Assembly (NCBI GenBank): GCA_028284265.1 | Contig: JANQRZ010000006.1 | Span: 207,610-271,609, forward strand | DNA length: 64,000 nt | DNA from: Rhodothermales bacterium | GTDB taxonomy: Bacteria; Bacteroidota; Rhodothermia; Rhodothermales; JANQRZ01 | Direction: 5' to 3' | Notes under the pieces: model-generated | What the model was told of the DNA's origin: nothing | What the model saw: only the letters and a program-made list of their open reading frames with translations | Databases searched by the model: none | In this document: piece after piece, positions 1 to 64,000 of the stretch | Layout: the number at the start of each line of letters is the position of its first letter | Numbering within the stretch: the stretch's first letter is position 1 | Position numbers and translations under genes: made by a program

Positions 1-2515
1 CGACCTCGAACGGGATCGTCGCGCTCGCCCGAAACGGGTTGGGGTAGGCCGCGCCGAGCGCGAAGCGTGTTGGCTGCGTCGGCGTCTCGTCCTCGCTGTC
101 GGTCAGCAGACGCTCGACAGCATCGAAGCGAATCACCGTGCCGACGGCCGGGGTGGTGCCATCGCCCGCGAGGTCCGCCACCACCATCCCGTCGAGGCCG
201 CCGAGTACACCGACAAAGCGAGCGTCACCGTTCCGGTAGCAGAAGTCGATGTAGTAACGCTGGCTCCGACATGGCTCTTGCTCACCCGTTCTGGGGTCGG
301 TATAAATCTCTTCCTGCGTGTCGCCGTCGGTCTCAGGGTCGTAGGTTGCCCCCACACCGCCGAAGCCGTTGGCGGCGGCCTCGAACAGGGCATAGCCAGT
401 CGGTCGGTCGGGCATCATGCCGATGACGCTCTGTGTGACGCCGAGGACGAGGGTGTCGCTGCCTGCGATGACGGCTTGCTCGGCGTGATAGGCATCAGCC
501 CAGTTGGCGACCGGTTCGCCACCGTTCAACGCACGCAGGACCGGGATCATTCGCACGTCGTCCTCGCTGTCGGCCTCGGTCCCGATGTTCCAAAGTTCGA
601 AGGGGACGCTCGTTATGAGGTCTGTGCCGATGGGCGCGGCCGAACTGTAGATGCCGAGGCACGCTCCGGCGGTGGCGCAAGCCTTCGTGAAGCGCCACTC
701 GAAGTTGTCATCCTCCGTCGTGTCGATGTCGCGGAAGAGGTCGCCGAGGTCATTGTCGGGGTTGGTCAGGACGTAGTCGTCGGTGGCGTTGGGACTGAGC
801 CAGACGGTGTTGCCGGGGTAGCCCGCCGCGCAGCCGGGATCGTCGGGGTCGGGACACACATCGCCGTCCGGGTTGGCGACCTCGATGATGCCGACGCTCT
901 GCCCGAAGTTGTTGTTGGCGTAGAAGTAGGTTTGGAACGAGCGCGAGTCGGAGTAAAGGCTCGCATTGAATCCGTCGATGGCTTTGACGCGCCAGTAGCA
1001 GGTGGCGATCTCATTTACGATGCCGCAGCCTGCCCCGAAACTCGGCTCCTCCGAATAGAACACGTCGCGCTCCACGAAGTCCGGGTCGCGGGCGATCTCG
1101 ATGCGGTAGCGCTCGGCCTTCGGCACGGCGGTCCACGCGAGCAAGGCAAAGGTTTCGACGAAGAGTCCGCCGTCCTCGGGGCCGAGCAATTGCGGCGTGG
1201 CGAGGAGGCCGGGGGCCGGGATCGGCGGGGCGGGTTCGTAGAGGCGGCCCTGATCGTAGCGAAACTGGATCGCGTCCGAGGCTTCTTGGAGGAGCGCGAC
1301 GGAGTGCAGGCGGTCGGTGCCCTGCTTGAAGAGGAGGGCGAGGTCGAACGTCCGCGCCTCGCTGGGGGCAAGCGTGAAGGGCGGCGATGTGATCAAGTTG
1401 CGTCGGTCCCCGGAAGGGTTGGGGTTGCCCTGACCGTCTGCGTTTTCCTCGCTCCAGAATTCGCCCGTGACAGGGTTGCCGGGGAAAGCCCACATGATGG
1501 TATCGCCGTCGGTTTCGTAGCCACCAAAACCCTCGGTCAGCGGAGTACCGTCGCTCCAGATCCCTCGCATATGGTTGTATTTGTAGATGGCGAGATCGGG
1601 GTCACCAAGCGCAGGGTCGGCGGTGCTCTGAAAGTATGTCGCTGCGTCGGCACCCGTGAGGAAATCATAGCCCACGGCAGGAGGGATGCCGTAGACACCA
1701 TCTTCCTCCGCCTCGTTGTAGGTGAAGGCCATCCCGCGCGTCGAGTCGCTCCCTACGTAATCGTCAGCCGCGTCGCCGAGGTCGGGGTCTACGAAGAGGG
1801 TGAAGTAGGCGTCTTCGAGCGGCTGGCTGTTGCGGTTCACCACCTCGTAGCGGTAGAAGGTGTACTGTCCGAGACCCTCCTCCGCCGAAGCGAAAGCGGT
1901 CACGCGCACCTCCAGTCCAATCGGAAGCGTCTGGGATTCGAGGTGGTCATTGCCTACATCATTCATCACCCAGAACGCGGTCTGGTGGCCGTAGATCAGG
2001 GGCCGGTCCCCGTCTTCGAGGTCGTATTCGCCGTCGTTGTTGGCATCGGTGAACGGCGCGCCGAGGTCTATCGGCCAGTTCGCCACGTTGAACGGGGCGG
2101 TGCCGGTTTCCTCGTATTGCTGAAGATCGAAGACGCTGACATTCCAGATGCGGTCGTAGATCGAACAGTCATCAGGGCTGGGGAGTGTGCCGTCCTCGTT
2201 GAGCGGTCCCGGCCAGAACTCGAAGTCGTCGTACCGCGAGCCTGCCGCCCGGAGGTCGCCATCGACGAGGCCCGCGACCCAGATGCCCGCAGCGAAAAGC
2301 GGCGAGGTGTTGAGGCTGTCCTTCGGAACCACGTAGCCGATGCCGTTGGTGGTCGAGCCGCCGTAGAAGAGGCTGCCCGTGTTGAACAGCCGGGCCTGCA
2401 CATCGGCGATGTTGAGGTCAGCCTCTGCCCGACCAAGCGCGCAGTTGCCGGGTGTCTGGGCGAGTGCTGGGGCCGAGAGGAGGAGGGTAGCGAGAACCGT
2501 AGCAACAAAGCGCAT
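1..2515 (-). CDS. secreted protein with T9SS (Por) C-terminal sorting domain; 3' end cut by window edge
   Basis: ATG at 2515..2513 is followed by MRFVATVLATLLLSAPALAQ (signal peptide). This minus frame (first base = 1 mod 3) has no stop down to nt 1, which is why it is absent from the ORF track. The last residues read ...PTRFALGAAYPNPFRASATIPFEV, the start of a T9SS CTD signature (YPNPF). Plus-strand ORF 278..2533 is its antisense shadow. The interior was translated by eye only. Confidence 0.7.
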   Translation of the reverse strand, partial: MRFVATVLATLLLSAPALAQTPGNCALGRAEADLNIADVQARLFNTGSLFYGGSTTNGIGYVVPKDSLNTSPLFAAGIWVAGLVDGDLRAAGSRYDDFEFWPGPLNEDGTLPSPDDCSIYDRIWNVSVFDLQQYEETGTAPFNVANWPIDLGAPFTDANNDGEYDLEDGDRPLIYGHQTAFWVMNDVGNDHLESQTLPIGLEVRVTAFASAEEGLGQYTFYRYEVVNRNSQPLEDAYFTLFVDPDLGDAADDYVGSDSTRGMAFTYNEAEEDGVYGIPPAVGYDFLTGADAATYFQSTADPALGDPDLAIYKYNHMRGIWSDGTPLTEGFGGYETDGDTIMWAFPGNPVTGEFWSEENADGQGNPNPSGDRRNLITSPPFTLAPSEARTFDLALLFKQGTDRLHSVALLQEASDAIQFRYDQGRLYEPAPPIPAPGLLATPQLLGPEDGGLFVETFALLAWTAVPKAERYRIEIARDPDFVERDVFYSEEPSFGAGCGIVNEIATCYWRVKAIDGFNASLYSDSRSFQTYFYANNNFGQSVGIIEVANPDGDVCPDPDDPGCAAGYPGNTVWLSPNATDDYVLTNPDNDLGDLFRDIDTTEDDNFEWRFTKACATAGACLGIYSSAAPIGTDLITSVPFELWNIGTEADSEDDVRMIPVLRALNGGEPVANWADAYHAEQAVIAGSDTLVLGVTQSVIGMMPDRPTGYALFEAAANGFGGVGATYDPETDGDTQEEIYTDPRTGEQEPCRSQRYYIDFCYRNGDARFVGVLGGLDGMVVADLAGDGTTPAVGTVIRFDAVERLLTDSEDETPTQPTRFALGAAYPNPFRASATIPFEV

Positions 2516-2605
2516 GGCGACAAGCATGGGTGAGCAGGACCACTCCAAGAAAGGCGATGCACCGTTACCGCGTAAGGCAAAACCCCGTACCCGCCCAAAA
2601 CACCT

Positions 2606-2636
2606 CCGCCGCCCCGGACCAAGTCCGAAGCGGCGG
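2606..2636 (-). terminator. candidate intrinsic terminator of the sdh operon
   Basis: CCGCCGC (2606..2612) pairs with GCGGCGG (2630..2636), with an inner CGGAC/GTCCG stem. On the minus strand the hairpin is followed by AGGUGUUUUGGG, a short interrupted U-tract. It lies downstream of the sdhB stop. Confidence 0.35.
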
Positions 2637-2758
2637 GGTGTGCAAGCAGTGAGTAGGATTTCGTGTCGCTCGTTTGCTGAGCCGTCCCGAAGGACGTTAC
2701 CCCATTATACGACCGGGTGCAAGGCGGTTCCAATCAAGTAGCGCAAGCGTTGAATCTG

Positions 2759-2879
2759 GTCATCCTGAGCGAAGGTCCGAAGGACCATAGTCGAAGGATC
2801 TTTCCGGGGAAGGTTTCGATGATTCATTGAGACTGAGCCCGAAGAGATCCTTCGACTCGCGTTGCTCGCTCAGGATGAC
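2759..2879. repeat. 121-bp nested inverted-repeat element (REP/MITE-like)
   Basis: Outer arms GTCATCCTGAGCGA (2759..2772) and TCGCTCAGGATGAC (2866..2879) are perfect reverse complements. Inner arms GTCGAAGGATCT (2790..2801) and AGATCCTTCGAC (2845..2856) are also perfect. There is a small GGTCC-GAA-GGACC hairpin at 2774..2786. The element starts 26 nt downstream of the sdhB stop. Confidence 0.6.
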
Positions 2880-2904
2880 AGGATGAAAACTTGCGGATGG
2901 ACGC

Positions 2905-3615
2905 CTAGTACCGCGCCGTGACGGACTTGCGCTTGAGGGCCGAGAGCCAGCGCGTGATGTCGATCCCCTTCGGGCAGGCTTGGACGCAGTTGAAGATGGT
3001 GTAGCACTTCCACAGCCCGTCCTTTGAGTCGACGACCTCCAGCCGCTCCTCGGTGCCTTGGTCGCGGGAGTCGAAGGTGTAGCGGTAGGCTTTGAGCATG
3101 GCGGCCGGACCGAGGTAATCAGGATCGGCCCAGGTGCTCGGGCAGGAGTGGGTGCAGGCCCCGCAGAGGATGCACTTGGTCGCATCCTCGATCACGGCGT
3201 GCTGCTCGGGGCTTTGGCGGCGCTCCTTCTCCGGCGGCGGCGTGTGGTTGACCAGCCACGGCATCACGGCGCGGTACTTCTCGAAGAAGTTGGTCTGATC
3301 GACCACGAGGTCTTTGATGACCGGGGCCGCCGGGAGCGGTTCGAACGAGATCGTCCCGCCGCTGTTGCCGACGAGGTCTTGGACGAGGATCGAGCAGGCG
3401 AGCTTGTTCTCGCCGTTGATCTGCATGGCGTCGGAGCCGCAGATGCCGTGGGCGCAGCTCTTGCGGAAGGTCAGCGACCCGTCCATGTGCCACTTGATGT
3501 AGGTCAGCAGGTCGAGCGCCCGGTCCATTGGGTCGGCCTCGACCGGGTAGGTCTCCCAGTGCGGCTCGCTGTCGTGCTCCGGGTCGTAGCGCTTGATCTT
3601 GACGGTAATCTGCAT
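2905..3615 (-). CDS. sdhB: succinate dehydrogenase/fumarate reductase iron-sulfur subunit
   Basis: 236 aa with Cys clusters typical of SdhB (CAHGICGSDAMQING; CILCGACTHSCP; CYTIFNCVQACPKGI). Lies directly downstream of sdhA. Confidence 0.95.
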   Translation of the reverse strand: MQITVKIKRYDPEHDSEPHWETYPVEADPMDRALDLLTYIKWHMDGSLTFRKSCAHGICGSDAMQINGENKLACSILVQDLVGNSGGTISFEPLPAAPVIKDLVVDQTNFFEKYRAVMPWLVNHTPPPEKERRQSPEQHAVIEDATKCILCGACTHSCPSTWADPDYLGPAAMLKAYRYTFDSRDQGTEERLEVVDSKDGLWKCYTIFNCVQACPKGIDITRWLSALKRKSVTARY

Positions 3616-3633
3616 GGGGTCGGCGTGCCGGGT

Positions 3634-5376
3634 TTAGTACTTGCGCTCTTTCGGCTGGAAGCGGGTGATGATGACGTCCTTGTAGTCGAACCGGTAGTCT
3701 CCGTCATCGGCCCAGTAGAGGGTGTGCTTGAGCCAGTTGGCGTCGTCGCGGTCGGTGTAGTCCTCGCGGAGGTGCGCGCCCCGGCTCTCGGGTCGGTTGT
3801 GTGCGCTCGCGGCGATGGACTCGGCGTAGTCGACCATGTACCCGATCTCGACGGCGTCCATCAGGTCGGTGTTGAACTTGGTGCCCTTGTCGCCGACGAC
3901 GACGTTCTTGGCGCGCTGCCGAAGCTCCTTGAGGTCCGAGAGCGCGGTCGAGAGGGTCTCGTCGTTGCGGAAGACGGAGACGTTGGTCATCATCGTCTCC
4001 TGCAAGTCGGTGCGGATCGAGACGGCCTTCTCACCTTCGGTGCGACTGCGGATCGACTCCAGCAGGTCACGAGTGGTCTGCTCGGCATCATCCGGGAGGT
4101 TGCGTTTCTTGGTCCCGTCGCGCTTGATCTCATCGGCCATCGCGATGCCTGCGCGGCGGCCGAACACGACGAGGTCGAGCAGCGAGTTGGTCCCGAGGCG
4201 GTTCGCGCCGTGGACGCTCACGCACGCCGTCTCGCCGATGGCGTAGAAGCCGGGCACGACGTCGTTCTCACGGTCCGGCCCGGAGACAACCTGCCCGTCG
4301 ACGTTGGTCGGGATGCCGCCCATCGCGTAGTGGCACGTCGGCGCAACCGGGATCGGCGTCTTGACCGGGTCAATGCCGAGGTAGACGCGGCTGAACTCGG
4401 TGATCTCCGGCAACTTGTGCTCCAGAACCTCGGTCCCAACGTGCGTCATGTCGAGCACGACGTGGTCCTTGCCGTTGATGCCGCGTCCCTCGCGGATCTC
4501 CTTGTAGATGCACTGCGAGACCATGTCGCGCGGCGCGAGGTCTTTCACGGTCGGTGCGTAGCGCTCCATGAAGCGCTCGCCCTCGGAGTTGCGGAGGATG
4601 CCGCCCTCGCCGCGTGCGCCCTCGGTGATGAGGATGCCCAATCGGTAGAGGCCCGTCGGGTGGAACTGGACGAACTCCATGTCTTCGAGCGGGAAGCCGT
4701 TGCGAAGCGCAATCGCCATTCCGTCGCCCGTGCCCGCGTGGGCGTTTGAGGTCGTTTTGAACGCCCGTCCGTAGCCACCCGTCGCGAAGCAGGTGATCTT
4801 GGAGTGGAACGTGTGGACCTCGCCCGTCAGAATCTCATAGGCCACGATTCCGACGACCGCGCCGTCCTCATCCTTCACGAGGTCGAGCATCTGGAACTCA
4901 TCGTAGAACTTGACCTCCTTCTGGGTACACTGGTCGTAGAGCGTGTGGAGGATGGTGTGGCCCGTCCGGTCGGCGGCGTGGCAGGCGCGGCGGACGGCGG
5001 CCTCGCCGAAGTTGCGCGTGTGCCCGCCGAAGCGGCGCTGCGAGATCAGCCCCTCTTGGTTTCGCGAGAAGGGCACGCCGTAGTGCTCCAGTTCGATGAT
5101 CGTCCGAGGGGCGTCCCGGCACATCTGCTCGATGGCGTCCTGGTCGCCGAGGTAGTCCGACCCTTTGACGGTGTCGAACGTGTGCCAGAGCCACGAGTCT
5201 TCCTCCTCGTTGCCGAGTGCCGCGCCGATGCCGCCCTGCGCTGCGCCGGTGTGCGAGCGGAGCGGATGGAGCTTCGAGACGACGGCCACGTCGGCTCCGC
5301 CTTCGCGCGCGTAGAGCGCCGCCATCAGGCCCGCGCCGCCCGCGCCAACGATTACGATGTCGTGCGTAAAGGTCAT
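3634..5376 (-). CDS. sdhA: succinate dehydrogenase flavoprotein subunit
   Basis: 580 aa with N-terminal FAD fold [16 protein letters not shown] and SHTGAAQGG (covalent FAD His region). Full-length similarity to SdhA/FrdA is recognisable by eye. Confidence 0.95.
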
Positions 5377-5380
5377 AGCG

Positions 5381-5932
5381 CTAGAGGTTCAGGCCCGCGA
5401 CCGTCACCGAGTAGGTGCCGATGACGAAGAGCACGAGCGCGAGGCCCCACGAGAGGGTGATCGCCGTGGCCCGCGCCATGTCGTTGCGGATGTAGTCGGA
5501 GAGAATGTTGTTCAGCCCGTAGAAGCCGTGGTGCAGGGCGAAGATCAGGAAGAGGATGTTGAAGCCCTTCCAGAGCACCGCATAGACCGGGTCGGCGAGG
5601 CGGAGCATCAGGATGTCGTAGGGTGTGGCACCGGACGGCTTGCTGCCGGGCTGCTGCTGCGCCGGGACGATGGCGTTCGCCGGAGCCTCCTCCTGCATCG
5701 CTTGCTTGCGGGCTTCGACGGCGGCGTTGGCCTCGTCGGAATAGGTCGGGAGCACGCCTTGCGCGGCCTGCTCGGCGGTGACCACGTCTTTCGAGATCGA
5801 GGCCGTCGTGCGGTCGTAGTGCTGGACCCAGAAGTGGGTGATGAGGAGGAAGACGAGGAACGTCCCGGTGATCCGGTGGAGGAACCACTGGAACGCGCTC
5901 GACCGGGCGGACTTTCCGTATTTGCTAGGCAT
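5381..5932 (-). CDS. sdhD: succinate dehydrogenase membrane anchor subunit (SdhD-like) with a hydrophilic insertion
   Basis: 183 aa with hydrophobic helices flanking a ~45-aa polar stretch ([21 protein letters not shown]...). Positioned between sdhC and sdhA in C-D-A-B order. Confidence 0.6.
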
Positions 5933-5944
5933 CGGGGCGCGGGC

Positions 5945-6346
5945 TTAGGAACCGAAGTGCGAGATGAGGGCGGCGATGCTCGGGTAGCCGCCGACGATGA
6001 ACAGGAGCGCGGCCACGCCGCCGAGTGTCCAGAACAGCTTCTTCTGGTTCGGGCTCCAGCCGAGGAAGTCAATCAGGACGATCCGCAGCCCGTTGAGCGC
6101 GTGCCACACTACCGCGCCGAGGAGTAGGAACTCGCCGACCTTGAAGATCGGACCGTGGTACTCGGTGATGAGGGCGTTGTAGGCGTCGGGATTGGTGACC
6201 GCCTTGAGGCCCCAGACGTGGACGATGAGGTAGCCGACGAGGGCGAGGCCGGTGAGCCGGTGGAGCATCCACGCGAACATCCCCGTGCGGATTTTGTAGC
6301 GCGTGAACGCCTTCGGCTTGTGCTCCCGGACAGTGGACGTAGCCAT
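5945..6346 (-). CDS. sdhC: succinate dehydrogenase cytochrome b subunit
   Basis: Three predicted TM helices with His residues (MLHRLTGLALVGYLIVHVWG). First gene of the sdh operon. The ATG at 6346 is preferred over the TTG at 6385 used by the ORF track. Confidence 0.75.
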   Translation of the reverse strand: MATSTVREHKPKAFTRYKIRTGMFAWMLHRLTGLALVGYLIVHVWGLKAVTNPDAYNALITEYHGPIFKVGEFLLLGAVVWHALNGLRIVLIDFLGWSPNQKKLFWTLGGVAALLFIVGGYPSIAALISHFGS

Positions 6347-6515
6347 GACAAGCAAGTTGGGTGAAGCGGACGCAGCGACTTTCAATAATAACTGAAAGTA
6401 GGCATCCGGGTTGCAGCAGCGCTCGAAGTTACGGCGAAAGCAGCTTCGGCGGGTGTATCAAAGACCGAGGGCGTACCTCCGAAGAGACACGCCCTCGTGA
6501 GAACGCGTTGGAGCG

Positions 6516-7661
6516 CTACCGTCCGGCAATCGGCCCGACCGTCTCGCCACGCGGGCCGACGTATTCGGCGCGGGGGCGGATCAGGCGGTTGTCCTCCCAC
6601 TGCTCCAAGAGGTGCGCCGTCCAGCCGGTGATGCGAGAGATCGCAAAGATCGGCGTGTAGAGGTCGCGCTCGATGCCGAGGAGGTAGTAGACCGAGGCGC
6701 TGAAGAAGTCGACGTTCGGGTAGAGACCCTTCGCGTCGTGGACCTCCTCCATCATCGTGCGCGAGGTTTCGTACCAGTAGCGGTCGTTTTTCTCATCCGA
6801 AAGCCCTTCCAGCATGTCGCGGAGGATGATGGCGCGTGGGTCGTAGGTCTTGTAGACCCGGTGGCCGAAGCCCATGATCTTTTCCTTCGCATCCAGCTTC
6901 TCCCGCACGTAGGCGGCGGGCGTCTTGCCGCTTTGCTGGATGTCGAGCAGGGTCTCCATCACCTTGATGTTGGCTCCGCCGTGGAGCGGTCCTTTGAGGG
7001 CACCGATAGCTCCGGTGACGGCGGAGTACATGTCGGAGAGCGTGGAGCCGATGACACGGCAGGTGAACGTGCTGGCGTTCAGGCCGTGCTCGGCGTGGAG
7101 GACGAGGGCAGCGTCCATGATCGCCTCCGCGCGTTCGCCGGGGGCCTCGCCGTTGAGCATGTAGAGGAAGTCGTAGGCCATCGACCCCTCGCCTTTCGGC
7201 GCGACTGGCTCCAGCCCTTTGCGGATGCGGTCGAAGGCGGCAACGATGGTCGGCATCTTGGCCGTGAGGCGGATCGCGTTGCGGTAGTTGGCCTCGCGGT
7301 CGTGGCTCTCGGTGTCGGCGTCGAAGTCCGCCAGCATGCTCGTCGCCGTGCGGAGCGCCGACATTGAGTTGGCGTCCTTCGGCGTGTGGTGCCGAAGGTG
7401 GTCGAGCACTTCGTTCGGGAGCGCGCGTTCGGCTTGGAGCTGCGCCGTCAGTTCGTCGAGTTGCTGTTGGTTCGGGAGGTTTCCGTTCCAGAGGAGGTAG
7501 GCCACTTCCTCGAATGATGCGTTCTTCGCGAGGTCCTTGATGTCGTAGCCACGGTAGAGCAGTTCGCCTTCCTGGCCGTTGATGTACGAGAGTTCAGTGT
7601 CGAGCGCGACGACGCCTTCGAGGCCGCGGGACTTGACGGGAGCGGGGGCAGAATCAGCCAT
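6516..7661 (-). CDS. gltA: citrate synthase
   Basis: 381 aa with GFGHRVYKTYDPRA and the catalytic His/Asp context typical of citrate synthases. Confidence 0.9.
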   Translation of the reverse strand: MADSAPAPVKSRGLEGVVALDTELSYINGQEGELLYRGYDIKDLAKNASFEEVAYLLWNGNLPNQQQLDELTAQLQAERALPNEVLDHLRHHTPKDANSMSALRTATSMLADFDADTESHDREANYRNAIRLTAKMPTIVAAFDRIRKGLEPVAPKGEGSMAYDFLYMLNGEAPGERAEAIMDAALVLHAEHGLNASTFTCRVIGSTLSDMYSAVTGAIGALKGPLHGGANIKVMETLLDIQQSGKTPAAYVREKLDAKEKIMGFGHRVYKTYDPRAIILRDMLEGLSDEKNDRYWYETSRTMMEEVHDAKGLYPNVDFFSASVYYLLGIERDLYTPIFAISRITGWTAHLLEQWEDNRLIRPRAEYVGPRGETVGPIAGR

Positions 7662-8351
7662 GAGATGCGAGGCGAACAGAGTGATGGAACCAGAGGAGCC
7701 AGCGGCACCCTTCGGCGACAGACCATCCTGTCAGGGCGCACAATGGGTCAGGAATATACGTGAGGCACCGTCCGGCTCCGGGGAAATCTCGTTAAGACAG
7801 AGAGCCGATCCGTGGTGCGGACGGCCCCTGCACGTCCGAGGCACGCTTCGCCCATGCGAAGCCGTTCGGGAACGCTCGGCGGGCCATTTGGGTACTTGGA
7901 GGCGATGGAGGCTCACCCGTATTTTCCTCTGTCCGTTTCCCCCTTGTCACGCTCTGGGAAGCGACCCTTTTTAGCTGTAGCCGCGCTCTGCCGACCCTCT
8001 GTTATGGACCGGCCTTGCAGCGCGCCGGATCGATGCTCACGCTGTGGTCTTCCGACCTTCCGTGCAGCGCAGCGGCGGTCCCTCTTTACTCTGCCTTGCT
8101 GACGCTATCCGTTTTGCTGACGCACCGCACTTTCCACTTTCTCGCACGCCTGATCGAGACCGCCCTCGCGGTGCTCGGCGCTGGCCGTGGCCCTCGCCTG
8201 CTGCCGTCCCTCCAAGGCTCGCTCCGCCCGTCTGTGGCGTCTTCAGCGACTGGAGCGGGACGACATTGCTATACACAGGGCACGGAGCCACGCCACCGGG
8301 CGTCTTTCCGCCGTTCGGCTGCTCCCGAACGTGCGCCTTTACCCACCGTGT

Positions 8352-11096
8352 ATGTCCAAGGAAATCATCATCAACGTAACTGGCGGGCAGTCTCGCATCG
8401 CCATTGTGGAAGATGGGGAGCTTGTTGAGCTCTACATAGAAAACCCCGAGAACGTCCGCACCATCGGGGACATCTATCTCGGGCGGGTGCGCCGCATCCT
8501 GCCCGGTATCAAGGCGGCCTTCGTCGATATCGGCCAGAAGCAGGACGCCTTCCTCCATTTCTCTGACCTGTCGGACAACATTCCGGCGCTCCTCGAACTC
8601 TCCGAAGGCAAGGTCCCGGACTGGTCCACGAAGTCGCTCCCGAAGGCTCCGAAGCAGGACGACGACAAACCCGCCGATCTGGAGTTGGAGACGCCCGAAG
8701 AGCAGCGCGCCGCCAAGCGCCGCCGCGACCTGAAGCGGACCCACGGCAAGAACCGTCGCGGTCGGGGGCGGAAGAACGAGGAGGCATCTGAGACGACATC
8801 GAAGCAGGCTGCCGCCGAGCCGCAGGCCGAGCAAAAGGAGCAGGCCGCCGAGAACTCGGAGGCGAAGCGTCGGGACCGCTCGGATAGCCGGAGTCAGCGC
8901 GACCGGAGGGGCCGAGGCCAGAGCCGCCGCGAGCAGGCCGTGCCGCAGCCGCCGGAGAGCGAGGTCGTGCCCGACACCGCCCCGGAGATTCTGCCGCCGG
9001 ATGCCGTCGCCGAGCCGCCGAGCCGCGATGACGCCCCGACCTCCAAGTCGCAAGCCGATACCCAACCTTCGTCCGATGACAAGCCCAAGCGGCGGCGCGG
9101 TCGCCGGGGCGGTCGAGGCCGGAACCGGAGCCGTCGCCAGACGGTGCAGCCGACCAACGAGCAGCAGCCGGAGCAGCCTGACACCGAGGCACAGTCTGCC
9201 GATACCGAGACGACGGAGCAGCCGAAGGCAGAAGCCTCGTCCAACGCCTCGCGCAGCCGCCGGGGTCGTTCCCGCCGGTCGGAGTCCTCGGACGCCAAGC
9301 CGAACGCGGAGGCCAATGGAGCAGACCGCCGCGACGAGACCCCCCAGCCGTCGCCCGAGGCTTCGTCTGAACAGCCCAAAGCCGAGCAGCCGAAGTCCGA
9401 ACAGTCGAAGCCAGAGCGCAAGCAGAAGCCTAAAGCAGAGCGCCCCGAACCCAAGCCAGAGGTCGTCGATGCCTCCGCTGCGGCGTCCTCGCGGTTCGTC
9501 ATCGACCTCACCTCGAAGACGGGGCGCGTTGGCCGGGTGGAGGAAGAGGAGGAAGAAGAGGAACGCTCCTCGCGCAGCCGGGGTGGTCGTCGTCGCGGCG
9601 GGCGTCGCCGGGGCCGGTCCCGGTCAGGAGGCTCGTCGAACAACGGATCGGGAGGAGGAAATAGCCAAGATGGCAAAAGCCGGAACAGCCGGTCCTCCAA
9701 TCGGGGCCGATCCCAAAGCAACGGGTCTTCCAATCGCTCTGGTTCGTCCGACCGAGGTTCCTCGAACGGATCGGACTCGAACGTCCGCCCAGAGACCCAT
9801 CTCAAGCAGGACCAGAAGCTCATCGTCAAGATCACCAAGGAGCCGATCTCCTCGAAGGGGCCGCGCGTCTCGACGGACGTGTCGCTCGCGGGTCGATTCC
9901 TTGTCCTGATTCCGCAGGCGGACTACGTCGCGGTCTCGAAGAAAATCGAGTCGTCGAAGGAGCGGCGGCGGCTGCGCGCCCTCGCCCGGAGCCTCCTGCC
10001 CGAGAGCTTCGGCCTGATCGTCCGCACCGTCGCCGAGAACCGCGATGCGAAGGCGCTCAACACGGACCTCCGACTGCTGCTCGACAAGTGGAAGAAGATT
10101 GAGGACCAACTCAAAGAGAAGCCGAAGCCGCCGAAGGAGTTGCATCAGGACGTCAACATGGTGTCCTCCATCATCCGCGACCTCTTCAGCGACGACTACG
10201 ACCGGATCGTGGTGGACGACCCGGCGGTCCACCGAAACATCAAGAGCTACGTGCAGGCCGTCGCGCCGCAGATGGCTCCGCTCGTCAAGCTGCACAAGGG
10301 CAAGGAGCACGTCTTCCGCACCTACAAGATCGACCGCGACGTGCGCGCCGCGTTCGAGAGCCGGGTCTCGCTGCCGGGCGGTGGGTACCTGTTCATCGAG
10401 CACACCGAGGCGATGCACGTCGTGGACGTGAATTCGGGCCGCGCCGGGAAGGGGCTGTCTCAGGAAGAGAACGCGCTCCGCGTCAACCTCGAATCGGCCC
10501 GTGCGATTGCCAAGCAGCTTCGGTTGCGCGACCTCGGTGGGATCATCTGCGTCGACTTCATCGACATGCGGAGCGACTCGGCCCGCCGCAAGCTCTACGA
10601 CGAACTCAAGAAGGAATTCCGCAAGGACCGGGCGGTGACCAAGCTCCTGCCGATGTCCGACTTCGGCGTCATTCAGATCACCCGCCAGCGCCTCCGCCCG
10701 AGCATCACCACGACGACCGACGTGGATGACCTGCCCGCGCCGCTGCCCGAGTCCGAGGAGCCGCGCCGCGCCGAGCGCGAGTCGGTCGCCGAGGGCGAAA
10801 CGCTGACGGCGAGTGAGGTCGTCGCCAAGCTGGAGCAGTGGCTGGCGACGTACCGCGCCGAGGTGCAGGAGCAGCATCGCAAGCGGCCCATCCTGATCCG
10901 TGTCCACCCGTTCCTCGCGGCCTATCTCCAACGCGGCGTGCCGAGCGCGATCACCCGCTGGCGCTTCCGCACCTGGCTCAAGTTCCGCCTCGACGTGGAT
11001 GACAGCGCCGACCCGCTCTCGTTCTCCGTCCGCGACGAGAAGTCCGGCAAGAACCTTACCCGGAAGTACGACCCCGACCTGCGGGAAACTGCCTAG
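8352..11096 (+). CDS. Rne/Rng family ribonuclease (RNase G-like core) with a large S1-domain insertion
   Basis: The ATG at 8352 gives MSKEIIINVTGGQSRIAIVEDGELVELY...AAFVDIGQKQDAFLHFSDL, which is collinear with the E. coli RNase G N-terminus. The core resumes at KLIVKITKEPISSKGPRVSTDVSLAGRFLVLIP and continues through GGYLFIEHTEAMHVVDVNSG and LRDLGGIICVDFIDM. The ORF-track start at 8187 was rejected. Confidence 0.9.
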   Translation: MSKEIIINVTGGQSRIAIVEDGELVELYIENPENVRTIGDIYLGRVRRILPGIKAAFVDIGQKQDAFLHFSDLSDNIPALLELSEGKVPDWSTKSLPKAPKQDDDKPADLELETPEEQRAAKRRRDLKRTHGKNRRGRGRKNEEASETTSKQAAAEPQAEQKEQAAENSEAKRRDRSDSRSQRDRRGRGQSRREQAVPQPPESEVVPDTAPEILPPDAVAEPPSRDDAPTSKSQADTQPSSDDKPKRRRGRRGGRGRNRSRRQTVQPTNEQQPEQPDTEAQSADTETTEQPKAEASSNASRSRRGRSRRSESSDAKPNAEANGADRRDETPQPSPEASSEQPKAEQPKSEQSKPERKQKPKAERPEPKPEVVDASAAASSRFVIDLTSKTGRVGRVEEEEEEEERSSRSRGGRRRGGRRRGRSRSGGSSNNGSGGGNSQDGKSRNSRSSNRGRSQSNGSSNRSGSSDRGSSNGSDSNVRPETHLKQDQKLIVKITKEPISSKGPRVSTDVSLAGRFLVLIPQADYVAVSKKIESSKERRRLRALARSLLPESFGLIVRTVAENRDAKALNTDLRLLLDKWKKIEDQLKEKPKPPKELHQDVNMVSSIIRDLFSDDYDRIVVDDPAVHRNIKSYVQAVAPQMAPLVKLHKGKEHVFRTYKIDRDVRAAFESRVSLPGGGYLFIEHTEAMHVVDVNSGRAGKGLSQEENALRVNLESARAIAKQLRLRDLGGIICVDFIDMRSDSARRKLYDELKKEFRKDRAVTKLLPMSDFGVIQITRQRLRPSITTTTDVDDLPAPLPESEEPRRAERESVAEGETLTASEVVAKLEQWLATYRAEVQEQHRKRPILIRVHPFLAAYLQRGVPSAITRWRFRTWLKFRLDVDDSADPLSFSVRDEKSGKNLTRKYDPDLRETA
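8652..9791 (+). other. low-complexity, highly charged (R/S/E/K/Q/P/G) insertion inside the S1 domain of the RNase
   Basis: About 380 residues between the two halves of the S1 fold. Includes EQPKAE-type repeats, an E9 run, and RGG/RS-like tracts (RSRGGRRRGGRRRGRSRSGGSS..., SRNSRSSNRGRSQSNGSSNRSGSSDRGSSNG). E. coli RNase G has ~25 residues at this position. Confidence 0.8.
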
Positions 11097-11103
11097 TCGC
11101 TCA

Positions 11104-11394
11104 ATGAAGCCGCTGCAGATCGTCGAGGCGTTGGAAGAGGCCGTTACGCAACTCGGCGTGACGGTGCGGCGGGAGCGCGGGAGCTTCCGGGGTGGGCTAT
11201 GCACGATTGATGGCGAAGCGGTTGTCGTCCTGAACAAGCGGACACCCGTTGAGGCCCACCTCGCTATTCTTGCCGAAGCACTCCGGTCGCTTCCGGTCGA
11301 TGAGGTTTACCTCCGACCCGCTGTCCGTGACGCCGTGGAAGAGGCGTGGGCGGCCCGCGATGCGGGCGTCGGCGTCGAGATCGAAGAGGAGTAA
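11104..11394 (+). CDS. hypothetical small protein (96 aa)
   Basis: The ATG at 11104 lies 8 nt after the RNase stop (MKPLQIVEALEEAVTQLGVTVRRERGSF...). Composition looks coding. No family recognised. Confidence 0.5.
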   Translation: MKPLQIVEALEEAVTQLGVTVRRERGSFRGGLCTIDGEAVVVLNKRTPVEAHLAILAEALRSLPVDEVYLRPAVRDAVEEAWAARDAGVGVEIEEE

Positions 11395-11396
11395 GG

Positions 11397-12278
11397 ATGA
11401 GCACAGACGGCGGGGAGAGTAGGGAAGGAATGGAGGGACTCGGTTTCCTCCCAGCCCTCCATTCCCCCCACGCCCATCCAACCCTCCAAATCACGCTCCT
11501 CGGTACCGGCACCTCAACGGGGGTGCCCGTCATCGGCTGCGGCTGCCGCGTCTGCACGTCCGATGATCCGCGCGACAACCGGATGCGTTGCGCCGCGCAC
11601 GTCGCCGCCGAGACTGAGCACGGCCCCGTGCATCTGCAGATCGACATTGGGCCGGACTTCCGGCAGCAGGCGCTCCGCTTCGGGTTGGAGCGTGTCGATG
11701 CTCTACTCTTCACGCACCACCACTTCGATCACGTCGTCGGCCTCGACGACCTTCGGCCCTACTTCTTCGACAACCGAGCGCCGGTCCCGGCCTATGCCGA
11801 TGCGAGCACGGCAGGCGTCCTGCGCGAGATGTTCCGCTACATCTTCGACCGGACTTACCCCGGCGCGTCGCTCCTCGATCTGTGCGAAGTCGATGGGCCG
11901 TTCACGGTGCGGAGTCGATATGATCCCCAAGCCGAGGTTCACGTAGAGCCGCTGCGGGCCTATCACGGAGACCTGCCGGTGCTGGGCTACCGGGTCGGGC
12001 GCTTCGCCTATCTGACGGACGTGAACCGGATTCCCGAGGCCACCTTTGCCCAACTCGGCGGTCTCGATGTACTCGTGCTTGATGGGCTTCGCCGCGAGGC
12101 TCATCCGACACATTTCACCTTCGACGAGGCCGTATCGGCAGCGCAGCGAATCGGTGCGCGGCAGACGTACTTTATCCACATGACCCACGGTGCGCTCCAC
12201 GCCGAGATCGATGCCGAGTTGCCCGATGGGATCGCGCTCGGGTACGATGGGTTAACCTTCGACGTCCGACCTGCCTGA
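11397..12278 (+). CDS. MBL-fold metallo-hydrolase (PhnP/GPMB-like)
   Basis: LGTGTSTGVPVIGCGCRVCTSDDPRDNRMRC and the HHHFDH metal motif (FTHHHFDHVVGLDDL). The start could also be the downstream Met at 11430. Confidence 0.8.
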   Translation: MSTDGGESREGMEGLGFLPALHSPHAHPTLQITLLGTGTSTGVPVIGCGCRVCTSDDPRDNRMRCAAHVAAETEHGPVHLQIDIGPDFRQQALRFGLERVDALLFTHHHFDHVVGLDDLRPYFFDNRAPVPAYADASTAGVLREMFRYIFDRTYPGASLLDLCEVDGPFTVRSRYDPQAEVHVEPLRAYHGDLPVLGYRVGRFAYLTDVNRIPEATFAQLGGLDVLVLDGLRREAHPTHFTFDEAVSAAQRIGARQTYFIHMTHGALHAEIDAELPDGIALGYDGLTFDVRPA

Positions 12279-12282
12279 ACTG

Positions 12283-12699
12283 ATGAAGCTCCTCGTCCTC
12301 AACGGTCCCAACCTGAACTTGCTTGGCCAGCGCGAGCCGGAGGTCTACGGCTCCACGACCGTGGCCGACATTGAGGCCGGGTTGCGCGCCGCGTTTCCCG
12401 AGGTGAACTTCGCCTTTGAGCAGCACAACGGCGAGGGCGATCTCATCGACGCGCTCCACGGAACGGATGCCGATGGCGTGGTCCTCAACCCCGGCGGCTA
12501 CGCGCACACGAGCGTCGCTTTACACGATGCCGTCGCGGCTATCGAAACGCCGGTCGTGGAGGTCCACATCTCGAACGTCTTCGGGCGCGAGGATTTCCGG
12601 CAGCGGCTGCTGATCGCTCCGGCAGCAGCAGGCGTCATCACGGGGTTCGGCGTGGCGGGCTACCGGCTGGCGGTGCAGTACTTCCTCGACCGAGTCTGA
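12283..12699 (+). CDS. aroQ: type II 3-dehydroquinate dehydratase
   Basis: 138 aa; LVLNGPNLNLLGQREPEVYG, NPGGYAHTSVALHDA and VEVHISN are hallmark AroQ motifs. Confidence 0.95.
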   Translation: MKLLVLNGPNLNLLGQREPEVYGSTTVADIEAGLRAAFPEVNFAFEQHNGEGDLIDALHGTDADGVVLNPGGYAHTSVALHDAVAAIETPVVEVHISNVFGREDFRQRLLIAPAAAGVITGFGVAGYRLAVQYFLDRV

Positions 12700-12700
12700 C

Positions 12701-13207
12701 GTGGCAGGCTACAAAGGACACCTCGCGGGCTCGCTCGCCTTCTTCGGCGTCTACCTCGCCGGACTCGCGTTCATTTTCTCCGTCGATCAGGCGTACCAGC
12801 AGTTCAGCGAGCTGGAGCTGATCGGCGTGCCGGTGGTGCTGTGCGGGCTGTGCCTGATGTTCGGGCTGTGGCCGGACGTAGATACCAACTCAAAGGGGCA
12901 GAACCTCTTCTACTCGATCTTCTTCGTCCTCGACGTGATCCTCATCATCGGGCGGCGGTTCGAGTGGGCAGCCTACCTCGGGCTTTTTGCGATTCTGCCG
13001 GTTCTCGGCAAGCACCGGGGCTGGACGCACACCTACTGGGCGATGCTGCTGATCCCGTCGCCGCTGCTCATCTTGCCGTACCTCCTTTTCCCCGACCGCC
13101 CGTTCGCCGGGCTACCGTTCTACGGCGCGGCGGTCGTGGGGTACTTCTCGCACCTCTTCATGGACGGCCTCGTGATCTCGTTCCCGCATCGCCGCGCCCG
13201 GCGCTAA
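12701..13207 (+). CDS. membrane-bound metal-dependent hydrolase (YdjM/DUF457-like)
   Basis: Multi-TM 168-aa protein with HRGWTHT and GYFSHLFMDG motifs. Uses a GTG start. Confidence 0.6.
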   Translation: MAGYKGHLAGSLAFFGVYLAGLAFIFSVDQAYQQFSELELIGVPVVLCGLCLMFGLWPDVDTNSKGQNLFYSIFFVLDVILIIGRRFEWAAYLGLFAILPVLGKHRGWTHTYWAMLLIPSPLLILPYLLFPDRPFAGLPFYGAAVVGYFSHLFMDGLVISFPHRRARR

Positions 13208-13896
13208 ACCTCAGCGCGGGCAGCGGGGCGATCGGCCTCGACCCAGCCGTCGTGCAGTTCGATGGTGCGGCTGCCGTAGGCAGTCCAGCGCTCAGAGTGC
13301 GTCACCTGAATCACCGTCACGCCGTCGTCTTCATTGAGCGCCTTGAACGCATCCATCACCTCCTGACCCTGCGACGAGTGGAGGTTGCCCGTCGGCTCGT
13401 CGGCGAGGATGAGGCGGGGGCGGATGATGAGCGCGCGTGCCACACCGACAAGCTGCTGCTGCCCGCCGGAGAGTTGGTGCGGGAAGAGGTCGGCCTTCGC
13501 CACCATGCCGAAGCGGTCGAGCATCTCGGCGACGCGGGCCTGCCGCTCGGCCTTCGGCGTCTTGGTGTAGAGCAGTGGCGTCTCTAGGTTCTCATAGACC
13601 GTCAACTCGTCGATCAGGTGGTAGGCTTGGAAGACGAAACCGATGTGCTCGCGGTGGAGCGCTGTCCGCTTCTTCTCGCTGAGTTGGTGGACTGGCTCGC
13701 CCTCGAAGTGGTACGATCCCTCGCTCGGCTCCTCCAGCATACCGACGATGTTCATCAGGGTGGACTTGCCGGAGCCGGACGGCCCTTGCACGGTGACGAA
13801 CTCGCCCTCGCGCACGGACAGGTCCACGTTACGGAGGACGTAGGTTTTCTGCTGGCCTTGCTTGTAGAATTTGCTGATGCCGCGTAGCTCGATCAT
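13204..13896 (-). CDS. ABC transporter ATP-binding protein, MacB/LolD/FtsE type
   Basis: Walker [10 protein letters not shown], signature LSGGQQQ, Walker [10 protein letters not shown]-loop VTH. Last gene of the operon that starts at 20800. It is the only ATPase of this type in the window. Confidence 0.95.
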
Positions 13897-13941
13897 GTCG
13901 GTTCGGTAGTCGGAGTGGGTAGGAGCAGGAGTCGTTCGGGG

Positions 13942-14733
13942 TTAGCCGCGTTCGATGTTGACGCCGCCGTTGGTGGTGACGGCGCGGACCGGCGGCCCTC
14001 CGTCGCCGAGGGTGGTCTGTACGCGCCGCCCGACATCGCCCTGCACCATCACGGGGAAGTCGATCCGCATTCGGCCGTTGATGGTGCCGGTTTCGAGGTC
14101 GGCGGAGTAGCCGTCGGGGACGACCAGCTTGACGCCGCCGTTGGTGGTGCGGGCGTCGAGGCCATAGCCGTCCCAGCGGTCGCCGGTGAGCCGGACGCTG
14201 AGGCCGCCGTTGGTCGTCCGGCCTCGCACGTCGCCACCGAGGCCGTCGAGGCTGACGCCGCCGTTTTGCGTGTCGAAGCGGATCTGGCCGGTGACCCCGT
14301 CGATGCTGATGCCGCCGTTTCTTGCTTCGAGGTCGAGGTTAGAGGCGCGAGGCACCATCAGCCGGAAGCTGACGCCGACCCACGCATCGCGGCCCGACCT
14401 CGGCACGCGGCTCTCGATGGTCCCGTCCGTCTCGACCTCGGACTCCGCAACGAGGCGGCGCACCTCGTCGCGGTCCTCGCCGACGGCCTGCACGCGGGCG
14501 CGGACCAAGACTTCGTCGCGGTCCCATGCCTCGACCCGGATGCCGCCGTTCTTACCGGCATCCACCGAGAGCGTGCGGCGTGGCGCGAGGGTGAACTCGC
14601 GGACCTCGCAGGCTCGCTCCGCATCGTAATTGTTGTTGTCCTCGGTGCACCATGCGTCGTCGGCGATAGTGCGCTGCGCGGCTGCAGGGAGCGCGATGAG
14701 CGTGAGGAAAAGGAGCAGGCTGAAGAGTCGCAT
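13942..14733 (-). CDS. DUF4097-like beta-strand repeat (putative adhesin-fold) secreted protein
   Basis: Signal peptide MRLFSLLLFLTLIALPAAAQ. Reiterated NGG(I/V/L)(S/K/N)(I/L/V) strands (NGGIRVE, NGGISID, NGGVSLD, NGGLSVR, NGGVKLV, NGGVNIE). Confidence 0.75.
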   Translation of the reverse strand: MRLFSLLLFLTLIALPAAAQRTIADDAWCTEDNNNYDAERACEVREFTLAPRRTLSVDAGKNGGIRVEAWDRDEVLVRARVQAVGEDRDEVRRLVAESEVETDGTIESRVPRSGRDAWVGVSFRLMVPRASNLDLEARNGGISIDGVTGQIRFDTQNGGVSLDGLGGDVRGRTTNGGLSVRLTGDRWDGYGLDARTTNGGVKLVVPDGYSADLETGTINGRMRIDFPVMVQGDVGRRVQTTLGDGGPPVRAVTTNGGVNIERG

Positions 14734-14773
14734 GACGAGAGGAGCGTGAGTGGGAAGGTACAGGGATGGTGCG

Positions 14774-17206
14774 TCAGTCGTAGCGGAGAGATTTGACCGG
14801 ATCGGCGAGGGCAGCCCGGACGGCGCGGAGGCTGATGGTCAGCAGGGCGATGGCGAGCGCCAGCCCGCCCGCGAGCAGGAAGATGCCGGGGCTGATGTCG
14901 ATGCGGTAGGCGAACCCATCGAGCCAGCGGCGCAGCCCGACATAGGCCAGCGGGGCCGCGATCACGGCTGCGATGAACACGAGGCGGGCGAAGTCTTTCG
15001 AGAGCAGAAGCACAATGCTCCCGACGCTCGCGCCGAGCACCTTGCGGACCCCAATCTCGCGGGCGCGCTGATCAGCAATGAACGCCGCCAGTCCGAGTAG
15101 CCCGAGGCATGCGATGAACAGGGCCAGTCCCGACGCAATGCCGAAGAGCCGCCCCGTGCGGACCTCCGCTGTGTAGAAGTCGCCCAGCCGCTGGTCGAGG
15201 AAGTTGTACTCGAACGGGCGGTCCGGGTCGAACGCCTCGCCGATGGTCCGCAACGCGGCGATGGTGGCAGGCAGGTTCTCCGGGCTGACCCGCGCCGTGA
15301 AATAGTCGATGGATTGGACCGGGTTGTCCCACGCCCCGATCACGAGTGGACGGATTTGCTCGTGGAGCGACCGGAAGTGGAAGTCTTCGACCACGCCGAT
15401 CACGTTCAGTGTGAGGTCCGGTTCGGCCTCGCCGTCGTCCTGCGCGCCGGGAATCGTGAGGCGTTGCCCGATGGGGTTGGTCAGGCCGAGGGCGCGCACA
15501 GCGGTTTCGTTGAGGAAGACGGCGGCGGAGTCTGCCGGTCGGCTCGGGGAGAAGTTGCGGCCCGCTTGGAGCGTCACCTCGAAGGTCGATAGGAAGTCTT
15601 CGTCCGCCCCGATGAAGGCGAGCGTTCGGGGCGTCGCGTCAGCCGCGCCCTCGGGGATGGCCTCGATCTCGACGATGTCTTTCCAGTCGCCCGGCACCCG
15701 CGAGGTCGTCGAGACGCTCTGGACAGCGGGCACCGCGGCGATCTCAGCCTTGATGGCGCGGAACTGCCGCCGCACATCCCCGCTGTTGATATCGACCACG
15801 ACGAGGCCGTCGGCCTCGAACCCGAGCGGCTTCGACTGGATGTAGTCGAGCTGGCGCATCACCGTCAGCGTCGCCACGATGATGCCGATGGACAGCGCGA
15901 ACTGGCCCACGATCAAACTGCGCCGAAGCGCCGCGCCGCGCCGCTGGCCTTCCAGCCCCCGGAGCGCGAGCGCCGGACGAAACCGCGAGAGATAGAGCGC
16001 CGGGTAGCTCCCAGCCACAATGCCCACGATGAGGGCCAGCCCGACGAGCGCCGCGAGCAACCAGCCCGCCGAAACCGGCGAGAGCGTCAGCGATTTTCCT
16101 GCAAGTGTGTTGAACGCCGGGAGGACGAGCGCGACCAGCCCGATAGCCGCCGCGACGGATACGCCCGATAGCAGCACCGATTCGCTCAGGAACTGCCCTG
16201 CGAGTTGCCCCCGGTGTGCGCCGAGGGCCTTGCGTACCCCGACTTCCCGCGACCGCCGCATCGAGCGTGCCGTCGCGAGGTTCATGTAGTTGATCGAGGC
16301 GATGAGGAGGACGAAGAGCGCAATCGCCGAGAAGACGTAGAGGTAGGTGATCGGGCGCTTGTCGCGGTTGAACACATCCTCGATCTCGCCCGAGCCGAAG
16401 TGGATGTCGGCGAGGGGCTGGAGGGTGATTGCCTCCGTCGTGGCCTCCTCGGTCTGGTGCCGGTCCAGCATCCCCGCAAGTCGGGCCTCGACTACCGGAG
16501 CCGACTGGGCCTCGTCGAGCGCGACGTAGGTAAGGAATGAGCGGGAGTTGGGCGTCCAGTTGGCCGCGTAGTCGTTCCACCACCGGGTCTCGGTGGCAAA
16601 CGTGGCTGCCGAGAACAGCATGGAGAACGTGAGGTGCGAGTTGGCGGGCGGGTCGCGCAGCACTGCCGTCACGGTCATCGCTCCGAAGCCTTCCACCTCG
16701 ACCGTTTCGCCGATTGGGTCTTCGTCGCCAAAATATTGCCGTGCCGACGACTCGGTGAGGACGATGCTGTGGGGCGTGTCGAGCGCGGCGGTCGTGCCCT
16801 GCATCAACTCGAATCCATCGAACACATCGAAGAAACTCGGCTCGGCCACGAGGTAGTCGCCCACGTAGGCGCGCTGCTCACCGCGCTCGACGGTGAAGCG
16901 CCACAGGCTGATGAGCCGCGTCGCGGCGGCAACCTCGGGCACCTCATCCACGAGCGCCACGCTCACAGGCCCCGCCGTCGCGGCTATGAGTTGGTCGCCG
17001 AGATCCGGCGTGGCGCGGGTCTCGACCACGCGGAAGGTCCGGTCCGACGCCTCGTGGAAGCGGTCGAAGCGAAGCTCGTCGAGGACGTACAGCCCGATCA
17101 GCAGGCAACACGCCACACCGACGGTGAGGCCCGCGACGTTGATGAACGCATAGCCTTGGTCCCGGCGGAGCGCACGGAGGGCCGTTATGAGATAGTTCTT
17201 CAGCAT
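14774..17206 (-). CDS. duplicated FtsX/MacB-type ABC permease (paralogue 1)
   Basis: 810 aa. N-terminus MLKNYLITALRALRRDQGYAFINVAGLTVGVACC. Two FtsX modules (INYMNLATARSMRRSREVGVRKALGA...; GLLGLAAFIADQRAREIGVRKVLGAS...). C-terminus ADPVKSLRYD. Confidence 0.9.
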   Translation of the reverse strand: MLKNYLITALRALRRDQGYAFINVAGLTVGVACCLLIGLYVLDELRFDRFHEASDRTFRVVETRATPDLGDQLIAATAGPVSVALVDEVPEVAAATRLISLWRFTVERGEQRAYVGDYLVAEPSFFDVFDGFELMQGTTAALDTPHSIVLTESSARQYFGDEDPIGETVEVEGFGAMTVTAVLRDPPANSHLTFSMLFSAATFATETRWWNDYAANWTPNSRSFLTYVALDEAQSAPVVEARLAGMLDRHQTEEATTEAITLQPLADIHFGSGEIEDVFNRDKRPITYLYVFSAIALFVLLIASINYMNLATARSMRRSREVGVRKALGAHRGQLAGQFLSESVLLSGVSVAAAIGLVALVLPAFNTLAGKSLTLSPVSAGWLLAALVGLALIVGIVAGSYPALYLSRFRPALALRGLEGQRRGAALRRSLIVGQFALSIGIIVATLTVMRQLDYIQSKPLGFEADGLVVVDINSGDVRRQFRAIKAEIAAVPAVQSVSTTSRVPGDWKDIVEIEAIPEGAADATPRTLAFIGADEDFLSTFEVTLQAGRNFSPSRPADSAAVFLNETAVRALGLTNPIGQRLTIPGAQDDGEAEPDLTLNVIGVVEDFHFRSLHEQIRPLVIGAWDNPVQSIDYFTARVSPENLPATIAALRTIGEAFDPDRPFEYNFLDQRLGDFYTAEVRTGRLFGIASGLALFIACLGLLGLAAFIADQRAREIGVRKVLGASVGSIVLLLSKDFARLVFIAAVIAAPLAYVGLRRWLDGFAYRIDISPGIFLLAGGLALAIALLTISLRAVRAALADPVKSLRYD

Positions 17207-17227
17207 GGCGATGGCGTGTGGTGTGGC

Positions 17228-17500
17228 TTATTCGGGGACCGCGTCCTCCTGTTGCGCTCGCAGCCGGAACATCACCGGCACGCGCTCTGCCGTCGGCGTG
17301 CCGATCTGGACGAGCAGCCACTCCTCGCCGTGGCTCGCGATGAACTCGCGCAGCGCCTCGACCCGCGACGGGTTGTCTTCCGGCCACTCCAGCGTTTCGA
17401 CGCGGTACTGCACGCGCTGCTTCTGGCCGTCGATCACGACGTCTACGTCGATCGTGCGGGTCTGGTCAATCGGGGGAATGGGGACGCAAATCTGACTCAT
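17228..17500 (-). CDS. hypothetical 90-aa protein (no signal peptide)
   Basis: Compact ORF lying 21 nt upstream of the permease and 30 nt downstream of the repeat-protein gene. Composition looks coding. No family recognised. Confidence 0.5.
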   Translation of the reverse strand: MSQICVPIPPIDQTRTIDVDVVIDGQKQRVQYRVETLEWPEDNPSRVEALREFIASHGEEWLLVQIGTPTAERVPVMFRLRAQQEDAVPE

Positions 17501-17530
17501 CGGGATCAGGCGTTTGGTGAGCGGTAAGGG

Positions 17531-19351
17531 TTAGCGGGTATCGGCGCGGTAGACGGTAATGCCCCAGTAGAGCGGGTCATCAGGCGGCGAGGCGTTCCAG
17601 TCGCCGAAGGCGTGCGAGCCGTCGGTGCGGTAGCGGAGTTCGTAGTCGCCCGCAGGGAGGGTGAGGGTAACGTTCGCCATGCGGTTCTTCTTCGCGCCGC
17701 CCGCCCGCTCCGTCGTCCGGTAGGTCATCTCCCAGACAGCCCGCCCGGTCTCGGCATCCTCGATCCAGCCGTAGTCGTACATGTGGTCACCGCTGCCTTC
17801 GCCGAGGGCGTAGATGCGGACCTCGGTAGGCCGGTCGAGGGTAAAGCGCTGTCGCCCGCGGTCGCTGTCGCGGACGCGCGTGATCTGGGCGATGACATTC
17901 GCCTCGGTGCGATCCCTCTCGGCGAATGTTTGAATGCGATCCGCGCCCTCTGCGGTGAGGAGCGAGAGACCCCAGTACTCGCCCCCGACGGGTGGGGAGG
18001 CGTTCCAGTCGCGGTACGCATGGGAGTCGTCGGTGACGTAGTAGGCGATATAGTCGCCCGCGTCGAGGGTCACGATGCCGTCGAAGACGCGGTTTTTCTG
18101 GGCACCGCCCGCGTGCTCGGTCCGACCGTCGCGCATGTCCCAGACGCGCTCGCGGGTGTCGGCGTCCACAATCCAGCCATAGTCGTGGAAATCAGTGGCG
18201 TGGTCCGTGGCTTCGCCGAGGGCATAGACCCGCACATTGGTTCGGCGGTCGAGGGTGAAGCCACGGGCCTCGAAGTCATCGTCGCGGGCACGGGTGAGCG
18301 AGAGGAAGGTCTCCGCCGGCGGGACGTGCTCGTAGTCGAACAACTCAACGTTCGCCCGGTCGCTGGTGCGAAGCGTCAGGCCCCAGAAGACCGGATCGAA
18401 GGCGGGCACGGCGTTCCACTCGTTGGATGCGTGCGAGTCGTCGGTGACGACGAACGCGGCGTAGCGACCGGCAGGAAGCGAGAGGGTCTCGCGGACGACA
18501 CGGTTCTTGTCCGAGCCCCCCGCCCACTCGGACGAGTAACCGTCGAAGGTCCAGACGGTCTCGCGGGTGTCGGCGTTGAGAATCCAGCCGTAGTCGTAGG
18601 CTTCATCGCGCCTCGCCTCGCCGATGGCATAGAGGTCGATCTCGGTCGGTCGGTTGAGGACGAAGCCCTGCTGCTCGTAGGTTTCGTCCTCCAGCCCGAC
18701 GAGGGTCACAAAGGCGTTCGCAGTGAAGGCATCGTAGGCCTCTTGAAGGGCATCGCGGTCGCCGGTGCGTCCGTCGCCGCGCACGACGAGGCGGAAGTCG
18801 CGGAAGGCTTCGTTCTCGACGAACTCGCCCCCGTAGCCCTGGCGCTGCCACGTCCCTCGGTCGCCGTCGAAGAAGCTCGAAATCGTGTGGCTGATGGTTC
18901 CGATGAGACCTCGGTGGTCGTCATCGTCATCATCACTCCAGTAATACGACATGCCGGGGTAGGAGGCGTAGTAGGCCTCGTAGGTGCCCGCCGGAAGCTG
19001 AACGGTGCCCTCGAAGGTGTGGACGCCGCGCCGCTCGTCGGTGTCCGCCTCGCGGAGCGTCCAGACCACCTCGCGGGTGCGGGCGTCGAGGATCCACGCT
19101 TCGCCGGGCCAGTAGTCGGGGCGCTCCCAGCGCTTGTCCCAGTCCCAGCCGTCCCATCGGTCCCGGCCCCGGTCCTTCGCCCCGAGGGCTTCGACACGGA
19201 CGGTCTGTGGTGAGGCGAGCGTGAACGACGCCATCGCAAGCTCGCGGGGCGAGAAGTCGCGGAGGTCGACGAGGGTTCGGCTCTGGGCCGAGGCAGGACT
19301 GCTCAGGCCGATGAGGGCGAGCAGCAGGATAGAAGCGAGGAGGCGAATCAT
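17531..19351 (-). CDS. secreted protein with four tandem copies of an uncharacterised ~120-aa module
   Basis: Signal peptide MIRLLASILLLALIGLSSPASAQ. Repeats lie at roughly aa 40-145 (degenerate), 213-330, 348-468 and 486-603. They share F.L.R.T.V.(I/V)YA(L/I)GE...(Y/H)DYGWI.DA.T(R/G)..VW.M....AGG..KNR....L.AG.Y...Y.TD.SHA...WN..P....WG. Confidence 0.8.
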   Translation of the reverse strand: MIRLLASILLLALIGLSSPASAQSRTLVDLRDFSPRELAMASFTLASPQTVRVEALGAKDRGRDRWDGWDWDKRWERPDYWPGEAWILDARTREVVWTLREADTDERRGVHTFEGTVQLPAGTYEAYYASYPGMSYYWSDDDDDDHRGLIGTISHTISSFFDGDRGTWQRQGYGGEFVENEAFRDFRLVVRGDGRTGDRDALQEAYDAFTANAFVTLVGLEDETYEQQGFVLNRPTEIDLYAIGEARRDEAYDYGWILNADTRETVWTFDGYSSEWAGGSDKNRVVRETLSLPAGRYAAFVVTDDSHASNEWNAVPAFDPVFWGLTLRTSDRANVELFDYEHVPPAETFLSLTRARDDDFEARGFTLDRRTNVRVYALGEATDHATDFHDYGWIVDADTRERVWDMRDGRTEHAGGAQKNRVFDGIVTLDAGDYIAYYVTDDSHAYRDWNASPPVGGEYWGLSLLTAEGADRIQTFAERDRTEANVIAQITRVRDSDRGRQRFTLDRPTEVRIYALGEGSGDHMYDYGWIEDAETGRAVWEMTYRTTERAGGAKKNRMANVTLTLPAGDYELRYRTDGSHAFGDWNASPPDDPLYWGITVYRADTR

Positions 19352-19357
19352 GGCGGT

Positions 19358-20800
19358 TTAGTTGTCTTCTGCTAGGGTGCCCATGATGGCCGGGCCGATC
19401 TCTTCGGCGATGGGCGGGTCGAAGTTGGCGAGTACGAGCACCGTGTAGCCCGACTCGAAATCTGATTCCCATGTCGAGTTGAGGCCCGGTGCGCCTCCGG
19501 CCCGACCGAAGGCAGCATCGGGTTGCCTTTCGGGATCGTAGTCGGCTAGGAAGAGGCGTGTCATCGCCGGGCTAAGAAGTCGGTGGTCAAGGAGCGCTCG
19601 CTCGAAGCGGAGTAGGTCTTCGGCGGTGGCATAGCCGCCGCCTGCGGGTGTGCCGCGAGGGCCGAGACCATCCGGCAGTGGCTCGGCATAGCCGGGTTCG
19701 CTTCGCTGGGTGTAAGGCACCGCGAGGTTCGGCGCATCGCGCCAGTACGAGTCCGTGTTCTCCATGCCAGCAGGTGTATAGACATGCTCCCGCACGAAGT
19801 CGTAGTACGACTCGCCGGATACGCTTTCGACGATCCCACCGAGCACCTCGTAGCCGACGTTGCTGTACTGCCACTGCGTGCCCGGCTCGAAGTCCAGTGG
19901 GATGTCACGTAGGAACGCGAGGTAGTCGTTGATCTCACGAAGCTCCGTTCGCTGCGCGAGGTAGACGGGATGGTCCCAGTAGTGTCCCCAGCCGGAGCGG
20001 TGCTGGAGCAGGTGCCGCGTCGTTACTCGGTCTGCGACCTCATCGGGGAAGCCGTCGAGGTAGGTGCCGATGGGCGCATCGAGATCGAGCTTACCCATCT
20101 CGGCGAGCTTGAGGGTGGCAACGCCGGTGATGAGCTTGTTGAGCGAGCCAATGTTGAAGCGCGTGTCGAGGGTGTTGCGCTGCCCCTCGGCTTTGTTCGC
20201 CCAGCCGTAGGCCTCGCTAAAGATCACCTCCCCGTGCCGCGCTACAAGCACGACGCCGGAGAAAGCCTCATCGGTCTCGGCCTGTTCTAGGTAGGCGTTC
20301 ACCTCGTCGAGGCTACTGAACTGAATGCCCTCGTTCTCCCCGGCAGCTTCTACTTGGAATCCACGGATCGGGTGAGGCGGAGCCTCATCAACCATGAGTG
20401 TCACTTGGAAGGCCGGACCGCCTGCGGGGTTACGAACGACAAAAGACCCTTCGTATGGACTGCGCAGCTCCACGTCCATGATCTCGGCATCGCCCAAATC
20501 GTTGTGGAGCATTCTCAACATCCTGACGATCTGGTCCTCCGATACCCGAGTCTTCAGGTCGGAACTGATGGCTGTCGCGGCGAAGGCACGGTGCGTTTCT
20601 GGGTCGGGGCTACAGACCGTAGCGAAAAAGGCATTGGCCTGCGCCCCGATGGCATCAGGCGGGAGCTGGCGCATCCGGTCGCAGTCATCGCGGAGTGCTG
20701 CGAGCGACTGGTCATCAGTGTAGACCGTGAAAGACAGGCTGCCGAGGGTGACAAGCAGCACGAAGAGGTAAGGCATGGTGCGAGGAGATGGCGGGAGCAT
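19358..20800 (-). CDS. beta-lactamase-fold serine hydrolase (class C/DD-peptidase-like) with an extra N-terminal domain
   Basis: SxxK motif (FNIGSLNKLITG) and YxN motif (QYSNVGYEVLG). The start is trimmed to the Met at 20800 (alternative 20776) because the ORF-track extension to 20944 runs through the promoter/UAS module. Confidence 0.8.
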   Translation of the reverse strand: MLPPSPRTMPYLFVLLVTLGSLSFTVYTDDQSLAALRDDCDRMRQLPPDAIGAQANAFFATVCSPDPETHRAFAATAISSDLKTRVSEDQIVRMLRMLHNDLGDAEIMDVELRSPYEGSFVVRNPAGGPAFQVTLMVDEAPPHPIRGFQVEAAGENEGIQFSSLDEVNAYLEQAETDEAFSGVVLVARHGEVIFSEAYGWANKAEGQRNTLDTRFNIGSLNKLITGVATLKLAEMGKLDLDAPIGTYLDGFPDEVADRVTTRHLLQHRSGWGHYWDHPVYLAQRTELREINDYLAFLRDIPLDFEPGTQWQYSNVGYEVLGGIVESVSGESYYDFVREHVYTPAGMENTDSYWRDAPNLAVPYTQRSEPGYAEPLPDGLGPRGTPAGGGYATAEDLLRFERALLDHRLLSPAMTRLFLADYDPERQPDAAFGRAGGAPGLNSTWESDFESGYTVLVLANFDPPIAEEIGPAIMGTLAEDN

Positions 20801-20822
20801 AGGGGTATCTCCCGTTCCTCCG

Positions 20823-20838
20823 CGCAAGCCATATGCCG
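20823..20838 (-). promoter_or_regulatory. sigma54-type -24/-12 promoter (copy 5)
   Basis: Minus strand reads CGGCATATGGCTTGCG, with the GG-N10-GC spacing of TGGCAC-N5-TTGC. Lies 23 nt upstream of the ATG at 20800. Confidence 0.65.
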
Positions 20839-20891
20839 CCGCTGCCGTGCGCTCAAAACGGTGCGTCCGGGCACATTGAGCTATCGCCAAG

Positions 20892-20928
20892 TGTGCGTTT
20901 GCGCCCACCCGATGTGCGCAGGCGCGCA
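20892..20928 (-). promoter_or_regulatory. tandem palindromic upstream sites (putative enhancer/UAS, copy 5)
   Basis: Site A is tgtgcgtttgcgccca (20892..20907) and site B is tgtgcgcaggcgcgca (20913..20928). Their centres are 21 bp apart. The site A centre is 63 bp from the -24 GG. Confidence 0.55.
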
Positions 20929-20948
20929 GCCGACTTCGCCTCAAACCG

Positions 20949-21851
20949 TCAGGGCAGGTTCACCAAGCGGTCCAGATCGATCTGGTAGATGTCTGAGTTG
21001 TTGCCCGCGAGGTGGGCATAGAAGAGGTACCGACCATCGGGGGAGAACGCAGGCGTCCACTCGTAGTCTGCCGTGTTGATTGTGTCTCCCAGATTGGCGA
21101 CGGATGACCACGCCCCGTCCTCATTGTAGACCACGAACAGGTCGCCTCGTCCCTGCCCCCCTTCGCGCTCCGAGTAGAAGATGATGAAGCGCTCCTCCGG
21201 GTCCACGATGGCCTCGCCATCGGTGGCCTCACTGTTGAAGGGCACTATCACTGGTTCGGCATAGTGTCCCTCCACCAACGCCGCCCGGTGGATATCGACG
21301 CCGCCCGGTCCCCCGGCTCGGTTGGAGTGGAAGTAGAGGTCGCCCTTCGCCGTCGTGTGGGGATGGCTGTCGATGCCGTCGCCGTTGAGGGGTGCGGGTA
21401 GGTGCTGGGGCGTGCCCCAGCCGTCGTCCGTTCGCTCGACAAACCAGAGGTCGTTGTGCGAGCGTTCGCCTGTGTCATCGACAGGCCGCTTCGAGGCGAA
21501 GTAGAGCCGGTCGCCGTCGAACGACGGATACTCGTCGCTGTACTGACCGGAGAACGGAAGCACCGTCGGTTCTTGCCACGCGCCCTCTGCGAAGTGGGAG
21601 ACGTAGAGGGCAGGTGTGTCTCGCCACGATGCGCGCCGGGTGAAATAGAACGTCCGTCCGTCCGGCGAGAACGTCGGGCCGTACTCGATGGCGTCTGTGC
21701 TGATGACGCCGGGTGCGAAGAGCAGCGGCTCCTCCAACGTTTCGGCGGTCTGGTACGGATGAGGCTGTGCTACGGCGTTGCAGCACACCAAAAACGCGAC
21801 GAGCGTGGCAATCCCAAGAGGCTGCGAAATCGCACGGTGGAAGGCGGGCAT
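20949..21851 (-). CDS. TolB-like/PD40 beta-propeller repeat secreted protein
   Basis: Signal peptide plus repeated F(S/T)PDG(R)..(Y)F motifs (TFSPDGRTFYF, PSFDGDRLYFAS, AFSPDGRYLFYA). Confidence 0.7.
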   Translation of the reverse strand: MPAFHRAISQPLGIATLVAFLVCCNAVAQPHPYQTAETLEEPLLFAPGVISTDAIEYGPTFSPDGRTFYFTRRASWRDTPALYVSHFAEGAWQEPTVLPFSGQYSDEYPSFDGDRLYFASKRPVDDTGERSHNDLWFVERTDDGWGTPQHLPAPLNGDGIDSHPHTTAKGDLYFHSNRAGGPGGVDIHRAALVEGHYAEPVIVPFNSEATDGEAIVDPEERFIIFYSEREGGQGRGDLFVVYNEDGAWSSVANLGDTINTADYEWTPAFSPDGRYLFYAHLAGNNSDIYQIDLDRLVNLP

Positions 21852-21880
21852 AGGGATAGATGTTTGAAAGCAAAGATGGG

Positions 21881-22354
21881 CTAGTCGTCCAGCGTCTCGG
21901 AGAGCTGGATGGTGTTTCCGTCAGGATCACGGATTTGGATCAGGCGCAGGTCGTGGGCCGGGAAGTCGATGGCTCTGGGCCGCTCCCCGGTGGCGGCCTC
22001 TACACGGTCGGCGATGACGTCCACATCGGGCACCCAGAACCCGACCTTGTAGAAGCCGAGATCCCGGTCTACGTTCGGGGCCTCAGCACGCCAGATCAAC
22101 TCGACGAACAGGTGCTCGCTCGTCAGGTTGATGATGCGCGCTGTGCTGTCGTCGGCGGTCCAGCGGTCGTGCTCCGCCAAGCCGAACGCCTGGCTGTACC
22201 AGTCAGCCGACTTGTCTATGTTCTCCACGAGCACAGCGAAGAACTGACGTGCACTGATCTCGGACACCCACGGCTCGGCCTGCTGCGCACTCGCTGCCGT
22301 GCTAGCGAACAGCACCAGTAGCAAGCAGTGGAGTACTCGGAGTGATGTAGCCAT
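21881..22354 (-). CDS. VOC/glyoxalase-family protein with signal peptide
   Basis: 157 aa, N-terminal MATSLRVLHCLLLVLFASTAASAQ. Glyoxalase-like beta-alpha-beta pattern, with C-terminal IQIRDPDGNTIQL typical of VOC proteins. Confidence 0.6.
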   Translation of the reverse strand: MATSLRVLHCLLLVLFASTAASAQQAEPWVSEISARQFFAVLVENIDKSADWYSQAFGLAEHDRWTADDSTARIINLTSEHLFVELIWRAEAPNVDRDLGFYKVGFWVPDVDVIADRVEAATGERPRAIDFPAHDLRLIQIRDPDGNTIQLSETLDD

Positions 22355-22359
22355 GCCGG

Positions 22360-24732
22360 TTATTCGTAGCGAAGGGCCTTGACGGGGTCGACCGTCGCGG
22401 CCCGGAAGGCGTGGTAGCTCACCGTCAGCAGCGCGATGGCAAGGACCGTGAGTCCGGCGAGGGCAAACACGCCGGGGCCGAGCGCTGTCCGGTAGGCGAA
22501 CCCGTCAAGCCATCGCTCCGCTGCCATCCACGCCAGCGGACAGGCCACTGCGAACGCGATGAGAACGGGCTTGGCGAAGTCCTTGCTCAGGAGCACCACC
22601 ACGCTCGCCGCCGACGCGCCGAGCACTTTCCGCACGCCGACCTCTTTCGTCCGTTGAACGGCTAGGAACGAGGCCAGCCCGAACAGACCGAGGCAGGCGA
22701 TAAGGAGCGCCACCAGCGCGCCGATACCGACGATCTTGCCCCACCGCTCCTCCGCCTGATAGAGTCGGTCGAGATCGCTGTCGAGGAAGGAGTAGGTGAA
22801 AGGCTGGGCCGTCGAGAGGGTGCGCCACGTTGTCTCCAGCTTGGCGAGTGTTGCTGGAAGATCGTCCGTGCGGAGGCGGAGCGCGATGCCCTGCGAGTCG
22901 TTGAAGTTGGGGAAGAGGAGATAGGGGGCAATCGGCTCGCGCAGCGACGTGTAGTGGAAGTCCTTGACCACGCCGACGATCTCGCGCTCCTGCCCCCAGA
23001 TGGTGGCCTGCTTGCCGATGGCCTCCTCGGGCGAGGTCCAGCCGATCTCGCGTACCGCCGTCTCATTGAGCAGCACGGCCCGGTCGGCGCTCGCGTCCCG
23101 GCTTTGCGAGAAGTTGCGACCGGCGGCGAGTTCCATCCCCATCGTGCCGACGTAGGCGTCGTCCACCCAGCCCATGAACATGCGAAATGGGTCGCCCGTC
23201 ATGCCTTCGGGCCGGAAGTCCGTCGTGGCGGGCATCTGGGTGCCGGGGAGCGAGGTCGTCGCGGTGACGCTCGTGACTTCGGGCAGTGCGGCGAAGGTGG
23301 CCTTGACCGTGCCCGGCTGCTGCGCCACGGTCGAGTCGCGCACGGGGACGATCACGACCTGTTCCTCATCGAAGCCGAGTTTCTCACTCTGGATGAAGTC
23401 AAGCTGTTGATAGACCACGCCCGCCCCGACGACGAGGACGACCGCCGCGATGTACTGCGCTACCACGAGGGCCTGCCGCAGCGGCGAGCGCGTCCCCGTG
23501 CTCGCGCCCTTCAACGCCATACGCGGAGCCGAGGCCGAGAGTACGAGTGCCGGATAGCCACCCGCCGCGAGGCCGGTCAGGAGCGCGATGCCGAGCGCCA
23601 CACCGAGCACGAGGCCGCTGCCGTAGTCGAGGGCAAGCTCGCCGCCGAGGAGGGTGCCAAAGGCGGGCAGCAACAATTCGATCAAACCCAGCGCTACGAC
23701 GAGGGCGAGGCCCGCCATTACGAGCGATTCCGTGAGCACCTGCACCGCAAGTTGATTGCGCTGGGCACCGACCGCCTTGCGGACGCCGATCTCCTTCGCC
23801 CGTCGGGCAAATTGAGCGGTGGTGAGGTTCGTGTAGTTGATGCACGCCAACAGCAGGATGATCGCGGCGAGGGCGGCGAGGAGCCAGACGTACCGGATGT
23901 CGCTGTTGGCCTCTAGCTCGCCCCGGTAGTCGGAATAGAGGTGGATGTCGGTGAGCGGCTGGAGCCGGTAGACGGTTACGCTCTCCTCGCCGAGTGTTCG
24001 GTCCACGAAGTCGGGAAGCTTGGCGTCAAGCGCCGCCGGATCCACGCTTTCCGCGAGCGTGAGGTAGGTTGGAAAAGCACCGAGGCCCCAGTTGTCGAGC
24101 ACGTTGTCCCAGCCCATCACGTCGTCCAGTGCCTCGACCGAGCCGAGCATCGAGAAGCTGAAGTGCGAGGTGCGCGGCGGGTCGGCGAGGACGGCGGTCA
24201 CGGTCATCGCGTGCTCGGCGTTCAGCATGAGCGTCTGGCCGAGCGGGTCATCTTCGCCGAAGTAGGTCTGCGCCGCCGACTCGGTCAGGACGAGCGAGAA
24301 CGGCGCGGCGAGCGCCTCCTCCGGCGTCCCGCGCAAGAACTCGAAGCCGAAGACTTGGAAGAACTGCGCGTCGGTGAAGAGCAAGTCCTCCTCATAGAAC
24401 CCCGTGTCGTCCCGACTCACGAGGGGCGTGAACCAGTAGCGGAACAGCCGCGTCGCGTGCTCGATCTCGGGATAGTCGGCCAGCAGCGCAGGAGCAAGCG
24501 GGGCCTCCGGCGTCACGTCCTCAGCCAGCGCGTTGTCCTGCTGCACGATCCGGTAGGTCCGTTCGGCGTTCGGGTGGAAGCGGTCGTAGCTCACCTCGTC
24601 GCGGAGGAACAGCAGCAGCAGCAGGCAGCACGCGATGCCGAGTCCGAGTCCGTAGATGTTGATGAACCCGTAGAGCTTCTGCTTACGCAGCGTGCGGAGG
24701 GTGGCCTTGAGGTAATTGGTCCACATAAACAC
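22360..24732 (-). CDS. duplicated FtsX/MacB-type ABC permease (paralogue 2)
   Basis: 790 aa with the same architecture (INYTNLTTAQFARRAKEIGVRKAVGA; GLFGLASFLAVQRTKEVGVRKVLGAS; C-terminus VDPVKALRYE). Lies 6 nt downstream of paralogue 3. Confidence 0.9.
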   Translation of the reverse strand: MFMWTNYLKATLRTLRKQKLYGFINIYGLGLGIACCLLLLLFLRDEVSYDRFHPNAERTYRIVQQDNALAEDVTPEAPLAPALLADYPEIEHATRLFRYWFTPLVSRDDTGFYEEDLLFTDAQFFQVFGFEFLRGTPEEALAAPFSLVLTESAAQTYFGEDDPLGQTLMLNAEHAMTVTAVLADPPRTSHFSFSMLGSVEALDDVMGWDNVLDNWGLGAFPTYLTLAESVDPAALDAKLPDFVDRTLGEESVTVYRLQPLTDIHLYSDYRGELEANSDIRYVWLLAALAAIILLLACINYTNLTTAQFARRAKEIGVRKAVGAQRNQLAVQVLTESLVMAGLALVVALGLIELLLPAFGTLLGGELALDYGSGLVLGVALGIALLTGLAAGGYPALVLSASAPRMALKGASTGTRSPLRQALVVAQYIAAVVLVVGAGVVYQQLDFIQSEKLGFDEEQVVIVPVRDSTVAQQPGTVKATFAALPEVTSVTATTSLPGTQMPATTDFRPEGMTGDPFRMFMGWVDDAYVGTMGMELAAGRNFSQSRDASADRAVLLNETAVREIGWTSPEEAIGKQATIWGQEREIVGVVKDFHYTSLREPIAPYLLFPNFNDSQGIALRLRTDDLPATLAKLETTWRTLSTAQPFTYSFLDSDLDRLYQAEERWGKIVGIGALVALLIACLGLFGLASFLAVQRTKEVGVRKVLGASAASVVVLLSKDFAKPVLIAFAVACPLAWMAAERWLDGFAYRTALGPGVFALAGLTVLAIALLTVSYHAFRAATVDPVKALRYE

Positions 24733-24738
24733 TTAGGG

Positions 24739-27174
24739 TTATTCGTGGTGTAAAGCCTTGATCGGGTCGGCGGTCGCAGCGCGGAGGGCCTGCGTGCTGA
24801 CCGTCACAAGCGCGATCACGAGAAGCAGAATGCCTGCGAGGAGGAAGGGCGTCGGACCCAGGGCGATCTGATAGGCGAACCCGTCGAGCCACGGGCGCAG
24901 CACCAGAATCGAGACCGGAACCGCCAGCGCGATGGCGACGATGACCAGCTTGATGAAGTCCCGCGAGAGCAGCAGAACGATCCCCGACACGGTGGCTCCG
25001 AGCACCTTGCGGACGCCGATTTCCTTGGTGCGCTGCGCCGCCATGTGGGCCGTCAGCCCGAAGAGGCCGAAGCAGGCGAGCAGCACCGCCAGCCCGGCAA
25101 AGAGCGTAATCAGACGACCCGTCCGCCGCTCGGCCTCGTAGAGTTGGGCAAAGGTGTCGTCGAGGAAGGTGTAGAGGAACGGGTGCTGCGGGGCGAACCG
25201 GGACCACGTAGCCTCGACCGCGGCGAGTGTGCCGGGTAGGTCCGCCTGGTCCACCCGCGCGATGGCGAGTAGGTTGGGCCGGTTGGTATTGCGTGGATCC
25301 GGGCCGAGGAGCGCCATCGGGCCGATCTCCCGGTGCAGCGAGGCGACGTGGAAGTCCCGGACCACGCCGACGACCGTGTAGACCGACTCGCCGGGCCATT
25401 CGATCTGGGCACCGATGGGATCGGTGAGCCCGAATTGCTGCACCGCCATTTCGTTCAGGAGGACGGCGAGCGAGTCGGAGGGGACGCTGCGGGATAGGCT
25501 TCGGCCTGCCACCACCTCCAGCCCCAGCGTCTCGACAAAGTCGAAGCTCGCGTAGGTGTACTCGATAGGCAGGCCTGTGTCGTCCGGCGCTCCGGCGATG
25601 CGCATGACCGCCCCGTCCACATGGCGACCGGGGACCTGCGCCGCGTTCGTGACACTCACCACACCCGGCAGTGCTCGGAGTGCGGTGCGGAACGCCTCGC
25701 CCTGCGGCCCCATCACCTCCGCGCCTTCGAGTACGACCACCTGCTCGGCCTCAAAGCCTAGCTGCTTCTCCAGCATGAATTGCGTCTGGCCGTACACGAC
25801 GACCGTACACACGATCAGCGCCATCGCAATCCCGAACTGGAACACCACGAGGCCGTCCCGAAGCCACGACCGCCGCCCCTTCGCTCGGTGGCTCTTGAGC
25901 ACCGCCATCGGGCGGAAGGCTGAAAGATAGAAGGCGGGATACGCCCCGGCTCCGATCCCGACGAGCACGCCCAGCCCGAGCAGTAGCGGAGCATAGCCTG
26001 TGATATCGCCCGGTGCAAAGCGCAGCGCGGCTCCGGTCGCCGTGCTCAACAGCGGCCCCACGATCTGGACGATGCCCACCGCCAGCGCGAGCGCGCCGAG
26101 GCTCATCAGCATCGACTCCGTCAGAAACTGGGCGACGAGTTGGGAGCGCCGCGAGCCGAGTGTCTTGCGGACGCCCACCTCCTGCGCCCGCCGGGCGGCC
26201 CGTGCGGTCGCTAGGTTGATGAAGTTGACGCACGCCAGCAGCAGCACAAGCACGGCGATGGCCGCGAACAGATAGACCACCCGCACATCGCCCGTCGGGG
26301 TTGGCTCGTCTTCGAGGGTCGAGCGCAGGTGGATGTCGGTGATCGGCTGGACGAAATAGCGATAACCGTTGCCCGCCTCTTCGAACGCCTCCAGCGTGGT
26401 CCCGAACGACTCGGAAATCTGAGGGCCACCGTAGGTGGCAAAGAGGACCGGGAGCTTGGCTTCGAGCGCCGCCGGATCGGTGCCGGGGCGCACGCGGACA
26501 TACGTGTAGACCCCGAACCCGAGCCAGCTCTCGGAGCGACTCTGGCGCTGGGTCGTGTACGACGCGAGCAGGTCAAAGTCGAGGTGCGTGTGCGTCGGGA
26601 GGTTCGCCATCACGCCCGTCACCGTGTACTCGAACACGTCGCGGTCGGACGGCTCGCGCACGGCGAGTGTCTGCCCGATGGGGTTGGTCTCGCCGAAGTA
26701 GCGCCGGACCGTGGACTCGGTCAGCACGACCGTGAACGGAGCACGGAGCGCCGTTTGCGGATCGCCCTGAAGCAGGGGCATCCCGAACACCTCGAAGAAC
26801 GTCGAGTCGGCGAAGAAGAAGCGATCTTCCGGGAAGGCTTGGTCGCCGGAGCGCACCGTCATCTGGCCCGACGGGTCGTACCAGAGCCGCGTCGCGTGCT
26901 CGACTTCGGGAAAGTCGGTCGCTAGGGTCGGGCCGAGGGGCCGGGCACTGTAGGCCGTCTGCATCTCTAGCTCCTGCATACGGAAGTCCAGTACCACGCG
27001 GTAGATGTTCTCCGCCCCATCGTAGGATTGGTCGTAGCTCAGCTCGCCGCGCACGTAGAGCGCGATGGCGACGCAGCACGCCATCCCGATAGCTAGGCCG
27101 AAGAGGTTGAGGAAGGTGTAGCCCCTGTGCTTCCGCAGGCTGCGAAGCGTGATGGTGAGATAGTTCTTCAGCAT
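24739..27174 (-). CDS. duplicated FtsX/MacB-type ABC permease (paralogue 3)
   Basis: 811 aa. N-terminus MLKNYLTITLRSLRKHRGYTFLNLFGLAIGMACC, two FtsX modules, C-terminus ADPIKALHHE. Confidence 0.9.
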   Translation of the reverse strand: MLKNYLTITLRSLRKHRGYTFLNLFGLAIGMACCVAIALYVRGELSYDQSYDGAENIYRVVLDFRMQELEMQTAYSARPLGPTLATDFPEVEHATRLWYDPSGQMTVRSGDQAFPEDRFFFADSTFFEVFGMPLLQGDPQTALRAPFTVVLTESTVRRYFGETNPIGQTLAVREPSDRDVFEYTVTGVMANLPTHTHLDFDLLASYTTQRQSRSESWLGFGVYTYVRVRPGTDPAALEAKLPVLFATYGGPQISESFGTTLEAFEEAGNGYRYFVQPITDIHLRSTLEDEPTPTGDVRVVYLFAAIAVLVLLLACVNFINLATARAARRAQEVGVRKTLGSRRSQLVAQFLTESMLMSLGALALAVGIVQIVGPLLSTATGAALRFAPGDITGYAPLLLGLGVLVGIGAGAYPAFYLSAFRPMAVLKSHRAKGRRSWLRDGLVVFQFGIAMALIVCTVVVYGQTQFMLEKQLGFEAEQVVVLEGAEVMGPQGEAFRTALRALPGVVSVTNAAQVPGRHVDGAVMRIAGAPDDTGLPIEYTYASFDFVETLGLEVVAGRSLSRSVPSDSLAVLLNEMAVQQFGLTDPIGAQIEWPGESVYTVVGVVRDFHVASLHREIGPMALLGPDPRNTNRPNLLAIARVDQADLPGTLAAVEATWSRFAPQHPFLYTFLDDTFAQLYEAERRTGRLITLFAGLAVLLACFGLFGLTAHMAAQRTKEIGVRKVLGATVSGIVLLLSRDFIKLVIVAIALAVPVSILVLRPWLDGFAYQIALGPTPFLLAGILLLVIALVTVSTQALRAATADPIKALHHE

Positions 27175-27183
27175 GGCAGGATG

Positions 27184-29574
27184 TTATTCGTAGCGAAGCG
27201 CTTTGACCGGGTCGGCGGTCGCGGCGCGGAGGGCTTGGGTGCTGACCGTCACAAGCGCGAGGAGAAGCACAAGCGCACCCGCGATCACGAAGGGGAGGAG
27301 ACCCACGTCGATCCGGTAGGCGAAGCCGTCGAGCCAGCGCTCGGCAGCGAACCACGCCAGCGGCGCGGCCACCACGAAGCCGATCCCGACGAGCCGGAGG
27401 AAGTCCACCGAGAGCAGCCCGATGATGCTTGCCACGCCCGCGCCGAGCACCTTGCGGACGCCGATCTCCTTCGTCCGCCGCTCCGCCGTGTAAGCCGCCA
27501 GCCCGAGGAGGCCGAGGCACGCCACGAGAATGGCGAGCACGGCGAAGAGGCCGAGCGTCTGCATCAGGCGGCGGTCGGACTGATAGAGTTGGGCGAAGGT
27601 GTCATCGAGAAACTGGTACTCAAACGGATAGCGCGGCTCGAACTGCGCCCACGTCGCCTCTAGGTGCGCGAGCGCGCCCGCCACATCGTCTCCGGCGAGG
27701 CGCACAGTCAGGCTACCGTTGCTGCCGTCGAGCGCCATGAACAGCGGGGCTACCTCTTGATACATCGCCGCGATCTGGAAGTCCTCAACCACGCCGATCA
27801 CCGTGCCCTCGTCGATCTCGCCGGGCATGTCGAAGCGCTTGCCGACCGCGTCGGTCCAGCCGAGGCTGCGGACCATCGCTTGGTTGAGCACGATGGCACT
27901 GGAGTCTGCCGGTCGGGCGGGGTCGAAGAAGCGTCCCTCAGCGAGGGTTAGCCCATATGTCTCGATCAGGTCCGTGTCATCGAGAAAGAGTCCGGCCGCC
28001 GTCAAGCCTTCATCCTCTGGACGCCCCTCGGGAACGACGGTGTGTGTCGAGAACCCTTGGCCGGGGACGTTGTTGGTGAGGGTCGCGTGCGTGATGCCGG
28101 GATGTCGCAACGCTTCGGCCTTGAATGCAGCGGCCTGATCGCCAATGTCGGTTCTGCCCGTCGGTAGCGTGACGAGGTGGTCGCGGTCATACCCGGGGTT
28201 CTCATCCAGCACGAATTGCATCTGGCTGTAGACGAGAAACGTACCTGCCAACAGCGCAATCGAGGCGGCGAACTGAGCCGTGACGAGCACCTGCCGGAAC
28301 CGCCGCCCGCCGAAGGTTTGGCTCCCTTTGAGTATCCGCGCCGGGCGGAACGCCGAGAGCACGAACGCCGGATACGTCCCCGCCGCGAGGCCAACTAATA
28401 ACCCCAGCCCCGCGAGCGCGATCAGCACCGGCGGATCGGTCCACGCGAAGGCGGGCATGGCTTTGCCGACCAGTTGGTTGAACGCAGGCCGCACTGTCTC
28501 GACGAGGACCAGCGCTAGGCCAAGCCCGAGACCCACGAGCAGCAACGCCTCGCTGAGAAACTGGCCGATAAGCTGGGGCCGCCGCGCACCTACCGACTTC
28601 CGCACGCCGACCTCGACCGCCCGCCGACTGGCCCGCGCCGTGGAAAGGTTCATGAAGTTGACGCACGCGATCAGCAGGATCAGCAGGGCGACGACACTGA
28701 GCACATAGACGTAGGCCCGGTTGCCTTGCACCATGCTCCGCTGGTAGAGGATGTCCATCGAGCCGAGGTAGATGTCGCCGAGCGGCTGGAGGTAGAGGCG
28801 GTACTGGTCGGCGCGTTCGGCGAAGTGCTCGGTCATGAAGCCCGGCAGCTTAGCTTCGAGCGCCGCCGGATCGGCGTCGGGGCGGAGCAGCACATAGGTA
28901 TAGATCGACTGCGGACGCCATATCGTGAGCCAGTTGAAGTCCAGTCCGCCGTTGCCCGGCACCACGCTCGACCACGAGACGAACGAGCCGTACTGGAGGT
29001 GCGAGTGCGGCGGTGTGTCCTCCACGATGCCCGTGACGGTATAGGTCAGGTCGCCGAACCCGAGGAGCGTCTGGCCGATGGGGTCGTCACTGCCAAAGAA
29101 GGCTTCGGCAAGGCGTTCCGTGAGCACGACTGAGAGCGGAGCTTCGAGTGCCGTCGCCGGGTCGCCGCGCAACAGGTCGAAGTCGAAGACCTCGAACACG
29201 TTGCGGTCGGCGAAGGTCACGCCGGGTACCGTCAGCGATGTCTCGCCGCGCTCAAAGAGGAGGTCGCCCCACCACGGGAGGATGCGGACGGTGGCCTCGA
29301 CTTCGGGATAGTCAGCGACGAGTTGCGGCCCCATTGGACCAGACGAGAGCGCGTGCAACTCGGTCCCGCCGGTCGGGAGCGTGTGCACCTTGTTGAGCCG
29401 GTAGAGGCGGTCGTTCTCGCTGTGGAAGCGGTCGAAGCTGCGCTCGTCGCGCACCCACAGGGCGATCAGCAGGCAGCACGCCAGCCCGACGGCCAGCCCT
29501 GCCACATTCAGCCCGGCATAGCCTTTCTGCCGACGGAGTTGACGGAGCGCGACGGTGAGGTAGTTCTTCAGCAT
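27184..29574 (-). CDS. duplicated FtsX/MacB-type ABC permease (paralogue 4)
   Basis: 796 aa. N-terminus MLKNYLTVALRQLRRQKGYAGLNVAGLAVGLACC, two FtsX modules, C-terminus ADPVKALRYE. First gene after promoter copy 4. Confidence 0.9.
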   Translation of the reverse strand: MLKNYLTVALRQLRRQKGYAGLNVAGLAVGLACCLLIALWVRDERSFDRFHSENDRLYRLNKVHTLPTGGTELHALSSGPMGPQLVADYPEVEATVRILPWWGDLLFERGETSLTVPGVTFADRNVFEVFDFDLLRGDPATALEAPLSVVLTERLAEAFFGSDDPIGQTLLGFGDLTYTVTGIVEDTPPHSHLQYGSFVSWSSVVPGNGGLDFNWLTIWRPQSIYTYVLLRPDADPAALEAKLPGFMTEHFAERADQYRLYLQPLGDIYLGSMDILYQRSMVQGNRAYVYVLSVVALLILLIACVNFMNLSTARASRRAVEVGVRKSVGARRPQLIGQFLSEALLLVGLGLGLALVLVETVRPAFNQLVGKAMPAFAWTDPPVLIALAGLGLLVGLAAGTYPAFVLSAFRPARILKGSQTFGGRRFRQVLVTAQFAASIALLAGTFLVYSQMQFVLDENPGYDRDHLVTLPTGRTDIGDQAAAFKAEALRHPGITHATLTNNVPGQGFSTHTVVPEGRPEDEGLTAAGLFLDDTDLIETYGLTLAEGRFFDPARPADSSAIVLNQAMVRSLGWTDAVGKRFDMPGEIDEGTVIGVVEDFQIAAMYQEVAPLFMALDGSNGSLTVRLAGDDVAGALAHLEATWAQFEPRYPFEYQFLDDTFAQLYQSDRRLMQTLGLFAVLAILVACLGLLGLAAYTAERRTKEIGVRKVLGAGVASIIGLLSVDFLRLVGIGFVVAAPLAWFAAERWLDGFAYRIDVGLLPFVIAGALVLLLALVTVSTQALRAATADPVKALRYE

Positions 29575-29607
29575 GGCGAGAGGTCAGGAGAGTAGGCTCC
29601 TGTCTTG

Positions 29608-29623
29608 CGCAAGCGATATGCCA
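29608..29623 (-). promoter_or_regulatory. sigma54-type -24/-12 promoter (copy 4)
   Basis: Minus strand reads TGGCATATCGCTTGCG. Lies 34 nt upstream of the ATG at 29574. Confidence 0.7.
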
Positions 29624-29676
29624 TGAGAGGCTCACCGTCCGAAGTGGCTCATGCAGCGTACCGATCCATTGCCCGG

Positions 29677-29713
29677 TGCGCGCTGCCGCACACTCGGTGG
29701 GCGCTAGCGCGCA
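29677..29713 (-). promoter_or_regulatory. tandem palindromic upstream sites (copy 4)
   Basis: Site A is tgcgcgctgccgcaca (29677..29692) and site B is tgggcgctagcgcgca (29698..29713). Centres are 21 bp apart. Site A is 63 bp from the -24 GG. The module ends 9 nt from the stop of the preceding permease gene. Confidence 0.55.
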
Positions 29714-29722
29714 GTGCCAGCG

Positions 29723-32101
29723 CTATTCGTAGCGAAGCGCTTTGACCGGATCGGTGGTGGCAGCACGGAGGGCTTGGGTGCTCACGGTCACGAGCGCGAT
29801 GGCGAGGGCCGCGAGTCCGGCGACAACGAAGACACCGGGGCCGAGGTCCACGCGGTAGGCGAACCCGTCGAGCCAGCGGCTCATCGCCAGCCATGCCAGC
29901 GGCGTCGCCACGACGAAGCCTATGAGCACGAGCCGGACGAAGTCCTTCGATAGCAGGGCGATCACACTCCCCACACTCGCGCCGAGCACCTTGCGGACGC
30001 CGATCTCCTTCGTGCGCTGCTCGGCGGCAAAGGCCGCGAGGCCGAACAGCCCGAGGCACGCGATCAGCACCGCCAGCGCGGCGAAGAGGCGAGCCAGCGC
30101 ACTCGTGCGCGCTTCGGCCCGGTAGAGATGGTTGAAGGTCTCGTCGAAGAAGGAGTACGTGAACGGATGCGCCGGGTCGAACGTCGCCCACGTCGCTTCG
30201 AGGGCGGCGAGCGTTTCCTCAACTTCGCCCGGTCGGATGCGCACCGAGACCGTCAACAGCCACCCCGGCGGCGGGATGAACAGCATGATCGGCTCGACGG
30301 TCTCGCGGAGGGACCGGTAGTGGAAGTCTTTCACGACGCCCACCACTGCCCCAACTGGTCGGTCTATCGCGGGCATCGCAATGGTCTCCGAAAACGGATC
30401 GTCCCAGCCAAGCGCACGGACGGCGGTCTCGCTCACGAGGTAGGTGCTGCTGTCCGTGGCGAAGTCTTCAGAGAACCCACGCCCGGCGACGATCTCCATC
30501 TCAAACGTGTCCAGAAAGTCGGGGTCGATGACGAGCATCCGCATCTCCGGTACCTCGTCGTCTGGGACGCCGGAGGGGGTGAAGGGAATGCCCCAGTCGC
30601 CGCCTCCGGGGAGGTTGCCCGAGGCCGTCACGTCCACCACGCCGGGATGCTGAAGCAAGGCTTCCTTGAGCGTCCCGAGGCGCTCCGTGAGGGCTTGGTC
30701 CCGCACGGGGATGGTGACGATTTGCTCGGTCTGAAACCCGAGGTCGGCGGACTCGATGAACCGGACCTGCTGCTGGACCACGCCGACCGCGACGAGCAGG
30801 AACACCGACACGGTGAACTGGACCACGACGAGGCTTCGCCGCAGCCACGCCCCACCAGTCGCACTGGCGGCTCCTTTGAGCACCCGCGCCGGACGGAACC
30901 GCGAGAGGACGAACGCTGGATAGCTCCCCGCCAGCACGCCGATGCCGAATCCAGCCACGAGCAGCGCGAGCCAGAACACAGGCTCCTGAATCGGGAGGGT
31001 AAGCTCGACGCCCGCGAGTTGGTTGAACGAGGGGAGGAGCGTCTGCGTCAGGAGCAGCGCGAGGCCGAGGCTGAGTACGATGAGCAGAAGCGCCTCGCCG
31101 ATGAACTGCCGTGCGAGGGCCGTGCGCGGGGCACCGATCGCCTTGCGGACGCCCACCTCCGTCGCCCGCCGCGCCGAGCGGGCCGTCGTCAGGTTGACGA
31201 AATTGACGACCGCCATCAGCAGGACGAGCAGCGCGAGGACAGCAAACGCGGAGACATACCCGAGGTCGCCTGTCGGCCCGATCTCGCGGTGGAGGTCAGA
31301 GTGGAGGTAGATCTCTGTCAGCGGCTGGAGGTGCGGAGTGATAGCGGAGAGTCCGCCCTCGGCTGGGTTTTGCGCTTGGAGTGCTTCGGTTATCACGGCC
31401 TCGCTCTCCGCGAGGTCGGCGGCATCGTCGAGCAGGAGGTAGGTATAGAATTGCGTCCGATTCCATAGCGTCGGCATCTCGGACGTATCCGACGCGAGCG
31501 AGATGAGATAGGAAAACGAGAAGTGGGAGGTAGTCGGTGGATCTTTCAGGATGCCCGTCACCCGGTACGTCTCGTCGTTGTTGAGCACCAGCGACTGCCC
31601 GACGGGATCGGCCTCGCCGAAGTAGCGAGCGGCGAGCGTTTCGGTGAGGACCATCGTATTCGGCTCCGTGAGCGCCGTCGTGGCATCACCCTGTACGAAC
31701 TCGAAGCTGAACACATCGAAGACATTCCCGTCGGCGAAGAGGCCACCTGCCTCATACGCCTGCACGTCGCCTCGCTCGAAAAGCTGGCTATTGAGCAGCC
31801 GGAACCGCGTCATCGTCTCCACCTGCGGGACCGCGTTGAGGACGGTTGGCCCCCACGGGCCGGGCACTTTCGCAAGGCCGGGGTCCCCGCCTCCATAACT
31901 TGCCTCCTCGTCGAAGATGGCGAGCCGGACGATGCGGTCCTTGTTTGCATGGTGCTGGTCGTAGCTCAGTTCGCCATAGACATAGAGCAGGATCGCCAAG
32001 CAGCACGCCATCCCCACGGCCAGCCCGGTTACGTTGAGGAGCGCGTAGCCTTTCTGGCGACGCAGATTGCGAAGGGCAACGACGAGGTAGTTCTTCAGCA
32101 T
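29723..32101 (-). CDS. duplicated FtsX/MacB-type ABC permease (paralogue 5)
   Basis: 792 aa. N-terminus MLKNYLVVALRNLRRQKGYALLNVTGLAVGMACC, two FtsX modules, C-terminus TDPVKALRYE. Confidence 0.9.
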   Translation of the reverse strand: MLKNYLVVALRNLRRQKGYALLNVTGLAVGMACCLAILLYVYGELSYDQHHANKDRIVRLAIFDEEASYGGGDPGLAKVPGPWGPTVLNAVPQVETMTRFRLLNSQLFERGDVQAYEAGGLFADGNVFDVFSFEFVQGDATTALTEPNTMVLTETLAARYFGEADPVGQSLVLNNDETYRVTGILKDPPTTSHFSFSYLISLASDTSEMPTLWNRTQFYTYLLLDDAADLAESEAVITEALQAQNPAEGGLSAITPHLQPLTEIYLHSDLHREIGPTGDLGYVSAFAVLALLVLLMAVVNFVNLTTARSARRATEVGVRKAIGAPRTALARQFIGEALLLIVLSLGLALLLTQTLLPSFNQLAGVELTLPIQEPVFWLALLVAGFGIGVLAGSYPAFVLSRFRPARVLKGAASATGGAWLRRSLVVVQFTVSVFLLVAVGVVQQQVRFIESADLGFQTEQIVTIPVRDQALTERLGTLKEALLQHPGVVDVTASGNLPGGGDWGIPFTPSGVPDDEVPEMRMLVIDPDFLDTFEMEIVAGRGFSEDFATDSSTYLVSETAVRALGWDDPFSETIAMPAIDRPVGAVVGVVKDFHYRSLRETVEPIMLFIPPPGWLLTVSVRIRPGEVEETLAALEATWATFDPAHPFTYSFFDETFNHLYRAEARTSALARLFAALAVLIACLGLFGLAAFAAEQRTKEIGVRKVLGASVGSVIALLSKDFVRLVLIGFVVATPLAWLAMSRWLDGFAYRVDLGPGVFVVAGLAALAIALVTVSTQALRAATTDPVKALRYE

Positions 32102-32108
32102 GGGGTTC

Positions 32109-34538
32109 TCATTCGTAGCGAAGCGCTTTGACTGGATCAGTCGTAGCCGTGCGGAGGGCCTGGATACTTACGGTTGCTAGGGCAACGAGGAGAGCGAGCG
32201 CTCCGGCCAGCAGGAAGACGCGGGGGCCGAGGTCGATGCGAGCTGCGAAGCTGTCGAGCCACTGCCGCATCGCGAGGTAGCCCACGGGCGCGGCGATAGC
32301 GATGGCGATGCCGACCAGCACGACGAAGTCTTTGGAGAGCAGCAGCACGAGTTGCGCCGCCGAGGCTCCCAGCACCTTGCGGATGCCGACCTCTTTCGTC
32401 CGCCGGGCCGCTGCGAGGGTTGCCACGCCGAACAAACCGAGGCCCGCGATGAGCACAGCGAAGAGAGCTCCGTAGCCGATGATCTGGCTCCACCGCTCCT
32501 CGCTCTGGTAGAGTTGGTCCATGTCAGCATCAAGGAAGCTGTACTGGAACGGCACGTCGTGGGTGAGACTTGCCCACGTAGCGCGCAGTTGGTCCAACGT
32601 TGCCGGTATCGCATCGGGCTGGATGCGGACCAGCACGTTCAGCACCGGGTCGCTCGACGTGGTGTAGAGCACGGCGGGTGCAACCTCCGCCTGCAAGGCC
32701 TCGAAGTGGAAGTCCCGGACCACCCCGACAATCGTCGGGTTTTGCAGACCGCCCCACTCGACCGGAAGCTGCCGCCCGACCGGGTTGTCCCAGCCGAAGT
32801 CGCGCGCGAGGGCTTCATTGACGAGGATGCTGCTCGTCGAATCGCTGGCGCGTTGCGGGTCGAGGTCGCGGCCTTGGATCAGGTCCATGCGGAGGGTTTC
32901 GAGGTAGTTGTCCGCGATACGCAGCGACACGACTTGCTTCAGCTCGCCCTCGTACCGGAAGCCACGCCGCCAGAGGCCGCGCCCGAAGGCGAAGTTGGAG
33001 CCGCTCACGCGGTCGATGGTCGGCTCGGCCTCGGCGAGCGAGCGGTAGCGGTCGAGCACGGTGTCGCTGTCCAGCCCGCGCGTCGGGATGACGACGACCT
33101 GCTCGCCCTGATAGCCGAGGTTGTGCGTCCGCAGGTGGCGAAGCTGCTGCGCCATCACGAGCGTGCTCACGATCAGGAATACCGAGAGGGTGAATTGCGC
33201 CGTCACCAGTCCATTCGCCAGCAGGCTGCGTCCGCCGACCTGCGCCCGGTTGCGCAGCGAGGCTACCGGCTGGAGGCGGGCCAACACGAGCGCCGGGTAG
33301 CCGCCCGCGATGAGGCTTGTCATGGCGAGCAAGACGAGCAGCGCGCCCCCTGCCCACAGCCCTTCAACTGCTCCGAAGTGTAGCGTCTTCCCGGCCAACT
33401 CATTGAAGACCGGCAGGAAAAGTGCAGCCAAGCCGATGCCGATGCCGAGGGCTAGCGCGCTCAGGAGCACGGCCTCGCCCCAGAACTGCGCGGCGAGTTG
33501 GCGGGGCTGCGCGCCCATCGCCTTCCGCACGCCGACCTCTTTCGCTCGCCGGGTCGAGCGCCCGAGAGCGAGAAGGGTGAAGTTGATGCAGGCGATCAGC
33601 AACACGGCCAGCGCGATGGCACCGAGGATGTAGGCGTAGCGCGGATCACTCGGTGGCGTGATGCCGGGGGGGACCTCCGGGTTGAGATGGATGTCGGTCA
33701 TCGGCTGGAGGCGGTAGACTGCAGGCGGGCCGTCGGTGGTCAGGACGCCGTTAGCGCGCATCTGGTCGAATATTGAGCCGAGGTGCGTTTCCATGAACTG
33801 AGGCATCTGCGTCTGCACGTTCGCAGCATCCGCTCCCTCGCGCAACATGACGTAGGTGATCGAGCGCGTTGCCCCCCAGCTATCCACGGCACGCTGCATG
33901 GCGCCGAGCCGCCGGACGAAGAGGTCGTAGGGAATCAAGACCTCGAACTGGACGCTGGAGCCTGTGGGTGGCGGAGCCGCTACGCCCGTCACGAGGAGGT
34001 CCACATAGCCCTCGCCGAGGCGCAGTTCGATCCGCTGGCCCAAAGCATCCGCCTCGCCGAAATAGCGGCGGGCCACCGACTCGGTGAGCACGACCGAGTA
34101 CGGGCCGGCGAGCGCGGTCTCCGGCCTGCCGCTCAGGAGTGGAAAGGAGAACACGTCGAAGAAAGCGGGGTCGGCAGCGAGGATGCCATCCTGCTCGACC
34201 ATCGTCTCACCGTGCCGAACGGTGAGAGCCGCATTGGGAAAGTCGAGCCTAACAAAGGCTTCGACTTCGGGGAACGTAGCCTGCATCGCAGGGCCTGCTG
34301 GAATCGGCATCGACAGTTCCCGGTCGAAGGGCGAGCTTGGCTCTACGACGTCGCGATAGAGCCGGTGGATGCGGTCAGCGTTGGTATGGAACTGGTCGTA
34401 GCTCAACTCGTCGCGCACGAACAGGAGCACGAGGAGGCAGAAGGCCAGCCCGATGGCGAGGCTGAACACGTTGATGGCCCCGAAGAGCTTCTGGCGTCCG
34501 AGTTGACGGAGCGCGGTGGAGAGGTAGTGCTTCAGCAT
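32109..34538 (-). CDS. duplicated FtsX/MacB-type ABC permease (paralogue 6)
   Basis: Start trimmed to MLKHYLSTALRQLGRQKLFG (ATG at 34538), which lies 2 nt after the stop of paralogue 7. The ORF-track extension to 34712 overlaps the upstream gene. Confidence 0.9.
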   Translation of the reverse strand: MLKHYLSTALRQLGRQKLFGAINVFSLAIGLAFCLLVLLFVRDELSYDQFHTNADRIHRLYRDVVEPSSPFDRELSMPIPAGPAMQATFPEVEAFVRLDFPNAALTVRHGETMVEQDGILAADPAFFDVFSFPLLSGRPETALAGPYSVVLTESVARRYFGEADALGQRIELRLGEGYVDLLVTGVAAPPPTGSSVQFEVLIPYDLFVRRLGAMQRAVDSWGATRSITYVMLREGADAANVQTQMPQFMETHLGSIFDQMRANGVLTTDGPPAVYRLQPMTDIHLNPEVPPGITPPSDPRYAYILGAIALAVLLIACINFTLLALGRSTRRAKEVGVRKAMGAQPRQLAAQFWGEAVLLSALALGIGIGLAALFLPVFNELAGKTLHFGAVEGLWAGGALLVLLAMTSLIAGGYPALVLARLQPVASLRNRAQVGGRSLLANGLVTAQFTLSVFLIVSTLVMAQQLRHLRTHNLGYQGEQVVVIPTRGLDSDTVLDRYRSLAEAEPTIDRVSGSNFAFGRGLWRRGFRYEGELKQVVSLRIADNYLETLRMDLIQGRDLDPQRASDSTSSILVNEALARDFGWDNPVGRQLPVEWGGLQNPTIVGVVRDFHFEALQAEVAPAVLYTTSSDPVLNVLVRIQPDAIPATLDQLRATWASLTHDVPFQYSFLDADMDQLYQSEERWSQIIGYGALFAVLIAGLGLFGVATLAAARRTKEVGIRKVLGASAAQLVLLLSKDFVVLVGIAIAIAAPVGYLAMRQWLDSFAARIDLGPRVFLLAGALALLVALATVSIQALRTATTDPVKALRYE

Positions 34539-34540
34539 GG

Positions 34541-36910
34541 CTATTCGTAGCGGAGAGCTTTGACGGGATCGGTGGTGGCGGCACGAAGGGCCTGCGTGCT
34601 CACCGTCAGCAGGGCGATGGCGAAGAGGAGCACGCCCGCGATGAGGAACGGCTCCGGCCCGAGGCCGATGCGGTAGGCGAACCCGTCGAGCCACTGGCTG
34701 AGTCCAAACCACACGAGTGGCACCGCGATCACGAAGGCGACCGCGACGAGTGCGACGAAATCTTTGGCGAGCAGCAGCACGAGGTTCGGCACCGTTGCGC
34801 CGAGCACCTTCCGTACGCCGACTTCCTTCGTCCGGCGCTCCGCCGTGAATGAGGCGAGGCCGAACAGCCCAAGGCAGGCGACGAAGATGGCGAGGAAGGC
34901 GAAGATGCTCACGATCCGCCCGAGCTGCTCCTCGTTGCGGTAGAGTCGGTCGTACACGTCATCGAGGAAGCGGTACGAGAATGGGCGGTGTGCAGCGAAC
35001 TGGCCCCACACGGCTTCGAGATGGTCCATGCCGGCCCGCGTGTCGCCGGGCGCGAGGCGGACGGCGAGATGGAACACGTTGCCGGGGTCGTACCAGATGG
35101 CGAGTGGCTCGATTTGCTCGTGGAGCGAGCGGAAGTGGAAGTCCTTCGCCACACCGATCACCTCGCCCCAGCGCGAGTCCACCGCCACGCGCCGCCCGAT
35201 GGCCTCTGTCGGCGTCCAGCCGAGCCGTTCGACCGTCGTCTCATTGATGACGAACTGGTAGTTGGCTGAGTCCGGTTCGGGCGGTGTCGCGGGGAAGCCA
35301 CGTCCAGCCACGAGCGTTAACCCTAGCCCATCCGTCACGTTCGGATCAGAAGGGAGACCCTTGATAAGAAACCCCTCATCTTCGCCCATGCCTTCCGTGC
35401 GGAAGCCGGAAGTCCAGCCTAGCTGGCCGGGAACCTGGTTAATACCAGTCGTGGCAACTATCGCTGGACTCTGGGTGATGGCATTCTGCATCGCGGTAAC
35501 CTGTTCCTGCAGGATCGAGTCGGAGAGGGGGAGCACCACGAGGTGCTCCTTGTCAAACCCGAGTTGCTGTGCATTCAGGTACCTAAGCTGGCTCATCACC
35601 ACGAGCGTCCCGGCGATGAGGAACGCTGAGATACCGAACTGGAGCACGACGAGGCTCTTCCGCAGCCACGATGAGCCGGAGGATGTGGTACCCCGTCCGC
35701 GAAGCACGCGCGCCGGTTGGAAGCCGGAGAGGTAGAGCGCTGGGTAGCTTCCTGCCACCACACTCACGACGAGGAAGATGCTGACGATCAGCGCGACGAG
35801 TCCCGGCTCGGCGAGCGTCCCAAAGGTCAGCGCCTTGCCGCTCAGTTCATTAAACCACGGCAGCCCGATCCCGACGAGCGCCACAGCCAGTCCCAACCCG
35901 GCTAGTGTGAGCAGCGCCGACTCACTGAAAAACTGCCCGACGAGCTGCCCGCGGAACGCCCCGAGTGACTTCCGCAGGCCGACCTCCTTCGCCCGCTGCC
36001 CGGCGCGTGCCGTGGCGAGGTTCATGTAGTTGATGCACGCGATCAGGAGAATCAGCAGCGCTACCGTCGTGAAGCCGATCACATAGGTCATATCGCCTGT
36101 CGCGTCGATGTCGTAGGCGATGTCGCTGGCGAGGTGGATGTCTGGTAGTGGCTGGAGTGTGAGGATGCGCGAGTGCTCGCCTGCTGACCTCCGTTCCGCA
36201 ATGAACGCATCGATCTTCGCCTGCAATGGGGCGGCGGCGGTGGCACTCGGCAGGCGAATGAAGGTGAAAAAGTTGGCTGAGCCCCACTGCTCGTTGTTGG
36301 CCCAGTGCTCCCGCGAGGCAAATGAGGCGAGGAAGTCGAAGCGAAAGTGCGAGTTTGTGGGCACGTCCGCCATCACGCCCGTCACCTCGAACTCTTGGTC
36401 GTTGTTTCGGATGATGGTCTGCCCGACGGGATCGGTGTCGCCGAAGAACTTCTCCGCCGTTGATTCGGTCAGCACGACGGTGTTGGGTCGGGTCAGCGCT
36501 GTCTGTGCGTTGCCTGCCAGCAACTCGAACCCGTCGAAGACCTCGAAGAACGTCGAGTCGGCGAAGTAGAAGCGGTTATCGTCGAAGATGCGCCCGCCTG
36601 CCCGAACGACTCCGCCATGTGCCTCGATCCGCGTGGTTGTCTCCACCTCCGGAAACTCGCGCCTCAGGAGCGGGGCCACGATGTTCGGACTGATAGCGAT
36701 CGTTGCATCGAGTTGGGGAACGACCATGTTGACGCGGTAGACGGCGTCGGCGTCCTCGTGGAAGCGGTCGTAGCTCAGTTCATCGCGGACGAAAAGCAGC
36801 AGAAAGAGGCAGCACGCGACGCCGACAGCGAGGCCGGTGACGTTGAGCGCGGCGTAGCCGGGCTGACGGCGAAGGGTGCGGAGGGCGATGCGGAGATAGT
36901 TGAGCAGCAT
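34541..36910 (-). CDS. duplicated FtsX/MacB-type ABC permease (paralogue 7)
   Basis: Start trimmed to MLLNYLRIALRTLRRQPGYAALNVTGLAVGVACC (ATG at 36910). The ORF-track extension to 37063 runs through the promoter/UAS. Confidence 0.9.
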   Translation of the reverse strand: MLLNYLRIALRTLRRQPGYAALNVTGLAVGVACCLFLLLFVRDELSYDRFHEDADAVYRVNMVVPQLDATIAISPNIVAPLLRREFPEVETTTRIEAHGGVVRAGGRIFDDNRFYFADSTFFEVFDGFELLAGNAQTALTRPNTVVLTESTAEKFFGDTDPVGQTIIRNNDQEFEVTGVMADVPTNSHFRFDFLASFASREHWANNEQWGSANFFTFIRLPSATAAAPLQAKIDAFIAERRSAGEHSRILTLQPLPDIHLASDIAYDIDATGDMTYVIGFTTVALLILLIACINYMNLATARAGQRAKEVGLRKSLGAFRGQLVGQFFSESALLTLAGLGLAVALVGIGLPWFNELSGKALTFGTLAEPGLVALIVSIFLVVSVVAGSYPALYLSGFQPARVLRGRGTTSSGSSWLRKSLVVLQFGISAFLIAGTLVVMSQLRYLNAQQLGFDKEHLVVLPLSDSILQEQVTAMQNAITQSPAIVATTGINQVPGQLGWTSGFRTEGMGEDEGFLIKGLPSDPNVTDGLGLTLVAGRGFPATPPEPDSANYQFVINETTVERLGWTPTEAIGRRVAVDSRWGEVIGVAKDFHFRSLHEQIEPLAIWYDPGNVFHLAVRLAPGDTRAGMDHLEAVWGQFAAHRPFSYRFLDDVYDRLYRNEEQLGRIVSIFAFLAIFVACLGLFGLASFTAERRTKEVGVRKVLGATVPNLVLLLAKDFVALVAVAFVIAVPLVWFGLSQWLDGFAYRIGLGPEPFLIAGVLLFAIALLTVSTQALRAATTDPVKALRYE

Positions 36911-36941
36911 GAAGGCAGGAGGATGGGAGTGACTCCCATCG

Positions 36942-36957
36942 CGCAAGCCATATGCCA
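36942..36957 (-). promoter_or_regulatory. sigma54-type -24/-12 promoter (copy 1)
   Basis: Minus strand reads TGGCATATGGCTTGCG. Lies 32 nt upstream of the ATG at 36910. Confidence 0.7.
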
Positions 36958-37021
36958 CCTCACGCCCGTCTAATGCGATGCGCGTTGGGCGGCTTGAGAG
37001 CCTGCCGCACGCTTCAGGCAC

Positions 37022-37058
37022 TGTGCGCCAGCGCACAGCCTGTGTGCGCCTACGCGCA
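37022..37058 (-). promoter_or_regulatory. tandem palindromic upstream sites (copy 1)
   Basis: Site A tgtgcgccagcgcaca (37022..37037) is a perfect 7+7 palindrome. Site B is tgtgcgcctacgcgca (37043..37058). Centres are 21 bp apart. Site A is 74 bp from the -24 GG. The module ends 1 nt from the LysR stop codon. Confidence 0.6.
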
Positions 37059-37059
37059 G

Positions 37060-37962
37060 TCACACGCCATTGGTGTAGAGGATGGTCTGCCGGCGAAGCC
37101 GGTCTGCGACGGGTGGGAGATCGCCGTCACGCCAGAGCAGGCAGAGTGAGGTCATCGCCCTTACGTGATCGGGCACGTCGACCATCGGGCGGGCGATGAC
37201 GCCATCGGGTAGGTGCTGTCCGGCGGTCTCGGGAGCGATTGTGATCCCTACGCCTGCTGCCACTAGCACGAGCGTGGCGGCCAAGGGCTCGGCTTCCTCC
37301 ACGATGCGGGGTTGAAATCCTGCCGACTGGCACAGCGCCGAGACCGTTCCCATAAAACTTCCCACATGGTGCCGGGGAGCGAGCACGAACGATTCCCGCG
37401 CCAACTCAGTGAGTGGCACCGCCACCTGCGAGGCGAGGCGGTGATCGGCTGGAAGAAGTGCAATGAGGGGTTCGGCTCCCAGCGGCTCGATGGCTAGTCC
37501 ATTAGTGTCGGCAAACGGCCCGCGCCCGATTCCGATGTCGACTTCCCGCGCCCGAAGGGCACCGATGATCTCCTCTTGGAAACGCTCCACAAGATGAATT
37601 GACGTGCCGGGTGCTTCATCGCGGAAGGCCCGAAGAAGGACGGGGAGCAACCGCGCCGAGGCAGAACTCACATACCCGAGGCGGAGCGTACCGGACCGCC
37701 CGTCGGCGGCGGCTTGTGCGCTCTCGCGGGCACGGTCCACCCAGTGGAGTACCTCGCGCGCGTCGCGCAGGAAGGCGCGTCCACTGACCGTCAGGTTGGC
37801 CCCTCGCGTTGACCGGTCGAAGAGCTGTGTCCCGAGGTCGGCTTCGAGGCGTTGTATTTGCCGAGATAGGGCCGACTGCGACAGGTGGACCCGCAGCGCC
37901 GCCCGTCCGAAGTGCTGCTCCTCGGCTACGGCGACGAAACATTCGATCTGGCGAAGCTCCAT
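37060..37962 (-). CDS. LysR-family transcriptional regulator
   Basis: N-terminal wHTH MELRQIECFVAVAEEQHFGRAALRVHLSQSALSRQIQRLEADLG plus a LysR substrate-binding domain. Confidence 0.9.
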   Translation of the reverse strand: MELRQIECFVAVAEEQHFGRAALRVHLSQSALSRQIQRLEADLGTQLFDRSTRGANLTVSGRAFLRDAREVLHWVDRARESAQAAADGRSGTLRLGYVSSASARLLPVLLRAFRDEAPGTSIHLVERFQEEIIGALRAREVDIGIGRGPFADTNGLAIEPLGAEPLIALLPADHRLASQVAVPLTELARESFVLAPRHHVGSFMGTVSALCQSAGFQPRIVEEAEPLAATLVLVAAGVGITIAPETAGQHLPDGVIARPMVDVPDHVRAMTSLCLLWRDGDLPPVADRLRRQTILYTNGV

Positions 37963-38078
37963 AGCATATCATGCGTCTCGTGCATCGTGAGTCGCAAGAT
38001 ATGCATTGAAGTAAACAGTTGGGCATTGGCTCCGTAGTCCCTCGCTCATGCCGCTTGCCGACCCGACTCTCTGTTTCC

Positions 38079-39587
38079 ATGCCTGAACAACTTCATCCTG
38101 CATCGCTCCTGCTAGCCCTCCTCATGGTGCTCGCCGGATGCCGTCCTACCGCCCTTGCTCAGTCGGAATCGCCGACGCTTACGATGAAAGAAGAGATCGT
38201 GGTGTGGGGCGACAGCGTCAGCGCTGCATTCGATCGCGGCATTTTCAACGCACCCGCCAACCGCGCGCGAGGTTCAGAAGGGGCAGTTCCCGTGGAGGTG
38301 GTCCGCTTCCGGCGCACTGCGGGTGCCCCGGACAGCGTCCCGCCGATTTTCTATTTGCAGGGCGGTCCTGGTTATGGCACCATCGACGATTTTCTGGATG
38401 GCTCTGGATTCTACGTCTGGGAGGTGCAGCCCCTGCTCACCATCACCGATGTGGTCTTCGTCGGCCAGCGTGGATTTGGCCCTAGTCTGATGCCGTGTGA
38501 AGATAGCGAGGCGCTGACGCTGGCCGAGGCGTTCGGCAATGCGACTCGGGTGCAGGCGAGGCAGGAGGCGCTTAGGCGCTGTCGTCAGAGGTGGGAGGCT
38601 GAGGGGTGCGACCTCGCGGGGATCAATGTGGTCGAAGTCGCTGCCGACGTGGCCGACGTGGTGCGATTACTTGGCTACGATCAGGTTCAGCTCTATGGCA
38701 AGAGCTTCGGTTCGCATCAGGGTATGGCAATCCTCCGCTACCATCCCGACCTGGTTGCCCGCGCTACGCTCGGCGCGCTTGAAGGGCCGGACCACACCTA
38801 CGATTCGCCTGATGGAGTATTGGAGACGCTGGAACGGATCGCCACTTCAGCAGAGGCGTCCGACGCACTTCGGCCTCACATTCCCGAAGGCGGCCTCCTC
38901 GCGGCCTACCGTGACCTGATTCGCCGCGCCGATGCGGCACCCATCACGGCTCAGACCGAGCACCCGGATACCGAGGAATCGATTACGGTGCCCCTCGACG
39001 GCAATGCCCTCCGCGAACTGACGCTCGGCGTGTCGCGGGGGCTAAAATTCCGCTATCTGATGCCCGCGTGGCCGCTCGACCTATTGGAGATGCTGAACGG
39101 CGATTTCTACTGGGCGGGTCGCCGTATCACGGGCCTTCACACGTCAAACCGCCTTCGCAGCGCCGGGTGGTACGCCTTCGACTGCGCCTCTGGTATCACC
39201 GCCGAGCGAGGTGCTCGCTATCGCCAGTCCATCGCTGCCGACCTGCTCGGGCCGATCTGGCAGGAGTACGATACCGACTGTGCCGTGTGGGACGCCGACC
39301 TCGGTGATGACTTCCGCACCGGGTTCGCGACCAATGTGCCGACGCTGCTCCTGCACGGCACTTGGGACATGAATACCCCGTACACGAACGCGCTCGATCT
39401 GCTGCCCGCGTTCCACAACCACCACTTCGTCACCATCGAAGGCGGCTCGCACGGGGCGGTTCGTGAAGCTGCAGAAGTGAATCCAGTCTTCGAGGCGGGG
39501 CTATATCACTGGTTTGCAACAGGCGATGCTAGCCGGTTGCCTGAGCGTGTTGTCTTGCCGCCTGTGGAATGGGAAGCACCGGAGTAG
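38079..39587 (+). CDS. alpha/beta-hydrolase lipoprotein (prolyl/tripeptidyl aminopeptidase-like)
   Basis: Lipobox LLMVLAGC and nucleophile elbow GKSFGSH. The start is the ATG at 38079; the ORF track began at 38019. Divergent from the LysR gene. Confidence 0.75.
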   Translation: MPEQLHPASLLLALLMVLAGCRPTALAQSESPTLTMKEEIVVWGDSVSAAFDRGIFNAPANRARGSEGAVPVEVVRFRRTAGAPDSVPPIFYLQGGPGYGTIDDFLDGSGFYVWEVQPLLTITDVVFVGQRGFGPSLMPCEDSEALTLAEAFGNATRVQARQEALRRCRQRWEAEGCDLAGINVVEVAADVADVVRLLGYDQVQLYGKSFGSHQGMAILRYHPDLVARATLGALEGPDHTYDSPDGVLETLERIATSAEASDALRPHIPEGGLLAAYRDLIRRADAAPITAQTEHPDTEESITVPLDGNALRELTLGVSRGLKFRYLMPAWPLDLLEMLNGDFYWAGRRITGLHTSNRLRSAGWYAFDCASGITAERGARYRQSIAADLLGPIWQEYDTDCAVWDADLGDDFRTGFATNVPTLLLHGTWDMNTPYTNALDLLPAFHNHHFVTIEGGSHGAVREAAEVNPVFEAGLYHWFATGDASRLPERVVLPPVEWEAPE

Positions 39588-39630
39588 CACGCGGTGCTAG
39601 ATTGGCAGACCATCACCTGCCTCGACGCCC

Positions 39631-40716
39631 ATGCGCGCCCTCGCCCCGTTCTCGCTCGTCCTGTTCATAGCCCTCGCTGGATGCCAGTCCGACGCCCCGT
39701 CTGAGGACGAATCAGAGGACATGGTGCGGGCGCTCGTCGATCCGTCATGGGTCGTGCAACTCGATGCCCCCGACTCGCTCTTCGTTGCCCTTTCGGTGGT
39801 CGATGAGCAGACTGTCTGGGTGGCCGGTCAGCCTGGTCTCGTGGGTCGAACAGCAGACGGAGGTTCGACGTGGACCTTCTTCGACGGCCCGTGGCCCGAC
39901 ACGCTTGCCTTCCGCGATGTGGAAGCGTTCTCCGCCGATGAAGCGTTTGCCTTGTCCATCGGCCCCGGCCCGGCCTCGCGCATCTACCATACCGCTGACG
40001 GTGGCGCGACGTGGACGCTCCAGTTCGAGAACGACGACCCCAATGCTTTTTATGACTGCTTCTCCTTCTGGGACCGGCAGCGCGGGTTCGTCTTCAGCGA
40101 TAGCCACGAGGGTGCTTTCACCCTCCGGCGCACCGTTGACGGCGGCGCGACGTGGACGCTCGTTGATTCAGCGAACATTCCCGAGGCACGTCCCGGCGAA
40201 GGTTCCTTCGCCTCGTCCGGCACCTGCACCGCCGCGCAGCCCGGCGGCCTCGGCTGGTTCGGCACGGCCGCGTCTGGCGTTGATACCCGCGTCATCCGCA
40301 CGACGGACTACGGCGCGACGTGGACCGAGGCCGACACGCCCATCGAGAGCACCGCTCCCGACGAGGGTCTCGCCTCGCTCGCGTTCTTCGACCCGCAGCA
40401 CGGCGTCGCCTTCGGTGGCGTTGGGACCCGCCCGATGGCGAACGTCGCCGTCACCCGCGATGGCGGGGCGACATGGGAGGCACTCGGCGAGGGCGTCCTC
40501 GGCGGGCGCGTCTACGGATCGAGCATCGTGCCCGGCACGCCTACGCCGAGTCTTGTCGCGGTCTCGCCAACCGGCTCCGCCTACTCCATCGATGGCGGCG
40601 AAACGTGGGCCATGATCGACAGCGTCGAAGCGTGGAGCGTCGCGTTTCTGCGTGCCGACGTAGGGTGGGCAGGTGGGCGTGGCCACATCAGCCGCGTCGT
40701 CAACGGCTCCGAGTAG
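39631..40716 (+). CDS. BNR/Asp-box repeat beta-propeller lipoprotein (Ycf48-like)
   Basis: Lipobox FIALAGC. Six Asp-box motifs (ADGGSTWT, ADGGATWT, VDGGATWT, TDYGATWT, RDGGATWE, IDGGETWA). Confidence 0.8.
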   Translation: MRALAPFSLVLFIALAGCQSDAPSEDESEDMVRALVDPSWVVQLDAPDSLFVALSVVDEQTVWVAGQPGLVGRTADGGSTWTFFDGPWPDTLAFRDVEAFSADEAFALSIGPGPASRIYHTADGGATWTLQFENDDPNAFYDCFSFWDRQRGFVFSDSHEGAFTLRRTVDGGATWTLVDSANIPEARPGEGSFASSGTCTAAQPGGLGWFGTAASGVDTRVIRTTDYGATWTEADTPIESTAPDEGLASLAFFDPQHGVAFGGVGTRPMANVAVTRDGGATWEALGEGVLGGRVYGSSIVPGTPTPSLVAVSPTGSAYSIDGGETWAMIDSVEAWSVAFLRADVGWAGGRGHISRVVNGSE

Positions 40717-40750
40717 GTCTAGCCTTTCATTCATCTCCCGACCAGCGATC

Positions 40751-41209
40751 ATGGACCCAATCATCCGCTGCGCCGCTAGGACCGACCTCGACGCGCTTGC
40801 TACCCTGTTCGACGGCTATCGCCAGTTCTACCGTCAGTCCTCGGACCTCGCCGGGGCGCGGCGCTTCCTCGCGGAGCGGTTCGAGCACGAGGAGTCGGTG
40901 ATCTTCGTCGCGTCGCTGCCGGACATGGAGCACCTTGTCGGGTTTACGCAGCTCTACCCATTCTTCTCGTCCGTCGGGATGCAGCGCGTGTGGGTGCTCA
41001 ACGATTTGTTTGTGGCGCAGGGTGCTCGCCGTCGAGGCGTCGCACGGGCACTCATGGAGGCAGCGCACGACTTTGCCGCCTCGACGAGCGCGCTCCGCGT
41101 GGAGCTAGCGACAGAAGCGACGAACAAATCGGCGCAGACGCTCTATGAGGCCATCGGCTACGAGCGCGACTTGGACTGGCGCTATGGCTTCCATCTCGGC
41201 GAGCGCTAA
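40751..41209 (+). CDS. GNAT-family N-acetyltransferase
   Basis: 152 aa; an acetyl-CoA binding motif of the Q/RxxGxG/A type (VAQGARRRGVARALM). Start is the ATG at 40751. Confidence 0.8.
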   Translation: MDPIIRCAARTDLDALATLFDGYRQFYRQSSDLAGARRFLAERFEHEESVIFVASLPDMEHLVGFTQLYPFFSSVGMQRVWVLNDLFVAQGARRRGVARALMEAAHDFAASTSALRVELATEATNKSAQTLYEAIGYERDLDWRYGFHLGER

Positions 41210-41227
41210 GGGTGGTATCCGTTGCTC

Positions 41228-42031
41228 ATGAAGACCTGCATCGTTGATTCTTTCACCGACGTACCCTTCAAAGGCAACCCGGCGGGTGTTTGCCTCACGG
41301 CGTCGCCGCTGGGTGAGGCCATGATGCTCGCCATCGCGCAGGAGTTGGGCCTCTCCGAGACCGCCTTCGTTCAAAGCGAGGACGTGACCGGGCGCTTCTC
41401 GATCCGCTACTTCTCGCCGAAGATGGAGATTCCGCTGTGCGGTCACGCCACGCTGGCTTCGGCTAAGGTCCTCTTCGCCACACATGACCTGTCCGAAGCC
41501 CAGTTCACGACAGTTGAAGGCGTCGAACTTGCAGCCCGTGAGGTGGACGGACGAATCGAGATGGCTTTCCCCGTCTATGGCGTGCGCTCTGCCGCCGCGC
41601 CGTCTGCGCTGCTCGAAGCGCTCGGGCTTCGCGCTGTCGAGAACGTAGCCTATAACGAAGAGACCCAGATCTTGCTGCTGGAGATTGCACGCGCTGAGGA
41701 GCTAGCCGCGCTGGAGCCGGACTTCGCCGCGCTGCTTCAGTCGCACGATGCAATCAACGGTGTCCTCGTCACCGCACCGGGCACCGACGGCTACGACTTT
41801 CACTCGCGCTACTTCTGGCCGTGGAGCGGCACGAACGAGGACCCCGTAACCGGCGGCACGCACACGTTCCTCGCGCCGTACTGGTCGGCGCGGCTCGGCA
41901 AGACGACCCTGTGTTCCTTCCAGTCCTCGAAGCGGACCGGGTTCATGGAGGTCGAACTGACGGACGACAAGCTGTTGATTCGGGGTGAGGCGGTGATTGT
42001 GTTTGAGGGTGACCTCAAGCCTATGGGGTAG
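41228..42031 (+). CDS. PhzF-family isomerase
   Basis: MKTCIVDSFTDVPFKGNPAGVCL, SETAFV and RYFSP...E.PLCGHATLA are typical PhzF motifs. Confidence 0.85.
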   Translation: MKTCIVDSFTDVPFKGNPAGVCLTASPLGEAMMLAIAQELGLSETAFVQSEDVTGRFSIRYFSPKMEIPLCGHATLASAKVLFATHDLSEAQFTTVEGVELAAREVDGRIEMAFPVYGVRSAAAPSALLEALGLRAVENVAYNEETQILLLEIARAEELAALEPDFAALLQSHDAINGVLVTAPGTDGYDFHSRYFWPWSGTNEDPVTGGTHTFLAPYWSARLGKTTLCSFQSSKRTGFMEVELTDDKLLIRGEAVIVFEGDLKPMG

Positions 42032-45000
42032 CCACAGCCCGGTCCCGGTTGAGTTGAAGCACGAGGGCGTCCGGGTCAACGATGATGCGTTCTGGCTCGA
42101 ACGGCACGGTCAGCGAGATGCGCTCCGGCTGTCGAGGCGCGAGCCGGATGGTTGTGCGTGCTTCGAGGTATTCCGGGTTCAAGTCATCGCCGTCGAATCG
42201 CTCGCCCCGCGTGGCGGCAACCTCGACCGTCATCGTGCCCGTGCCGACGTTTTCGACGGTGGCCGACGCGAGCCACTGATTGCCGCGCTGCACGACCTCG
42301 ACATCGGAAAGCTGGTACTCGGGGAGGACGACATCGAAGAACCACTGATCGACGAAGTGCTGATACGCTACCGAGTCCGGTGCGAAGGGGCGAAGCGTCT
42401 CGATGAAGTCGTGCAGCGCCGGATAGTCGCCGTCAATGGGATCGACGTAGCGGTCGAAGAAGGTGCGGAGGCCTGCCTGCATAGCTGCTTCGCCGAGGTG
42501 GGTGTGCAGCATCCAGAGCGCCCACGCCCCCTTGTTGTAAACCAGCGTGCCGTCGGTCCGCCTGCTGCCGGTGACACGGTCGAGCGCTCGCTCGGCATCG
42601 ACGCGGCGCTGCTCGGTGTACGCCGACTCGATCTGTGTGGCGAAGGCGATGCGCCCGCGTAGTCCGTGGACAGCCTCGCGTAGCAGCAACGTTGAGTAGT
42701 GCGCTGCGCCTTCGATGAGCACATCCGCGCCCGGACCTTCGCCGGGACGGAGCAGGTTGCCCCACCACTGGTGTGCGACCTCGTGCGCGGTGACGATGAA
42801 GGCCGCCTCTGTCCGTCGGTCACGCTTGGTCAGGAAGCCCGAGGTCTCGGAGAAGCTGATATTCGTCGGGAAGCCGGTCGCGTTGGTTTCAAGGTTCGGG
42901 ACTTCGTTGAGGCGTAGCTCCTGCCACGGGTACGGATGGAACCACTCGGCATAGTGATAGCGGGCAGCGGCGAGAGTTTCTAGCATCTCCTCGACGTTGT
43001 AGTCATGGCCGGGGTGGTAGTAGATGGCGTTGCCGTCGTGCTCGGCCACCGCCCAGCGTCCAGCGATCACGTTGACCGTGCCGACGGGCGCATCACTCTC
43101 CCACACCACGGTCGTTCGTCTACCCTCGGTGTGCTCTGCTGTCTTCATCCCGACCGACGTGACGGTGTAGTCGCTCGGAGCAGTGATTGCGACGCGGGTA
43201 TCGAACAAGGCTCCACCACCTATGGGTGGGAGCGTCTGCTGCCAGAAATCGTCCGCGACCTCGGCAGGATCGGAGCGGTTGCCTTCGTGCCGCCCGAAGC
43301 GTTCGACAAAGCCGGGAATCGGGAGGAACTCACCGCGCAGCGTGGACAGGAGGACGCCTGCGGGAAGGATGAAGTGGCGCATCCCGCCGCCGTTGCGCGT
43401 GAAGCCGTCGGGATAGACCGCGCTATAGGCGAACCCGATCTGCACGGTGTCGCCGGACGCGAGCGGTTCGGGGAGCGGGAGGACGTGCAGCCCCGCTCGG
43501 TCCTCCTCGCTCACCTCGCTCTCGCTGAGTGTCCACGTCACCTCCTCGAACGAGTGCCCGACGGTGAAGGCTAGCCGAGACATCGCCGCGTCTTTGCGGT
43601 TGACGAGGGCGTACGTGCCGTTCACGCTCATCCGCCGCTTCGCCGGTTCGAGGTCGATGGCAAGGTCCATCGAAGTGATCTCAGGCGGGGGCACGTCGCG
43701 CCAGGTTGCCACATTCTGCTGCCAGTAGGCGCGGGCCTGTGCCTCGGTGGCCTCGCTCTGAAATCCGGTATTGACCTGATACGCGATGTAGCCGCCGAGC
43801 AGCAGCGGCACCGCAAGGGACGGGGCGAGCCGCAGCGCCATGCGGAAGAGCGGGCGTGGTCGGAGGCGATGGAGCGTTGCCGCCGCGTCCCGCTCGGTGC
43901 GAGGGAAGGCCCACACAGCGATGAACCCGAACAGGACGCCGGCCGACACCATCAGCAGGCGGTTCAGCAGGAGCGCTTCGCCGTTCAGTGGAAAGGTGCC
44001 CAGGTCGCTCCAGCGCAGCGTGCCCCACAGCGGCCAGTTGTCGACCCAGGTCATCGCTCCAGCCTGCATCCGGTAGAACGTCCACACGAGTGCGCCGAGG
44101 CCTACCGCGTAGGTGATGTAGCGGCTCCGCACCACCGCCAGCGTCGCTGTGACGAACGTGTTCCAGACGAAGAAGGTGGGCACGAGGCACAGGCCCCAGA
44201 CGAGGACGAACGGCCAGACCTCGACGCGCCCTTGCGACTGTCCGGCGAGCATCGTCAGACTCGTCGCCAAGCACACCGCGAGGATGACTGCGATGAGGAC
44301 GGCTTGGGCGAGACTCTTGGCGATCAGCAGCGCGCCCGTCTGAAACGGCGAGGCAAAGAGAATAGCCCCAAACCCCGTGGTGGTCTCCCGGTGGACCGAC
44401 TCGACCGTGTAGAACAGCAGCAGCAGGCAGACGAGGACGGTGATGATCTCAATGGTTCCGATCGCCAGAAACCCTGCTGTGTAGATCACCGGCGCGCCGA
44501 GGGCCGCGTTGCCCTCCATAGCGAACTCTAGCACGAGGAAGATGATGAACGGCAGGAAGAGGTAGAGCGCTGGGTGTCCTCGCAGCTCGCGCAGTTCGGC
44601 GCGGGCGATGTGGAGCGTGCTCGCCAGAAATCCGGGAGCGCGGCTGGTCATCCCGAGGTCGCGCAGCGGGCTGCTGTTCAGCAGCGCGACACCGGGCACG
44701 CTGGCCGGTGCGGTCACGGGATGCCTCCGCTTGAACCACCGGCTTGCCGGACTATCGCCGCCGATGGTCTGGCGGCAATGGCGAACGGACGCCACTACTG
44801 CCAAGAGTGGCACGGCGAGCGTGACGAGGCGGTTCAGCCAGAACGTCGCGTCTAGCGCGAGCGGGGCCGTGTTGTAGAATGCCACGCCTCGGTCTACGGC
44901 GAACAGCGTCTGCCGGAGCCACCGTAGGCCCGTCGGGTCGAGGATCATCAGCGCCCGGTTCAGGCTCTCGGGCAGCCACGTCGGATTCCACATCCAGAGG

Positions 45001-45599
45001 ACGAAGGTGACGGCCATGAAATAGGCGATGGGCACAGCATAGACCGCCATCGGTCGGCGCGTGCGCTCGCCCGCCGCGAAGGCCAGCCCGGCACACCACG
45101 CGAGGCCGGGGAAGGTGAACAGCCCGAGGGTTCCAGCGAAGTGCATCAGCCGAAACGGCCCACGCACGATCTCGGGGTTCGGCAAGAATTGAATTACCGC
45201 AAGGGCGATCACGAGATGTGGTAACAGCGCCGTACCGAGCATCGCCACTGCGCCGCCGAACTTGCCTGCGATGTATTCGGCAGATGTCAGCGGGGTGCTG
45301 TGGAGCAACTCCGAAATCCGCGCCTCATCGTCGCGCACGACGGCCATCCCGGACAGGATCGAGACGAAGAACGGATACAGAAAGAACCCGGCGAGGGCAA
45401 AGAACTGCGCGAGCGCATAGGGCGAGTTAGCGAAGGCTCGCACGCCGCCGACCGCCGTATCGTCCGACGGGATCATGGCTGTCGGGTTGAGGCTCATCGT
45501 GAGCACCACCATCAGCGCGATGAGTACCCAGAACAGCGGACTCGTCAGGTGGGTCCGTAGCTCTTGCTGGGCGATGGTCCAGATGCGCTGCCCGTTCAC
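42021..45599 (-). CDS. fusion protein: N-terminal multi-TM ABC-2-type permease plus C-terminal M1-family zinc aminopeptidase domain
   Basis: 1192 aa. The first ~560 aa are polytopic and hydrophobic. The C-terminal part carries HEVAHQWWGN (encoded at 42771..42785) with a downstream Glu (LIEGAAHY), i.e. a gluzincin M1 signature. Its start overlaps the stop of the ATPase gene by 4 nt. Confidence 0.8.
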   Translation of the reverse strand: MNGQRIWTIAQQELRTHLTSPLFWVLIALMVVLTMSLNPTAMIPSDDTAVGGVRAFANSPYALAQFFALAGFFLYPFFVSILSGMAVVRDDEARISELLHSTPLTSAEYIAGKFGGAVAMLGTALLPHLVIALAVIQFLPNPEIVRGPFRLMHFAGTLGLFTFPGLAWCAGLAFAAGERTRRPMAVYAVPIAYFMAVTFVLWMWNPTWLPESLNRALMILDPTGLRWLRQTLFAVDRGVAFYNTAPLALDATFWLNRLVTLAVPLLAVVASVRHCRQTIGGDSPASRWFKRRHPVTAPASVPGVALLNSSPLRDLGMTSRAPGFLASTLHIARAELRELRGHPALYLFLPFIIFLVLEFAMEGNAALGAPVIYTAGFLAIGTIEIITVLVCLLLLFYTVESVHRETTTGFGAILFASPFQTGALLIAKSLAQAVLIAVILAVCLATSLTMLAGQSQGRVEVWPFVLVWGLCLVPTFFVWNTFVTATLAVVRSRYITYAVGLGALVWTFYRMQAGAMTWVDNWPLWGTLRWSDLGTFPLNGEALLLNRLLMVSAGVLFGFIAVWAFPRTERDAAATLHRLRPRPLFRMALRLAPSLAVPLLLGGYIAYQVNTGFQSEATEAQARAYWQQNVATWRDVPPPEITSMDLAIDLEPAKRRMSVNGTYALVNRKDAAMSRLAFTVGHSFEEVTWTLSESEVSEEDRAGLHVLPLPEPLASGDTVQIGFAYSAVYPDGFTRNGGGMRHFILPAGVLLSTLRGEFLPIPGFVERFGRHEGNRSDPAEVADDFWQQTLPPIGGGALFDTRVAITAPSDYTVTSVGMKTAEHTEGRRTTVVWESDAPVGTVNVIAGRWAVAEHDGNAIYYHPGHDYNVEEMLETLAAARYHYAEWFHPYPWQELRLNEVPNLETNATGFPTNISFSETSGFLTKRDRRTEAAFIVTAHEVAHQWWGNLLRPGEGPGADVLIEGAAHYSTLLLREAVHGLRGRIAFATQIESAYTEQRRVDAERALDRVTGSRRTDGTLVYNKGAWALWMLHTHLGEAAMQAGLRTFFDRYVDPIDGDYPALHDFIETLRPFAPDSVAYQHFVDQWFFDVVLPEYQLSDVEVVQRGNQWLASATVENVGTGTMTVEVAATRGERFDGDDLNPEYLEARTTIRLAPRQPERISLTVPFEPERIIVDPDALVLQLNRDRAVATP

Positions 45600-46504
45600 G
45601 CGACTACCCGCTCGACGTGACGAGTCTCCTGTGCCTCAGCGGCGTGCATCAGCACCAGGTAGGCATCTTCCAGCGTCGGGCGCGTCGGAGCAAACCCGGC
45701 AGGCGGTGGGCCATCAGGCACGTAGAGCCGGACGAGGTTACGGCCTTCAACCAGATAGGCCTGCGTCACCTGACCCACTTCGGCGAGGGCCGTGAGTTGG
45801 TGGTGCGATGCCTCGCCCTCATAGACCTGTCCGTCGATGGCCGCGCGGGCCTCGCTCGGCGTGGTCTCGGTGAGAACTTGCCCTTTGCGGAGCACCGCGA
45901 AGCGCGGGCAGAGCACTGCCACGTCCTCGACGATGTGGGTCGAGAGCAGGACGGTCCGGTCCTCAGCCAACTCGCCGAGCAGGCGGTAGAATCGGATGCG
46001 CTCCTCCGGGTCGAGGCCCGCTGTCGGCTCGTCAACGATCAGCAGCGCCGGGTCACCCGCTATGGCTTGGGCGATGCCGAGGCGCTGCCGCATCCCGCCA
46101 GAATACCCCTTCACCTTGCGCTTGGCCGCGAACGTCAGGTTAACGCGCTCCAGTAGCTCGGCCACCAGTTTCTTCTGCCCACCCGGCGCGTTCACCCCTT
46201 TCAGGCGAAGCATATGGAGCAGCATCGCCTCGCCCGTCAGGTTCGGGTAGAAGCCGAAATACTGCGGCAAGTAGCCGAGTCGCGCCCAGAGTTGGTCGGG
46301 GTTCACTGTGATGTCATCGCCCTCGAAGTGAACGGTGCCCGAGGTTGGCTCGAGCAGGCCCGCGAGGGTTTTCATGAGCGTCGTCTTGCCCGCGCCGTTG
46401 GGGCCGAGCAGGCCGAACATGCCAGTCGGGATTTCTAGGTTGATACCCTGAAGCGCGGCGACGGGGCCGGGGTAGACTTTGACGAGGTCGCGGATGGTTA
46501 GCAT
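45596..46504 (-). CDS. ABC transporter ATP-binding protein (ABC-2/DrrA type)
   Basis: Walker A GPNGAGKTT, signature YSGGMRQRL, Walker B LLIVDEPTAGLDP. Confidence 0.9.
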   Translation of the reverse strand: MLTIRDLVKVYPGPVAALQGINLEIPTGMFGLLGPNGAGKTTLMKTLAGLLEPTSGTVHFEGDDITVNPDQLWARLGYLPQYFGFYPNLTGEAMLLHMLRLKGVNAPGGQKKLVAELLERVNLTFAAKRKVKGYSGGMRQRLGIAQAIAGDPALLIVDEPTAGLDPEERIRFYRLLGELAEDRTVLLSTHIVEDVAVLCPRFAVLRKGQVLTETTPSEARAAIDGQVYEGEASHHQLTALAEVGQVTQAYLVEGRNLVRLYVPDGPPPAGFAPTRPTLEDAYLVLMHAAEAQETRHVERVVA

Positions 46505-46576
46505 ACAGAGAGCGTTCGGCGGGTTGGCAAGATGCGCCGTAACGCGGTTGGGGTATTGTAGAAATTCGCCATCGGG

Positions 46577-47377
46577 CTATTCGGGACGGTGGTGCGTGAG
46601 ATAGGGGAGTGCTAGTAACTGGCTCGGCGTGTAGCCCGTGTAGCGTTTGATCTCCCGGATGAAGTGGGGCTGGTCGTGGTAGCCGTAGCGCGTCACGTAG
46701 TCGAACCAGTCGGTGCTACCGGTTCGGAAGAGGTCGGCGAGGACATGCTTGAAGCGGTGGCGGAGGAGAAACTGTTTCGGCGTCAGGCCGGTGTCGGCTT
46801 TGAAGTGCCGGGCGAGGGTGCTGTACGACGACTGGGTGAGCACCGCGAGGTCGCGGACCGAGGTGGTCGGGGTGACCGTAGCGGCTACCTCATGGACGAT
46901 CCCGGCACGCCGCTCGTCGAGTTGTTCCAGCAGCCACGCATCCAGTTCATCTGCGATACGCAGGGCCGGAAGGTTCACCACATGCCGCTCAACCCTGTCG
47001 AGGGCGCTGCCAAAGACTTCATGCGCTGAGACGACTGCTTCCCGAATAAGCTCGGGCGCACGGAGCCAGAGGAACGGGACGACAGAGGACAGCCCGCGCG
47101 GTTTGAACTTCACCACGATCATCTGTTCTAGCTCCGCCGGGTAGACGGTCAGGCCGCGCTCGATGTAGCCGAACAGGATGCTTTGGCGCGTCGCCCGCAT
47201 GCGTCCGAGGTACTGGTACCGGAGCACGCCCCGGATGCCGAGCACGAGTTCGGGTGCGAGCGAGGGGAACTCGTGGACGGGGTCGCAGAGGTGAACGAAT
47301 CCCTCGCTCTCATCGACGATCCAGTAGTAGTCGATGTGCTCGCGCAGCCGGGCGTCCTGAGGTAAAAACTTGGGCAT
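46577..47377 (-). CDS. AraC-family transcriptional regulator
   Basis: Start trimmed to MPKFLPQDARL (ATG at 47377). C-terminal double HTH (SYSTLARHFKADTGLTPKQFLLRHRF...GYHDQPHFIREIKRYTGYTPSQ). Confidence 0.8.
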   Translation of the reverse strand: MPKFLPQDARLREHIDYYWIVDESEGFVHLCDPVHEFPSLAPELVLGIRGVLRYQYLGRMRATRQSILFGYIERGLTVYPAELEQMIVVKFKPRGLSSVVPFLWLRAPELIREAVVSAHEVFGSALDRVERHVVNLPALRIADELDAWLLEQLDERRAGIVHEVAATVTPTTSVRDLAVLTQSSYSTLARHFKADTGLTPKQFLLRHRFKHVLADLFRTGSTDWFDYVTRYGYHDQPHFIREIKRYTGYTPSQLLALPYLTHHRPE

Positions 47378-47475
47378 GGACCGACGGAGCACAGGAGACG
47401 AAACAGTGCCGGCTACGCGGTGCGGCATGGCAAGGTTACGGTCCCAAGCAGCCCGGTTTCTCCTAAGGCAGTTGC

Positions 47476-48015
47476 TTAGGCAGAGCGAGTGATGATGCGC
47501 TCGATCTGTGCCCGGTGGGCGAGGTCGTGGCCTGCGTAGAGCCGGACCATATCCGCGATGGACTCCTCGCCACGCTCGCCGTGCAGGCCCGCGCGCTGGA
47601 GGTCGGTCTCCGACGCTGTATTCAAGAGACGGAGGTTGGCCGCGCGCACTGCCTGGAAAAGCTGGACCGAAAGGTCGGGCGGTTGCGAGGCATAGTTGAG
47701 GCGTGCGGCCCACAGGTCTTGGTCGTAGCCGTCAAGCCGGGGCCGGTCTTCGGCTAGCACCCGGCGGAGTCGGTAGCTCCACACGAGGTCGGAGTCAGCG
47801 AGGTGGTGGAGCACATCGGCCACCGACCACTTGCCTTCGGCTTCGGGCCTGCGGAGCCGTTCGAGAGCTACCTCGCGTACCACCTCAGTGCACCAAGCGG
47901 GTGTGTGTTGGAGGACCGTGCGCGGGTCGGTGTCGTGGAGCGTAGCGAGCAGCGCGGCTCGATATTGGGCGACGACCTCAGGGGTACTGTCGCCGGGAAG
48001 AGTCAGAACGGACAT
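47476..48015 (-). CDS. DinB-family protein
   Basis: Start trimmed to MSVLTLPGD (ATG at 48015). Four-helix-bundle His pattern (HHLADSDL...GHDLAHRAQI). Confidence 0.7.
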   Translation of the reverse strand: MSVLTLPGDSTPEVVAQYRAALLATLHDTDPRTVLQHTPAWCTEVVREVALERLRRPEAEGKWSVADVLHHLADSDLVWSYRLRRVLAEDRPRLDGYDQDLWAARLNYASQPPDLSVQLFQAVRAANLRLLNTASETDLQRAGLHGERGEESIADMVRLYAGHDLAHRAQIERIITRSA

Positions 48016-48019
48016 GGCA

Positions 48020-48238
48020 CTAGGAGGAAGGAGAGACGGGCGGGTATTTGTCGAGAAGGTGCGCGGGTCGGATCGGGCGAGGGACGAAGTGACCGCCGCA
48101 GTTGGGGCACACGCCCGCCAAGTCGCCTTCGACGCAGTCGCGGCAGAAGGTGCACTCGAATGAGCAGATGAAGGCGTCCGTGGAAGCCGGTGGCAGGGCG
48201 GCGTTGCAGCGTTCGCAGGCTGGGCGTAGCTCAAGCAT
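48020..48238 (-). CDS. DUF1272 zinc-ribbon protein
   Basis: MLELRPACERCNAALPPASTDAFICSFECTFCRDCVEGDLAGVCPNCGGHFVPRPIRP matches the DUF1272 Cys pattern. Its start overlaps the upstream GNAT gene end by 8 nt. Confidence 0.8.
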   Translation of the reverse strand: MLELRPACERCNAALPPASTDAFICSFECTFCRDCVEGDLAGVCPNCGGHFVPRPIRPAHLLDKYPPVSPSS

Positions 48239-48731
48239 GGGGAGGATGGGCGTCAGAGGAAAGGTGGTCGAAGGCTGTGTCCCCAAGGTAGAAGCGGACC
48301 TTCGGCTTGGAGGTCGCCCGGAGTCGCTCATAAAAGAGGATCGCCCGCCCATTCGAAGTCGGGGTCTGCCACTGCATCTGCGCGCATCCGGCACGGCACG
48401 CTTCCTGTGCAACCGTTGCTATGAGTTGTCGCCCGAGGCCCTGTCCTCGCGCTTTGGGAGTTAGATACAGGCAGTCAAGGTGGGCATAAGGAGCCGCGTC
48501 CCACGTTGATAGCTGAACGGCCCACGTCGCAAAGCCGATAAGCGTGCCGACTTGCTCTACGACGAGGCCGAAGAGTCGAGGAGACGGGGCGAAGAATAGG
48601 CTGTGCAGCGCCTCTGCCTTGCCCTCGCTCCGATACGCCTCACCCTCGTAGGCGGCGTGCGCCGCGCACAGCACGACCAGCGCATCAAGGTCGCTCGGAC
48701 GCACGGGACGGATGGTAGCAGCGGGGAGCAT
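48231..48731 (-). CDS. GNAT-family N-acetyltransferase
   Basis: Start at MLPAATIRPVRPSDLDALV (ATG at 48731). CoA-binding motif KARGQGLGRQLI. Confidence 0.75.
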   Translation of the reverse strand: MLPAATIRPVRPSDLDALVVLCAAHAAYEGEAYRSEGKAEALHSLFFAPSPRLFGLVVEQVGTLIGFATWAVQLSTWDAAPYAHLDCLYLTPKARGQGLGRQLIATVAQEACRAGCAQMQWQTPTSNGRAILFYERLRATSKPKVRFYLGDTAFDHLSSDAHPPHA

Positions 48732-48806
48732 AGGGCCAATTTCAGACCGGAGTCTGTTGAGTCCTAGGTCCAATCGGGTACAAGAGAGCAGACCACTTTG
48801 CCCGAC

Positions 48807-50330
48807 TCAGGGACCTGCCGCTTGCTCGACATAGGCCTCGTGCAGTAACGCGGTGAGGTGCTCGACGCCCCGTCGCAACGCCCGTTCGTCCACGCCTGCA
48901 TAGCCCAAGATGAGGCCGGGTTGTGCGGTGTCGCCGAGGTAGCAGGGCGAAAGCGGAGGGACGTGAAGTCCTGCCGCTGCCGCACGGGCAGAGACATCGA
49001 GGTCCGACACCCCGTCCTTGAGTCGGGCGCATACGTGCAGGCCAGTGTCGGAGGGGCCAATGGTCGTCATCTCGTCGAGGCCTCCACGGGCGGCATCGAG
49101 GAGAGCTGCTCGGCGTGCCCGGTAGAGGTCGCGGGTGCGACGGAGGTGGGCCGCGAAATGGCCCTGTGCTACGAAGGCAGCGACCGCAGCCTGCACAATG
49201 GACGAGGGCTGCCCGCCGAACGTCTCGACCGCCCGCTCCGCCGGGGCAACGAGCGCGTCCGGCAGCACCACGTAGGCCAGTCGGAGACCGGGAAAGAGCA
49301 CCTTGTTGAACGTACCGACATAGACCACGCTGCCCGTCCGGTCGAAGCTCTGGAGCGGCGCGAGGGGACCGCCGACGTGCCGAAACTCGCTGTCGTAGTC
49401 GTCTTCGATGATCCAGCTTCCGGTCGTGCGTGCCCAGTCGAGGAGCGCCACGCGCCGCGCCGCCGAGAGCGTCATGCCAGTTGGATACTGGTGCGACGGC
49501 GTGACATATACCAGCCGCGCCTCAGGAGCCGTCTCGACACCGGCCTCGACAAGCAGCCCATCCTGGTCGACCGGCACGGGGACGATGTTCGCGCCCGAGG
49601 CACCGAACACGGCACGGGCACCGAGGTAGCCCGGCTCCTCCAGCCAGACGGTGTCGCCTTCACTGAGAAGCAAACGCGCCAGCAGGTCGAGGGCCTGCTG
49701 CGTGCTCGACAGGATGAGGATGCGCTCGGCATCGCACTGGACACGCCGCGTCCGGGCGAGATGATCGGCGAGCGCGGTGCGGAGGGCATAGTCGCCCAAG
49801 AGCGGCGTCGAACGTTGCAGGCGGCGGCCCTGCTCGTGGAGCGTGTCGATGAGCAGCCGGTTCCACGCGGCGATGGGGAAGGCGTCCTCGCTCGGCAGGC
49901 ACGGGGCAAAGCCAGCCGGCGACGTAGGGTCGTCTCGGAATTGGGCAACCGAAGCGAGGCGTTGCCCCTGCGCGGCGAGTCGGCGTTCGGGCGCGGCGAG
50001 AGTGTGCGGATCGGGCAGGGCTTTGGCGAGGGGCTGCGGACGTACTGGCAGCAACTCGACGACATAGGTGCCGGAGCCACGCCGCCGCTCGATGAAGCCT
50101 TCGGCGACGAGTTCGTCGTAGGCTAGCTCGACCGTCGTCCGCGACACGGCAAGGTCGTGCGCGAGCACACGCGAGGCAGGCAGACGAGCGCCCGGCCCGA
50201 GGTGCTCGCGGCGGATCAGGTCGCGGAGGTGGTCGCGCAGCCGGTGGTAGATCGGTGCCTCCGGGTTGACCGGGTCCGATAACACGGCTGCTACGAGGTC
50301 GATGATGGGGGCGTCGGTGCGTCCGGCCAT
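48807..50330 (-). CDS. MocR-type regulator (GntR wHTH fused to a class I/II aminotransferase-like domain)
   Basis: N-terminal IYHRLRDHLRDLIRREHLGPGARLPASRVLAHDLAVSRTTVELAYDELVAEGFI plus a ~400-aa PLP-fold domain. Confidence 0.85.
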   Translation of the reverse strand: MAGRTDAPIIDLVAAVLSDPVNPEAPIYHRLRDHLRDLIRREHLGPGARLPASRVLAHDLAVSRTTVELAYDELVAEGFIERRRGSGTYVVELLPVRPQPLAKALPDPHTLAAPERRLAAQGQRLASVAQFRDDPTSPAGFAPCLPSEDAFPIAAWNRLLIDTLHEQGRRLQRSTPLLGDYALRTALADHLARTRRVQCDAERILILSSTQQALDLLARLLLSEGDTVWLEEPGYLGARAVFGASGANIVPVPVDQDGLLVEAGVETAPEARLVYVTPSHQYPTGMTLSAARRVALLDWARTTGSWIIEDDYDSEFRHVGGPLAPLQSFDRTGSVVYVGTFNKVLFPGLRLAYVVLPDALVAPAERAVETFGGQPSSIVQAAVAAFVAQGHFAAHLRRTRDLYRARRAALLDAARGGLDEMTTIGPSDTGLHVCARLKDGVSDLDVSARAAAAGLHVPPLSPCYLGDTAQPGLILGYAGVDERALRRGVEHLTALLHEAYVEQAAGP

Positions 50331-50335
50331 AGGCG

Positions 50336-52153
50336 TCAGTCCGCACGGAGTCGGGATAGCGCAGCGTCGAGTTCGGGGTCCCGACCGGCGATCACAGCGT
50401 TGGCGTCCAACGGGACGACCACATCCGGGACGATGCCTCGGTCGGGTCCCGGTTCAGACGGGCGCGAGGCGAAGAGCGGCACGTCCACCGAGACGCCCGA
50501 GTGGGGCAGCGTCAGGAATGCCATCTGTCCGGCATTGAGTCCCTTTAGCGAGCCGCCCGTTTCCTGTCCCACGAGGAGCGCCACTCCAGCCTCTTTGATC
50601 TGCTTGGCGAGGTAGAACGTCGCCGATGAGGCCGCCGCGTCGATTAGGACCGCCGTCGGTCCTTGGAAGGCATCGTCGGCGGGTGACAGGGTGACGGGCG
50701 GACGGCGCGGCATCGGGTACGTGCCATCTCCGGCAGGTGTTACCCGGTCTGAGAGGTCGTAGAAGTCGGAGGACCACGAGCGGACGTAGGGGCGCACGGT
50801 CTCAGGTACGAGGTCGTAGGCCGTTGAGCCGTTCCAGAAGGTGGCGGTCACCGGCTCGGTGAGGAGGTGGCGAAGCAGGAGCGTTGCGGCCGCGTCCATC
50901 CCGCCGGCGGTACCGCGCAGATCGACCACCAGCCGCCCGGCTCCCTCGGTGTTCATCTGCCGGAAGGCGTCGATCAGCCACGCATCATAGTCGCGCTCCA
51001 TCGAGAACGTGGCGAAGCTGCCGATCTTGAGATAGGCCGTCCCATCGTCCAGCATCTCGAACCGGAGCATATCGCCGCGCGAGCGGGGGAGCGAGGCGTC
51101 CCGCGTCCACAGCACCTCGCGCCGGGCCTCCTGCGTCATGCGGGGAACGACGAGGCTTTGCATCCCCTCGTCGGGCCGCCGGGCCATGAGGGTCAGGTCG
51201 CCCTCGGGTTGGAAGAGGAGGCTGTAGATCACGTCGAAGCGCTCGGCCGGGGCGAGTAAGTCCCACAGGTAGAGCCGAAAGCGCCGGTCGCCGTCGCGCT
51301 TTCCATCGCCCGAGGCGAAGGGGAGCAGAGCCTCGATTATATCAGGCACGGGGCGTCCATCCAGCGCCCGAATCTCGGTACCCGGTGGCAGCGCGCGGTC
51401 GGGGGTGGCATCGCCCGTCACGATCATCCGGTCGCCGACGAGCCGGAAGGTGAACGGCACGCGGTCGGGACGGTGGTAGAGCGCCGCCTCGGTGAGCGGC
51501 TGCTGGTTGTACATGCTGACCTGCGTATGCCCATCGCGTAGCGCCGCCACGGCGCGGGCGACGGCGAGATAGACCGAGGGCATCGGAATCGCGTCGCCGT
51601 ACTGCGCGCCGAGCGCGTCGGCGGTCTCGTCCAGTCGGTCGAAAATACGGGCGAGGTCCTTGGCGGTGTTGTGGAGCGTCAAGCCGGGGTGCAGCGCGTA
51701 GAGGCCTTCGCGGAGGACGGTGAGGTCTTCAGTCAATTCGGCCTGCGACAGTACCGGGACCGGCAGTCCGGTCTGGGGGCCATCGAAGGCGCGGCGGTCG
51801 GCCGTCATCTCGCCGGGCAGCAGGAGTCGGTTGCTGCCGCGCTCCCACCGGACCTCGGCTCCCGGCGATTCGATCACCACTTTGTATCCCACCTCCTCGG
51901 TGCCATCCGGGAAGTCGAGGCGTGCCGAGTAGACGCCGTTGCCATCGTCATCCTTCAAAGGCAGCGAGCGCTCCCACGACAGCGGGGCCGTGTCACCCCG
52001 AACGCCGACCACTGCATCGGGCGCGACCGTTTCGCTCGCCATGTCGATCTCGACCGAGACCGACTGGGCGTGCGCGAGGTGGAGCAGGCCGAGGCCGAGG
52101 AAAAGAAGGAGCCAGCGTGCAACGGGCAGCATTGGGCGATGGAGCGGAGGCAT
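50336..52153 (-). CDS. S41-family (tail-specific/C-terminal processing type) peptidase with an N-terminal CBM20-like module
   Basis: Start trimmed to MPPLHRPMLPVARWLLLFLGLGLLHLAHAQ (signal peptide; alternative start 52132). The S41-like C-terminal region includes VVDLRGTAGG and IDAAASSATFYLA...GQETGGS. The N-terminal module ends in RWERGSNR. Confidence 0.65.
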   Translation of the reverse strand: MPPLHRPMLPVARWLLLFLGLGLLHLAHAQSVSVEIDMASETVAPDAVVGVRGDTAPLSWERSLPLKDDDGNGVYSARLDFPDGTEEVGYKVVIESPGAEVRWERGSNRLLLPGEMTADRRAFDGPQTGLPVPVLSQAELTEDLTVLREGLYALHPGLTLHNTAKDLARIFDRLDETADALGAQYGDAIPMPSVYLAVARAVAALRDGHTQVSMYNQQPLTEAALYHRPDRVPFTFRLVGDRMIVTGDATPDRALPPGTEIRALDGRPVPDIIEALLPFASGDGKRDGDRRFRLYLWDLLAPAERFDVIYSLLFQPEGDLTLMARRPDEGMQSLVVPRMTQEARREVLWTRDASLPRSRGDMLRFEMLDDGTAYLKIGSFATFSMERDYDAWLIDAFRQMNTEGAGRLVVDLRGTAGGMDAAATLLLRHLLTEPVTATFWNGSTAYDLVPETVRPYVRSWSSDFYDLSDRVTPAGDGTYPMPRRPPVTLSPADDAFQGPTAVLIDAAASSATFYLAKQIKEAGVALLVGQETGGSLKGLNAGQMAFLTLPHSGVSVDVPLFASRPSEPGPDRGIVPDVVVPLDANAVIAGRDPELDAALSRLRAD

Positions 52154-52425
52154 GGAGGGAGAATGGGCTGCGAAGCTGTTCGGACTTATGATCGCGGGCT
52201 GCGAGCGGCTGCGGAACCGACCGGCTACGTCGCGCTGTATAGCCGAACCTCGCGGTTCGCCTGCTGCGCGCTTCTGGCCGGATCGGCTCCTCGTTCGCTC
52301 TCGCCCCACACGCTGAAAACCCGAACGGCTTCTGAGAGGAAGGTAGTCCTCCCAATCTGCGCGCTGGGCCGGGTGGCCCCTAGAGCCGCTTTCGCCGAAA
52401 AGATCAGACCACCCAATCGCGATGT

Positions 52426-54813
52426 CTACTCAGAGCGGAGCGCCTCCACCGGGTTCACGCTGGCTGCCCGCAGGGCCTGCGTACTGACCGTTGCGAGGGC
52501 GATCAGAAGTGCAAGCACGCCCGCGAGGACGAACACGCCCAGCCCGATCCCGGTGCGGTAGGCGAAGGTGTCCAGCCAGCGGTCCATGGCGAGGTACGCG
52601 ACGGGCACCGCGACCACAAACGCGACCGCGACAAGCTTGACCACGTCCTTCGTGAGCAGGCTGACCAAGCTCGGCACGCTGGCCCCGAGCACCTTGCGGA
52701 TGCCGATCTCTTTTGTCCGCTGCGCCGCCGCGTAGGCCGCCAGCCCGAACAGGCCGAGGCACGCGATGAAGACAGCCAGCCCGGCGAGGATGCCAAACAA
52801 CTGGCCGAACCGCCGCTCGGCCTCGTACTGCGCGCCGAACGCGTCGTCCACGAACTGGTAGTCGAACGGGCGCGTCGGAATCATATCGGCCCAGATCGCT
52901 TCTAGCTCCGAGAGAGTCTGGGATAGATCGCCGGTGCGGACGCGGGCCGTGAGCATACTGTGGTAGGCGTCGACAGCGACGATCCCGAGTGGCTCGACAG
53001 GCGTTTGCAGGCCGTTCGTGTGGAAGTCTTGCACCACGCCGACCACCTCGCCCTCGATCCCCCAGAACCGAGCCATCTTTCCGAGGATCGCTTCGGGCGA
53101 AGCGTAGCCTGCCTCCCGAACGGCGGTCTCGTTGAGCACGTAGGCCGCGAGCGATTCGCTCGTCGTCTCCGCGCCCGGTGCGCGTCCGGCGATGATCTGC
53201 ATGTCGTACACCTCCACAAAGTCAGGGTCTACGAGATAAGCGTCCACGGAGAAGTCGCGATTTCCCCCCTCAGGCCGCTCGATCTCGCCGCCTGCCCTCG
53301 GATTGCCTGCCGTCGGGGCTGTGATGGAGGACGTCACGCCCGTGACCGCCGGATGCGCGTCGAAACGCTGCTTTAGCGTTTCCAGTCGGGCGGTGTCCAT
53401 CTCACCGAATCGCGCCATGAGCAACTGGCCCGTCTCGTCCGTGCCGGGGTCGAAGCCGAGATCGCGGTTCTGCATGTACTGAAGCTGGTTGAACACGACT
53501 GCTGTGCCCGCGATGAGCGCGACCGAGATGCCGAACTGGAGCACGACGAGGCCCTGCCGGAGCACGGCCCCCTCGCGCCCACCTGCGAAGCGTCCCTTCA
53601 GCACCTGCGCGGGGTGAAAACCAGAGAGCACAAACGCCGGATACGCACCAGCGATCAGACCCACGAGTAGCGCTACCACGACCAAACCGGGGAGCCACGG
53701 TCCGAAGTCGGCGAGCGCGAGTGCCTTCTCGGTGAAGGTGTTGAACGCGGGGAGGACCAGCACCACGAGGCTGATGGCGACTAGGAGCGCCGCCGTGCTG
53801 AGAAGCACCGCCTCGGCGAGGAACTGCATCACGAGACGCGAGCGCGGCGCGCCGAGCGTCTTCCGCACGCCGACCTCCCGCGCCCGCTCGACGGACCGTG
53901 CCGTGGCGAGGTTGGTGAAGTTGACGCACGCGATGAGGAGGACGAAGAGCGCGATAGCCCCGAACACCTGAAGCGCCGCGAAGTCGCCGCGCGCGTTGGC
54001 AGGGCTGCGGTCCGAGCGGAGGTACACGTCCGTCAGTCGTTCGGGCCGGAAGATGATACGCTGCCCCATCTCGCGCATCTCATCTCCAGCCCGTTGCTCC
54101 GTGAAGGCAGGCAGTGCGGCCTCGAATGCCGCGAAGTCGGTCTCGGGCTGGAGCAGGACGTAGGTGTTGAAGTTGACCGAGAACCAGTTGTCGTACCACC
54201 AACTGGGCGCGTCGGCCGTCGAGAGCGAGACCACCGCATCGACCCGCTGGTGCGATTGAAGCGGTGTGTCGATCATAACCCCGGAGACTGTCAACGTCCG
54301 GTCTTGCTCAGACATCGTTTGCCCCACCGGGTCTTCATCGCCGAAGTATTTACGAGCGAGCGATTCCGAGAGGACGATCAGCCCCGGCTCGGCCAGCACC
54401 GAAGCTGGGTCGCCGCGTGTCAGCGATAGGCCATCGAAGACCTGGAAGAACGCCGGGTCGGCATACGCCACGACCTCTTGAAACACCTCGTCGCCACGAC
54501 GGAAGATGAAGTCGCTGCCGATGGTGCGGACGGCGTGCTCGACGCCCGGCAGGTCCTCTTCGAGCGCCGGTGCGAGTAGGCCCTGCGAGCTGACGTTCTT
54601 CCGCACTTCGCCCTCTACCACGAAGTCCACGCCGACGCGGACGATCCGGTCGGCGTTGGCGTGGAAGCGGTCATAGCTCAGTTCGTCGCTGATGTAGAGC
54701 GTGATGAGCAGGCAGCACGCGATCCCAACCGCCAAGCCGAGCACATTGATGGCCGCATAGCCGGGGCGGCGGCGGAGACTGCGGAAGGCGACAGTGAGCA
54801 GATTTTTCAGCAT
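52426..54813 (-). CDS. duplicated FtsX/MacB-type ABC permease (paralogue 8)
   Basis: 795 aa. N-terminus MLKNLLTVAFRSLRRRPGYAAINVLGLAVGIACC, two FtsX modules, C-terminus VNPVEALRSE. The only gene directly behind promoter copy 2. Confidence 0.9.
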   Translation of the reverse strand: MLKNLLTVAFRSLRRRPGYAAINVLGLAVGIACCLLITLYISDELSYDRFHANADRIVRVGVDFVVEGEVRKNVSSQGLLAPALEEDLPGVEHAVRTIGSDFIFRRGDEVFQEVVAYADPAFFQVFDGLSLTRGDPASVLAEPGLIVLSESLARKYFGDEDPVGQTMSEQDRTLTVSGVMIDTPLQSHQRVDAVVSLSTADAPSWWYDNWFSVNFNTYVLLQPETDFAAFEAALPAFTEQRAGDEMREMGQRIIFRPERLTDVYLRSDRSPANARGDFAALQVFGAIALFVLLIACVNFTNLATARSVERAREVGVRKTLGAPRSRLVMQFLAEAVLLSTAALLVAISLVVLVLPAFNTFTEKALALADFGPWLPGLVVVALLVGLIAGAYPAFVLSGFHPAQVLKGRFAGGREGAVLRQGLVVLQFGISVALIAGTAVVFNQLQYMQNRDLGFDPGTDETGQLLMARFGEMDTARLETLKQRFDAHPAVTGVTSSITAPTAGNPRAGGEIERPEGGNRDFSVDAYLVDPDFVEVYDMQIIAGRAPGAETTSESLAAYVLNETAVREAGYASPEAILGKMARFWGIEGEVVGVVQDFHTNGLQTPVEPLGIVAVDAYHSMLTARVRTGDLSQTLSELEAIWADMIPTRPFDYQFVDDAFGAQYEAERRFGQLFGILAGLAVFIACLGLFGLAAYAAAQRTKEIGIRKVLGASVPSLVSLLTKDVVKLVAVAFVVAVPVAYLAMDRWLDTFAYRTGIGLGVFVLAGVLALLIALATVSTQALRAASVNPVEALRSE

Positions 54814-54843
54814 AGCAGGAAGGGCTGGGTTCAGAACGCGCTT

Positions 54844-54859
54844 CGCAAGCGATATGCCG
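54844..54859 (-). promoter_or_regulatory. sigma54-type -24/-12 promoter (copy 2)
   Basis: Minus strand reads CGGCATATCGCTTGCG. Lies 31 nt upstream of the ATG at 54813. Confidence 0.7.
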
Positions 54860-54924
54860 CACCGTTGCTAGGGGTAAAACGGCTTGGCAGAGCGGCTCTA
54901 ACCTAGCGATGTCGGTATGTCGGG

Positions 54925-54961
54925 TGTGCGCTGGCGCACACCGGTTGTGCGTTAGCGCGCA
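54925..54961 (-). promoter_or_regulatory. tandem palindromic upstream sites (copy 2)
   Basis: Site A tgtgcgctggcgcaca (54925..54940) is a perfect palindrome. Site B is tgtgcgttagcgcgca (54946..54961). Centres are 21 bp apart. Site A is 75 bp from the -24 GG. The module ends 7 nt from the preceding stop codon. Confidence 0.6.
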
Positions 54962-54968
54962 GCCTCGC

Positions 54969-57338
54969 CTACTCGTTGCGAAGCGATTGGACTGGGTCAG
55001 CCGAGGCCGCGCGGTAGGCCTGCACGCCGACGGTCAGCGCAGCGAGCAGGAGCGCGACAGCCCCCGCGAGGATGAATGGCCATGCCCCGAGGTCGGCGCG
55101 GAAGGTGAAGTCGGAGAGCCAATGCTCGGCCCCGAAGTAGGCGAGGGGTAGGGCGACGACGCACGCCACGAGCACGAGCGCTACGAACTCCAGCGAGAGC
55201 AAGCCGACGAGGTTCGCGACCGTCGCACCGAGCACCTTGCGGACACCAACTTCCTTGCGCCGCCGCTCGGCCGCATAGGCGGCGAGGCCGAACAGCCCGA
55301 GGCACGCGATGAACGCCGCCACCGCCGCGAAGACGCTAGCGAGGGTCCCGATGCGCTGCTCGCTCTTGTACATCTCACCGTAGGTGTAGTCGAGGAACTC
55401 GTAGTCGAACGGGACGCCGGGGCTGAACCTGGCGAAGCTCTCTCGGAGCGCAGCGAGGGCCTCTTCCGTCTGGCCCGGCGCGGTCCGCACCGTGAGCAGC
55501 CAGAGATTGCTCAGGTCTTGGTCCAACAGCAGGATCGTCGGCTCGATGGGATCATAGAGCGAGGCCATGTGGAAATCCTTCACGACGCCGACGATCTGAC
55601 CATCACGCCCCCACATCGACAGGCCCTCGCCGATGGGCGTCTCCATTCCCATCACGCGCGCCGCTGCCTCGTTGACGACGAAGTTGGCCGAGTCTGCGCT
55701 GAAATCAGGAGAGAACGCGCGGCCCGCCGCCATCTCCATCCGCATCGTCTCGGGAAAGTCATAGTGGGTCTGGATGACGTGGAAGAGCGGCTTGCTCTCG
55801 GGGTCCTTGCCGTCCCACTCGGGGTCCGTCGTGGAAGAGCCGATGCTGAAGGGTGTGTTGTTGACCACTGACACGTTGAGGATGCTGGGCTGCGCGAGAA
55901 GCTCGCGGCGGAAGGCGTCGTACTGCCCGTGTGCCCCGCCTTCGAGCCGCATCGAAACCACATTCTCTCGGTCGAGGCCTAGGTTCTTGGTCTGGATGAA
56001 GTGGATCTGCTGGTATACGACGAACGTGCCCACGATCAGCAGGATCGACGCGGCGAACTGGAAGACGACGAGGCCTTTGCGGAGGAGCGCGCTGCCATGC
56101 GGGACATCGCCACCGCGCAGCACGCCCGCCGGGTCGAAGCCCGAGAGCACGAGCGCCGGATAGCTTCCTGCCAGCAGGCCCGCCCCGACGGACAGAGCGA
56201 GAAACAGCCCCCACATCCCGGCGCCGACCGAGCCGAGCGTGATCTCTTTGCCTGCTACCTCGCTGAAGAGCGGGAGTAGCACGACCACCACCGTCATGGC
56301 GAGGGCGAACGCGCCGAGCGCCGTCAGCACGGCCTCGCTCAGAAACTGCCCGACAAGCTTCCCGCGCGACGCGCCGAGTGTCTTTCGCACCCCGATCTCT
56401 CGCGCCCGCTGCGCCGACCGGGCGGTCGCGAGGTTCGTGAAGTTGATGCACGCGATCAGGAACAGGAAGAGCGCGACCACGCCGAAAATGCGGACGTACT
56501 CGATCCGTCCGCCCGCTTGCTGCCCGTCCTCGAACTGATTGTAGAGGTGCTGGTCGCCGAAGGGCTGGAGGAAGAGTGTGTTGCCCTCGCCGAACTCGAA
56601 GTTGTCCACGATCAGGTTCTCGATCTTGGCATCCACTGCCTCAGGATCCGCCCCCGGCGTGAGGCGAATGGTGAGCAGCATCGAGCTGTTGCCCCAGTGG
56701 TCGAGCCATGTGTTGCGCTCGTAGTGGTCCCGGCTCGGAAGCACCCAGTCGAACTGAAGCGAGGAATAGCTCGGTACCTCAGCCGCGATGGCTGTAACCT
56801 GAAAGTCGCGCCGGTCGTCCACGCGGACGGTCTCGCCGACCACGTCTTCGAACGGGCGGTCCGGGAAGAAGACGCCCGTGAGCCGCTCGGAGAGCACGAT
56901 ACCGTCAGGCTGGTCGAGGGCCGTCGCTGGATCGCCGACGACGAGTGGGAACGAGAAGATCTCGAAGAACGCGCTGTCGGCCCAGAGACCCTCCTCGCGG
57001 AGCGATACGGCCTCGTGCGAGAGCACCGCCTCCTGCGGCCACGTCATCCGCTCGGCATGCTCCACCTCGGGGAACTCGGCTTCGAGTACGTCCGCGACGG
57101 GTTTGGTGATGGCTGCCCCCGTGAGGATGGGTGCCTCGGAAAAGGCCATGTGCCGCTTGACTGCGTAGAGACGGTCCCCGTCAGCGTGGAAGCGGTCCTG
57201 CCGCATTTCGTCTTGCATCCAGAGCAGGATGAAGAAGGCACACGCCAGTCCGACGGCGAGGCCGAGGACGTTGAGCGCCGTATACCCTTTCTGGCGGCGG
57301 AAGAAACGGAGGGCGGTCGTGAGATAGCTCGTCAACAT
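54969..57338 (-). CDS. duplicated FtsX/MacB-type ABC permease (paralogue 9)
   Basis: 789 aa. N-terminus MLTSYLTTALRFFRRQKGYTALNVLGLAVGLACA, two FtsX modules, C-terminus ADPVQSLRNE. Confidence 0.9.
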   Translation of the reverse strand: MLTSYLTTALRFFRRQKGYTALNVLGLAVGLACAFFILLWMQDEMRQDRFHADGDRLYAVKRHMAFSEAPILTGAAITKPVADVLEAEFPEVEHAERMTWPQEAVLSHEAVSLREEGLWADSAFFEIFSFPLVVGDPATALDQPDGIVLSERLTGVFFPDRPFEDVVGETVRVDDRRDFQVTAIAAEVPSYSSLQFDWVLPSRDHYERNTWLDHWGNSSMLLTIRLTPGADPEAVDAKIENLIVDNFEFGEGNTLFLQPFGDQHLYNQFEDGQQAGGRIEYVRIFGVVALFLFLIACINFTNLATARSAQRAREIGVRKTLGASRGKLVGQFLSEAVLTALGAFALAMTVVVVLLPLFSEVAGKEITLGSVGAGMWGLFLALSVGAGLLAGSYPALVLSGFDPAGVLRGGDVPHGSALLRKGLVVFQFAASILLIVGTFVVYQQIHFIQTKNLGLDRENVVSMRLEGGAHGQYDAFRRELLAQPSILNVSVVNNTPFSIGSSTTDPEWDGKDPESKPLFHVIQTHYDFPETMRMEMAAGRAFSPDFSADSANFVVNEAAARVMGMETPIGEGLSMWGRDGQIVGVVKDFHMASLYDPIEPTILLLDQDLSNLWLLTVRTAPGQTEEALAALRESFARFSPGVPFDYEFLDYTYGEMYKSEQRIGTLASVFAAVAAFIACLGLFGLAAYAAERRRKEVGVRKVLGATVANLVGLLSLEFVALVLVACVVALPLAYFGAEHWLSDFTFRADLGAWPFILAGAVALLLAALTVGVQAYRAASADPVQSLRNE

Positions 57339-57347
57339 AGCAGGAGA

Positions 57348-59762
57348 TTATTCGGAGCGGAGGGCATGGACGGGGTCAGCGGTCGCGGCGCGCAGGGTCT
57401 GCGTGCTGACTGTGACGAGCGCAACGGTGAGGGCGACGACGCCTGCTATCAGAAACGGTGTTAGCCCGAGGTCGATGCGGTAGGCGAAGGTGCTTAGCCA
57501 TCGCTCGGCGGCGAGGTAGGCCACCGGCGCAGCAATCACGACGGCGACGAGGACGGGTCGGGCGAAGTCCCACGCGAGCAGGCCGACGATCTGGCGGACA
57601 CTCGCCCCAAGAACTTTGCGCACACCGATCTCTTTGCGTCGCTGCTGTGCCGCAAACGCGCTCAAACCGAGCAACCCGAGGCACGCGATCAGAATGGCGA
57701 GCGCCGTGAAGTACCCGAAGGCCTGCGCCATCTGAGCCTCCTGCCGGTACAGGGTCTCAAACTCCGAATCGAGAAACGAGGGCGAGAACGGCGTACCGCT
57801 GGAGAACTGGTTCCACGCTTGCTCCAGATCGGCCAGCCCGACTTCGAGCGTGCCGGGGCGGACACGGGCGAGCAAGTAGTCGTAGGGGAAGTCCGGGTCT
57901 TCCGGTAGTCGGATTACCAGCGGAAGGATCGGGTTGCGGAACGATTCGAGGTGGAAATCCTTCACGATGCCGACCACATCGTTTCGTTCGATCACAGCCT
58001 CGCTGGAGGGGCCAGGATTCAGAGAGACCTCGTCGAAGGCTGCCTCGTCCACGTTCGCAAACCCGGCCATCCGTGCCGCTGTCTCATTGATAAGAAACGC
58101 TGCCGAGTCAGTAGGCAGAGTGGGGTCGAAGCCGCGTCCCTCGGCGATCTCCATGCCGAGGGTAGGCAGGAGGTTGAAGTCTGAGAGGTACAACTGAACG
58201 TGAATGGCTTCCTCGCTCGACCGACCGGCAGGCACGTACACGTTGTCTGAGGAGCCTCTGCCCGCTGGATACTGATCGGTGAGCGTAGCGTGCGCGATGT
58301 TGGAGCTTTGGAGGACGGCTGCTTTGAACGATCGCTGTTGAGCACGGATGCCAGCGTCGGGGCGGAGCGGTAGGACAACGACTTGCTCCCGGTCGAATCC
58401 GAGTTTCTCTTGATGCGCGTACCGTAATTGCTCTTGCAACACGAGCGCACCCGTCACGAGGATCACCGACAGCGCGAACTGTGTGATGACCAACCCACGC
58501 CGCAAGGCCAGTCCGGAGCTACTTCGACTGAATCGCCCGCGTAGCACGCGCGACGGATCGTAGCCCGAGAGCACGTAGGCCGGATATGCCCCGGCTAGGA
58601 GTGTCACGAGGGGTGTCACCAGCCCAAGCGCACCGAGCGCACTGAGCGTGTCAGCCAGACCAATCTCAAGTCCCGTCAGGTTGTTGAACACGGGCAGAAG
58701 CAGGCCACCCAGTATGATGGCGATGAGCAGCGCGAGGCCGCTCAGAAGCGCCGTCTCAGCGAGGAACTGTCCGATGAGTTGCCTTCGCTCTGCACCCAGC
58801 GCCTTGCGCACCCCGACCTCCCGCGCCCGGTCCAGCGCCCGCGCTGTCGCGAGGTTGATGAAGTTGATGCTGGCGATCAGCAGTACAACGAGCGCAACGA
58901 TGCCGAAGACGATGACGTAGAGGATATCCCCGTTTACCCCCAGCTCGCCTGTGAGTCGCGAGTGCAGGTGGATGTTCGTGACAGGCTGAAGCTGGATCGC
59001 CATTGACGCCCCGAACTGCTCCAGCGCATCGCCCGCATCGGTCTCAGCCCGTGCGGCGAGGCGGTGCTCGACGGCTTCCGGCTGTGCCTCGGGGCGAAGC
59101 CGGAGGTAGGTGGCATAGCTAATGTTGGAGAGCCAAGCCTGCGCCCCAGTACGCTCCTCGCTCTCGTAGAGATTTCGCCTCCCGAGTACGTCGTACTGAA
59201 GGTGTGACGCCTCAGGCACATCGAGCACGACGCCCACGACCTCCGCCTCGGTCTCGCGCTCGCCCAACCGGACGATCTGCCCCACGGCCTCGCCGTCACC
59301 GAAGTAGCGCTGGGCGGTGCTTTCCGTCAGCACGACTTGGTCGGGTGCCGTGAGTGTACCGCCCGCCACGAACTCGACGCCGAACACATCGAAGAAGGTA
59401 TCGTCGGTGTAGAAGAACCGCTCGCCAATGAAAACCTCTTCACCAATATGAATAACAGGGTCCGCCTCATTGAGCCGCGTTACATGCTCTACGTCCGGGT
59501 CACTCTCGCCCAGCACAGTCGAGACAATCGGACTGGCCCGGGCGAAGTGGGTTAGCTCGTCTGGCATGCCGACCTCCGTCGTCACCCGATAGATGCGGTC
59601 GGCTTTGGGATAGTGGCGGTCGTAGGCCGTTTCGTGCTGGACATAGAGCGTGATGAGGAATGCGCACGCCAGACCTACTGCGAGTCCGATGACGTTGATG
59701 GCGGTATAGCCCTTCTGGCGATAGAAGGCGCGGAGGGCGGTCTTGAAATAGCTCGACAGCAT
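57348..59762 (-). CDS. duplicated FtsX/MacB-type ABC permease (paralogue 10)
   Basis: 804 aa. N-terminus MLSSYFKTALRAFYRQKGYTAINVIGLAVGLACA, two FtsX modules, C-terminus ADPVHALRSE. Confidence 0.9.
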   Translation of the reverse strand: MLSSYFKTALRAFYRQKGYTAINVIGLAVGLACAFLITLYVQHETAYDRHYPKADRIYRVTTEVGMPDELTHFARASPIVSTVLGESDPDVEHVTRLNEADPVIHIGEEVFIGERFFYTDDTFFDVFGVEFVAGGTLTAPDQVVLTESTAQRYFGDGEAVGQIVRLGERETEAEVVGVVLDVPEASHLQYDVLGRRNLYESEERTGAQAWLSNISYATYLRLRPEAQPEAVEHRLAARAETDAGDALEQFGASMAIQLQPVTNIHLHSRLTGELGVNGDILYVIVFGIVALVVLLIASINFINLATARALDRAREVGVRKALGAERRQLIGQFLAETALLSGLALLIAIILGGLLLPVFNNLTGLEIGLADTLSALGALGLVTPLVTLLAGAYPAYVLSGYDPSRVLRGRFSRSSSGLALRRGLVITQFALSVILVTGALVLQEQLRYAHQEKLGFDREQVVVLPLRPDAGIRAQQRSFKAAVLQSSNIAHATLTDQYPAGRGSSDNVYVPAGRSSEEAIHVQLYLSDFNLLPTLGMEIAEGRGFDPTLPTDSAAFLINETAARMAGFANVDEAAFDEVSLNPGPSSEAVIERNDVVGIVKDFHLESFRNPILPLVIRLPEDPDFPYDYLLARVRPGTLEVGLADLEQAWNQFSSGTPFSPSFLDSEFETLYRQEAQMAQAFGYFTALAILIACLGLLGLSAFAAQQRRKEIGVRKVLGASVRQIVGLLAWDFARPVLVAVVIAAPVAYLAAERWLSTFAYRIDLGLTPFLIAGVVALTVALVTVSTQTLRAATADPVHALRSE

Positions 59763-59771
59763 GGCGGTGTT

Positions 59772-62153
59772 TTATTCGTAGCGAAGCGACTTAACGGGGT
59801 CAGCGGTGGCAGCGCGGAGGGCTTGCGAACTGACCGTCACGAGCGCGATCACGAGGGCGATGGCTCCGGCGAGGACGAAGACGCCCGGTCCGAGTCCGAT
59901 CCGGTACGCGAAGCTCTCTAGCCAGCGCCCCATCCCGAGCCACGCCAGCGGCACCGCGATCACGAACCCCACCAATACGAGGCGGGCAAACTCTTTGGCA
60001 AGGAGGGTCACGATCTGCCCGGTACTCGCGCCGAGGACTTTCCGCACGCCGATCTCCTTGCGTCGCCGCTCGGCGGCGTAGGCTGCGAGGCCGAACAGCC
60101 CGAGGCACGCGATGAAGATGGCAACGCCCGCGAAAAATCCGAACAGCTTGCCGAGCCGCGCCTCGGCCCGGTAGAGCCGGTCGAAGTCTTCGTCGAGGAA
60201 GCGGTAGTCGAAGGCGTAGCCCGGCGCGAAGGTCTCCCATGTGGTGCGAACGTGCTCCAGCGTCGCCGGGAGGTCGGCAGGAGCCACGCGCATCGCAGCA
60301 TAGCCGAACCACGGGATGTAGTTGAGCACGAGCGGCTGGACCTCTTGGTGCAGCGACTGGAAGTGGAAGTCCTCAACCACGCCGATGATCTGGCCCATCG
60401 GTCGGTCCCACGCCCGGAACGGTGCGCCGATGGCCTCCTCCGGCGTCAGGCCGAGCACCGCCAGCGCGGTCTCGTTGAGGATGTACGTGTCGAGGGTGTC
60501 CGTGGCAATCTCGTCCGAAAACCCTCGTCCGGCGACAAGGTCGATCCCGAACACGTCGAGGTAGCCGGGACCGGCAGGGGCGGTGGCGAAGCTCTCGCCG
60601 CGCTCGTCCTCGCCCGCTTGGCCAGGCCAGTTGTAGCCCCGGCTCGTCCCGACGCGGCCCGGAAGGCCTCCCGCTTTTGCAAGGTGCAGGATGCTGGGGT
60701 CAGACTGAAGCTCCTGCGCGAACGGCTCGAAGCTCTCCCAGATCGGCGTCGGCGGACGGACGAAGAGGACTTGCTCTTTCTCGAAGCCGAGGTCGCGGCT
60801 CTGCATGAACCGGAGTTGGTCGTAAATCGTCAGCGTGGCGACGAGGAGGAACGCCGAGATCGCAAACTGGAAGACGATCAGGCCCTTCCGCAGCCAGAGT
60901 GCGCCGCCGCGCTGGTCGGTTTCACCCTTGAGCACCCTCGCTGGGCGGAACGCCGAGAGGTAGAGCGCCGGATAGCTCCCCGCCACCAGCCCCGCACCCA
61001 GCCCGATCCCGACGAGCAGCAGCACGGTCCAGACCTGCCCCAAGTCGAAGCTCGCGGTGGCCCCGATGGCTTCATTGAAGAACGGCAGCGCGAGGAGCGC
61101 TAGGCCGATGCCCACGGCAATCGCCAGCCCACTCAGCAGCACCGACTCGCCGAGGAACTGCCCCATGAGTTGCCTCCGGTAGGCTCCGACGGCTTTGCGG
61201 ACGCCGACCTCGCGGGCGCGCTGCGAGGCCCGCGCTGTGGCGAGGTTCATAAAGTTGACGCACGCGATCAGCAGGATCAGCAGGCCGATGGCCCCGAACG
61301 TCCAGAGGTACGTCGTGTCGCGGTGGCGGCCCGAGTCGAAGGTCAGCGATGTGTTGAAGTAGATGTCCGAGAGCGGCTGAAGCGCGAGCGTATACGCCAT
61401 AGCAGCCTCGCTCTCCGGATCGTCGAAGCCCTCCTGCCGCGCCAGGATTGACATCTTCTCGGTGAGGGCCTCGCGGTCCGTACCAGGATGCAGCAGGAGG
61501 TAGGTATTGAAGTTGTAGTTCGTGAAGTTGGTCAGCGCACCCTCGCCCATGATGGCCTCGATCAGCAGGAAGGAGCTGACAGCGCTGAAGGTGAACTGTG
61601 CGTTCGCGGGTACGTCCGCCATCACGCCGGTCACCGTCAGCGTGTGCTCATCATACTGGAGTGTTTGCCCGACTGGGTTGACATCGCCGAAGAATGCCTC
61701 AGCGATGCTCTCGGTGAGGACGAGGTCGTACTTCCCGTCGAGCACCGTCGCGGGGTCGCCTTGGAGGAGGTCGAACGAGAACGTCTGGAAGAAGCCCGAG
61801 TCGGCGAGGGCGAGGCCGTCGAGCTTGCGGACCGTCCCGTCGGGCAAGCGGAGGAACGGACTGCGGTGGTTCTCCAAGCGGACTGCCTGCTCGACCTCGG
61901 GGAAGGCCTCCTTGATCATCGGGGCGAAGCCTGCCGCCGAGTTCGCGTAGTGCCCGTCCGCATTCATGTAGGTGAGCCGGACGATTCGGTCGCCGCGCTC
62001 GTGGAAGCGGTCGAAGCTGCGCTCGTGCTGGATGAAAAGCACGATCAGGAAGCAGCACGCCAGCCCGAGGCCGAGGCCGCCGACGTTGATGAGCGAAAAG
62101 CCGGGTCGCTTGCGGAGCGTGCGGAGGGCGACCTTGAGGTAGTTGGCGAACAT
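59772..62153 (-). CDS. duplicated FtsX/MacB-type ABC permease (paralogue 11)
   Basis: Start trimmed to MFANYLKVALRTLRKRPGFSLINVGGLGLGLACC (ATG at 62153). C-terminus ADPVKSLRYE. Confidence 0.9.
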   Translation of the reverse strand: MFANYLKVALRTLRKRPGFSLINVGGLGLGLACCFLIVLFIQHERSFDRFHERGDRIVRLTYMNADGHYANSAAGFAPMIKEAFPEVEQAVRLENHRSPFLRLPDGTVRKLDGLALADSGFFQTFSFDLLQGDPATVLDGKYDLVLTESIAEAFFGDVNPVGQTLQYDEHTLTVTGVMADVPANAQFTFSAVSSFLLIEAIMGEGALTNFTNYNFNTYLLLHPGTDREALTEKMSILARQEGFDDPESEAAMAYTLALQPLSDIYFNTSLTFDSGRHRDTTYLWTFGAIGLLILLIACVNFMNLATARASQRAREVGVRKAVGAYRRQLMGQFLGESVLLSGLAIAVGIGLALLALPFFNEAIGATASFDLGQVWTVLLLVGIGLGAGLVAGSYPALYLSAFRPARVLKGETDQRGGALWLRKGLIVFQFAISAFLLVATLTIYDQLRFMQSRDLGFEKEQVLFVRPPTPIWESFEPFAQELQSDPSILHLAKAGGLPGRVGTSRGYNWPGQAGEDERGESFATAPAGPGYLDVFGIDLVAGRGFSDEIATDTLDTYILNETALAVLGLTPEEAIGAPFRAWDRPMGQIIGVVEDFHFQSLHQEVQPLVLNYIPWFGYAAMRVAPADLPATLEHVRTTWETFAPGYAFDYRFLDEDFDRLYRAEARLGKLFGFFAGVAIFIACLGLFGLAAYAAERRRKEIGVRKVLGASTGQIVTLLAKEFARLVLVGFVIAVPLAWLGMGRWLESFAYRIGLGPGVFVLAGAIALVIALVTVSSQALRAATADPVKSLRYE

Positions 62154-62186
62154 GGCGGATAGGCAGGACAGTGATGCCTGTCCGAT

Positions 62187-62202
62187 CACAAGCCATATGC
62201 CA
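62187..62202 (-). promoter_or_regulatory. sigma54-type -24/-12 promoter (copy 3, GT instead of GC at -12)
   Basis: Minus strand reads TGGCATATGGCTTGTG. Lies 34 nt upstream of the ATG at 62153. Confidence 0.6.
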
Positions 62203-62266
62203 GCCCCGACCTACCCCTTCGTAGGGTAGGCTAGAGGCCATCGTGTCCGACGAATCCACGGATCAG

Positions 62267-62303
62267 TGTGCGCTGGCGCACACCCGCTGGGCGCTGACGC
62301 GCA
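62267..62303 (-). promoter_or_regulatory. tandem palindromic upstream sites (copy 3)
   Basis: Site A tgtgcgctggcgcaca (62267..62282) is a perfect palindrome. Site B is tgggcgctgacgcgca (62288..62303). Centres are 21 bp apart. Site A is 74 bp from the -24 GG. The module ends 12 nt from the preceding stop codon. Confidence 0.6.
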
Positions 62304-62315
62304 GCCCGTGCGCTG

Positions 62316-64000
62316 CTACTCGTACCGGAGCGCCTTGACCGGGTCCGTGGTGGCCGCACGGAACGCCTGACCGGCCACAGTGAGGAGGGCGAATACCAAG
62401 GCTCCGACCGCCACAGCGAAGAACAGCCCAAGACCCGGCTCGGTGCGGTAGACGAACCCGTCGAGCCATCGCTGCATGACGAGCCATGCTATCGGGATGG
62501 CTAGGGCTGAAGCCAAGGCGACGAGCGCGAGGAAGTCTCGCGAGAGGAGGGCTACGAGGCCGAGCACGCTCGCACCGAGTGTCTTTCGGATGCCGACCTC
62601 CTTGGTCCGCCGCTCCGCCGCATAGGTCGCCAGCCCGAACAGGCCGAGGCAGGCGATCAGGAGACCGAAGACCGCGAAGGCTCCGAGGATCGTGCCGGTC
62701 CGCTGCTCCGACCGGTAGCGTGCGTCGAGGTCGTCGTTGAGGAAGGCAGCCTCGAACGCGCGCTCCGGCTGGACCTCGGCGTAGGCCTCGCCGAGCGCAG
62801 TCATGGTTTCGGCAGCGTTGCCGGGACGCACTTTGGCGAAGGCATAGCGCGCCGCCGATATGCTCGGGTTTCCATCGGCGTCAGGAAAGACGTCAGGGCT
62901 AAACAGGGCTGGGGCGATCTCGTACTGGAACGACGCGGCGTGAAAATCCTGCACCACGCCAACGATGCGCCCCCGGTGGTCCATGTAGGTGTTGCCGTTC
63001 TCATAGTAGAACATGCGCATCTCTTGCCCGAGGGCCTCCTCAGGCGTCCACCCTTGTGCCTCCACGAACGACTCGTTCACTACGAGCGCGCGCCCGTCGA
63101 AGGCTGAGTTGCCGAAGTTCTCCTCGCGGTCCACCGCCACGCCGATGTCGGCGGGCGCATCGGTGAATATCCGCCCTGCCACGAGGTCCACGCCGAAGAG
63201 GTCGAAGTATCCGGTGCCCACCAGTTGGTGGCTGGTCCGCCCGGCGTCGTCATTGAGGCGCTCGATGGGCGTGTAGGGTGGACGCTCGACGTTCGGAGTA
63301 CTACCGAACCCGAAGCCCGGTGCCCGCTGTGCGGTGGTGACGGCTACCACGCTCGGCTCTTGGCGGAGGCGTTCGGCGAGCACGTCGGGGTCGGCCTCCT
63401 TTCGCTGGATCACGACGACGTGGTCCTCCTCGAACCCAAGGTCGGCTTGCTGGAGGAACTGAAGCTGCTGCCACGCAATGGCAGTCGCGGCGACGAGGGC
63501 TACGGAGAGGGTGAACTGGAAGAGGACGAGGCCTTGGCGGAGCCGAGTCGCCTCGCGTCCGCCGCTACGCCCACCGGCGAGGACGTGCGCCGGACGGAAA
63601 CGTGAGAGGTAGAGCGCCGGATAGCTCCCCGCCAGTAGCCCTGTTCCGATCGCCGCCGCAAGCACCCACGCCCACAGGCCGCCGTCGCCCAGCCGGAAGG
63701 CGAGGTCGCGCCCGGCCAACTCGGCAAAGAAGGGGAGGAGTCCTACCGCTACCAAGACGGCCACGACGAGCGCGAGCAGGCTGAGGAGGAGCGATTCGCC
63801 GAAGAACTGCCCGACGAGTTGCCCACGCCGCGCGCCGAGCGTCTTCCGCACGCCGACTTCCCGCACCCGCTCCGTAGCCCGTGCCGTAGCGAGGTTCATG
63901 AAGTTGACGCACGCCAGCAGCAGCACAAAGAGCGCAACGAGGCCGAAGACCGCAACCGTTGTGGCGCTGCCGCCGGGCTGCCATTCGCCGCCGAGGCTGG
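62316..64000 (-). CDS. duplicated FtsX/MacB-type ABC permease (paralogue 12); 5' end beyond the window
   Basis: The frame stays open from 63926 to nt 64000 (…EWQPGGSATTVAVFGLVALFVLLLACVNFMNLATARATERVREVGVRKTLGA…). The ORF-track Met at 63926 is an internal GTG. C-terminus TDPVKALRYE. Confidence 0.9.
   Translation of the reverse strand, partial: SLGGEWQPGGSATTVAVFGLVALFVLLLACVNFMNLATARATERVREVGVRKTLGARRGQLVGQFFGESLLLSLLALVVAVLVAVGLLPFFAELAGRDLAFRLGDGGLWAWVLAAAIGTGLLAGSYPALYLSRFRPAHVLAGGRSGGREATRLRQGLVLFQFTLSVALVAATAIAWQQLQFLQQADLGFEEDHVVVIQRKEADPDVLAERLRQEPSVVAVTTAQRAPGFGFGSTPNVERPPYTPIERLNDDAGRTSHQLVGTGYFDLFGVDLVAGRIFTDAPADIGVAVDREENFGNSAFDGRALVVNESFVEAQGWTPEEALGQEMRMFYYENGNTYMDHRGRIVGVVQDFHAASFQYEIAPALFSPDVFPDADGNPSISAARYAFAKVRPGNAAETMTALGEAYAEVQPERAFEAAFLNDDLDARYRSEQRTGTILGAFAVFGLLIACLGLFGLATYAAERRTKEVGIRKTLGASVLGLVALLSRDFLALVALASALAIPIAWLVMQRWLDGFVYRTEPGLGLFFAVAVGALVFALLTVAGQAFRAATTDPVKALRYE

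What the first reader, a model, noticed from the sequence alone, without database searches (positions are those of the whole stretch)
20823..62202. Five near-identical sigma54 (-24/-12) promoter 16-mers head the permease operons
The minus strand upstream of the first gene of each operon was read directly, giving five 16-mers:
- TGGCATATGGCTTGCG (36957..36942)
- CGGCATATCGCTTGCG (54859..54844)
- TGGCATATGGCTTGTG (62202..62187)
- TGGCATATCGCTTGCG (29623..29608)
- CGGCATATGGCTTGCG (20838..20823)

All keep the invariant GG and (in four of five) GC dinucleotides with the exact GG-N10-GC spacing of the RpoN consensus TGGCAC-N5-TTGC. Each lies 31-34 nt (23 nt for the 20800 start) upstream of an ATG that begins a canonical protein N-terminus.

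I did not see this motif by eye before any housekeeping gene in the window. I am not aware of sigma54 control of large MacB/FtsX-type permease families being an established regulon. If real, about 40 kb of this window is one enhancer-dependent regulon.
Basis: partly seen in the sequence, partly recalled or inferred. Interest (0 to 1): 0.85.

Follow-up and report, generated by a model that had tools for sequence, protein, structure and literature searches.

The report
Sigma-54 promoters driving efflux permease operons

Summary
Five matches to YGGCATATSGCTTGYG lie at the stated minus-strand coordinates (0.01 expected by chance) and nowhere else in the window.

Each 16-mer is preceded by two 16-bp palindromes, TGTGCGC-N2-GCGCACA, spaced 21 bp apart. 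These ten palindromes are the only such sites in the window. The proximal one is centred 63 or 74-75 bp upstream of the -24 GG.

The downstream permeases are only 37-46% identical to each other, so the motifs are kept by selection, not recent duplication.

A metagenome scan using only the palindrome pair, plus orthologous Rhodothermales loci, recovered 19 more sites. In those the proximal palindrome starts about 58, 69 or 80 bp upstream, steps of one helical turn.

In three relatives the same composite site lies between a divergent histidine kinase/NtrC-family response regulator pair (GAFTGA present) and a membrane-fusion protein–ABC ATPase–permease operon. An ortholog with a near-identical DNA-binding helix sits on a contig the same length as the window's.

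I conclude these are enhancer-dependent sigma-54 promoters of one two-component regulon covering about 35 kb. Sigma-54 control of FtsX-type permeases was predicted computationally in 2025 (PMC12316311). This is a new, well-resolved member of a known kind. No rpoN gene or mapped transcription start was available.

The parts
62187..62202 (-). Sigma-54 -24/-12 promoter TGGCATATGGCTTGTG (the -12 element is GT). Predicted transcription start near 62176.
62267..62303 (-). Upstream activator sequence (UAS) pair: palindromes at 62288-62303 (distal) and 62267-62282 (proximal, perfect TGTGCGCCAGCGCACA), 21 bp apart.
54969..62153 (-). Operon A: three fused double FtsX/MacB_PCD permeases (59772-62153, 57348-59762, 54969-57338), with gaps of 9-10 nt between them.
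54844..54859 (-). Sigma-54 promoter CGGCATATCGCTTGCG. Predicted transcription start near 54833.
   Evidence: the orthologous site in L162 is aligned
54925..54961 (-). UAS pair (54946-54961 distal, 54925-54940 proximal). It begins 8 nt after the stop codon of the upstream permease.
52426..54813 (-). Operon B, first gene: permease (795 aa). The S41 peptidase (50336 to about 52153) and the MocR regulator (48807-50330) follow after a gap of about 270 nt. The same gene order occurs in L162, but whether they are co-transcribed is uncertain.
36942..36957 (-). Sigma-54 promoter TGGCATATGGCTTGCG. Predicted transcription start near 36931.
37022..37058 (-). UAS pair (37043-37058 distal, 37022-37037 proximal). 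It begins 2 nt after the stop codon of a LysR-family gene.
29723..36910 (-). Operon C: three permeases (34541-36910; 32109-34538, with the true start ATG at 34538; 29723-32101).
29608..29623 (-). Sigma-54 promoter TGGCATATCGCTTGCG. Predicted transcription start near 29597.
29677..29713 (-). UAS pair (29698-29713 distal, 29677-29692 proximal). The proximal palindrome is one helical turn closer to the promoter than in operons A-C.
20949..29574 (-). Operon D: three permeases (27184-29574, 24739-27174, 22360-24732), a glyoxalase/bleomycin-resistance-fold protein (21881-22354) and a PD40-repeat protein (20949-21851).
20823..20838 (-). Sigma-54 promoter CGGCATATGGCTTGCG. Predicted transcription start near 20812.
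20892..20928 (-). UAS pair (20913-20928 distal, 20892-20907 proximal).
13204..20800 (-). Operon E. Its genes, in order:
- beta-lactamase-fold protein (19358-20800; the likelier start is ATG 20776, followed by a signal-peptide-like sequence)
- unknown 606-aa protein (17531-19351)
- small conserved 90-aa ORF (17228-17500)
- permease (14774-17206)
- DUF4097 protein (13942-14733)
- MacB/DarD-type ABC ATPase (13204-13896)

Best explanation
The five 16-mers are sigma-54 (RpoN) -24/-12 promoters. Each is served by a pair of 16-bp palindromic upstream activator sequences (consensus TGTGCGC-N2-GCGCACA). The two palindromes lie 21 bp apart, about two helical turns, so they share one face of the DNA.

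**Shown from sequence.**
- The motifs, their spacing and their restriction to these five sites.
- Their conservation across diverged paralogs and across genomes.
- The helical phasing of the palindromes relative to the promoter.
- The linkage to an enhancer-binding protein gene in related genomes.

**Inferred mechanism.**
1. An NtrC-family response regulator (receiver domain, AAA+ domain with GAFTGA, Fis-type helix-turn-helix) is phosphorylated by its partner histidine kinase.
2. It binds as dimers to the two palindromes, oligomerises, loops the DNA to the closed sigma-54 holoenzyme complex, and uses ATP to open the promoter.
3. Transcription starts about 10 nt after each 16-mer and gives short leaders without a Shine-Dalgarno sequence, as is usual in Bacteroidota.

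**What is controlled.** The five operons cover about 35 kb. They encode eleven fused double-FtsX MacB-type (ADOP-like) permeases and one MacB-type ABC ATPase. They also encode envelope or detoxification-type proteins: a beta-lactamase fold, a glyoxalase/bleomycin-resistance fold, a PD40 protein, DUF4097 and possibly an S41 peptidase.

**Likely role (inferred).** This is an inducible export or defence regulon that responds to an envelope or xenobiotic signal. The signal itself is unknown.
For: 1. **Motif statistics.** There are 5 of 5 exact degenerate 16-mers against 0.01 expected. The palindrome TGNGCG-N4-CGCNCA occurs exactly 10 times against 0.29 expected, always as a pair upstream of a 16-mer.
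2. **Footprint among paralogs.** In the five upstream regions only three blocks are conserved: the two palindromes and the 16-mer. The downstream permeases are just 37-46% identical to each other.
3. **Independent recovery.** A metagenome scan using only the double palindrome returned L129, L137, L138, L140, L145, L148 and L149. In each a GG-N10-G element follows 52-64 nt later. In most, a permease N-terminus of the MLKNYL type comes next.
4. **Orthologous loci.** L162, L163, L165, L166 and L167 carry the same composite sites. The site in L162 that is orthologous to 54859 keeps both palindromes and the 16-mer while its flanks have diverged.
5. **Phasing.** Over 24 sites the proximal palindrome starts at -58/-59, -68/-69 or -79 to -81 relative to the 16-mer. 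The resultant vector length is 0.91-0.94 at a period of 10.5-11 bp.
6. **Linked activator.** In L165, L166 and L167 the UAS and promoter lie in the divergent region between a response regulator gene (Response_reg, Sigma54_activat, HTH_8) and a membrane-fusion protein–ABC ATPase–permease operon. A histidine-kinase-type gene lies beside the regulator in L165 and L167.
7. **Ortholog in the source genome.** P0134 is 71% identical to the L165 regulator P0121. It has GAFTGA and a near-identical C-terminal helix-turn-helix (one substitution in the 39 residues compared). It lies on a contig of 457,999 bp, the same length as the window's own contig.
8. **Shared contigs.** Contig lengths shared between the permease hits and the regulator hits are 17936, 32740, 48663, 19440, 6543, 3669751 and 457999.
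9. **No alternative promoter.** No sigma-70-type consensus promoter lies in these intergenic regions. No Rfam family matches anywhere in the window.
10. **Published support.** GAFTGA enhancer-binding proteins correlate with the presence of rpoN across genomes (PMC12316311).
Against: - No rpoN gene could be examined. It is not in the window or in any held locus, and the rest of the contig could not be fetched.
- There are no transcription start or expression data.
- The canonical -12 C is weakly kept: C in 12, T in 8 and A in 4 of 24 sites. This is looser than the classical GC dinucleotide.
- The link between the regulator and the palindromes rests on gene neighbourhood, not on binding data.
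- The 24 sites are not all independent, because some are orthologs of one another.
Confidence: 0.85

Rival explanations
1. The palindromes are operators for a conventional repressor or activator (for example a LysR, PadR or MocR-type protein). The 16-mer would then be part of a housekeeping-sigma or ECF-sigma promoter that only happens to resemble a -24/-12 element.
For: - A LysR gene ends 2 nt before one UAS pair (37063-37962).
- ADOP-like permeases in L164 are linked to PadR.
- The -12 C is variable.
Against: - Only one of the five sites has a LysR gene as neighbour.
- The PadR-linked locus L164 lacks both motifs.
- There is no sigma-70-type consensus in these regions.
- GG, the N10 spacing and TTG are invariant across all 24 sites.
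- Activator sites 60-100 bp upstream, phased in 11-bp steps, suit DNA looping and do not suit an operator overlapping a promoter.
- Three loci place the sites next to a sigma-54 activator gene.
Confidence: 0.07
2. The conserved blocks are a repeated intergenic element, such as a REP- or MITE-like element or a recombination site, or are left over from segmental duplication of the operons. They would have no role in transcription.
For: The element recurs at the heads of paralogous gene arrays that clearly arose by duplication.
Against: - The paralogs are only 37-46% identical, so neutral intergenic sequence would be randomised by now. Between the three blocks it is.
- Orientation and distance to the start codon are fixed.
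- The element is conserved in other genomes even where the operon structure differs.
- It has no terminal inverted repeats or target-site features. Its three blocks sit at variable but phased distances.
Confidence: 0.03
3. The 16-mer acts at the RNA level, as a leader, translational or stability element in a transcript that starts further upstream. The palindromes would then be transcription terminators or attenuators of the preceding operon.
For: - Some leaders can form hairpins just downstream of the 16-mer (z = -2.4 to -4.1 at 62202, 36957 and 29623).
- The palindromes lie directly after upstream stop codons.
Against: - No Rfam family matches.
- The hairpins are not general: mean z is -0.9 over 20 sites.
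- The palindromes lack a T-tract, and none is called as a terminator.
- In L165-L167 the element lies in divergent intergenic regions with no upstream co-directional gene.
Confidence: 0.03

Closest known systems
Classical NtrC-type sigma-54 promoters with tandem upstream activator sites (for example glnAp2 with NtrC, zraP with ZraSR, nifH with NifA)
   Same: - The -24 GG and -12 TTGC elements have the fixed spacing.
- Two dyad-symmetric activator sites lie about 80-125 bp upstream of the start, on one face of the helix.
- The activator is a receiver / AAA+ (GAFTGA) / Fis-type helix-turn-helix response regulator paired with a histidine kinase.
- The 16-bp palindrome has the form TGT-N10-ACA, which I recall as the form of the NifA UAS.
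- The closest solved structures are Aquifex NtrC-family proteins (4l4u, 1ny5) and ZraR (1ojl).
   Different: - The target genes are MacB-type permease arrays, not nitrogen, zinc or nif genes.
- The regulator is below the cut-off of every NCBIfam equivalog. Its best hit is the PEP-CTERM-box regulator at 407 bits against a cut-off of 502.6.
- The -12 C is relaxed to C, T or A.
- The host is Rhodothermales/Bacteroidota.
Computationally predicted sigma-54 control of COG0577 FtsX-like ABC permeases (PMC12316311, PLoS One 2025)
   Same: It links sigma-54 promoters with FtsX/MacB-type 'antimicrobial peptide' ABC permeases, and reports this within Bacteroidota.
   Different: - That work is a PSSM enrichment at the level of classes (Bacteroidia, Opitutia, gamma-proteobacteria).
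- In the passages I read it defines no activator sites, no cognate enhancer-binding protein and no operon maps, and it does not mention Rhodothermales.
- Here the UAS, its phasing, the linked two-component system and the multi-operon layout are all resolved.
MacAB-TolC and DarBCD-type tripartite ABC exporters
   Same: - The permeases have the MacB periplasmic core domain plus the FtsX domain.
- The ATPase is closest to DarD and the MacB nucleotide-binding domain.
- In relatives a membrane-fusion adaptor closest to DarC heads the core operon.
   Different: - Each permease is a fused double unit of about 800 aa with a separate ATPase.
- Eleven complete paralogs plus one truncated at the window edge lie in 64 kb, against one ATPase in the window.
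- All scores are far below the equivalog cut-offs.
- E. coli and Salmonella macAB are not sigma-54 dependent (from my own knowledge).
ADOP family (TIGR03434, 'acidobacterial duplicated orphan permease')
   Same: - The duplicated FtsX/MacB_PCD architecture aligns end to end with the ADOP model.
- Both form large paralogous families, mostly without an adjacent ATPase.
- Many copies are also reported in Dyadobacter (PMC11573002).
   Different: - The scores of 293-344 bits are below the 622.3-bit cut-off.
- ADOP genes are typically PadR-linked. That is seen here in L164, which lacks the sigma-54 motif.
Bce-type modules of Firmicutes (BceRS-BceAB)
   Same: - A two-component system controls an FtsX-type ABC transporter.
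- The kinase next to the regulator in L167 has two N-terminal hydrophobic helices with almost no external loop, like intramembrane-sensing kinases (judged by eye).
   Different: - The Bce regulator is OmpR-type and acts with the housekeeping sigma factor, whereas this one is NtrC-type and acts with sigma-54.
- The host here has two membranes and the system includes a membrane-fusion protein.
- There is no evidence here that the transporter takes part in sensing.

Membership tests
Sigma-54 (RpoN)-dependent promoter | A -24 GG and a -12 GC with exact GG-N10-GC spacing, within the consensus TGGCAC-N5-TTGC | tested here: met
   Four of the five window sites fit exactly and one has GT. Across 24 related sites, GG, the spacing and TTG are invariant. 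The -12 position is C in 12, T in 8 and A in 4.
Sigma-54 (RpoN)-dependent promoter | Intergenic, oriented towards the downstream gene and close to its start | tested here: met
   All five sites lie 22-33 nt upstream of the ATG on the coding strand.
Sigma-54 (RpoN)-dependent promoter | Enhancer-like activator binding sites upstream, able to act by DNA looping | tested here: met
   Paired palindromes sit at all five sites and nowhere else in the window. Their distances are phased at steps of about 11 bp.
Sigma-54 (RpoN)-dependent promoter | An rpoN gene present in the genome | not testable with these tools
   - rpoN is not in the window or in any held locus.
- The rest of the 458-kb contig could not be fetched.
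- Its presence is inferred only from the GAFTGA enhancer-binding protein and from the published correlation between such proteins and rpoN.
Sigma-54 (RpoN)-dependent promoter | Transcription starts about 12 nt downstream of the -12 element and depends on rpoN and an enhancer-binding protein | not testable with these tools
   This needs 5' end mapping and mutants.
NtrC-family bacterial enhancer-binding protein (candidate activator P0134 / P0121) | Receiver domain, sigma-54 interaction AAA+ domain with the GAFTGA loop, and a Fis-type helix-turn-helix | tested here: met
   Pfam finds Response_reg, Sigma54_activat (8.7e-67), AAA_lid_14 and HTH_8. GAFTGA is present in both sequences.
NtrC-family bacterial enhancer-binding protein (candidate activator P0134 / P0121) | Encoded in the same genome as the window and binds the palindromes | tested here: inconclusive
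- In L165, L166 and L167 the UAS lies next to the regulator gene.
- There are no binding data.
ADOP family duplicated permease (TIGR03434) | Score at or above the curated cut-off of 622.3 bits | tested here: not met
   The scores are 343.7, 311.2 and 293.2 bits. The proteins are ADOP-like in architecture but are not members by NCBIfam's criterion.
MacB-type ABC transporter permease (Pfam FtsX + MacB_PCD) | A MacB periplasmic core domain followed by an FtsX four-helix domain | tested here: met
   PF12704 and PF02687 score above their gathering thresholds, and the FtsX domain matches twice per protein.
Tripartite MacAB-like pump | A membrane-fusion adaptor and an ABC ATPase encoded together with the permease | tested here: inconclusive
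   The window holds an ATPase (13204-13896) but no adaptor. The adaptor and ATPase head the core operon in L165, L166 and L167.

The most novel reading that the evidence does not exclude
Rhodothermales may carry a dedicated sigma-54 two-component circuit that commands dozens of diverged double-FtsX permeases from one UAS/promoter cassette. The cassette would be copied, and moved by whole helical turns, throughout the genome.

The kinase has almost no external domain, which suggests it senses within the membrane or through the transporter, as Bce-type kinases do.

The many permeases would share a few ATPases and adaptors, giving a combinatorial, inducible export or defence arsenal. Hydrolases (beta-lactamase fold, S41 peptidase, glyoxalase fold) would be co-induced as a second line of defence.
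Probability: 0.2. Interest if true: 0.6.

Novelty: new member of a known kind. Interest (0 to 1): 0.4.

Why it matters
- **A concrete model for an orphan family.** Large families of orphan double-FtsX (ADOP-like) permeases are among the most expanded and least understood gene families in soil and marine Bacteroidota and Acidobacteriota. This locus offers a testable regulatory model: one activator binding site, one sigma factor and one two-component system.
- **A route to the signal and substrates.** Identifying what activates the kinase would indicate what the permeases export or defend against.
- **A handle for regulon prediction.** The composite palindrome-plus-promoter motif is specific enough to predict the whole regulon in any Rhodothermales genome.
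- **Promoter evolution.** It is a clean natural example of enhancer phasing, with three spacing classes one helical turn apart, and of promoter gain and loss within operon arrays.
- **Limits.** It is not a new mechanism, and the general link was already predicted computationally.

Tried and rejected
1. **Genome-collection scan.** I scanned genome contigs with the 15-mer GGCATATSGCTTGCG. It was too short for 596 Gb.
2. **Rest of the contig.** Look-ups for P0001 and P0134 found no record. The citrate synthase gene led only to a 20-kb Logan contig.
3. **rpoN.** An RpoN-box search of all held loci in six frames found nothing.
4. **L134.** This is a kinase plus an NtrC-type regulator followed by similar palindromes. 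I rejected it as a relative because its helix-turn-helix, its GAFTDA loop and its downstream genes all differ.
5. **L164.** This locus has a 60% identical permease but is PadR-linked and lacks both motifs.
6. **Leader hairpins.** They are significant at a few sites only, not in general.
7. **Other signals.** There are no sigma-70-type promoters or intrinsic terminators in the relevant gaps. The window has no Rfam families and no tRNAs.
8. **Literature.** I found nothing linking sigma-54 to these permeases in Francke 2011, nor in papers matching MacAB or Rhodothermus together with sigma-54.

Full report
**1. Observation**

The degenerate 16-mer YGGCATATSGCTTGYG occurs exactly five times in the 64-kb window. 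Allowing up to three mismatches to TGGCATATGGCTTGCG adds no further site.

Four sites have GG-N10-GC, and the site at 62202 has GG-N10-GT. Each lies in intergenic DNA 22-33 nt upstream of an ATG that opens a long reading frame.

A loose generic consensus (TGGCAY-N5-TTGCW, up to 2 mismatches) is not enriched in the window: 31 found against 29 expected. The signal is therefore these five sites, not a general excess of such motifs.

**2.

Aligning the five upstream regions shows three conserved blocks separated by unconserved sequence: the 16-mer and two upstream palindromes. The palindrome pattern TGNGCG-N4-CGCNCA (consensus TGTGCGC-N2-GCGCACA) occurs exactly ten times in the window against 0.29 expected. 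It always occurs as a pair, 21 bp centre to centre, upstream of one of the five 16-mers.

The proximal palindrome is centred 74-75 bp (three sites) or 63 bp (two sites) upstream of the -24 GG. The two classes differ by one helical turn. Two dyad sites on one face of the helix, at a phased distance from a -24/-12 element, are the classical layout of an enhancer-dependent sigma-54 promoter (established knowledge of NtrC-type activation).

**3. Genes**

- **Permeases.** Eleven complete permeases of about 800 aa, plus one truncated at the window edge, all on the minus strand, carry MacB_PCD and FtsX domains. They align end to end with the ADOP model TIGR03434 but score 293-344 bits against a cut-off of 622.
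- **Operons A-D.** Four promoters directly precede a permease. Three of these operons hold three permeases each, separated by gaps of 3-10 nt. Operon D also holds a glyoxalase-fold protein and a PD40-repeat protein.
- **Operon E.** The fifth promoter (20838) precedes a beta-lactamase-fold protein. That gene is followed by an unknown 606-aa protein, a 90-aa ORF, a permease, a DUF4097 protein and a MacB/DarD-type ABC ATPase.
- **Extent.** The DNA downstream of the five promoters totals about 35 kb.
- **Regulators.** No sigma-54 activator gene lies in the window.

**4. Selection, not recent duplication**

The permease paralogs are only 37-46% identical at the protein level. Near-identity of a 16-mer and two palindromes, within otherwise diverged spacers, therefore means they are maintained by selection.

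**5. Relatives**

Named protein hits place the window in Rhodothermales/Bacteroidota, on a contig of 457,999 bp.

A metagenome scan with the palindrome pair alone, with no promoter in the pattern, gave 40 loci. In L129, L137, L138, L140, L145, L148 and L149 a GG-N10-G element follows 52-64 nt later. Most of these are followed by a permease N-terminus of the MLKNYL type.

Loci fetched through orthologous proteins carry the same composite sites:

| Locus | Permease identity to the window | Composite sites |
|---|---|---|
| L162 | 82% | 2 |
| L163 | 74% | 3 |
| L165 | 58% | 2 |
| L166 | fetched through the regulator | 3 |
| L167 | fetched through the regulator | 1 |

The L162 site orthologous to window 54859 keeps both palindromes and the 16-mer while its flanks have diverged.

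Over the 24 sites:
- GG, the spacing and TTG are invariant. The consensus is T-GGCA-Y-N5-TTG-(C/T/A).
- The proximal palindrome starts at -58/-59, -68/-69 or -79 to -81 relative to the 16-mer. The resultant vector length is 0.91-0.94 at a period of 10.5-11 bp.

**6. The activator**

In L165, L166 and L167 the UAS and promoter sit in the divergent region between two units. One is an NtrC-family response regulator gene (Response_reg, Sigma54_activat, HTH_8). A histidine-kinase-type gene lies beside it in L165 and L167; the L166 contig ends just past the regulator. The other unit is an operon encoding a membrane-fusion protein, an ABC ATPase and permeases.

The L165 regulator (P0121) has an ortholog, P0134, that is 71% identical. 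P0134 has GAFTGA and a near-identical C-terminal recognition region (...SKHGGNISRAAEALGLTRKSLYRRIEKYGL). It lies on a contig of 457,999 bp, the same length as the window's own contig.

Six further contig lengths are shared between the top permease hits and the top regulator hits.

The regulator matches no NCBIfam equivalog above its cut-off. It is closest to the solved NtrC-family proteins 4l4u and 1ny5 and to ZraR (1ojl).

The kinase in L167 has two N-terminal hydrophobic helices with only a six-residue or so loop between them (judged by eye).

**7. Rival explanations**

- **Conventional operator plus another sigma factor.** This is disfavoured. There is no sigma-70 consensus in these regions. 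The PadR-linked locus L164 lacks both motifs. The sites are placed far upstream and are phased.
- **Inert repeat or duplication remnant.** This is disfavoured by the divergence of the paralogs and by conservation across genomes.
- **RNA-level element.** This is disfavoured. No Rfam family matches. The hairpins are inconsistent. In L165-L167 the element lies in divergent intergenic regions.

**8. Comparison with what is known**

The mechanism is standard NtrC-type sigma-54 activation.

The link to FtsX-type permeases is not new in principle. A 2025 PSSM survey reports enrichment of sigma-54 promoters upstream of COG0577 in Bacteroidia, Opitutia and gamma-proteobacteria and calls it the first evidence for that link (PMC12316311). 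That paper relies on sequence analysis alone.

I found no experimental study, and no description of these activator sites or this two-component system.

New here are the UAS motif, its phasing classes, the candidate regulator and the multi-operon layout in Rhodothermales.

**9. Limits**

- No rpoN gene, transcription start or binding data were available.
- The -12 C is only half conserved.
- Assigning P0134 to the window's contig rests on contig length alone.
- The physiological signal is unknown.
- The export or defence role is inferred from gene content: MacB-type permeases, a DarD/MacB-like ATPase, a beta-lactamase fold, a glyoxalase/bleomycin-resistance fold and an S41 peptidase.

**Verdict**

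It is a new member of a known kind, of moderate interest.

Noticed in passing
window 17228-17500 (-): A small 90-aa ORF (MSQICVPIPPIDQ...) has no Pfam or NCBIfam match and lies just upstream of permease 14774-17206. The same gene is the first gene after the UAS and sigma-54 promoter in metagenome loci L129 and L137. It is therefore a conserved, unannotated regulon member.
   Followed up: partly
L164 (whole locus): A 60%-identical permease homolog lies in a locus with PadR-linked permease genes and has neither the palindromes nor the 16-mer. This permease family therefore seems to have at least two regulatory modes, PadR and sigma-54.
   Followed up: partly
L162 2544-16338 compared with window 54969-62202: The 82%-identical ortholog of window permease 59775-62153 is internal to a six-gene operon in L162 and has no promoter in front of it. 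The window has a full UAS and promoter there. Promoter cassettes are gained or lost within these arrays.
   Followed up: partly
L167 11725-13056 (+): The histidine kinase next to the candidate activator has two N-terminal hydrophobic helices separated by about six residues. It has almost no external sensing domain, which is reminiscent of intramembrane-sensing kinases that sense through a transporter. This is judged by eye from one sequence.
   Followed up: no
24 promoter sites (window, L129, L137, L138, L140, L145, L148, L149, L162, L163, L165-L167): The canonical -12 C is C in 12, T in 8 and A in 4 sites, while the preceding TTG is invariant. This is a looser -12 element than the textbook GC.
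   Followed up: partly
window leaders 62154-62186, 36911-36941, 29575-29607: The leaders lack a Shine-Dalgarno sequence and are pyrimidine-rich before the ATG. Three can form a hairpin at the predicted 5' end (z = -2.4 to -4.1), but this is not general across 20 related sites (mean z = -0.9).
   Followed up: partly
window 42021-46504 (-): A 1192-aa fusion of an ABC-2 type permease with an M1 aminopeptidase domain lies directly downstream of its own ABC ATPase (45596-46504). It is unrelated to the sigma-54 operons.
   Followed up: no
L134 9567-11300: An unrelated kinase plus an NtrC-type regulator (with a GAFTDA variant loop) is followed by a similar pair of palindromes and then AGGCACAGGATTTGCG 88 nt further on. 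It has a different helix-turn-helix and different downstream genes. It is probably a chance or convergent match.
   Followed up: partly
window 19358-20800 (-) and L162 14845-16338 (+): Beta-lactamase-fold genes sit in operons headed by this promoter type in both genomes, yet they are only 29% identical over the catalytic region. They look like separate recruitments of the same fold.
   Followed up: partly
L163 10001 and window 32109-34712: Some gene starts are probably set too far upstream. The called start of P0007 in L163 lies 1 nt after the promoter 16-mer, and a GTG 44 nt downstream is the likelier start. The longest window ORF, 32109-34712, has a 58-codon extension before the typical MLKHYL start at 34538.
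   Followed up: partly
window 6400-6415 (+): AGGCATCCGGGTTGCA is one mismatch from the generic sigma-54 consensus and lies between the succinate dehydrogenase and citrate synthase genes. It has no palindromes and no gene downstream on that strand, so it is probably chance.
   Followed up: no

Follow-up and report, generated by a model that had tools for sequence, protein, structure and literature searches.

The 64,000-nucleotide stretch of Rhodothermales DNA analysed here (the window) contains five near-identical matches to TGGCATATSGCTTGCG, a sigma-54 -24/-12 element (GG-N10-GC), all of them on the minus strand, with no others. Upstream of each, the initial annotation had noted a 37-bp unit made of two palindromes, which poses the question what role such paired palindromes play at these promoters. 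The sigma-54 holoenzyme opens promoters only with the help of an AAA+ enhancer-binding protein (bEBP). The usual binding position of such proteins is some 100-150 bp upstream of the promoter, which they contact by looping (PMC7057263). We consider it quite probable, from the sequence comparisons set out below, that each 37-bp unit is an upstream activating sequence (enhancer) for a bEBP at its sigma-54 promoter.

The five promoters and their units are as follows; site A is the promoter-proximal and site B the promoter-distal palindrome.

36942..36957, minus strand: sigma-54 promoter of copy 1, TGGCATATGGCTTGCG
37022..37037, no strand: site A of copy 1, TGTGCGCCAGCGCACA; centre 74 bp from the -24 GG
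37043..37058, no strand: site B of copy 1, TGTGCGCCTACGCGCA
54844..54859, minus strand: sigma-54 promoter of copy 2, CGGCATATCGCTTGCG
54925..54961, no strand: unit of copy 2 (site A 54925-54940, site B 54946-54961)
62187..62202, minus strand: sigma-54 promoter of copy 3, TGGCATATGGCTTGTG
62267..62303, no strand: unit of copy 3 (site A 62267-62282, site B 62288-62303)
29608..29623, minus strand: sigma-54 promoter of copy 4, TGGCATATCGCTTGCG
29677..29713, no strand: unit of copy 4 (site A 29677-29692, site B 29698-29713); 63-bp spacing class
20823..20838, minus strand: sigma-54 promoter of copy 5, CGGCATATGGCTTGCG
20892..20928, no strand: unit of copy 5 (site A 20892-20907, site B 20913-20928); 63-bp spacing class

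All five promoters read leftward, which is a caveat to the earlier reading. Direct inspection of the five places found every unit that had been reported, and a tandem pair precedes each of the five promoters. Site A matches TGTGCGC-NN-GCGCACA perfectly at 37022, 54925 and 62267, as had been claimed, and carries two mismatches at 29677 and 20892; in a search with the pattern TGTGCGCNNGCGCACA, the remaining seven sites of the five units have one to three mismatches each. The pattern proposed for site B, TG(T/G)GCGC-NN-(G/A)CGCGCA, holds in four of the five copies and fails at 54946, where position 7 is a T. The two sites are 21 bp apart, centre to centre, in all five copies, and the distance from the centre of site A to that of the GG is 74, 75, 74, 63 and 63 bp, both exactly as described. 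The initial annotation is thus confirmed in every detail bar one base in one site B. Measured as linkers, the distances are 64, 65, 64, 53 and 53 bp, and the site centres fall at about -87 and -108 in the short class or about -98 and -119 in the long class. The unit of copy 1 ends 2 bp short of the stop codon of the upstream LysR gene (37060-37962); that of copy 2 lies in a 155-bp gap with a permease gene on either side.

The pairing is what sets these sites apart from the background. With up to three mismatches per site, single sites are barely enriched in the 64-kb window (16 against 8.8 expected). Pairs at exactly 21 bp under the same tolerance number five in the window and zero in 200 dinucleotide shuffles, and no pairs occur in the window at spacings of 16-20 or 22-31 bp. 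A motif-agnostic scan of the 64 kb for pairs of similar 16-bp palindromes at a distance of 20-22 bp returned the same five places only, and an Rfam search of the whole window gave no family match. A generic sigma-54 consensus scan of the window showed no excess over shuffles, which indicates that the five promoters form a specific family and are not part of a dense sigma-54 landscape. Shine-Dalgarno sequences are absent. A hairpin in the 5' leader, present in four of the five window copies, was rejected as a part of the element, as it is inconsistent over 16 promoters (z from -2.7 to +1.6).

The genes downstream of the five promoters are mostly permease genes.

34541-36910, about 32109-34537, 29723-32101: permease genes under the copy 1 promoter
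52426-54813: permease gene under the copy 2 promoter, followed by an S41 peptidase gene at 50336-52309
59772-62153, 57348-59762, 54969-57338: permease genes under the copy 3 promoter
27184-29574, 24739-27174, 22360-24732: permease genes under the copy 4 promoter
21881-22354: glyoxalase/bleomycin-resistance-family gene after the copy 4 permeases, followed by a PD40 gene at 20949-21851
19358-20776: beta-lactamase-family serine hydrolase gene under the copy 5 promoter, with the gene for a 606-aa protein without assigned function at 17531-19351
17230-17499, 14774-17206 (permease), 13942-14733 (DUF4097): genes probably also driven by the copy 5 promoter, together with the ATPase gene below
13204..13896, minus strand: the only ABC ATPase gene in the window, of MacB/LolD type

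Four of the five promoters drive genes for proteins of about 790 aa, each with two MacB_PCD plus FtsX modules. There are 12 such permease paralogues in the window, 39-46% identical to one another, and the single ATPase is their presumed partner. The permease genes are arranged head-to-tail; enhancer and promoter stand before the first gene of a run only, and the rest follow within about 10 bp. The product of 17230-17499 is a small conserved protein of about 90 aa, and the DUF4097 product is LiaG-like. Two MacB_PCD plus FtsX modules, large paralogous arrays and few ATPases are likewise features of the ADOP family (TIGR03434). Full-length matches to this model score 304-344 bits against a curated cut-off of 622.3, and the window permeases are therefore ADOP-like, below NCBI's threshold for membership.

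Because the genes under the promoters are paralogues, the similarity of the five copies could be a remnant of a recent duplication of promoter and permease together, with the dyads under no selection. The pattern of conservation contradicts this. Compared across the five copies of the window, the 37-bp units share 78% identity and the 16-bp promoters 90%; identity drops to 27-31%, the random level at 65% GC, in the linker and in the 40 bp on either side. Blocks and linker length are kept, which points to selection on the two blocks themselves and on how far apart they are; what is maintained in the linker would be its length, at two values one helical turn apart, and not its sequence. The permeases themselves, at 39-46% identity, are too far diverged to fit a recent event, one copy drives the non-paralogous beta-lactamase-family hydrolase, and the blocks are conserved across metagenome-assembled genomes (MAGs) whose orthologous permeases are 76-83% identical to those of the window. 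With this footprint, a mere duplication remnant is extremely unlikely.

The linker had been described as not conserved. Overall this stands, with the 27-31% identity just given; it does not stand for a short run of T. In 11 of the 16 family promoters, two of the five window copies among them, a TTT(T) stretch in the context CGTTTTG or CGTTTCGG stands 20 +/- 2 bp ahead of the first base of TGGCA. Its recurrence is not chance in DNA of 65-69% GC, though several of these promoters are orthologous. An IHF-like AT-rich stretch is absent from the linker. The IHF-independent glnAp2 promoter offers a possible parallel: there, a T-rich intrinsic bend, CCCTTTT, has been proposed between enhancer and promoter (PMC2709558), and by analogy the T-run may act in the same way.

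We scanned a strict IUPAC pattern of the whole unit over 185,579 species, one genome each (596 Gb). It returned three matches, all in Rhodothermales MAGs and all promoter-linked, with YGGCATATGSCTTGCG at equal distance from the sites in each case. A looser pattern gave 15 matches on metagenome contigs, of which four are real (L007, L013, L014 and L010); the others lie within coding sequence or are different repeats. The closest homologues of one window permease come from Rhodothermaceae/Rhodothermales MAGs (83%, 79% and 78% identity), and four contigs with such homologues (L026-L029) contributed eight additional enhancer-promoter pairs. In total there are 19 pairs, five in the window and 14 on related Rhodothermales contigs. 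The two sites are 21 bp apart in all 19. The distance from the proximal centre to the GG is 62-63 bp in 12 pairs and 73-75 bp in seven, with none in between. Among the 14 related promoters, the variants TTGTG/TTGTA and GGCATGCGGCTTGCG occur.

Three arrangements on these contigs are informative. At L003/L028, five sites with a 21-bp period precede one permease gene, an array that fits cooperative oligomerisation. At L002, L007, L013 and L027, an operon of small protein and ATPase has its own enhancer and promoter, which places the shared ATPase in the same regulon. At L028, the stop codon of the upstream permease supplies the first three bases of the distal site. The relatives place the window in an uncultured Rhodothermales bacterium, in agreement with the missing Shine-Dalgarno sequences and with the Por_Secre_tail proteins encoded in related arrays.

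Palindromes close to gene ends could be structural or selfish elements, such as REP-like repeats or hairpin terminators, that lie near promoters by chance. The dyads are GC-rich and hairpin-capable, and three of the five units begin 4-12 bp past the stop codon of the upstream permease gene. On the other hand, no T-run follows the stems, T-runs are absent from the 5 bp between sites A and B of each unit and from the flanks, and a scan of 20000-38500, which covers three of the five units, finds no terminator-like site at any of them. The units also follow unrelated genes (LysR, PD40). No copy lies away from a sigma-54 promoter in the window, and the strict matches in 596 Gb are all tied to promoters as well. 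Finally, the distance to the promoter is quantised; the distance to the upstream stop codon is not. A terminator or REP element, for which we see very little probability, was rejected on the missing T-run, the lack of promoter-free copies and the unrelated upstream genes.

The consensus over 16 promoters, in the direction of transcription, reads C-TGCGCGC-YR-GCGCACA for the distal and G-TG(G/T)GCGC-NN-GCGCACA-C for the proximal site. It bears on a further explanation, in which the sites are upstream activating sequences of NifA type (TGT-N10-ACA), recognised by a NifA orthologue. In the window, three of the A sites do read TGT-N10-ACA, and NifA sites are, like the present ones, 16-bp dyads that stand about 100 bp ahead of a sigma-54 promoter and have an outer TG..CA. 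The initial annotation had cautioned against this pattern, and rightly so. TGT is found in only seven of the 32 sites of the 16 promoters, the distal site reading TGC in 15 of 16 and the proximal site TGG in nine of 16. Conservation is concentrated in the inner GCGC-NN-GCGC between TG and CA, a part left open in the NifA pattern, and here there are always two sites. As had been observed, nothing nif-related was found among the about 40 ORFs scanned; the window contains no nif genes and no GAF-type bEBP, and the targets are ABC-exporter permeases. With seven of 32 sites fitting and no nif context, we rejected membership of the NifA class, which is hardly credible.

Other known enhancers differ in their details. 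The NtrC dyad is 17 bp long (TGCACC-N5-GGTGCA), with about 32 bp, or three turns, between its sites I and II, which are centred near -140 and -108. The dyads described here are 16 bp long, with hexamers 4 bp apart and a GCGC core, and do not match the 17-bp NtrC form; their spacing is 21 bp, or two turns, they stand closer to the promoter, in two discrete linker classes, and the window targets are not nitrogen genes. In its general layout the element nonetheless resembles the NtrC enhancer of glnAp2, as in both a sigma-54 promoter is preceded by two dyads that share a face of the helix, and neither depends on IHF. PMC5159524 describes the glnAp2 enhancer as two high-affinity response-regulator dyads on one face with extra low-affinity sites. 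A possible further likeness is to the rhizobial dctA enhancer, in which two adjacent dyads serve an NtrC-family response regulator. Ledebur and Nixon reportedly described in 1992 that its tandem DctD sites are both needed for full activation and are bound cooperatively. The dctA targets concern C4-dicarboxylate uptake; those of the window are exporter permeases.

Which protein might bind the units? No bEBP gene was found in the 64-kb window, either by Pfam in about 40 ORFs or by a GAFTGA/Walker A regular expression in all ORFs of at least 80 aa, and the 10 kb on either side of four related permease arrays contain none. Used on its own as a query for Rhodothermales bEBPs, the HTH_8 DNA-binding domain returned only fragments of at most 90 aa. 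The one lead came from L010, one of the looser-pattern matches. This contig encodes a 470-aa protein with Response_reg, Sigma54_activat and HTH_8 domains, and the operator CTGCGCGCTGGCGCACA lies 180 bp past its stop codon. The operator's first site matches the distal consensus of Rhodothermales at 17 of 17 positions, a second site follows 21 bp on, and the operator precedes a promoter, AGGCACAGGATTTGCG (AGGCAC-N5-TTGCG), and a CheY-like gene. The bEBP gene is itself preceded by that of a 1274-aa Reg_prop/HisKA/HATPase kinase.

Homologues of the L010 bEBP were examined at 58-69% identity. At L021, a 65%-identical bEBP gene is followed by three perfect dyads of the type TGCRCG-ATTC-CGYGCA (TGCACG-ATTC-CGTGCA, TGCGCG-ATTC-CGCGCA and GTGCGGATCCGCAC) with a 20-bp period, and then by a sigma-54 promoter. 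L020, L019 and L022 carry looser repeats of the same operator type, with a period of 20 bp at L019. No operator was found at the bEBP loci L024 and L030 (two of seven such loci). A 3.3-Mb contig with a bEBP homologue was uninformative and shows no operator. In the four loci where a partner kinase gene adjoins the bEBP gene, it encodes a Reg_prop and/or Y_Y_Y protein of 1270-1510 aa. The organisms with L010-type bEBPs are not Rhodothermales; their nearest named matches are Handelsmanbacteria and Gemmatimonadetes.

The operators of these FCB-group contigs (L010, L021, L020, L019, L022) resemble the Rhodothermales units in being tandem dyads of the form TGYRCG-N4-CGYRCA with a 20-21 bp period before a sigma-54 promoter. 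They differ in standing directly after the bEBP gene and in driving a small CheY-like gene (L010, L019). Their linkers contain an IHF-like AT-rich stretch in all but L022, and the L010 operator stands about 98 bp from its promoter. These loci show that bEBPs which, as far as their flanking operators indicate, use this operator type exist in other phyla. That the activator in the organism of the window is a member of the L010-type clade is a tentative assignment, and one we would sooner doubt than accept.

The presence of operators beside bEBP genes also bears on the idea that the dyads are operators of a regulator without an AAA+ domain, for example a PadR repressor, while the bEBP acts from solution or from other sites. 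ADOP permeases in Acidobacteria are accompanied by PadR proteins. A PadR gene also adjoins a MacB_PCD gene in the related array L026, and the sites formally resemble NTGT-N10-ACAN. The canonical PadR operator is ATGT-N8-10-ACAT (PMC3506622). However, the outer bases here are C/G-TG-Y, not ATGT, and most sites read TGC or TGG. With centres at -87 to -120, the sites stand over 50 bp ahead of the -24 element and do not overlap the promoter, so that a bound repressor would not block the polymerase, and repression gives no reason for a promoter distance quantised in single turns. A PadR gene is absent from the ORFs scanned in the window; at L010 and L021 the operator adjoins bEBP genes, and no PadR is found among the ORFs scanned or called there. 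An operator of PadR type is therefore improbable.

The enhancer reading, in contrast, is supported by the restriction of the units to promoters, by the position of their centres, by the conserved blocks, by the recurrence of the two spacing classes and by the operators beside bEBP genes. Dyads two turns apart and a promoter distance in whole turns are predicted by bEBP looping and required by no other mechanism that we considered; it is from this geometry alone that we infer binding by a bEBP. In the proposed mechanism, a single bEBP with a Fis-type HTH would occupy the two 16-bp dyads, TGNGCGC-NN-GCGCACA, as two dimers; the distal dyad always begins CTGCGCG. As the dyads are two helical turns apart, the dimers would sit on one face of the DNA. 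Upon activation, they would nucleate the AAA+ ring, the linker of 53 or 64/65 bp would loop, and the ring would remodel the closed complex of the sigma-54 holoenzyme. The two linker lengths, one helical turn apart, would keep the activator on the face of the promoter, and the T-run about 20 bp upstream of TGGCA might provide a bend in place of an IHF site.

At the level of the regulon, the five enhancers most likely put at least 12 permeases, the single ATPase, the hydrolase and accessory envelope proteins under one signal. The regulon is probably an envelope or antimicrobial stress response, and its activator may be a response regulator of the NtrC family that works with a Reg_prop sensor kinase. 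A more far-reaching proposal is that one two-component bEBP, of the NtrC family and paired with a giant Reg_prop/Y_Y_Y kinase, governs the whole system of one ATPase and many permeases, with an operator type conserved across FCB-group phyla; this we regard as possible, if on balance unlikely.

Rhodothermales, other Bacteroidota, Acidobacteria and Gemmatimonadetes have many large arrays of duplicated FtsX/MacB-type 'orphan' permeases. Our search of the literature on the motif and on the regulation of ADOP permeases found nothing specific; the only relevant study is a PSSM survey from 2025, which reports sigma-54 promoters enriched before FtsX-like (COG0577) permeases in Bacteroidia, Opitutia and gamma-Proteobacteria and calls this connection the first of its kind (PMC12316311). 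The survey is confined to the promoter level, with no enhancer, activator, Rhodothermales or array of one ATPase and many permeases. New here, with no prior description found, are the enhancer, its conservation in Rhodothermales and the apparent co-regulation of a dozen permeases with one ATPase. Mechanistically the element is unsurprising; it is an ordinary type of switch, solid and useful for defining the regulon.

Taken together, enhancer and promoter delimit a permease regulon by sequence alone, and predict that one signal co-induces all permeases together with the single ATPase. The 37-bp unit can serve as bait to pull down the activator. The linker lengths (53 against 64/65 bp) and site numbers (two against five) provide a natural test set for the rules of helical phase and cooperativity at sigma-54 enhancers, from an organism without an obvious IHF site. 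If a two-component bEBP is indeed in control, ADOP-like permease arrays would gain their first regulatory logic. [quoted passage not shown]

The number of palindromic sites in the enhancer is not fixed at two. At one locus of related Rhodothermales DNA (L003 2058-2158, corresponding to L028 4857-4956), a single permease gene is preceded by five tandem sites with an exact 21-bp period, composed of four copies of CTGCGCGCTGGCGCACATCCG followed by TGTGCGCTGGCGCACA. This array represents a naturally expanded form of the enhancer. In another enhancer of L028 (9853-9889), the preceding permease gene overlaps the distal site, TGAGCGCCAGCGCACA: its stop codon, TGA, supplies the site's opening three bases. 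The variant promoter of this copy, GGCATGCGGCTTGCG, lies 73 bp from the proximal site. In the window, a third, weak palindrome (GGTGCGTCCGGGCACA, 20860-20875, 3 mismatches) sits between enhancer and promoter of the beta-lactamase-family hydrolase operon, 32 bp from site A, and is kept in the orthologous promoter of contig L001. Its role may be that of a low-affinity site, or the match may reflect nothing more than conservation between orthologues.

Among the 16 family promoters, conservation of the linker between enhancer and promoter is limited to a run of T residues. This run, CGTTTTG or CGTTTCGG, is found in 11 of the 16, where it precedes the promoter 16-mer by 20 ± 2 bp, and may act as an intrinsic bend. 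It occurs at the following places:

54879-54882, window, minus-strand promoter, T-run
20858-20861, window, minus-strand promoter, T-run
Related contigs L001, L002, L003, L007, L013, L014, L026 and L027, T-run

An isolated sigma-54-like match on the plus strand of the window (AGGCATCCGGGTTGCA, 6400-6415), adjoining the citrate synthase gene, lacks an enhancer pair, and chance alone could account for it.

The same operator type is carried by a clade of enhancer-binding proteins (bEBPs) from other phyla. Of seven loci inspected, four have a sensor kinase of 1270-1510 aa with Reg_prop and/or Y_Y_Y domains adjoining the bEBP gene. Loci of this clade include:

L010 5739-11736, bEBP locus
L021 4878-10773, bEBP locus
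L022 5462-11419, bEBP locus
L024 6152-11416, bEBP locus

The operator's nearest downstream gene in L010 and L019 encodes a CheY-like response regulator of ~125 aa; in L021 and L022, such a gene is found several kb further downstream.

Along 13204-63926 the window encodes 12 paralogous, duplicated permeases of ~790 aa, 39-46% identical to one another; against these stands a single MacB/LolD-type ATPase gene in the whole 64 kb, and related contigs likewise combine many permeases with one ATPase. A conserved protein of ~90-99 aa (MSQICVPIPPI...TIDVDVVIDG...), without a match in Pfam or NCBIfam, is encoded at the following places:

17230-17499, window, minus strand
2214-2498, L002, minus strand
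16317-16616, L027
17227-17511, L028

Its gene is always directly followed by a permease and/or single ABC ATPase gene, and several MAGs carry it in first position behind an enhancer and sigma-54 promoter of its own. Inside the permease array of L026, the opposite strand carries a further pair:

6164-7759, L026, minus strand, PadR gene (114 aa) and 415-aa MacB_PCD protein

This pair resembles the association of PadR with ADOP permeases seen in Acidobacteria.

Just downstream of the -12 element, four of the five window copies carry inverted repeats that differ in sequence (one is GATGGGAG-TCA-CTCCCATC) and begin 2-6 bp past the promoter:

36916-36940, minus strand
62160-62185, minus strand
29585-29605, minus strand
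20790-20820, minus strand

We rejected these repeats as a general feature, because folding z-scores ranged from -2.7 to +1.6 over the 16 family promoters. The start codons behind the five window promoters (36910, 54813, 62153, 29574 and 20776, minus strand) have no Shine-Dalgarno sequences. Their leaders, rich in C and T, span only about 20-35 nt, and TCCTGCC recurs directly ahead of the ATG. Taken together, these properties fit translation initiation of the Bacteroidota type.
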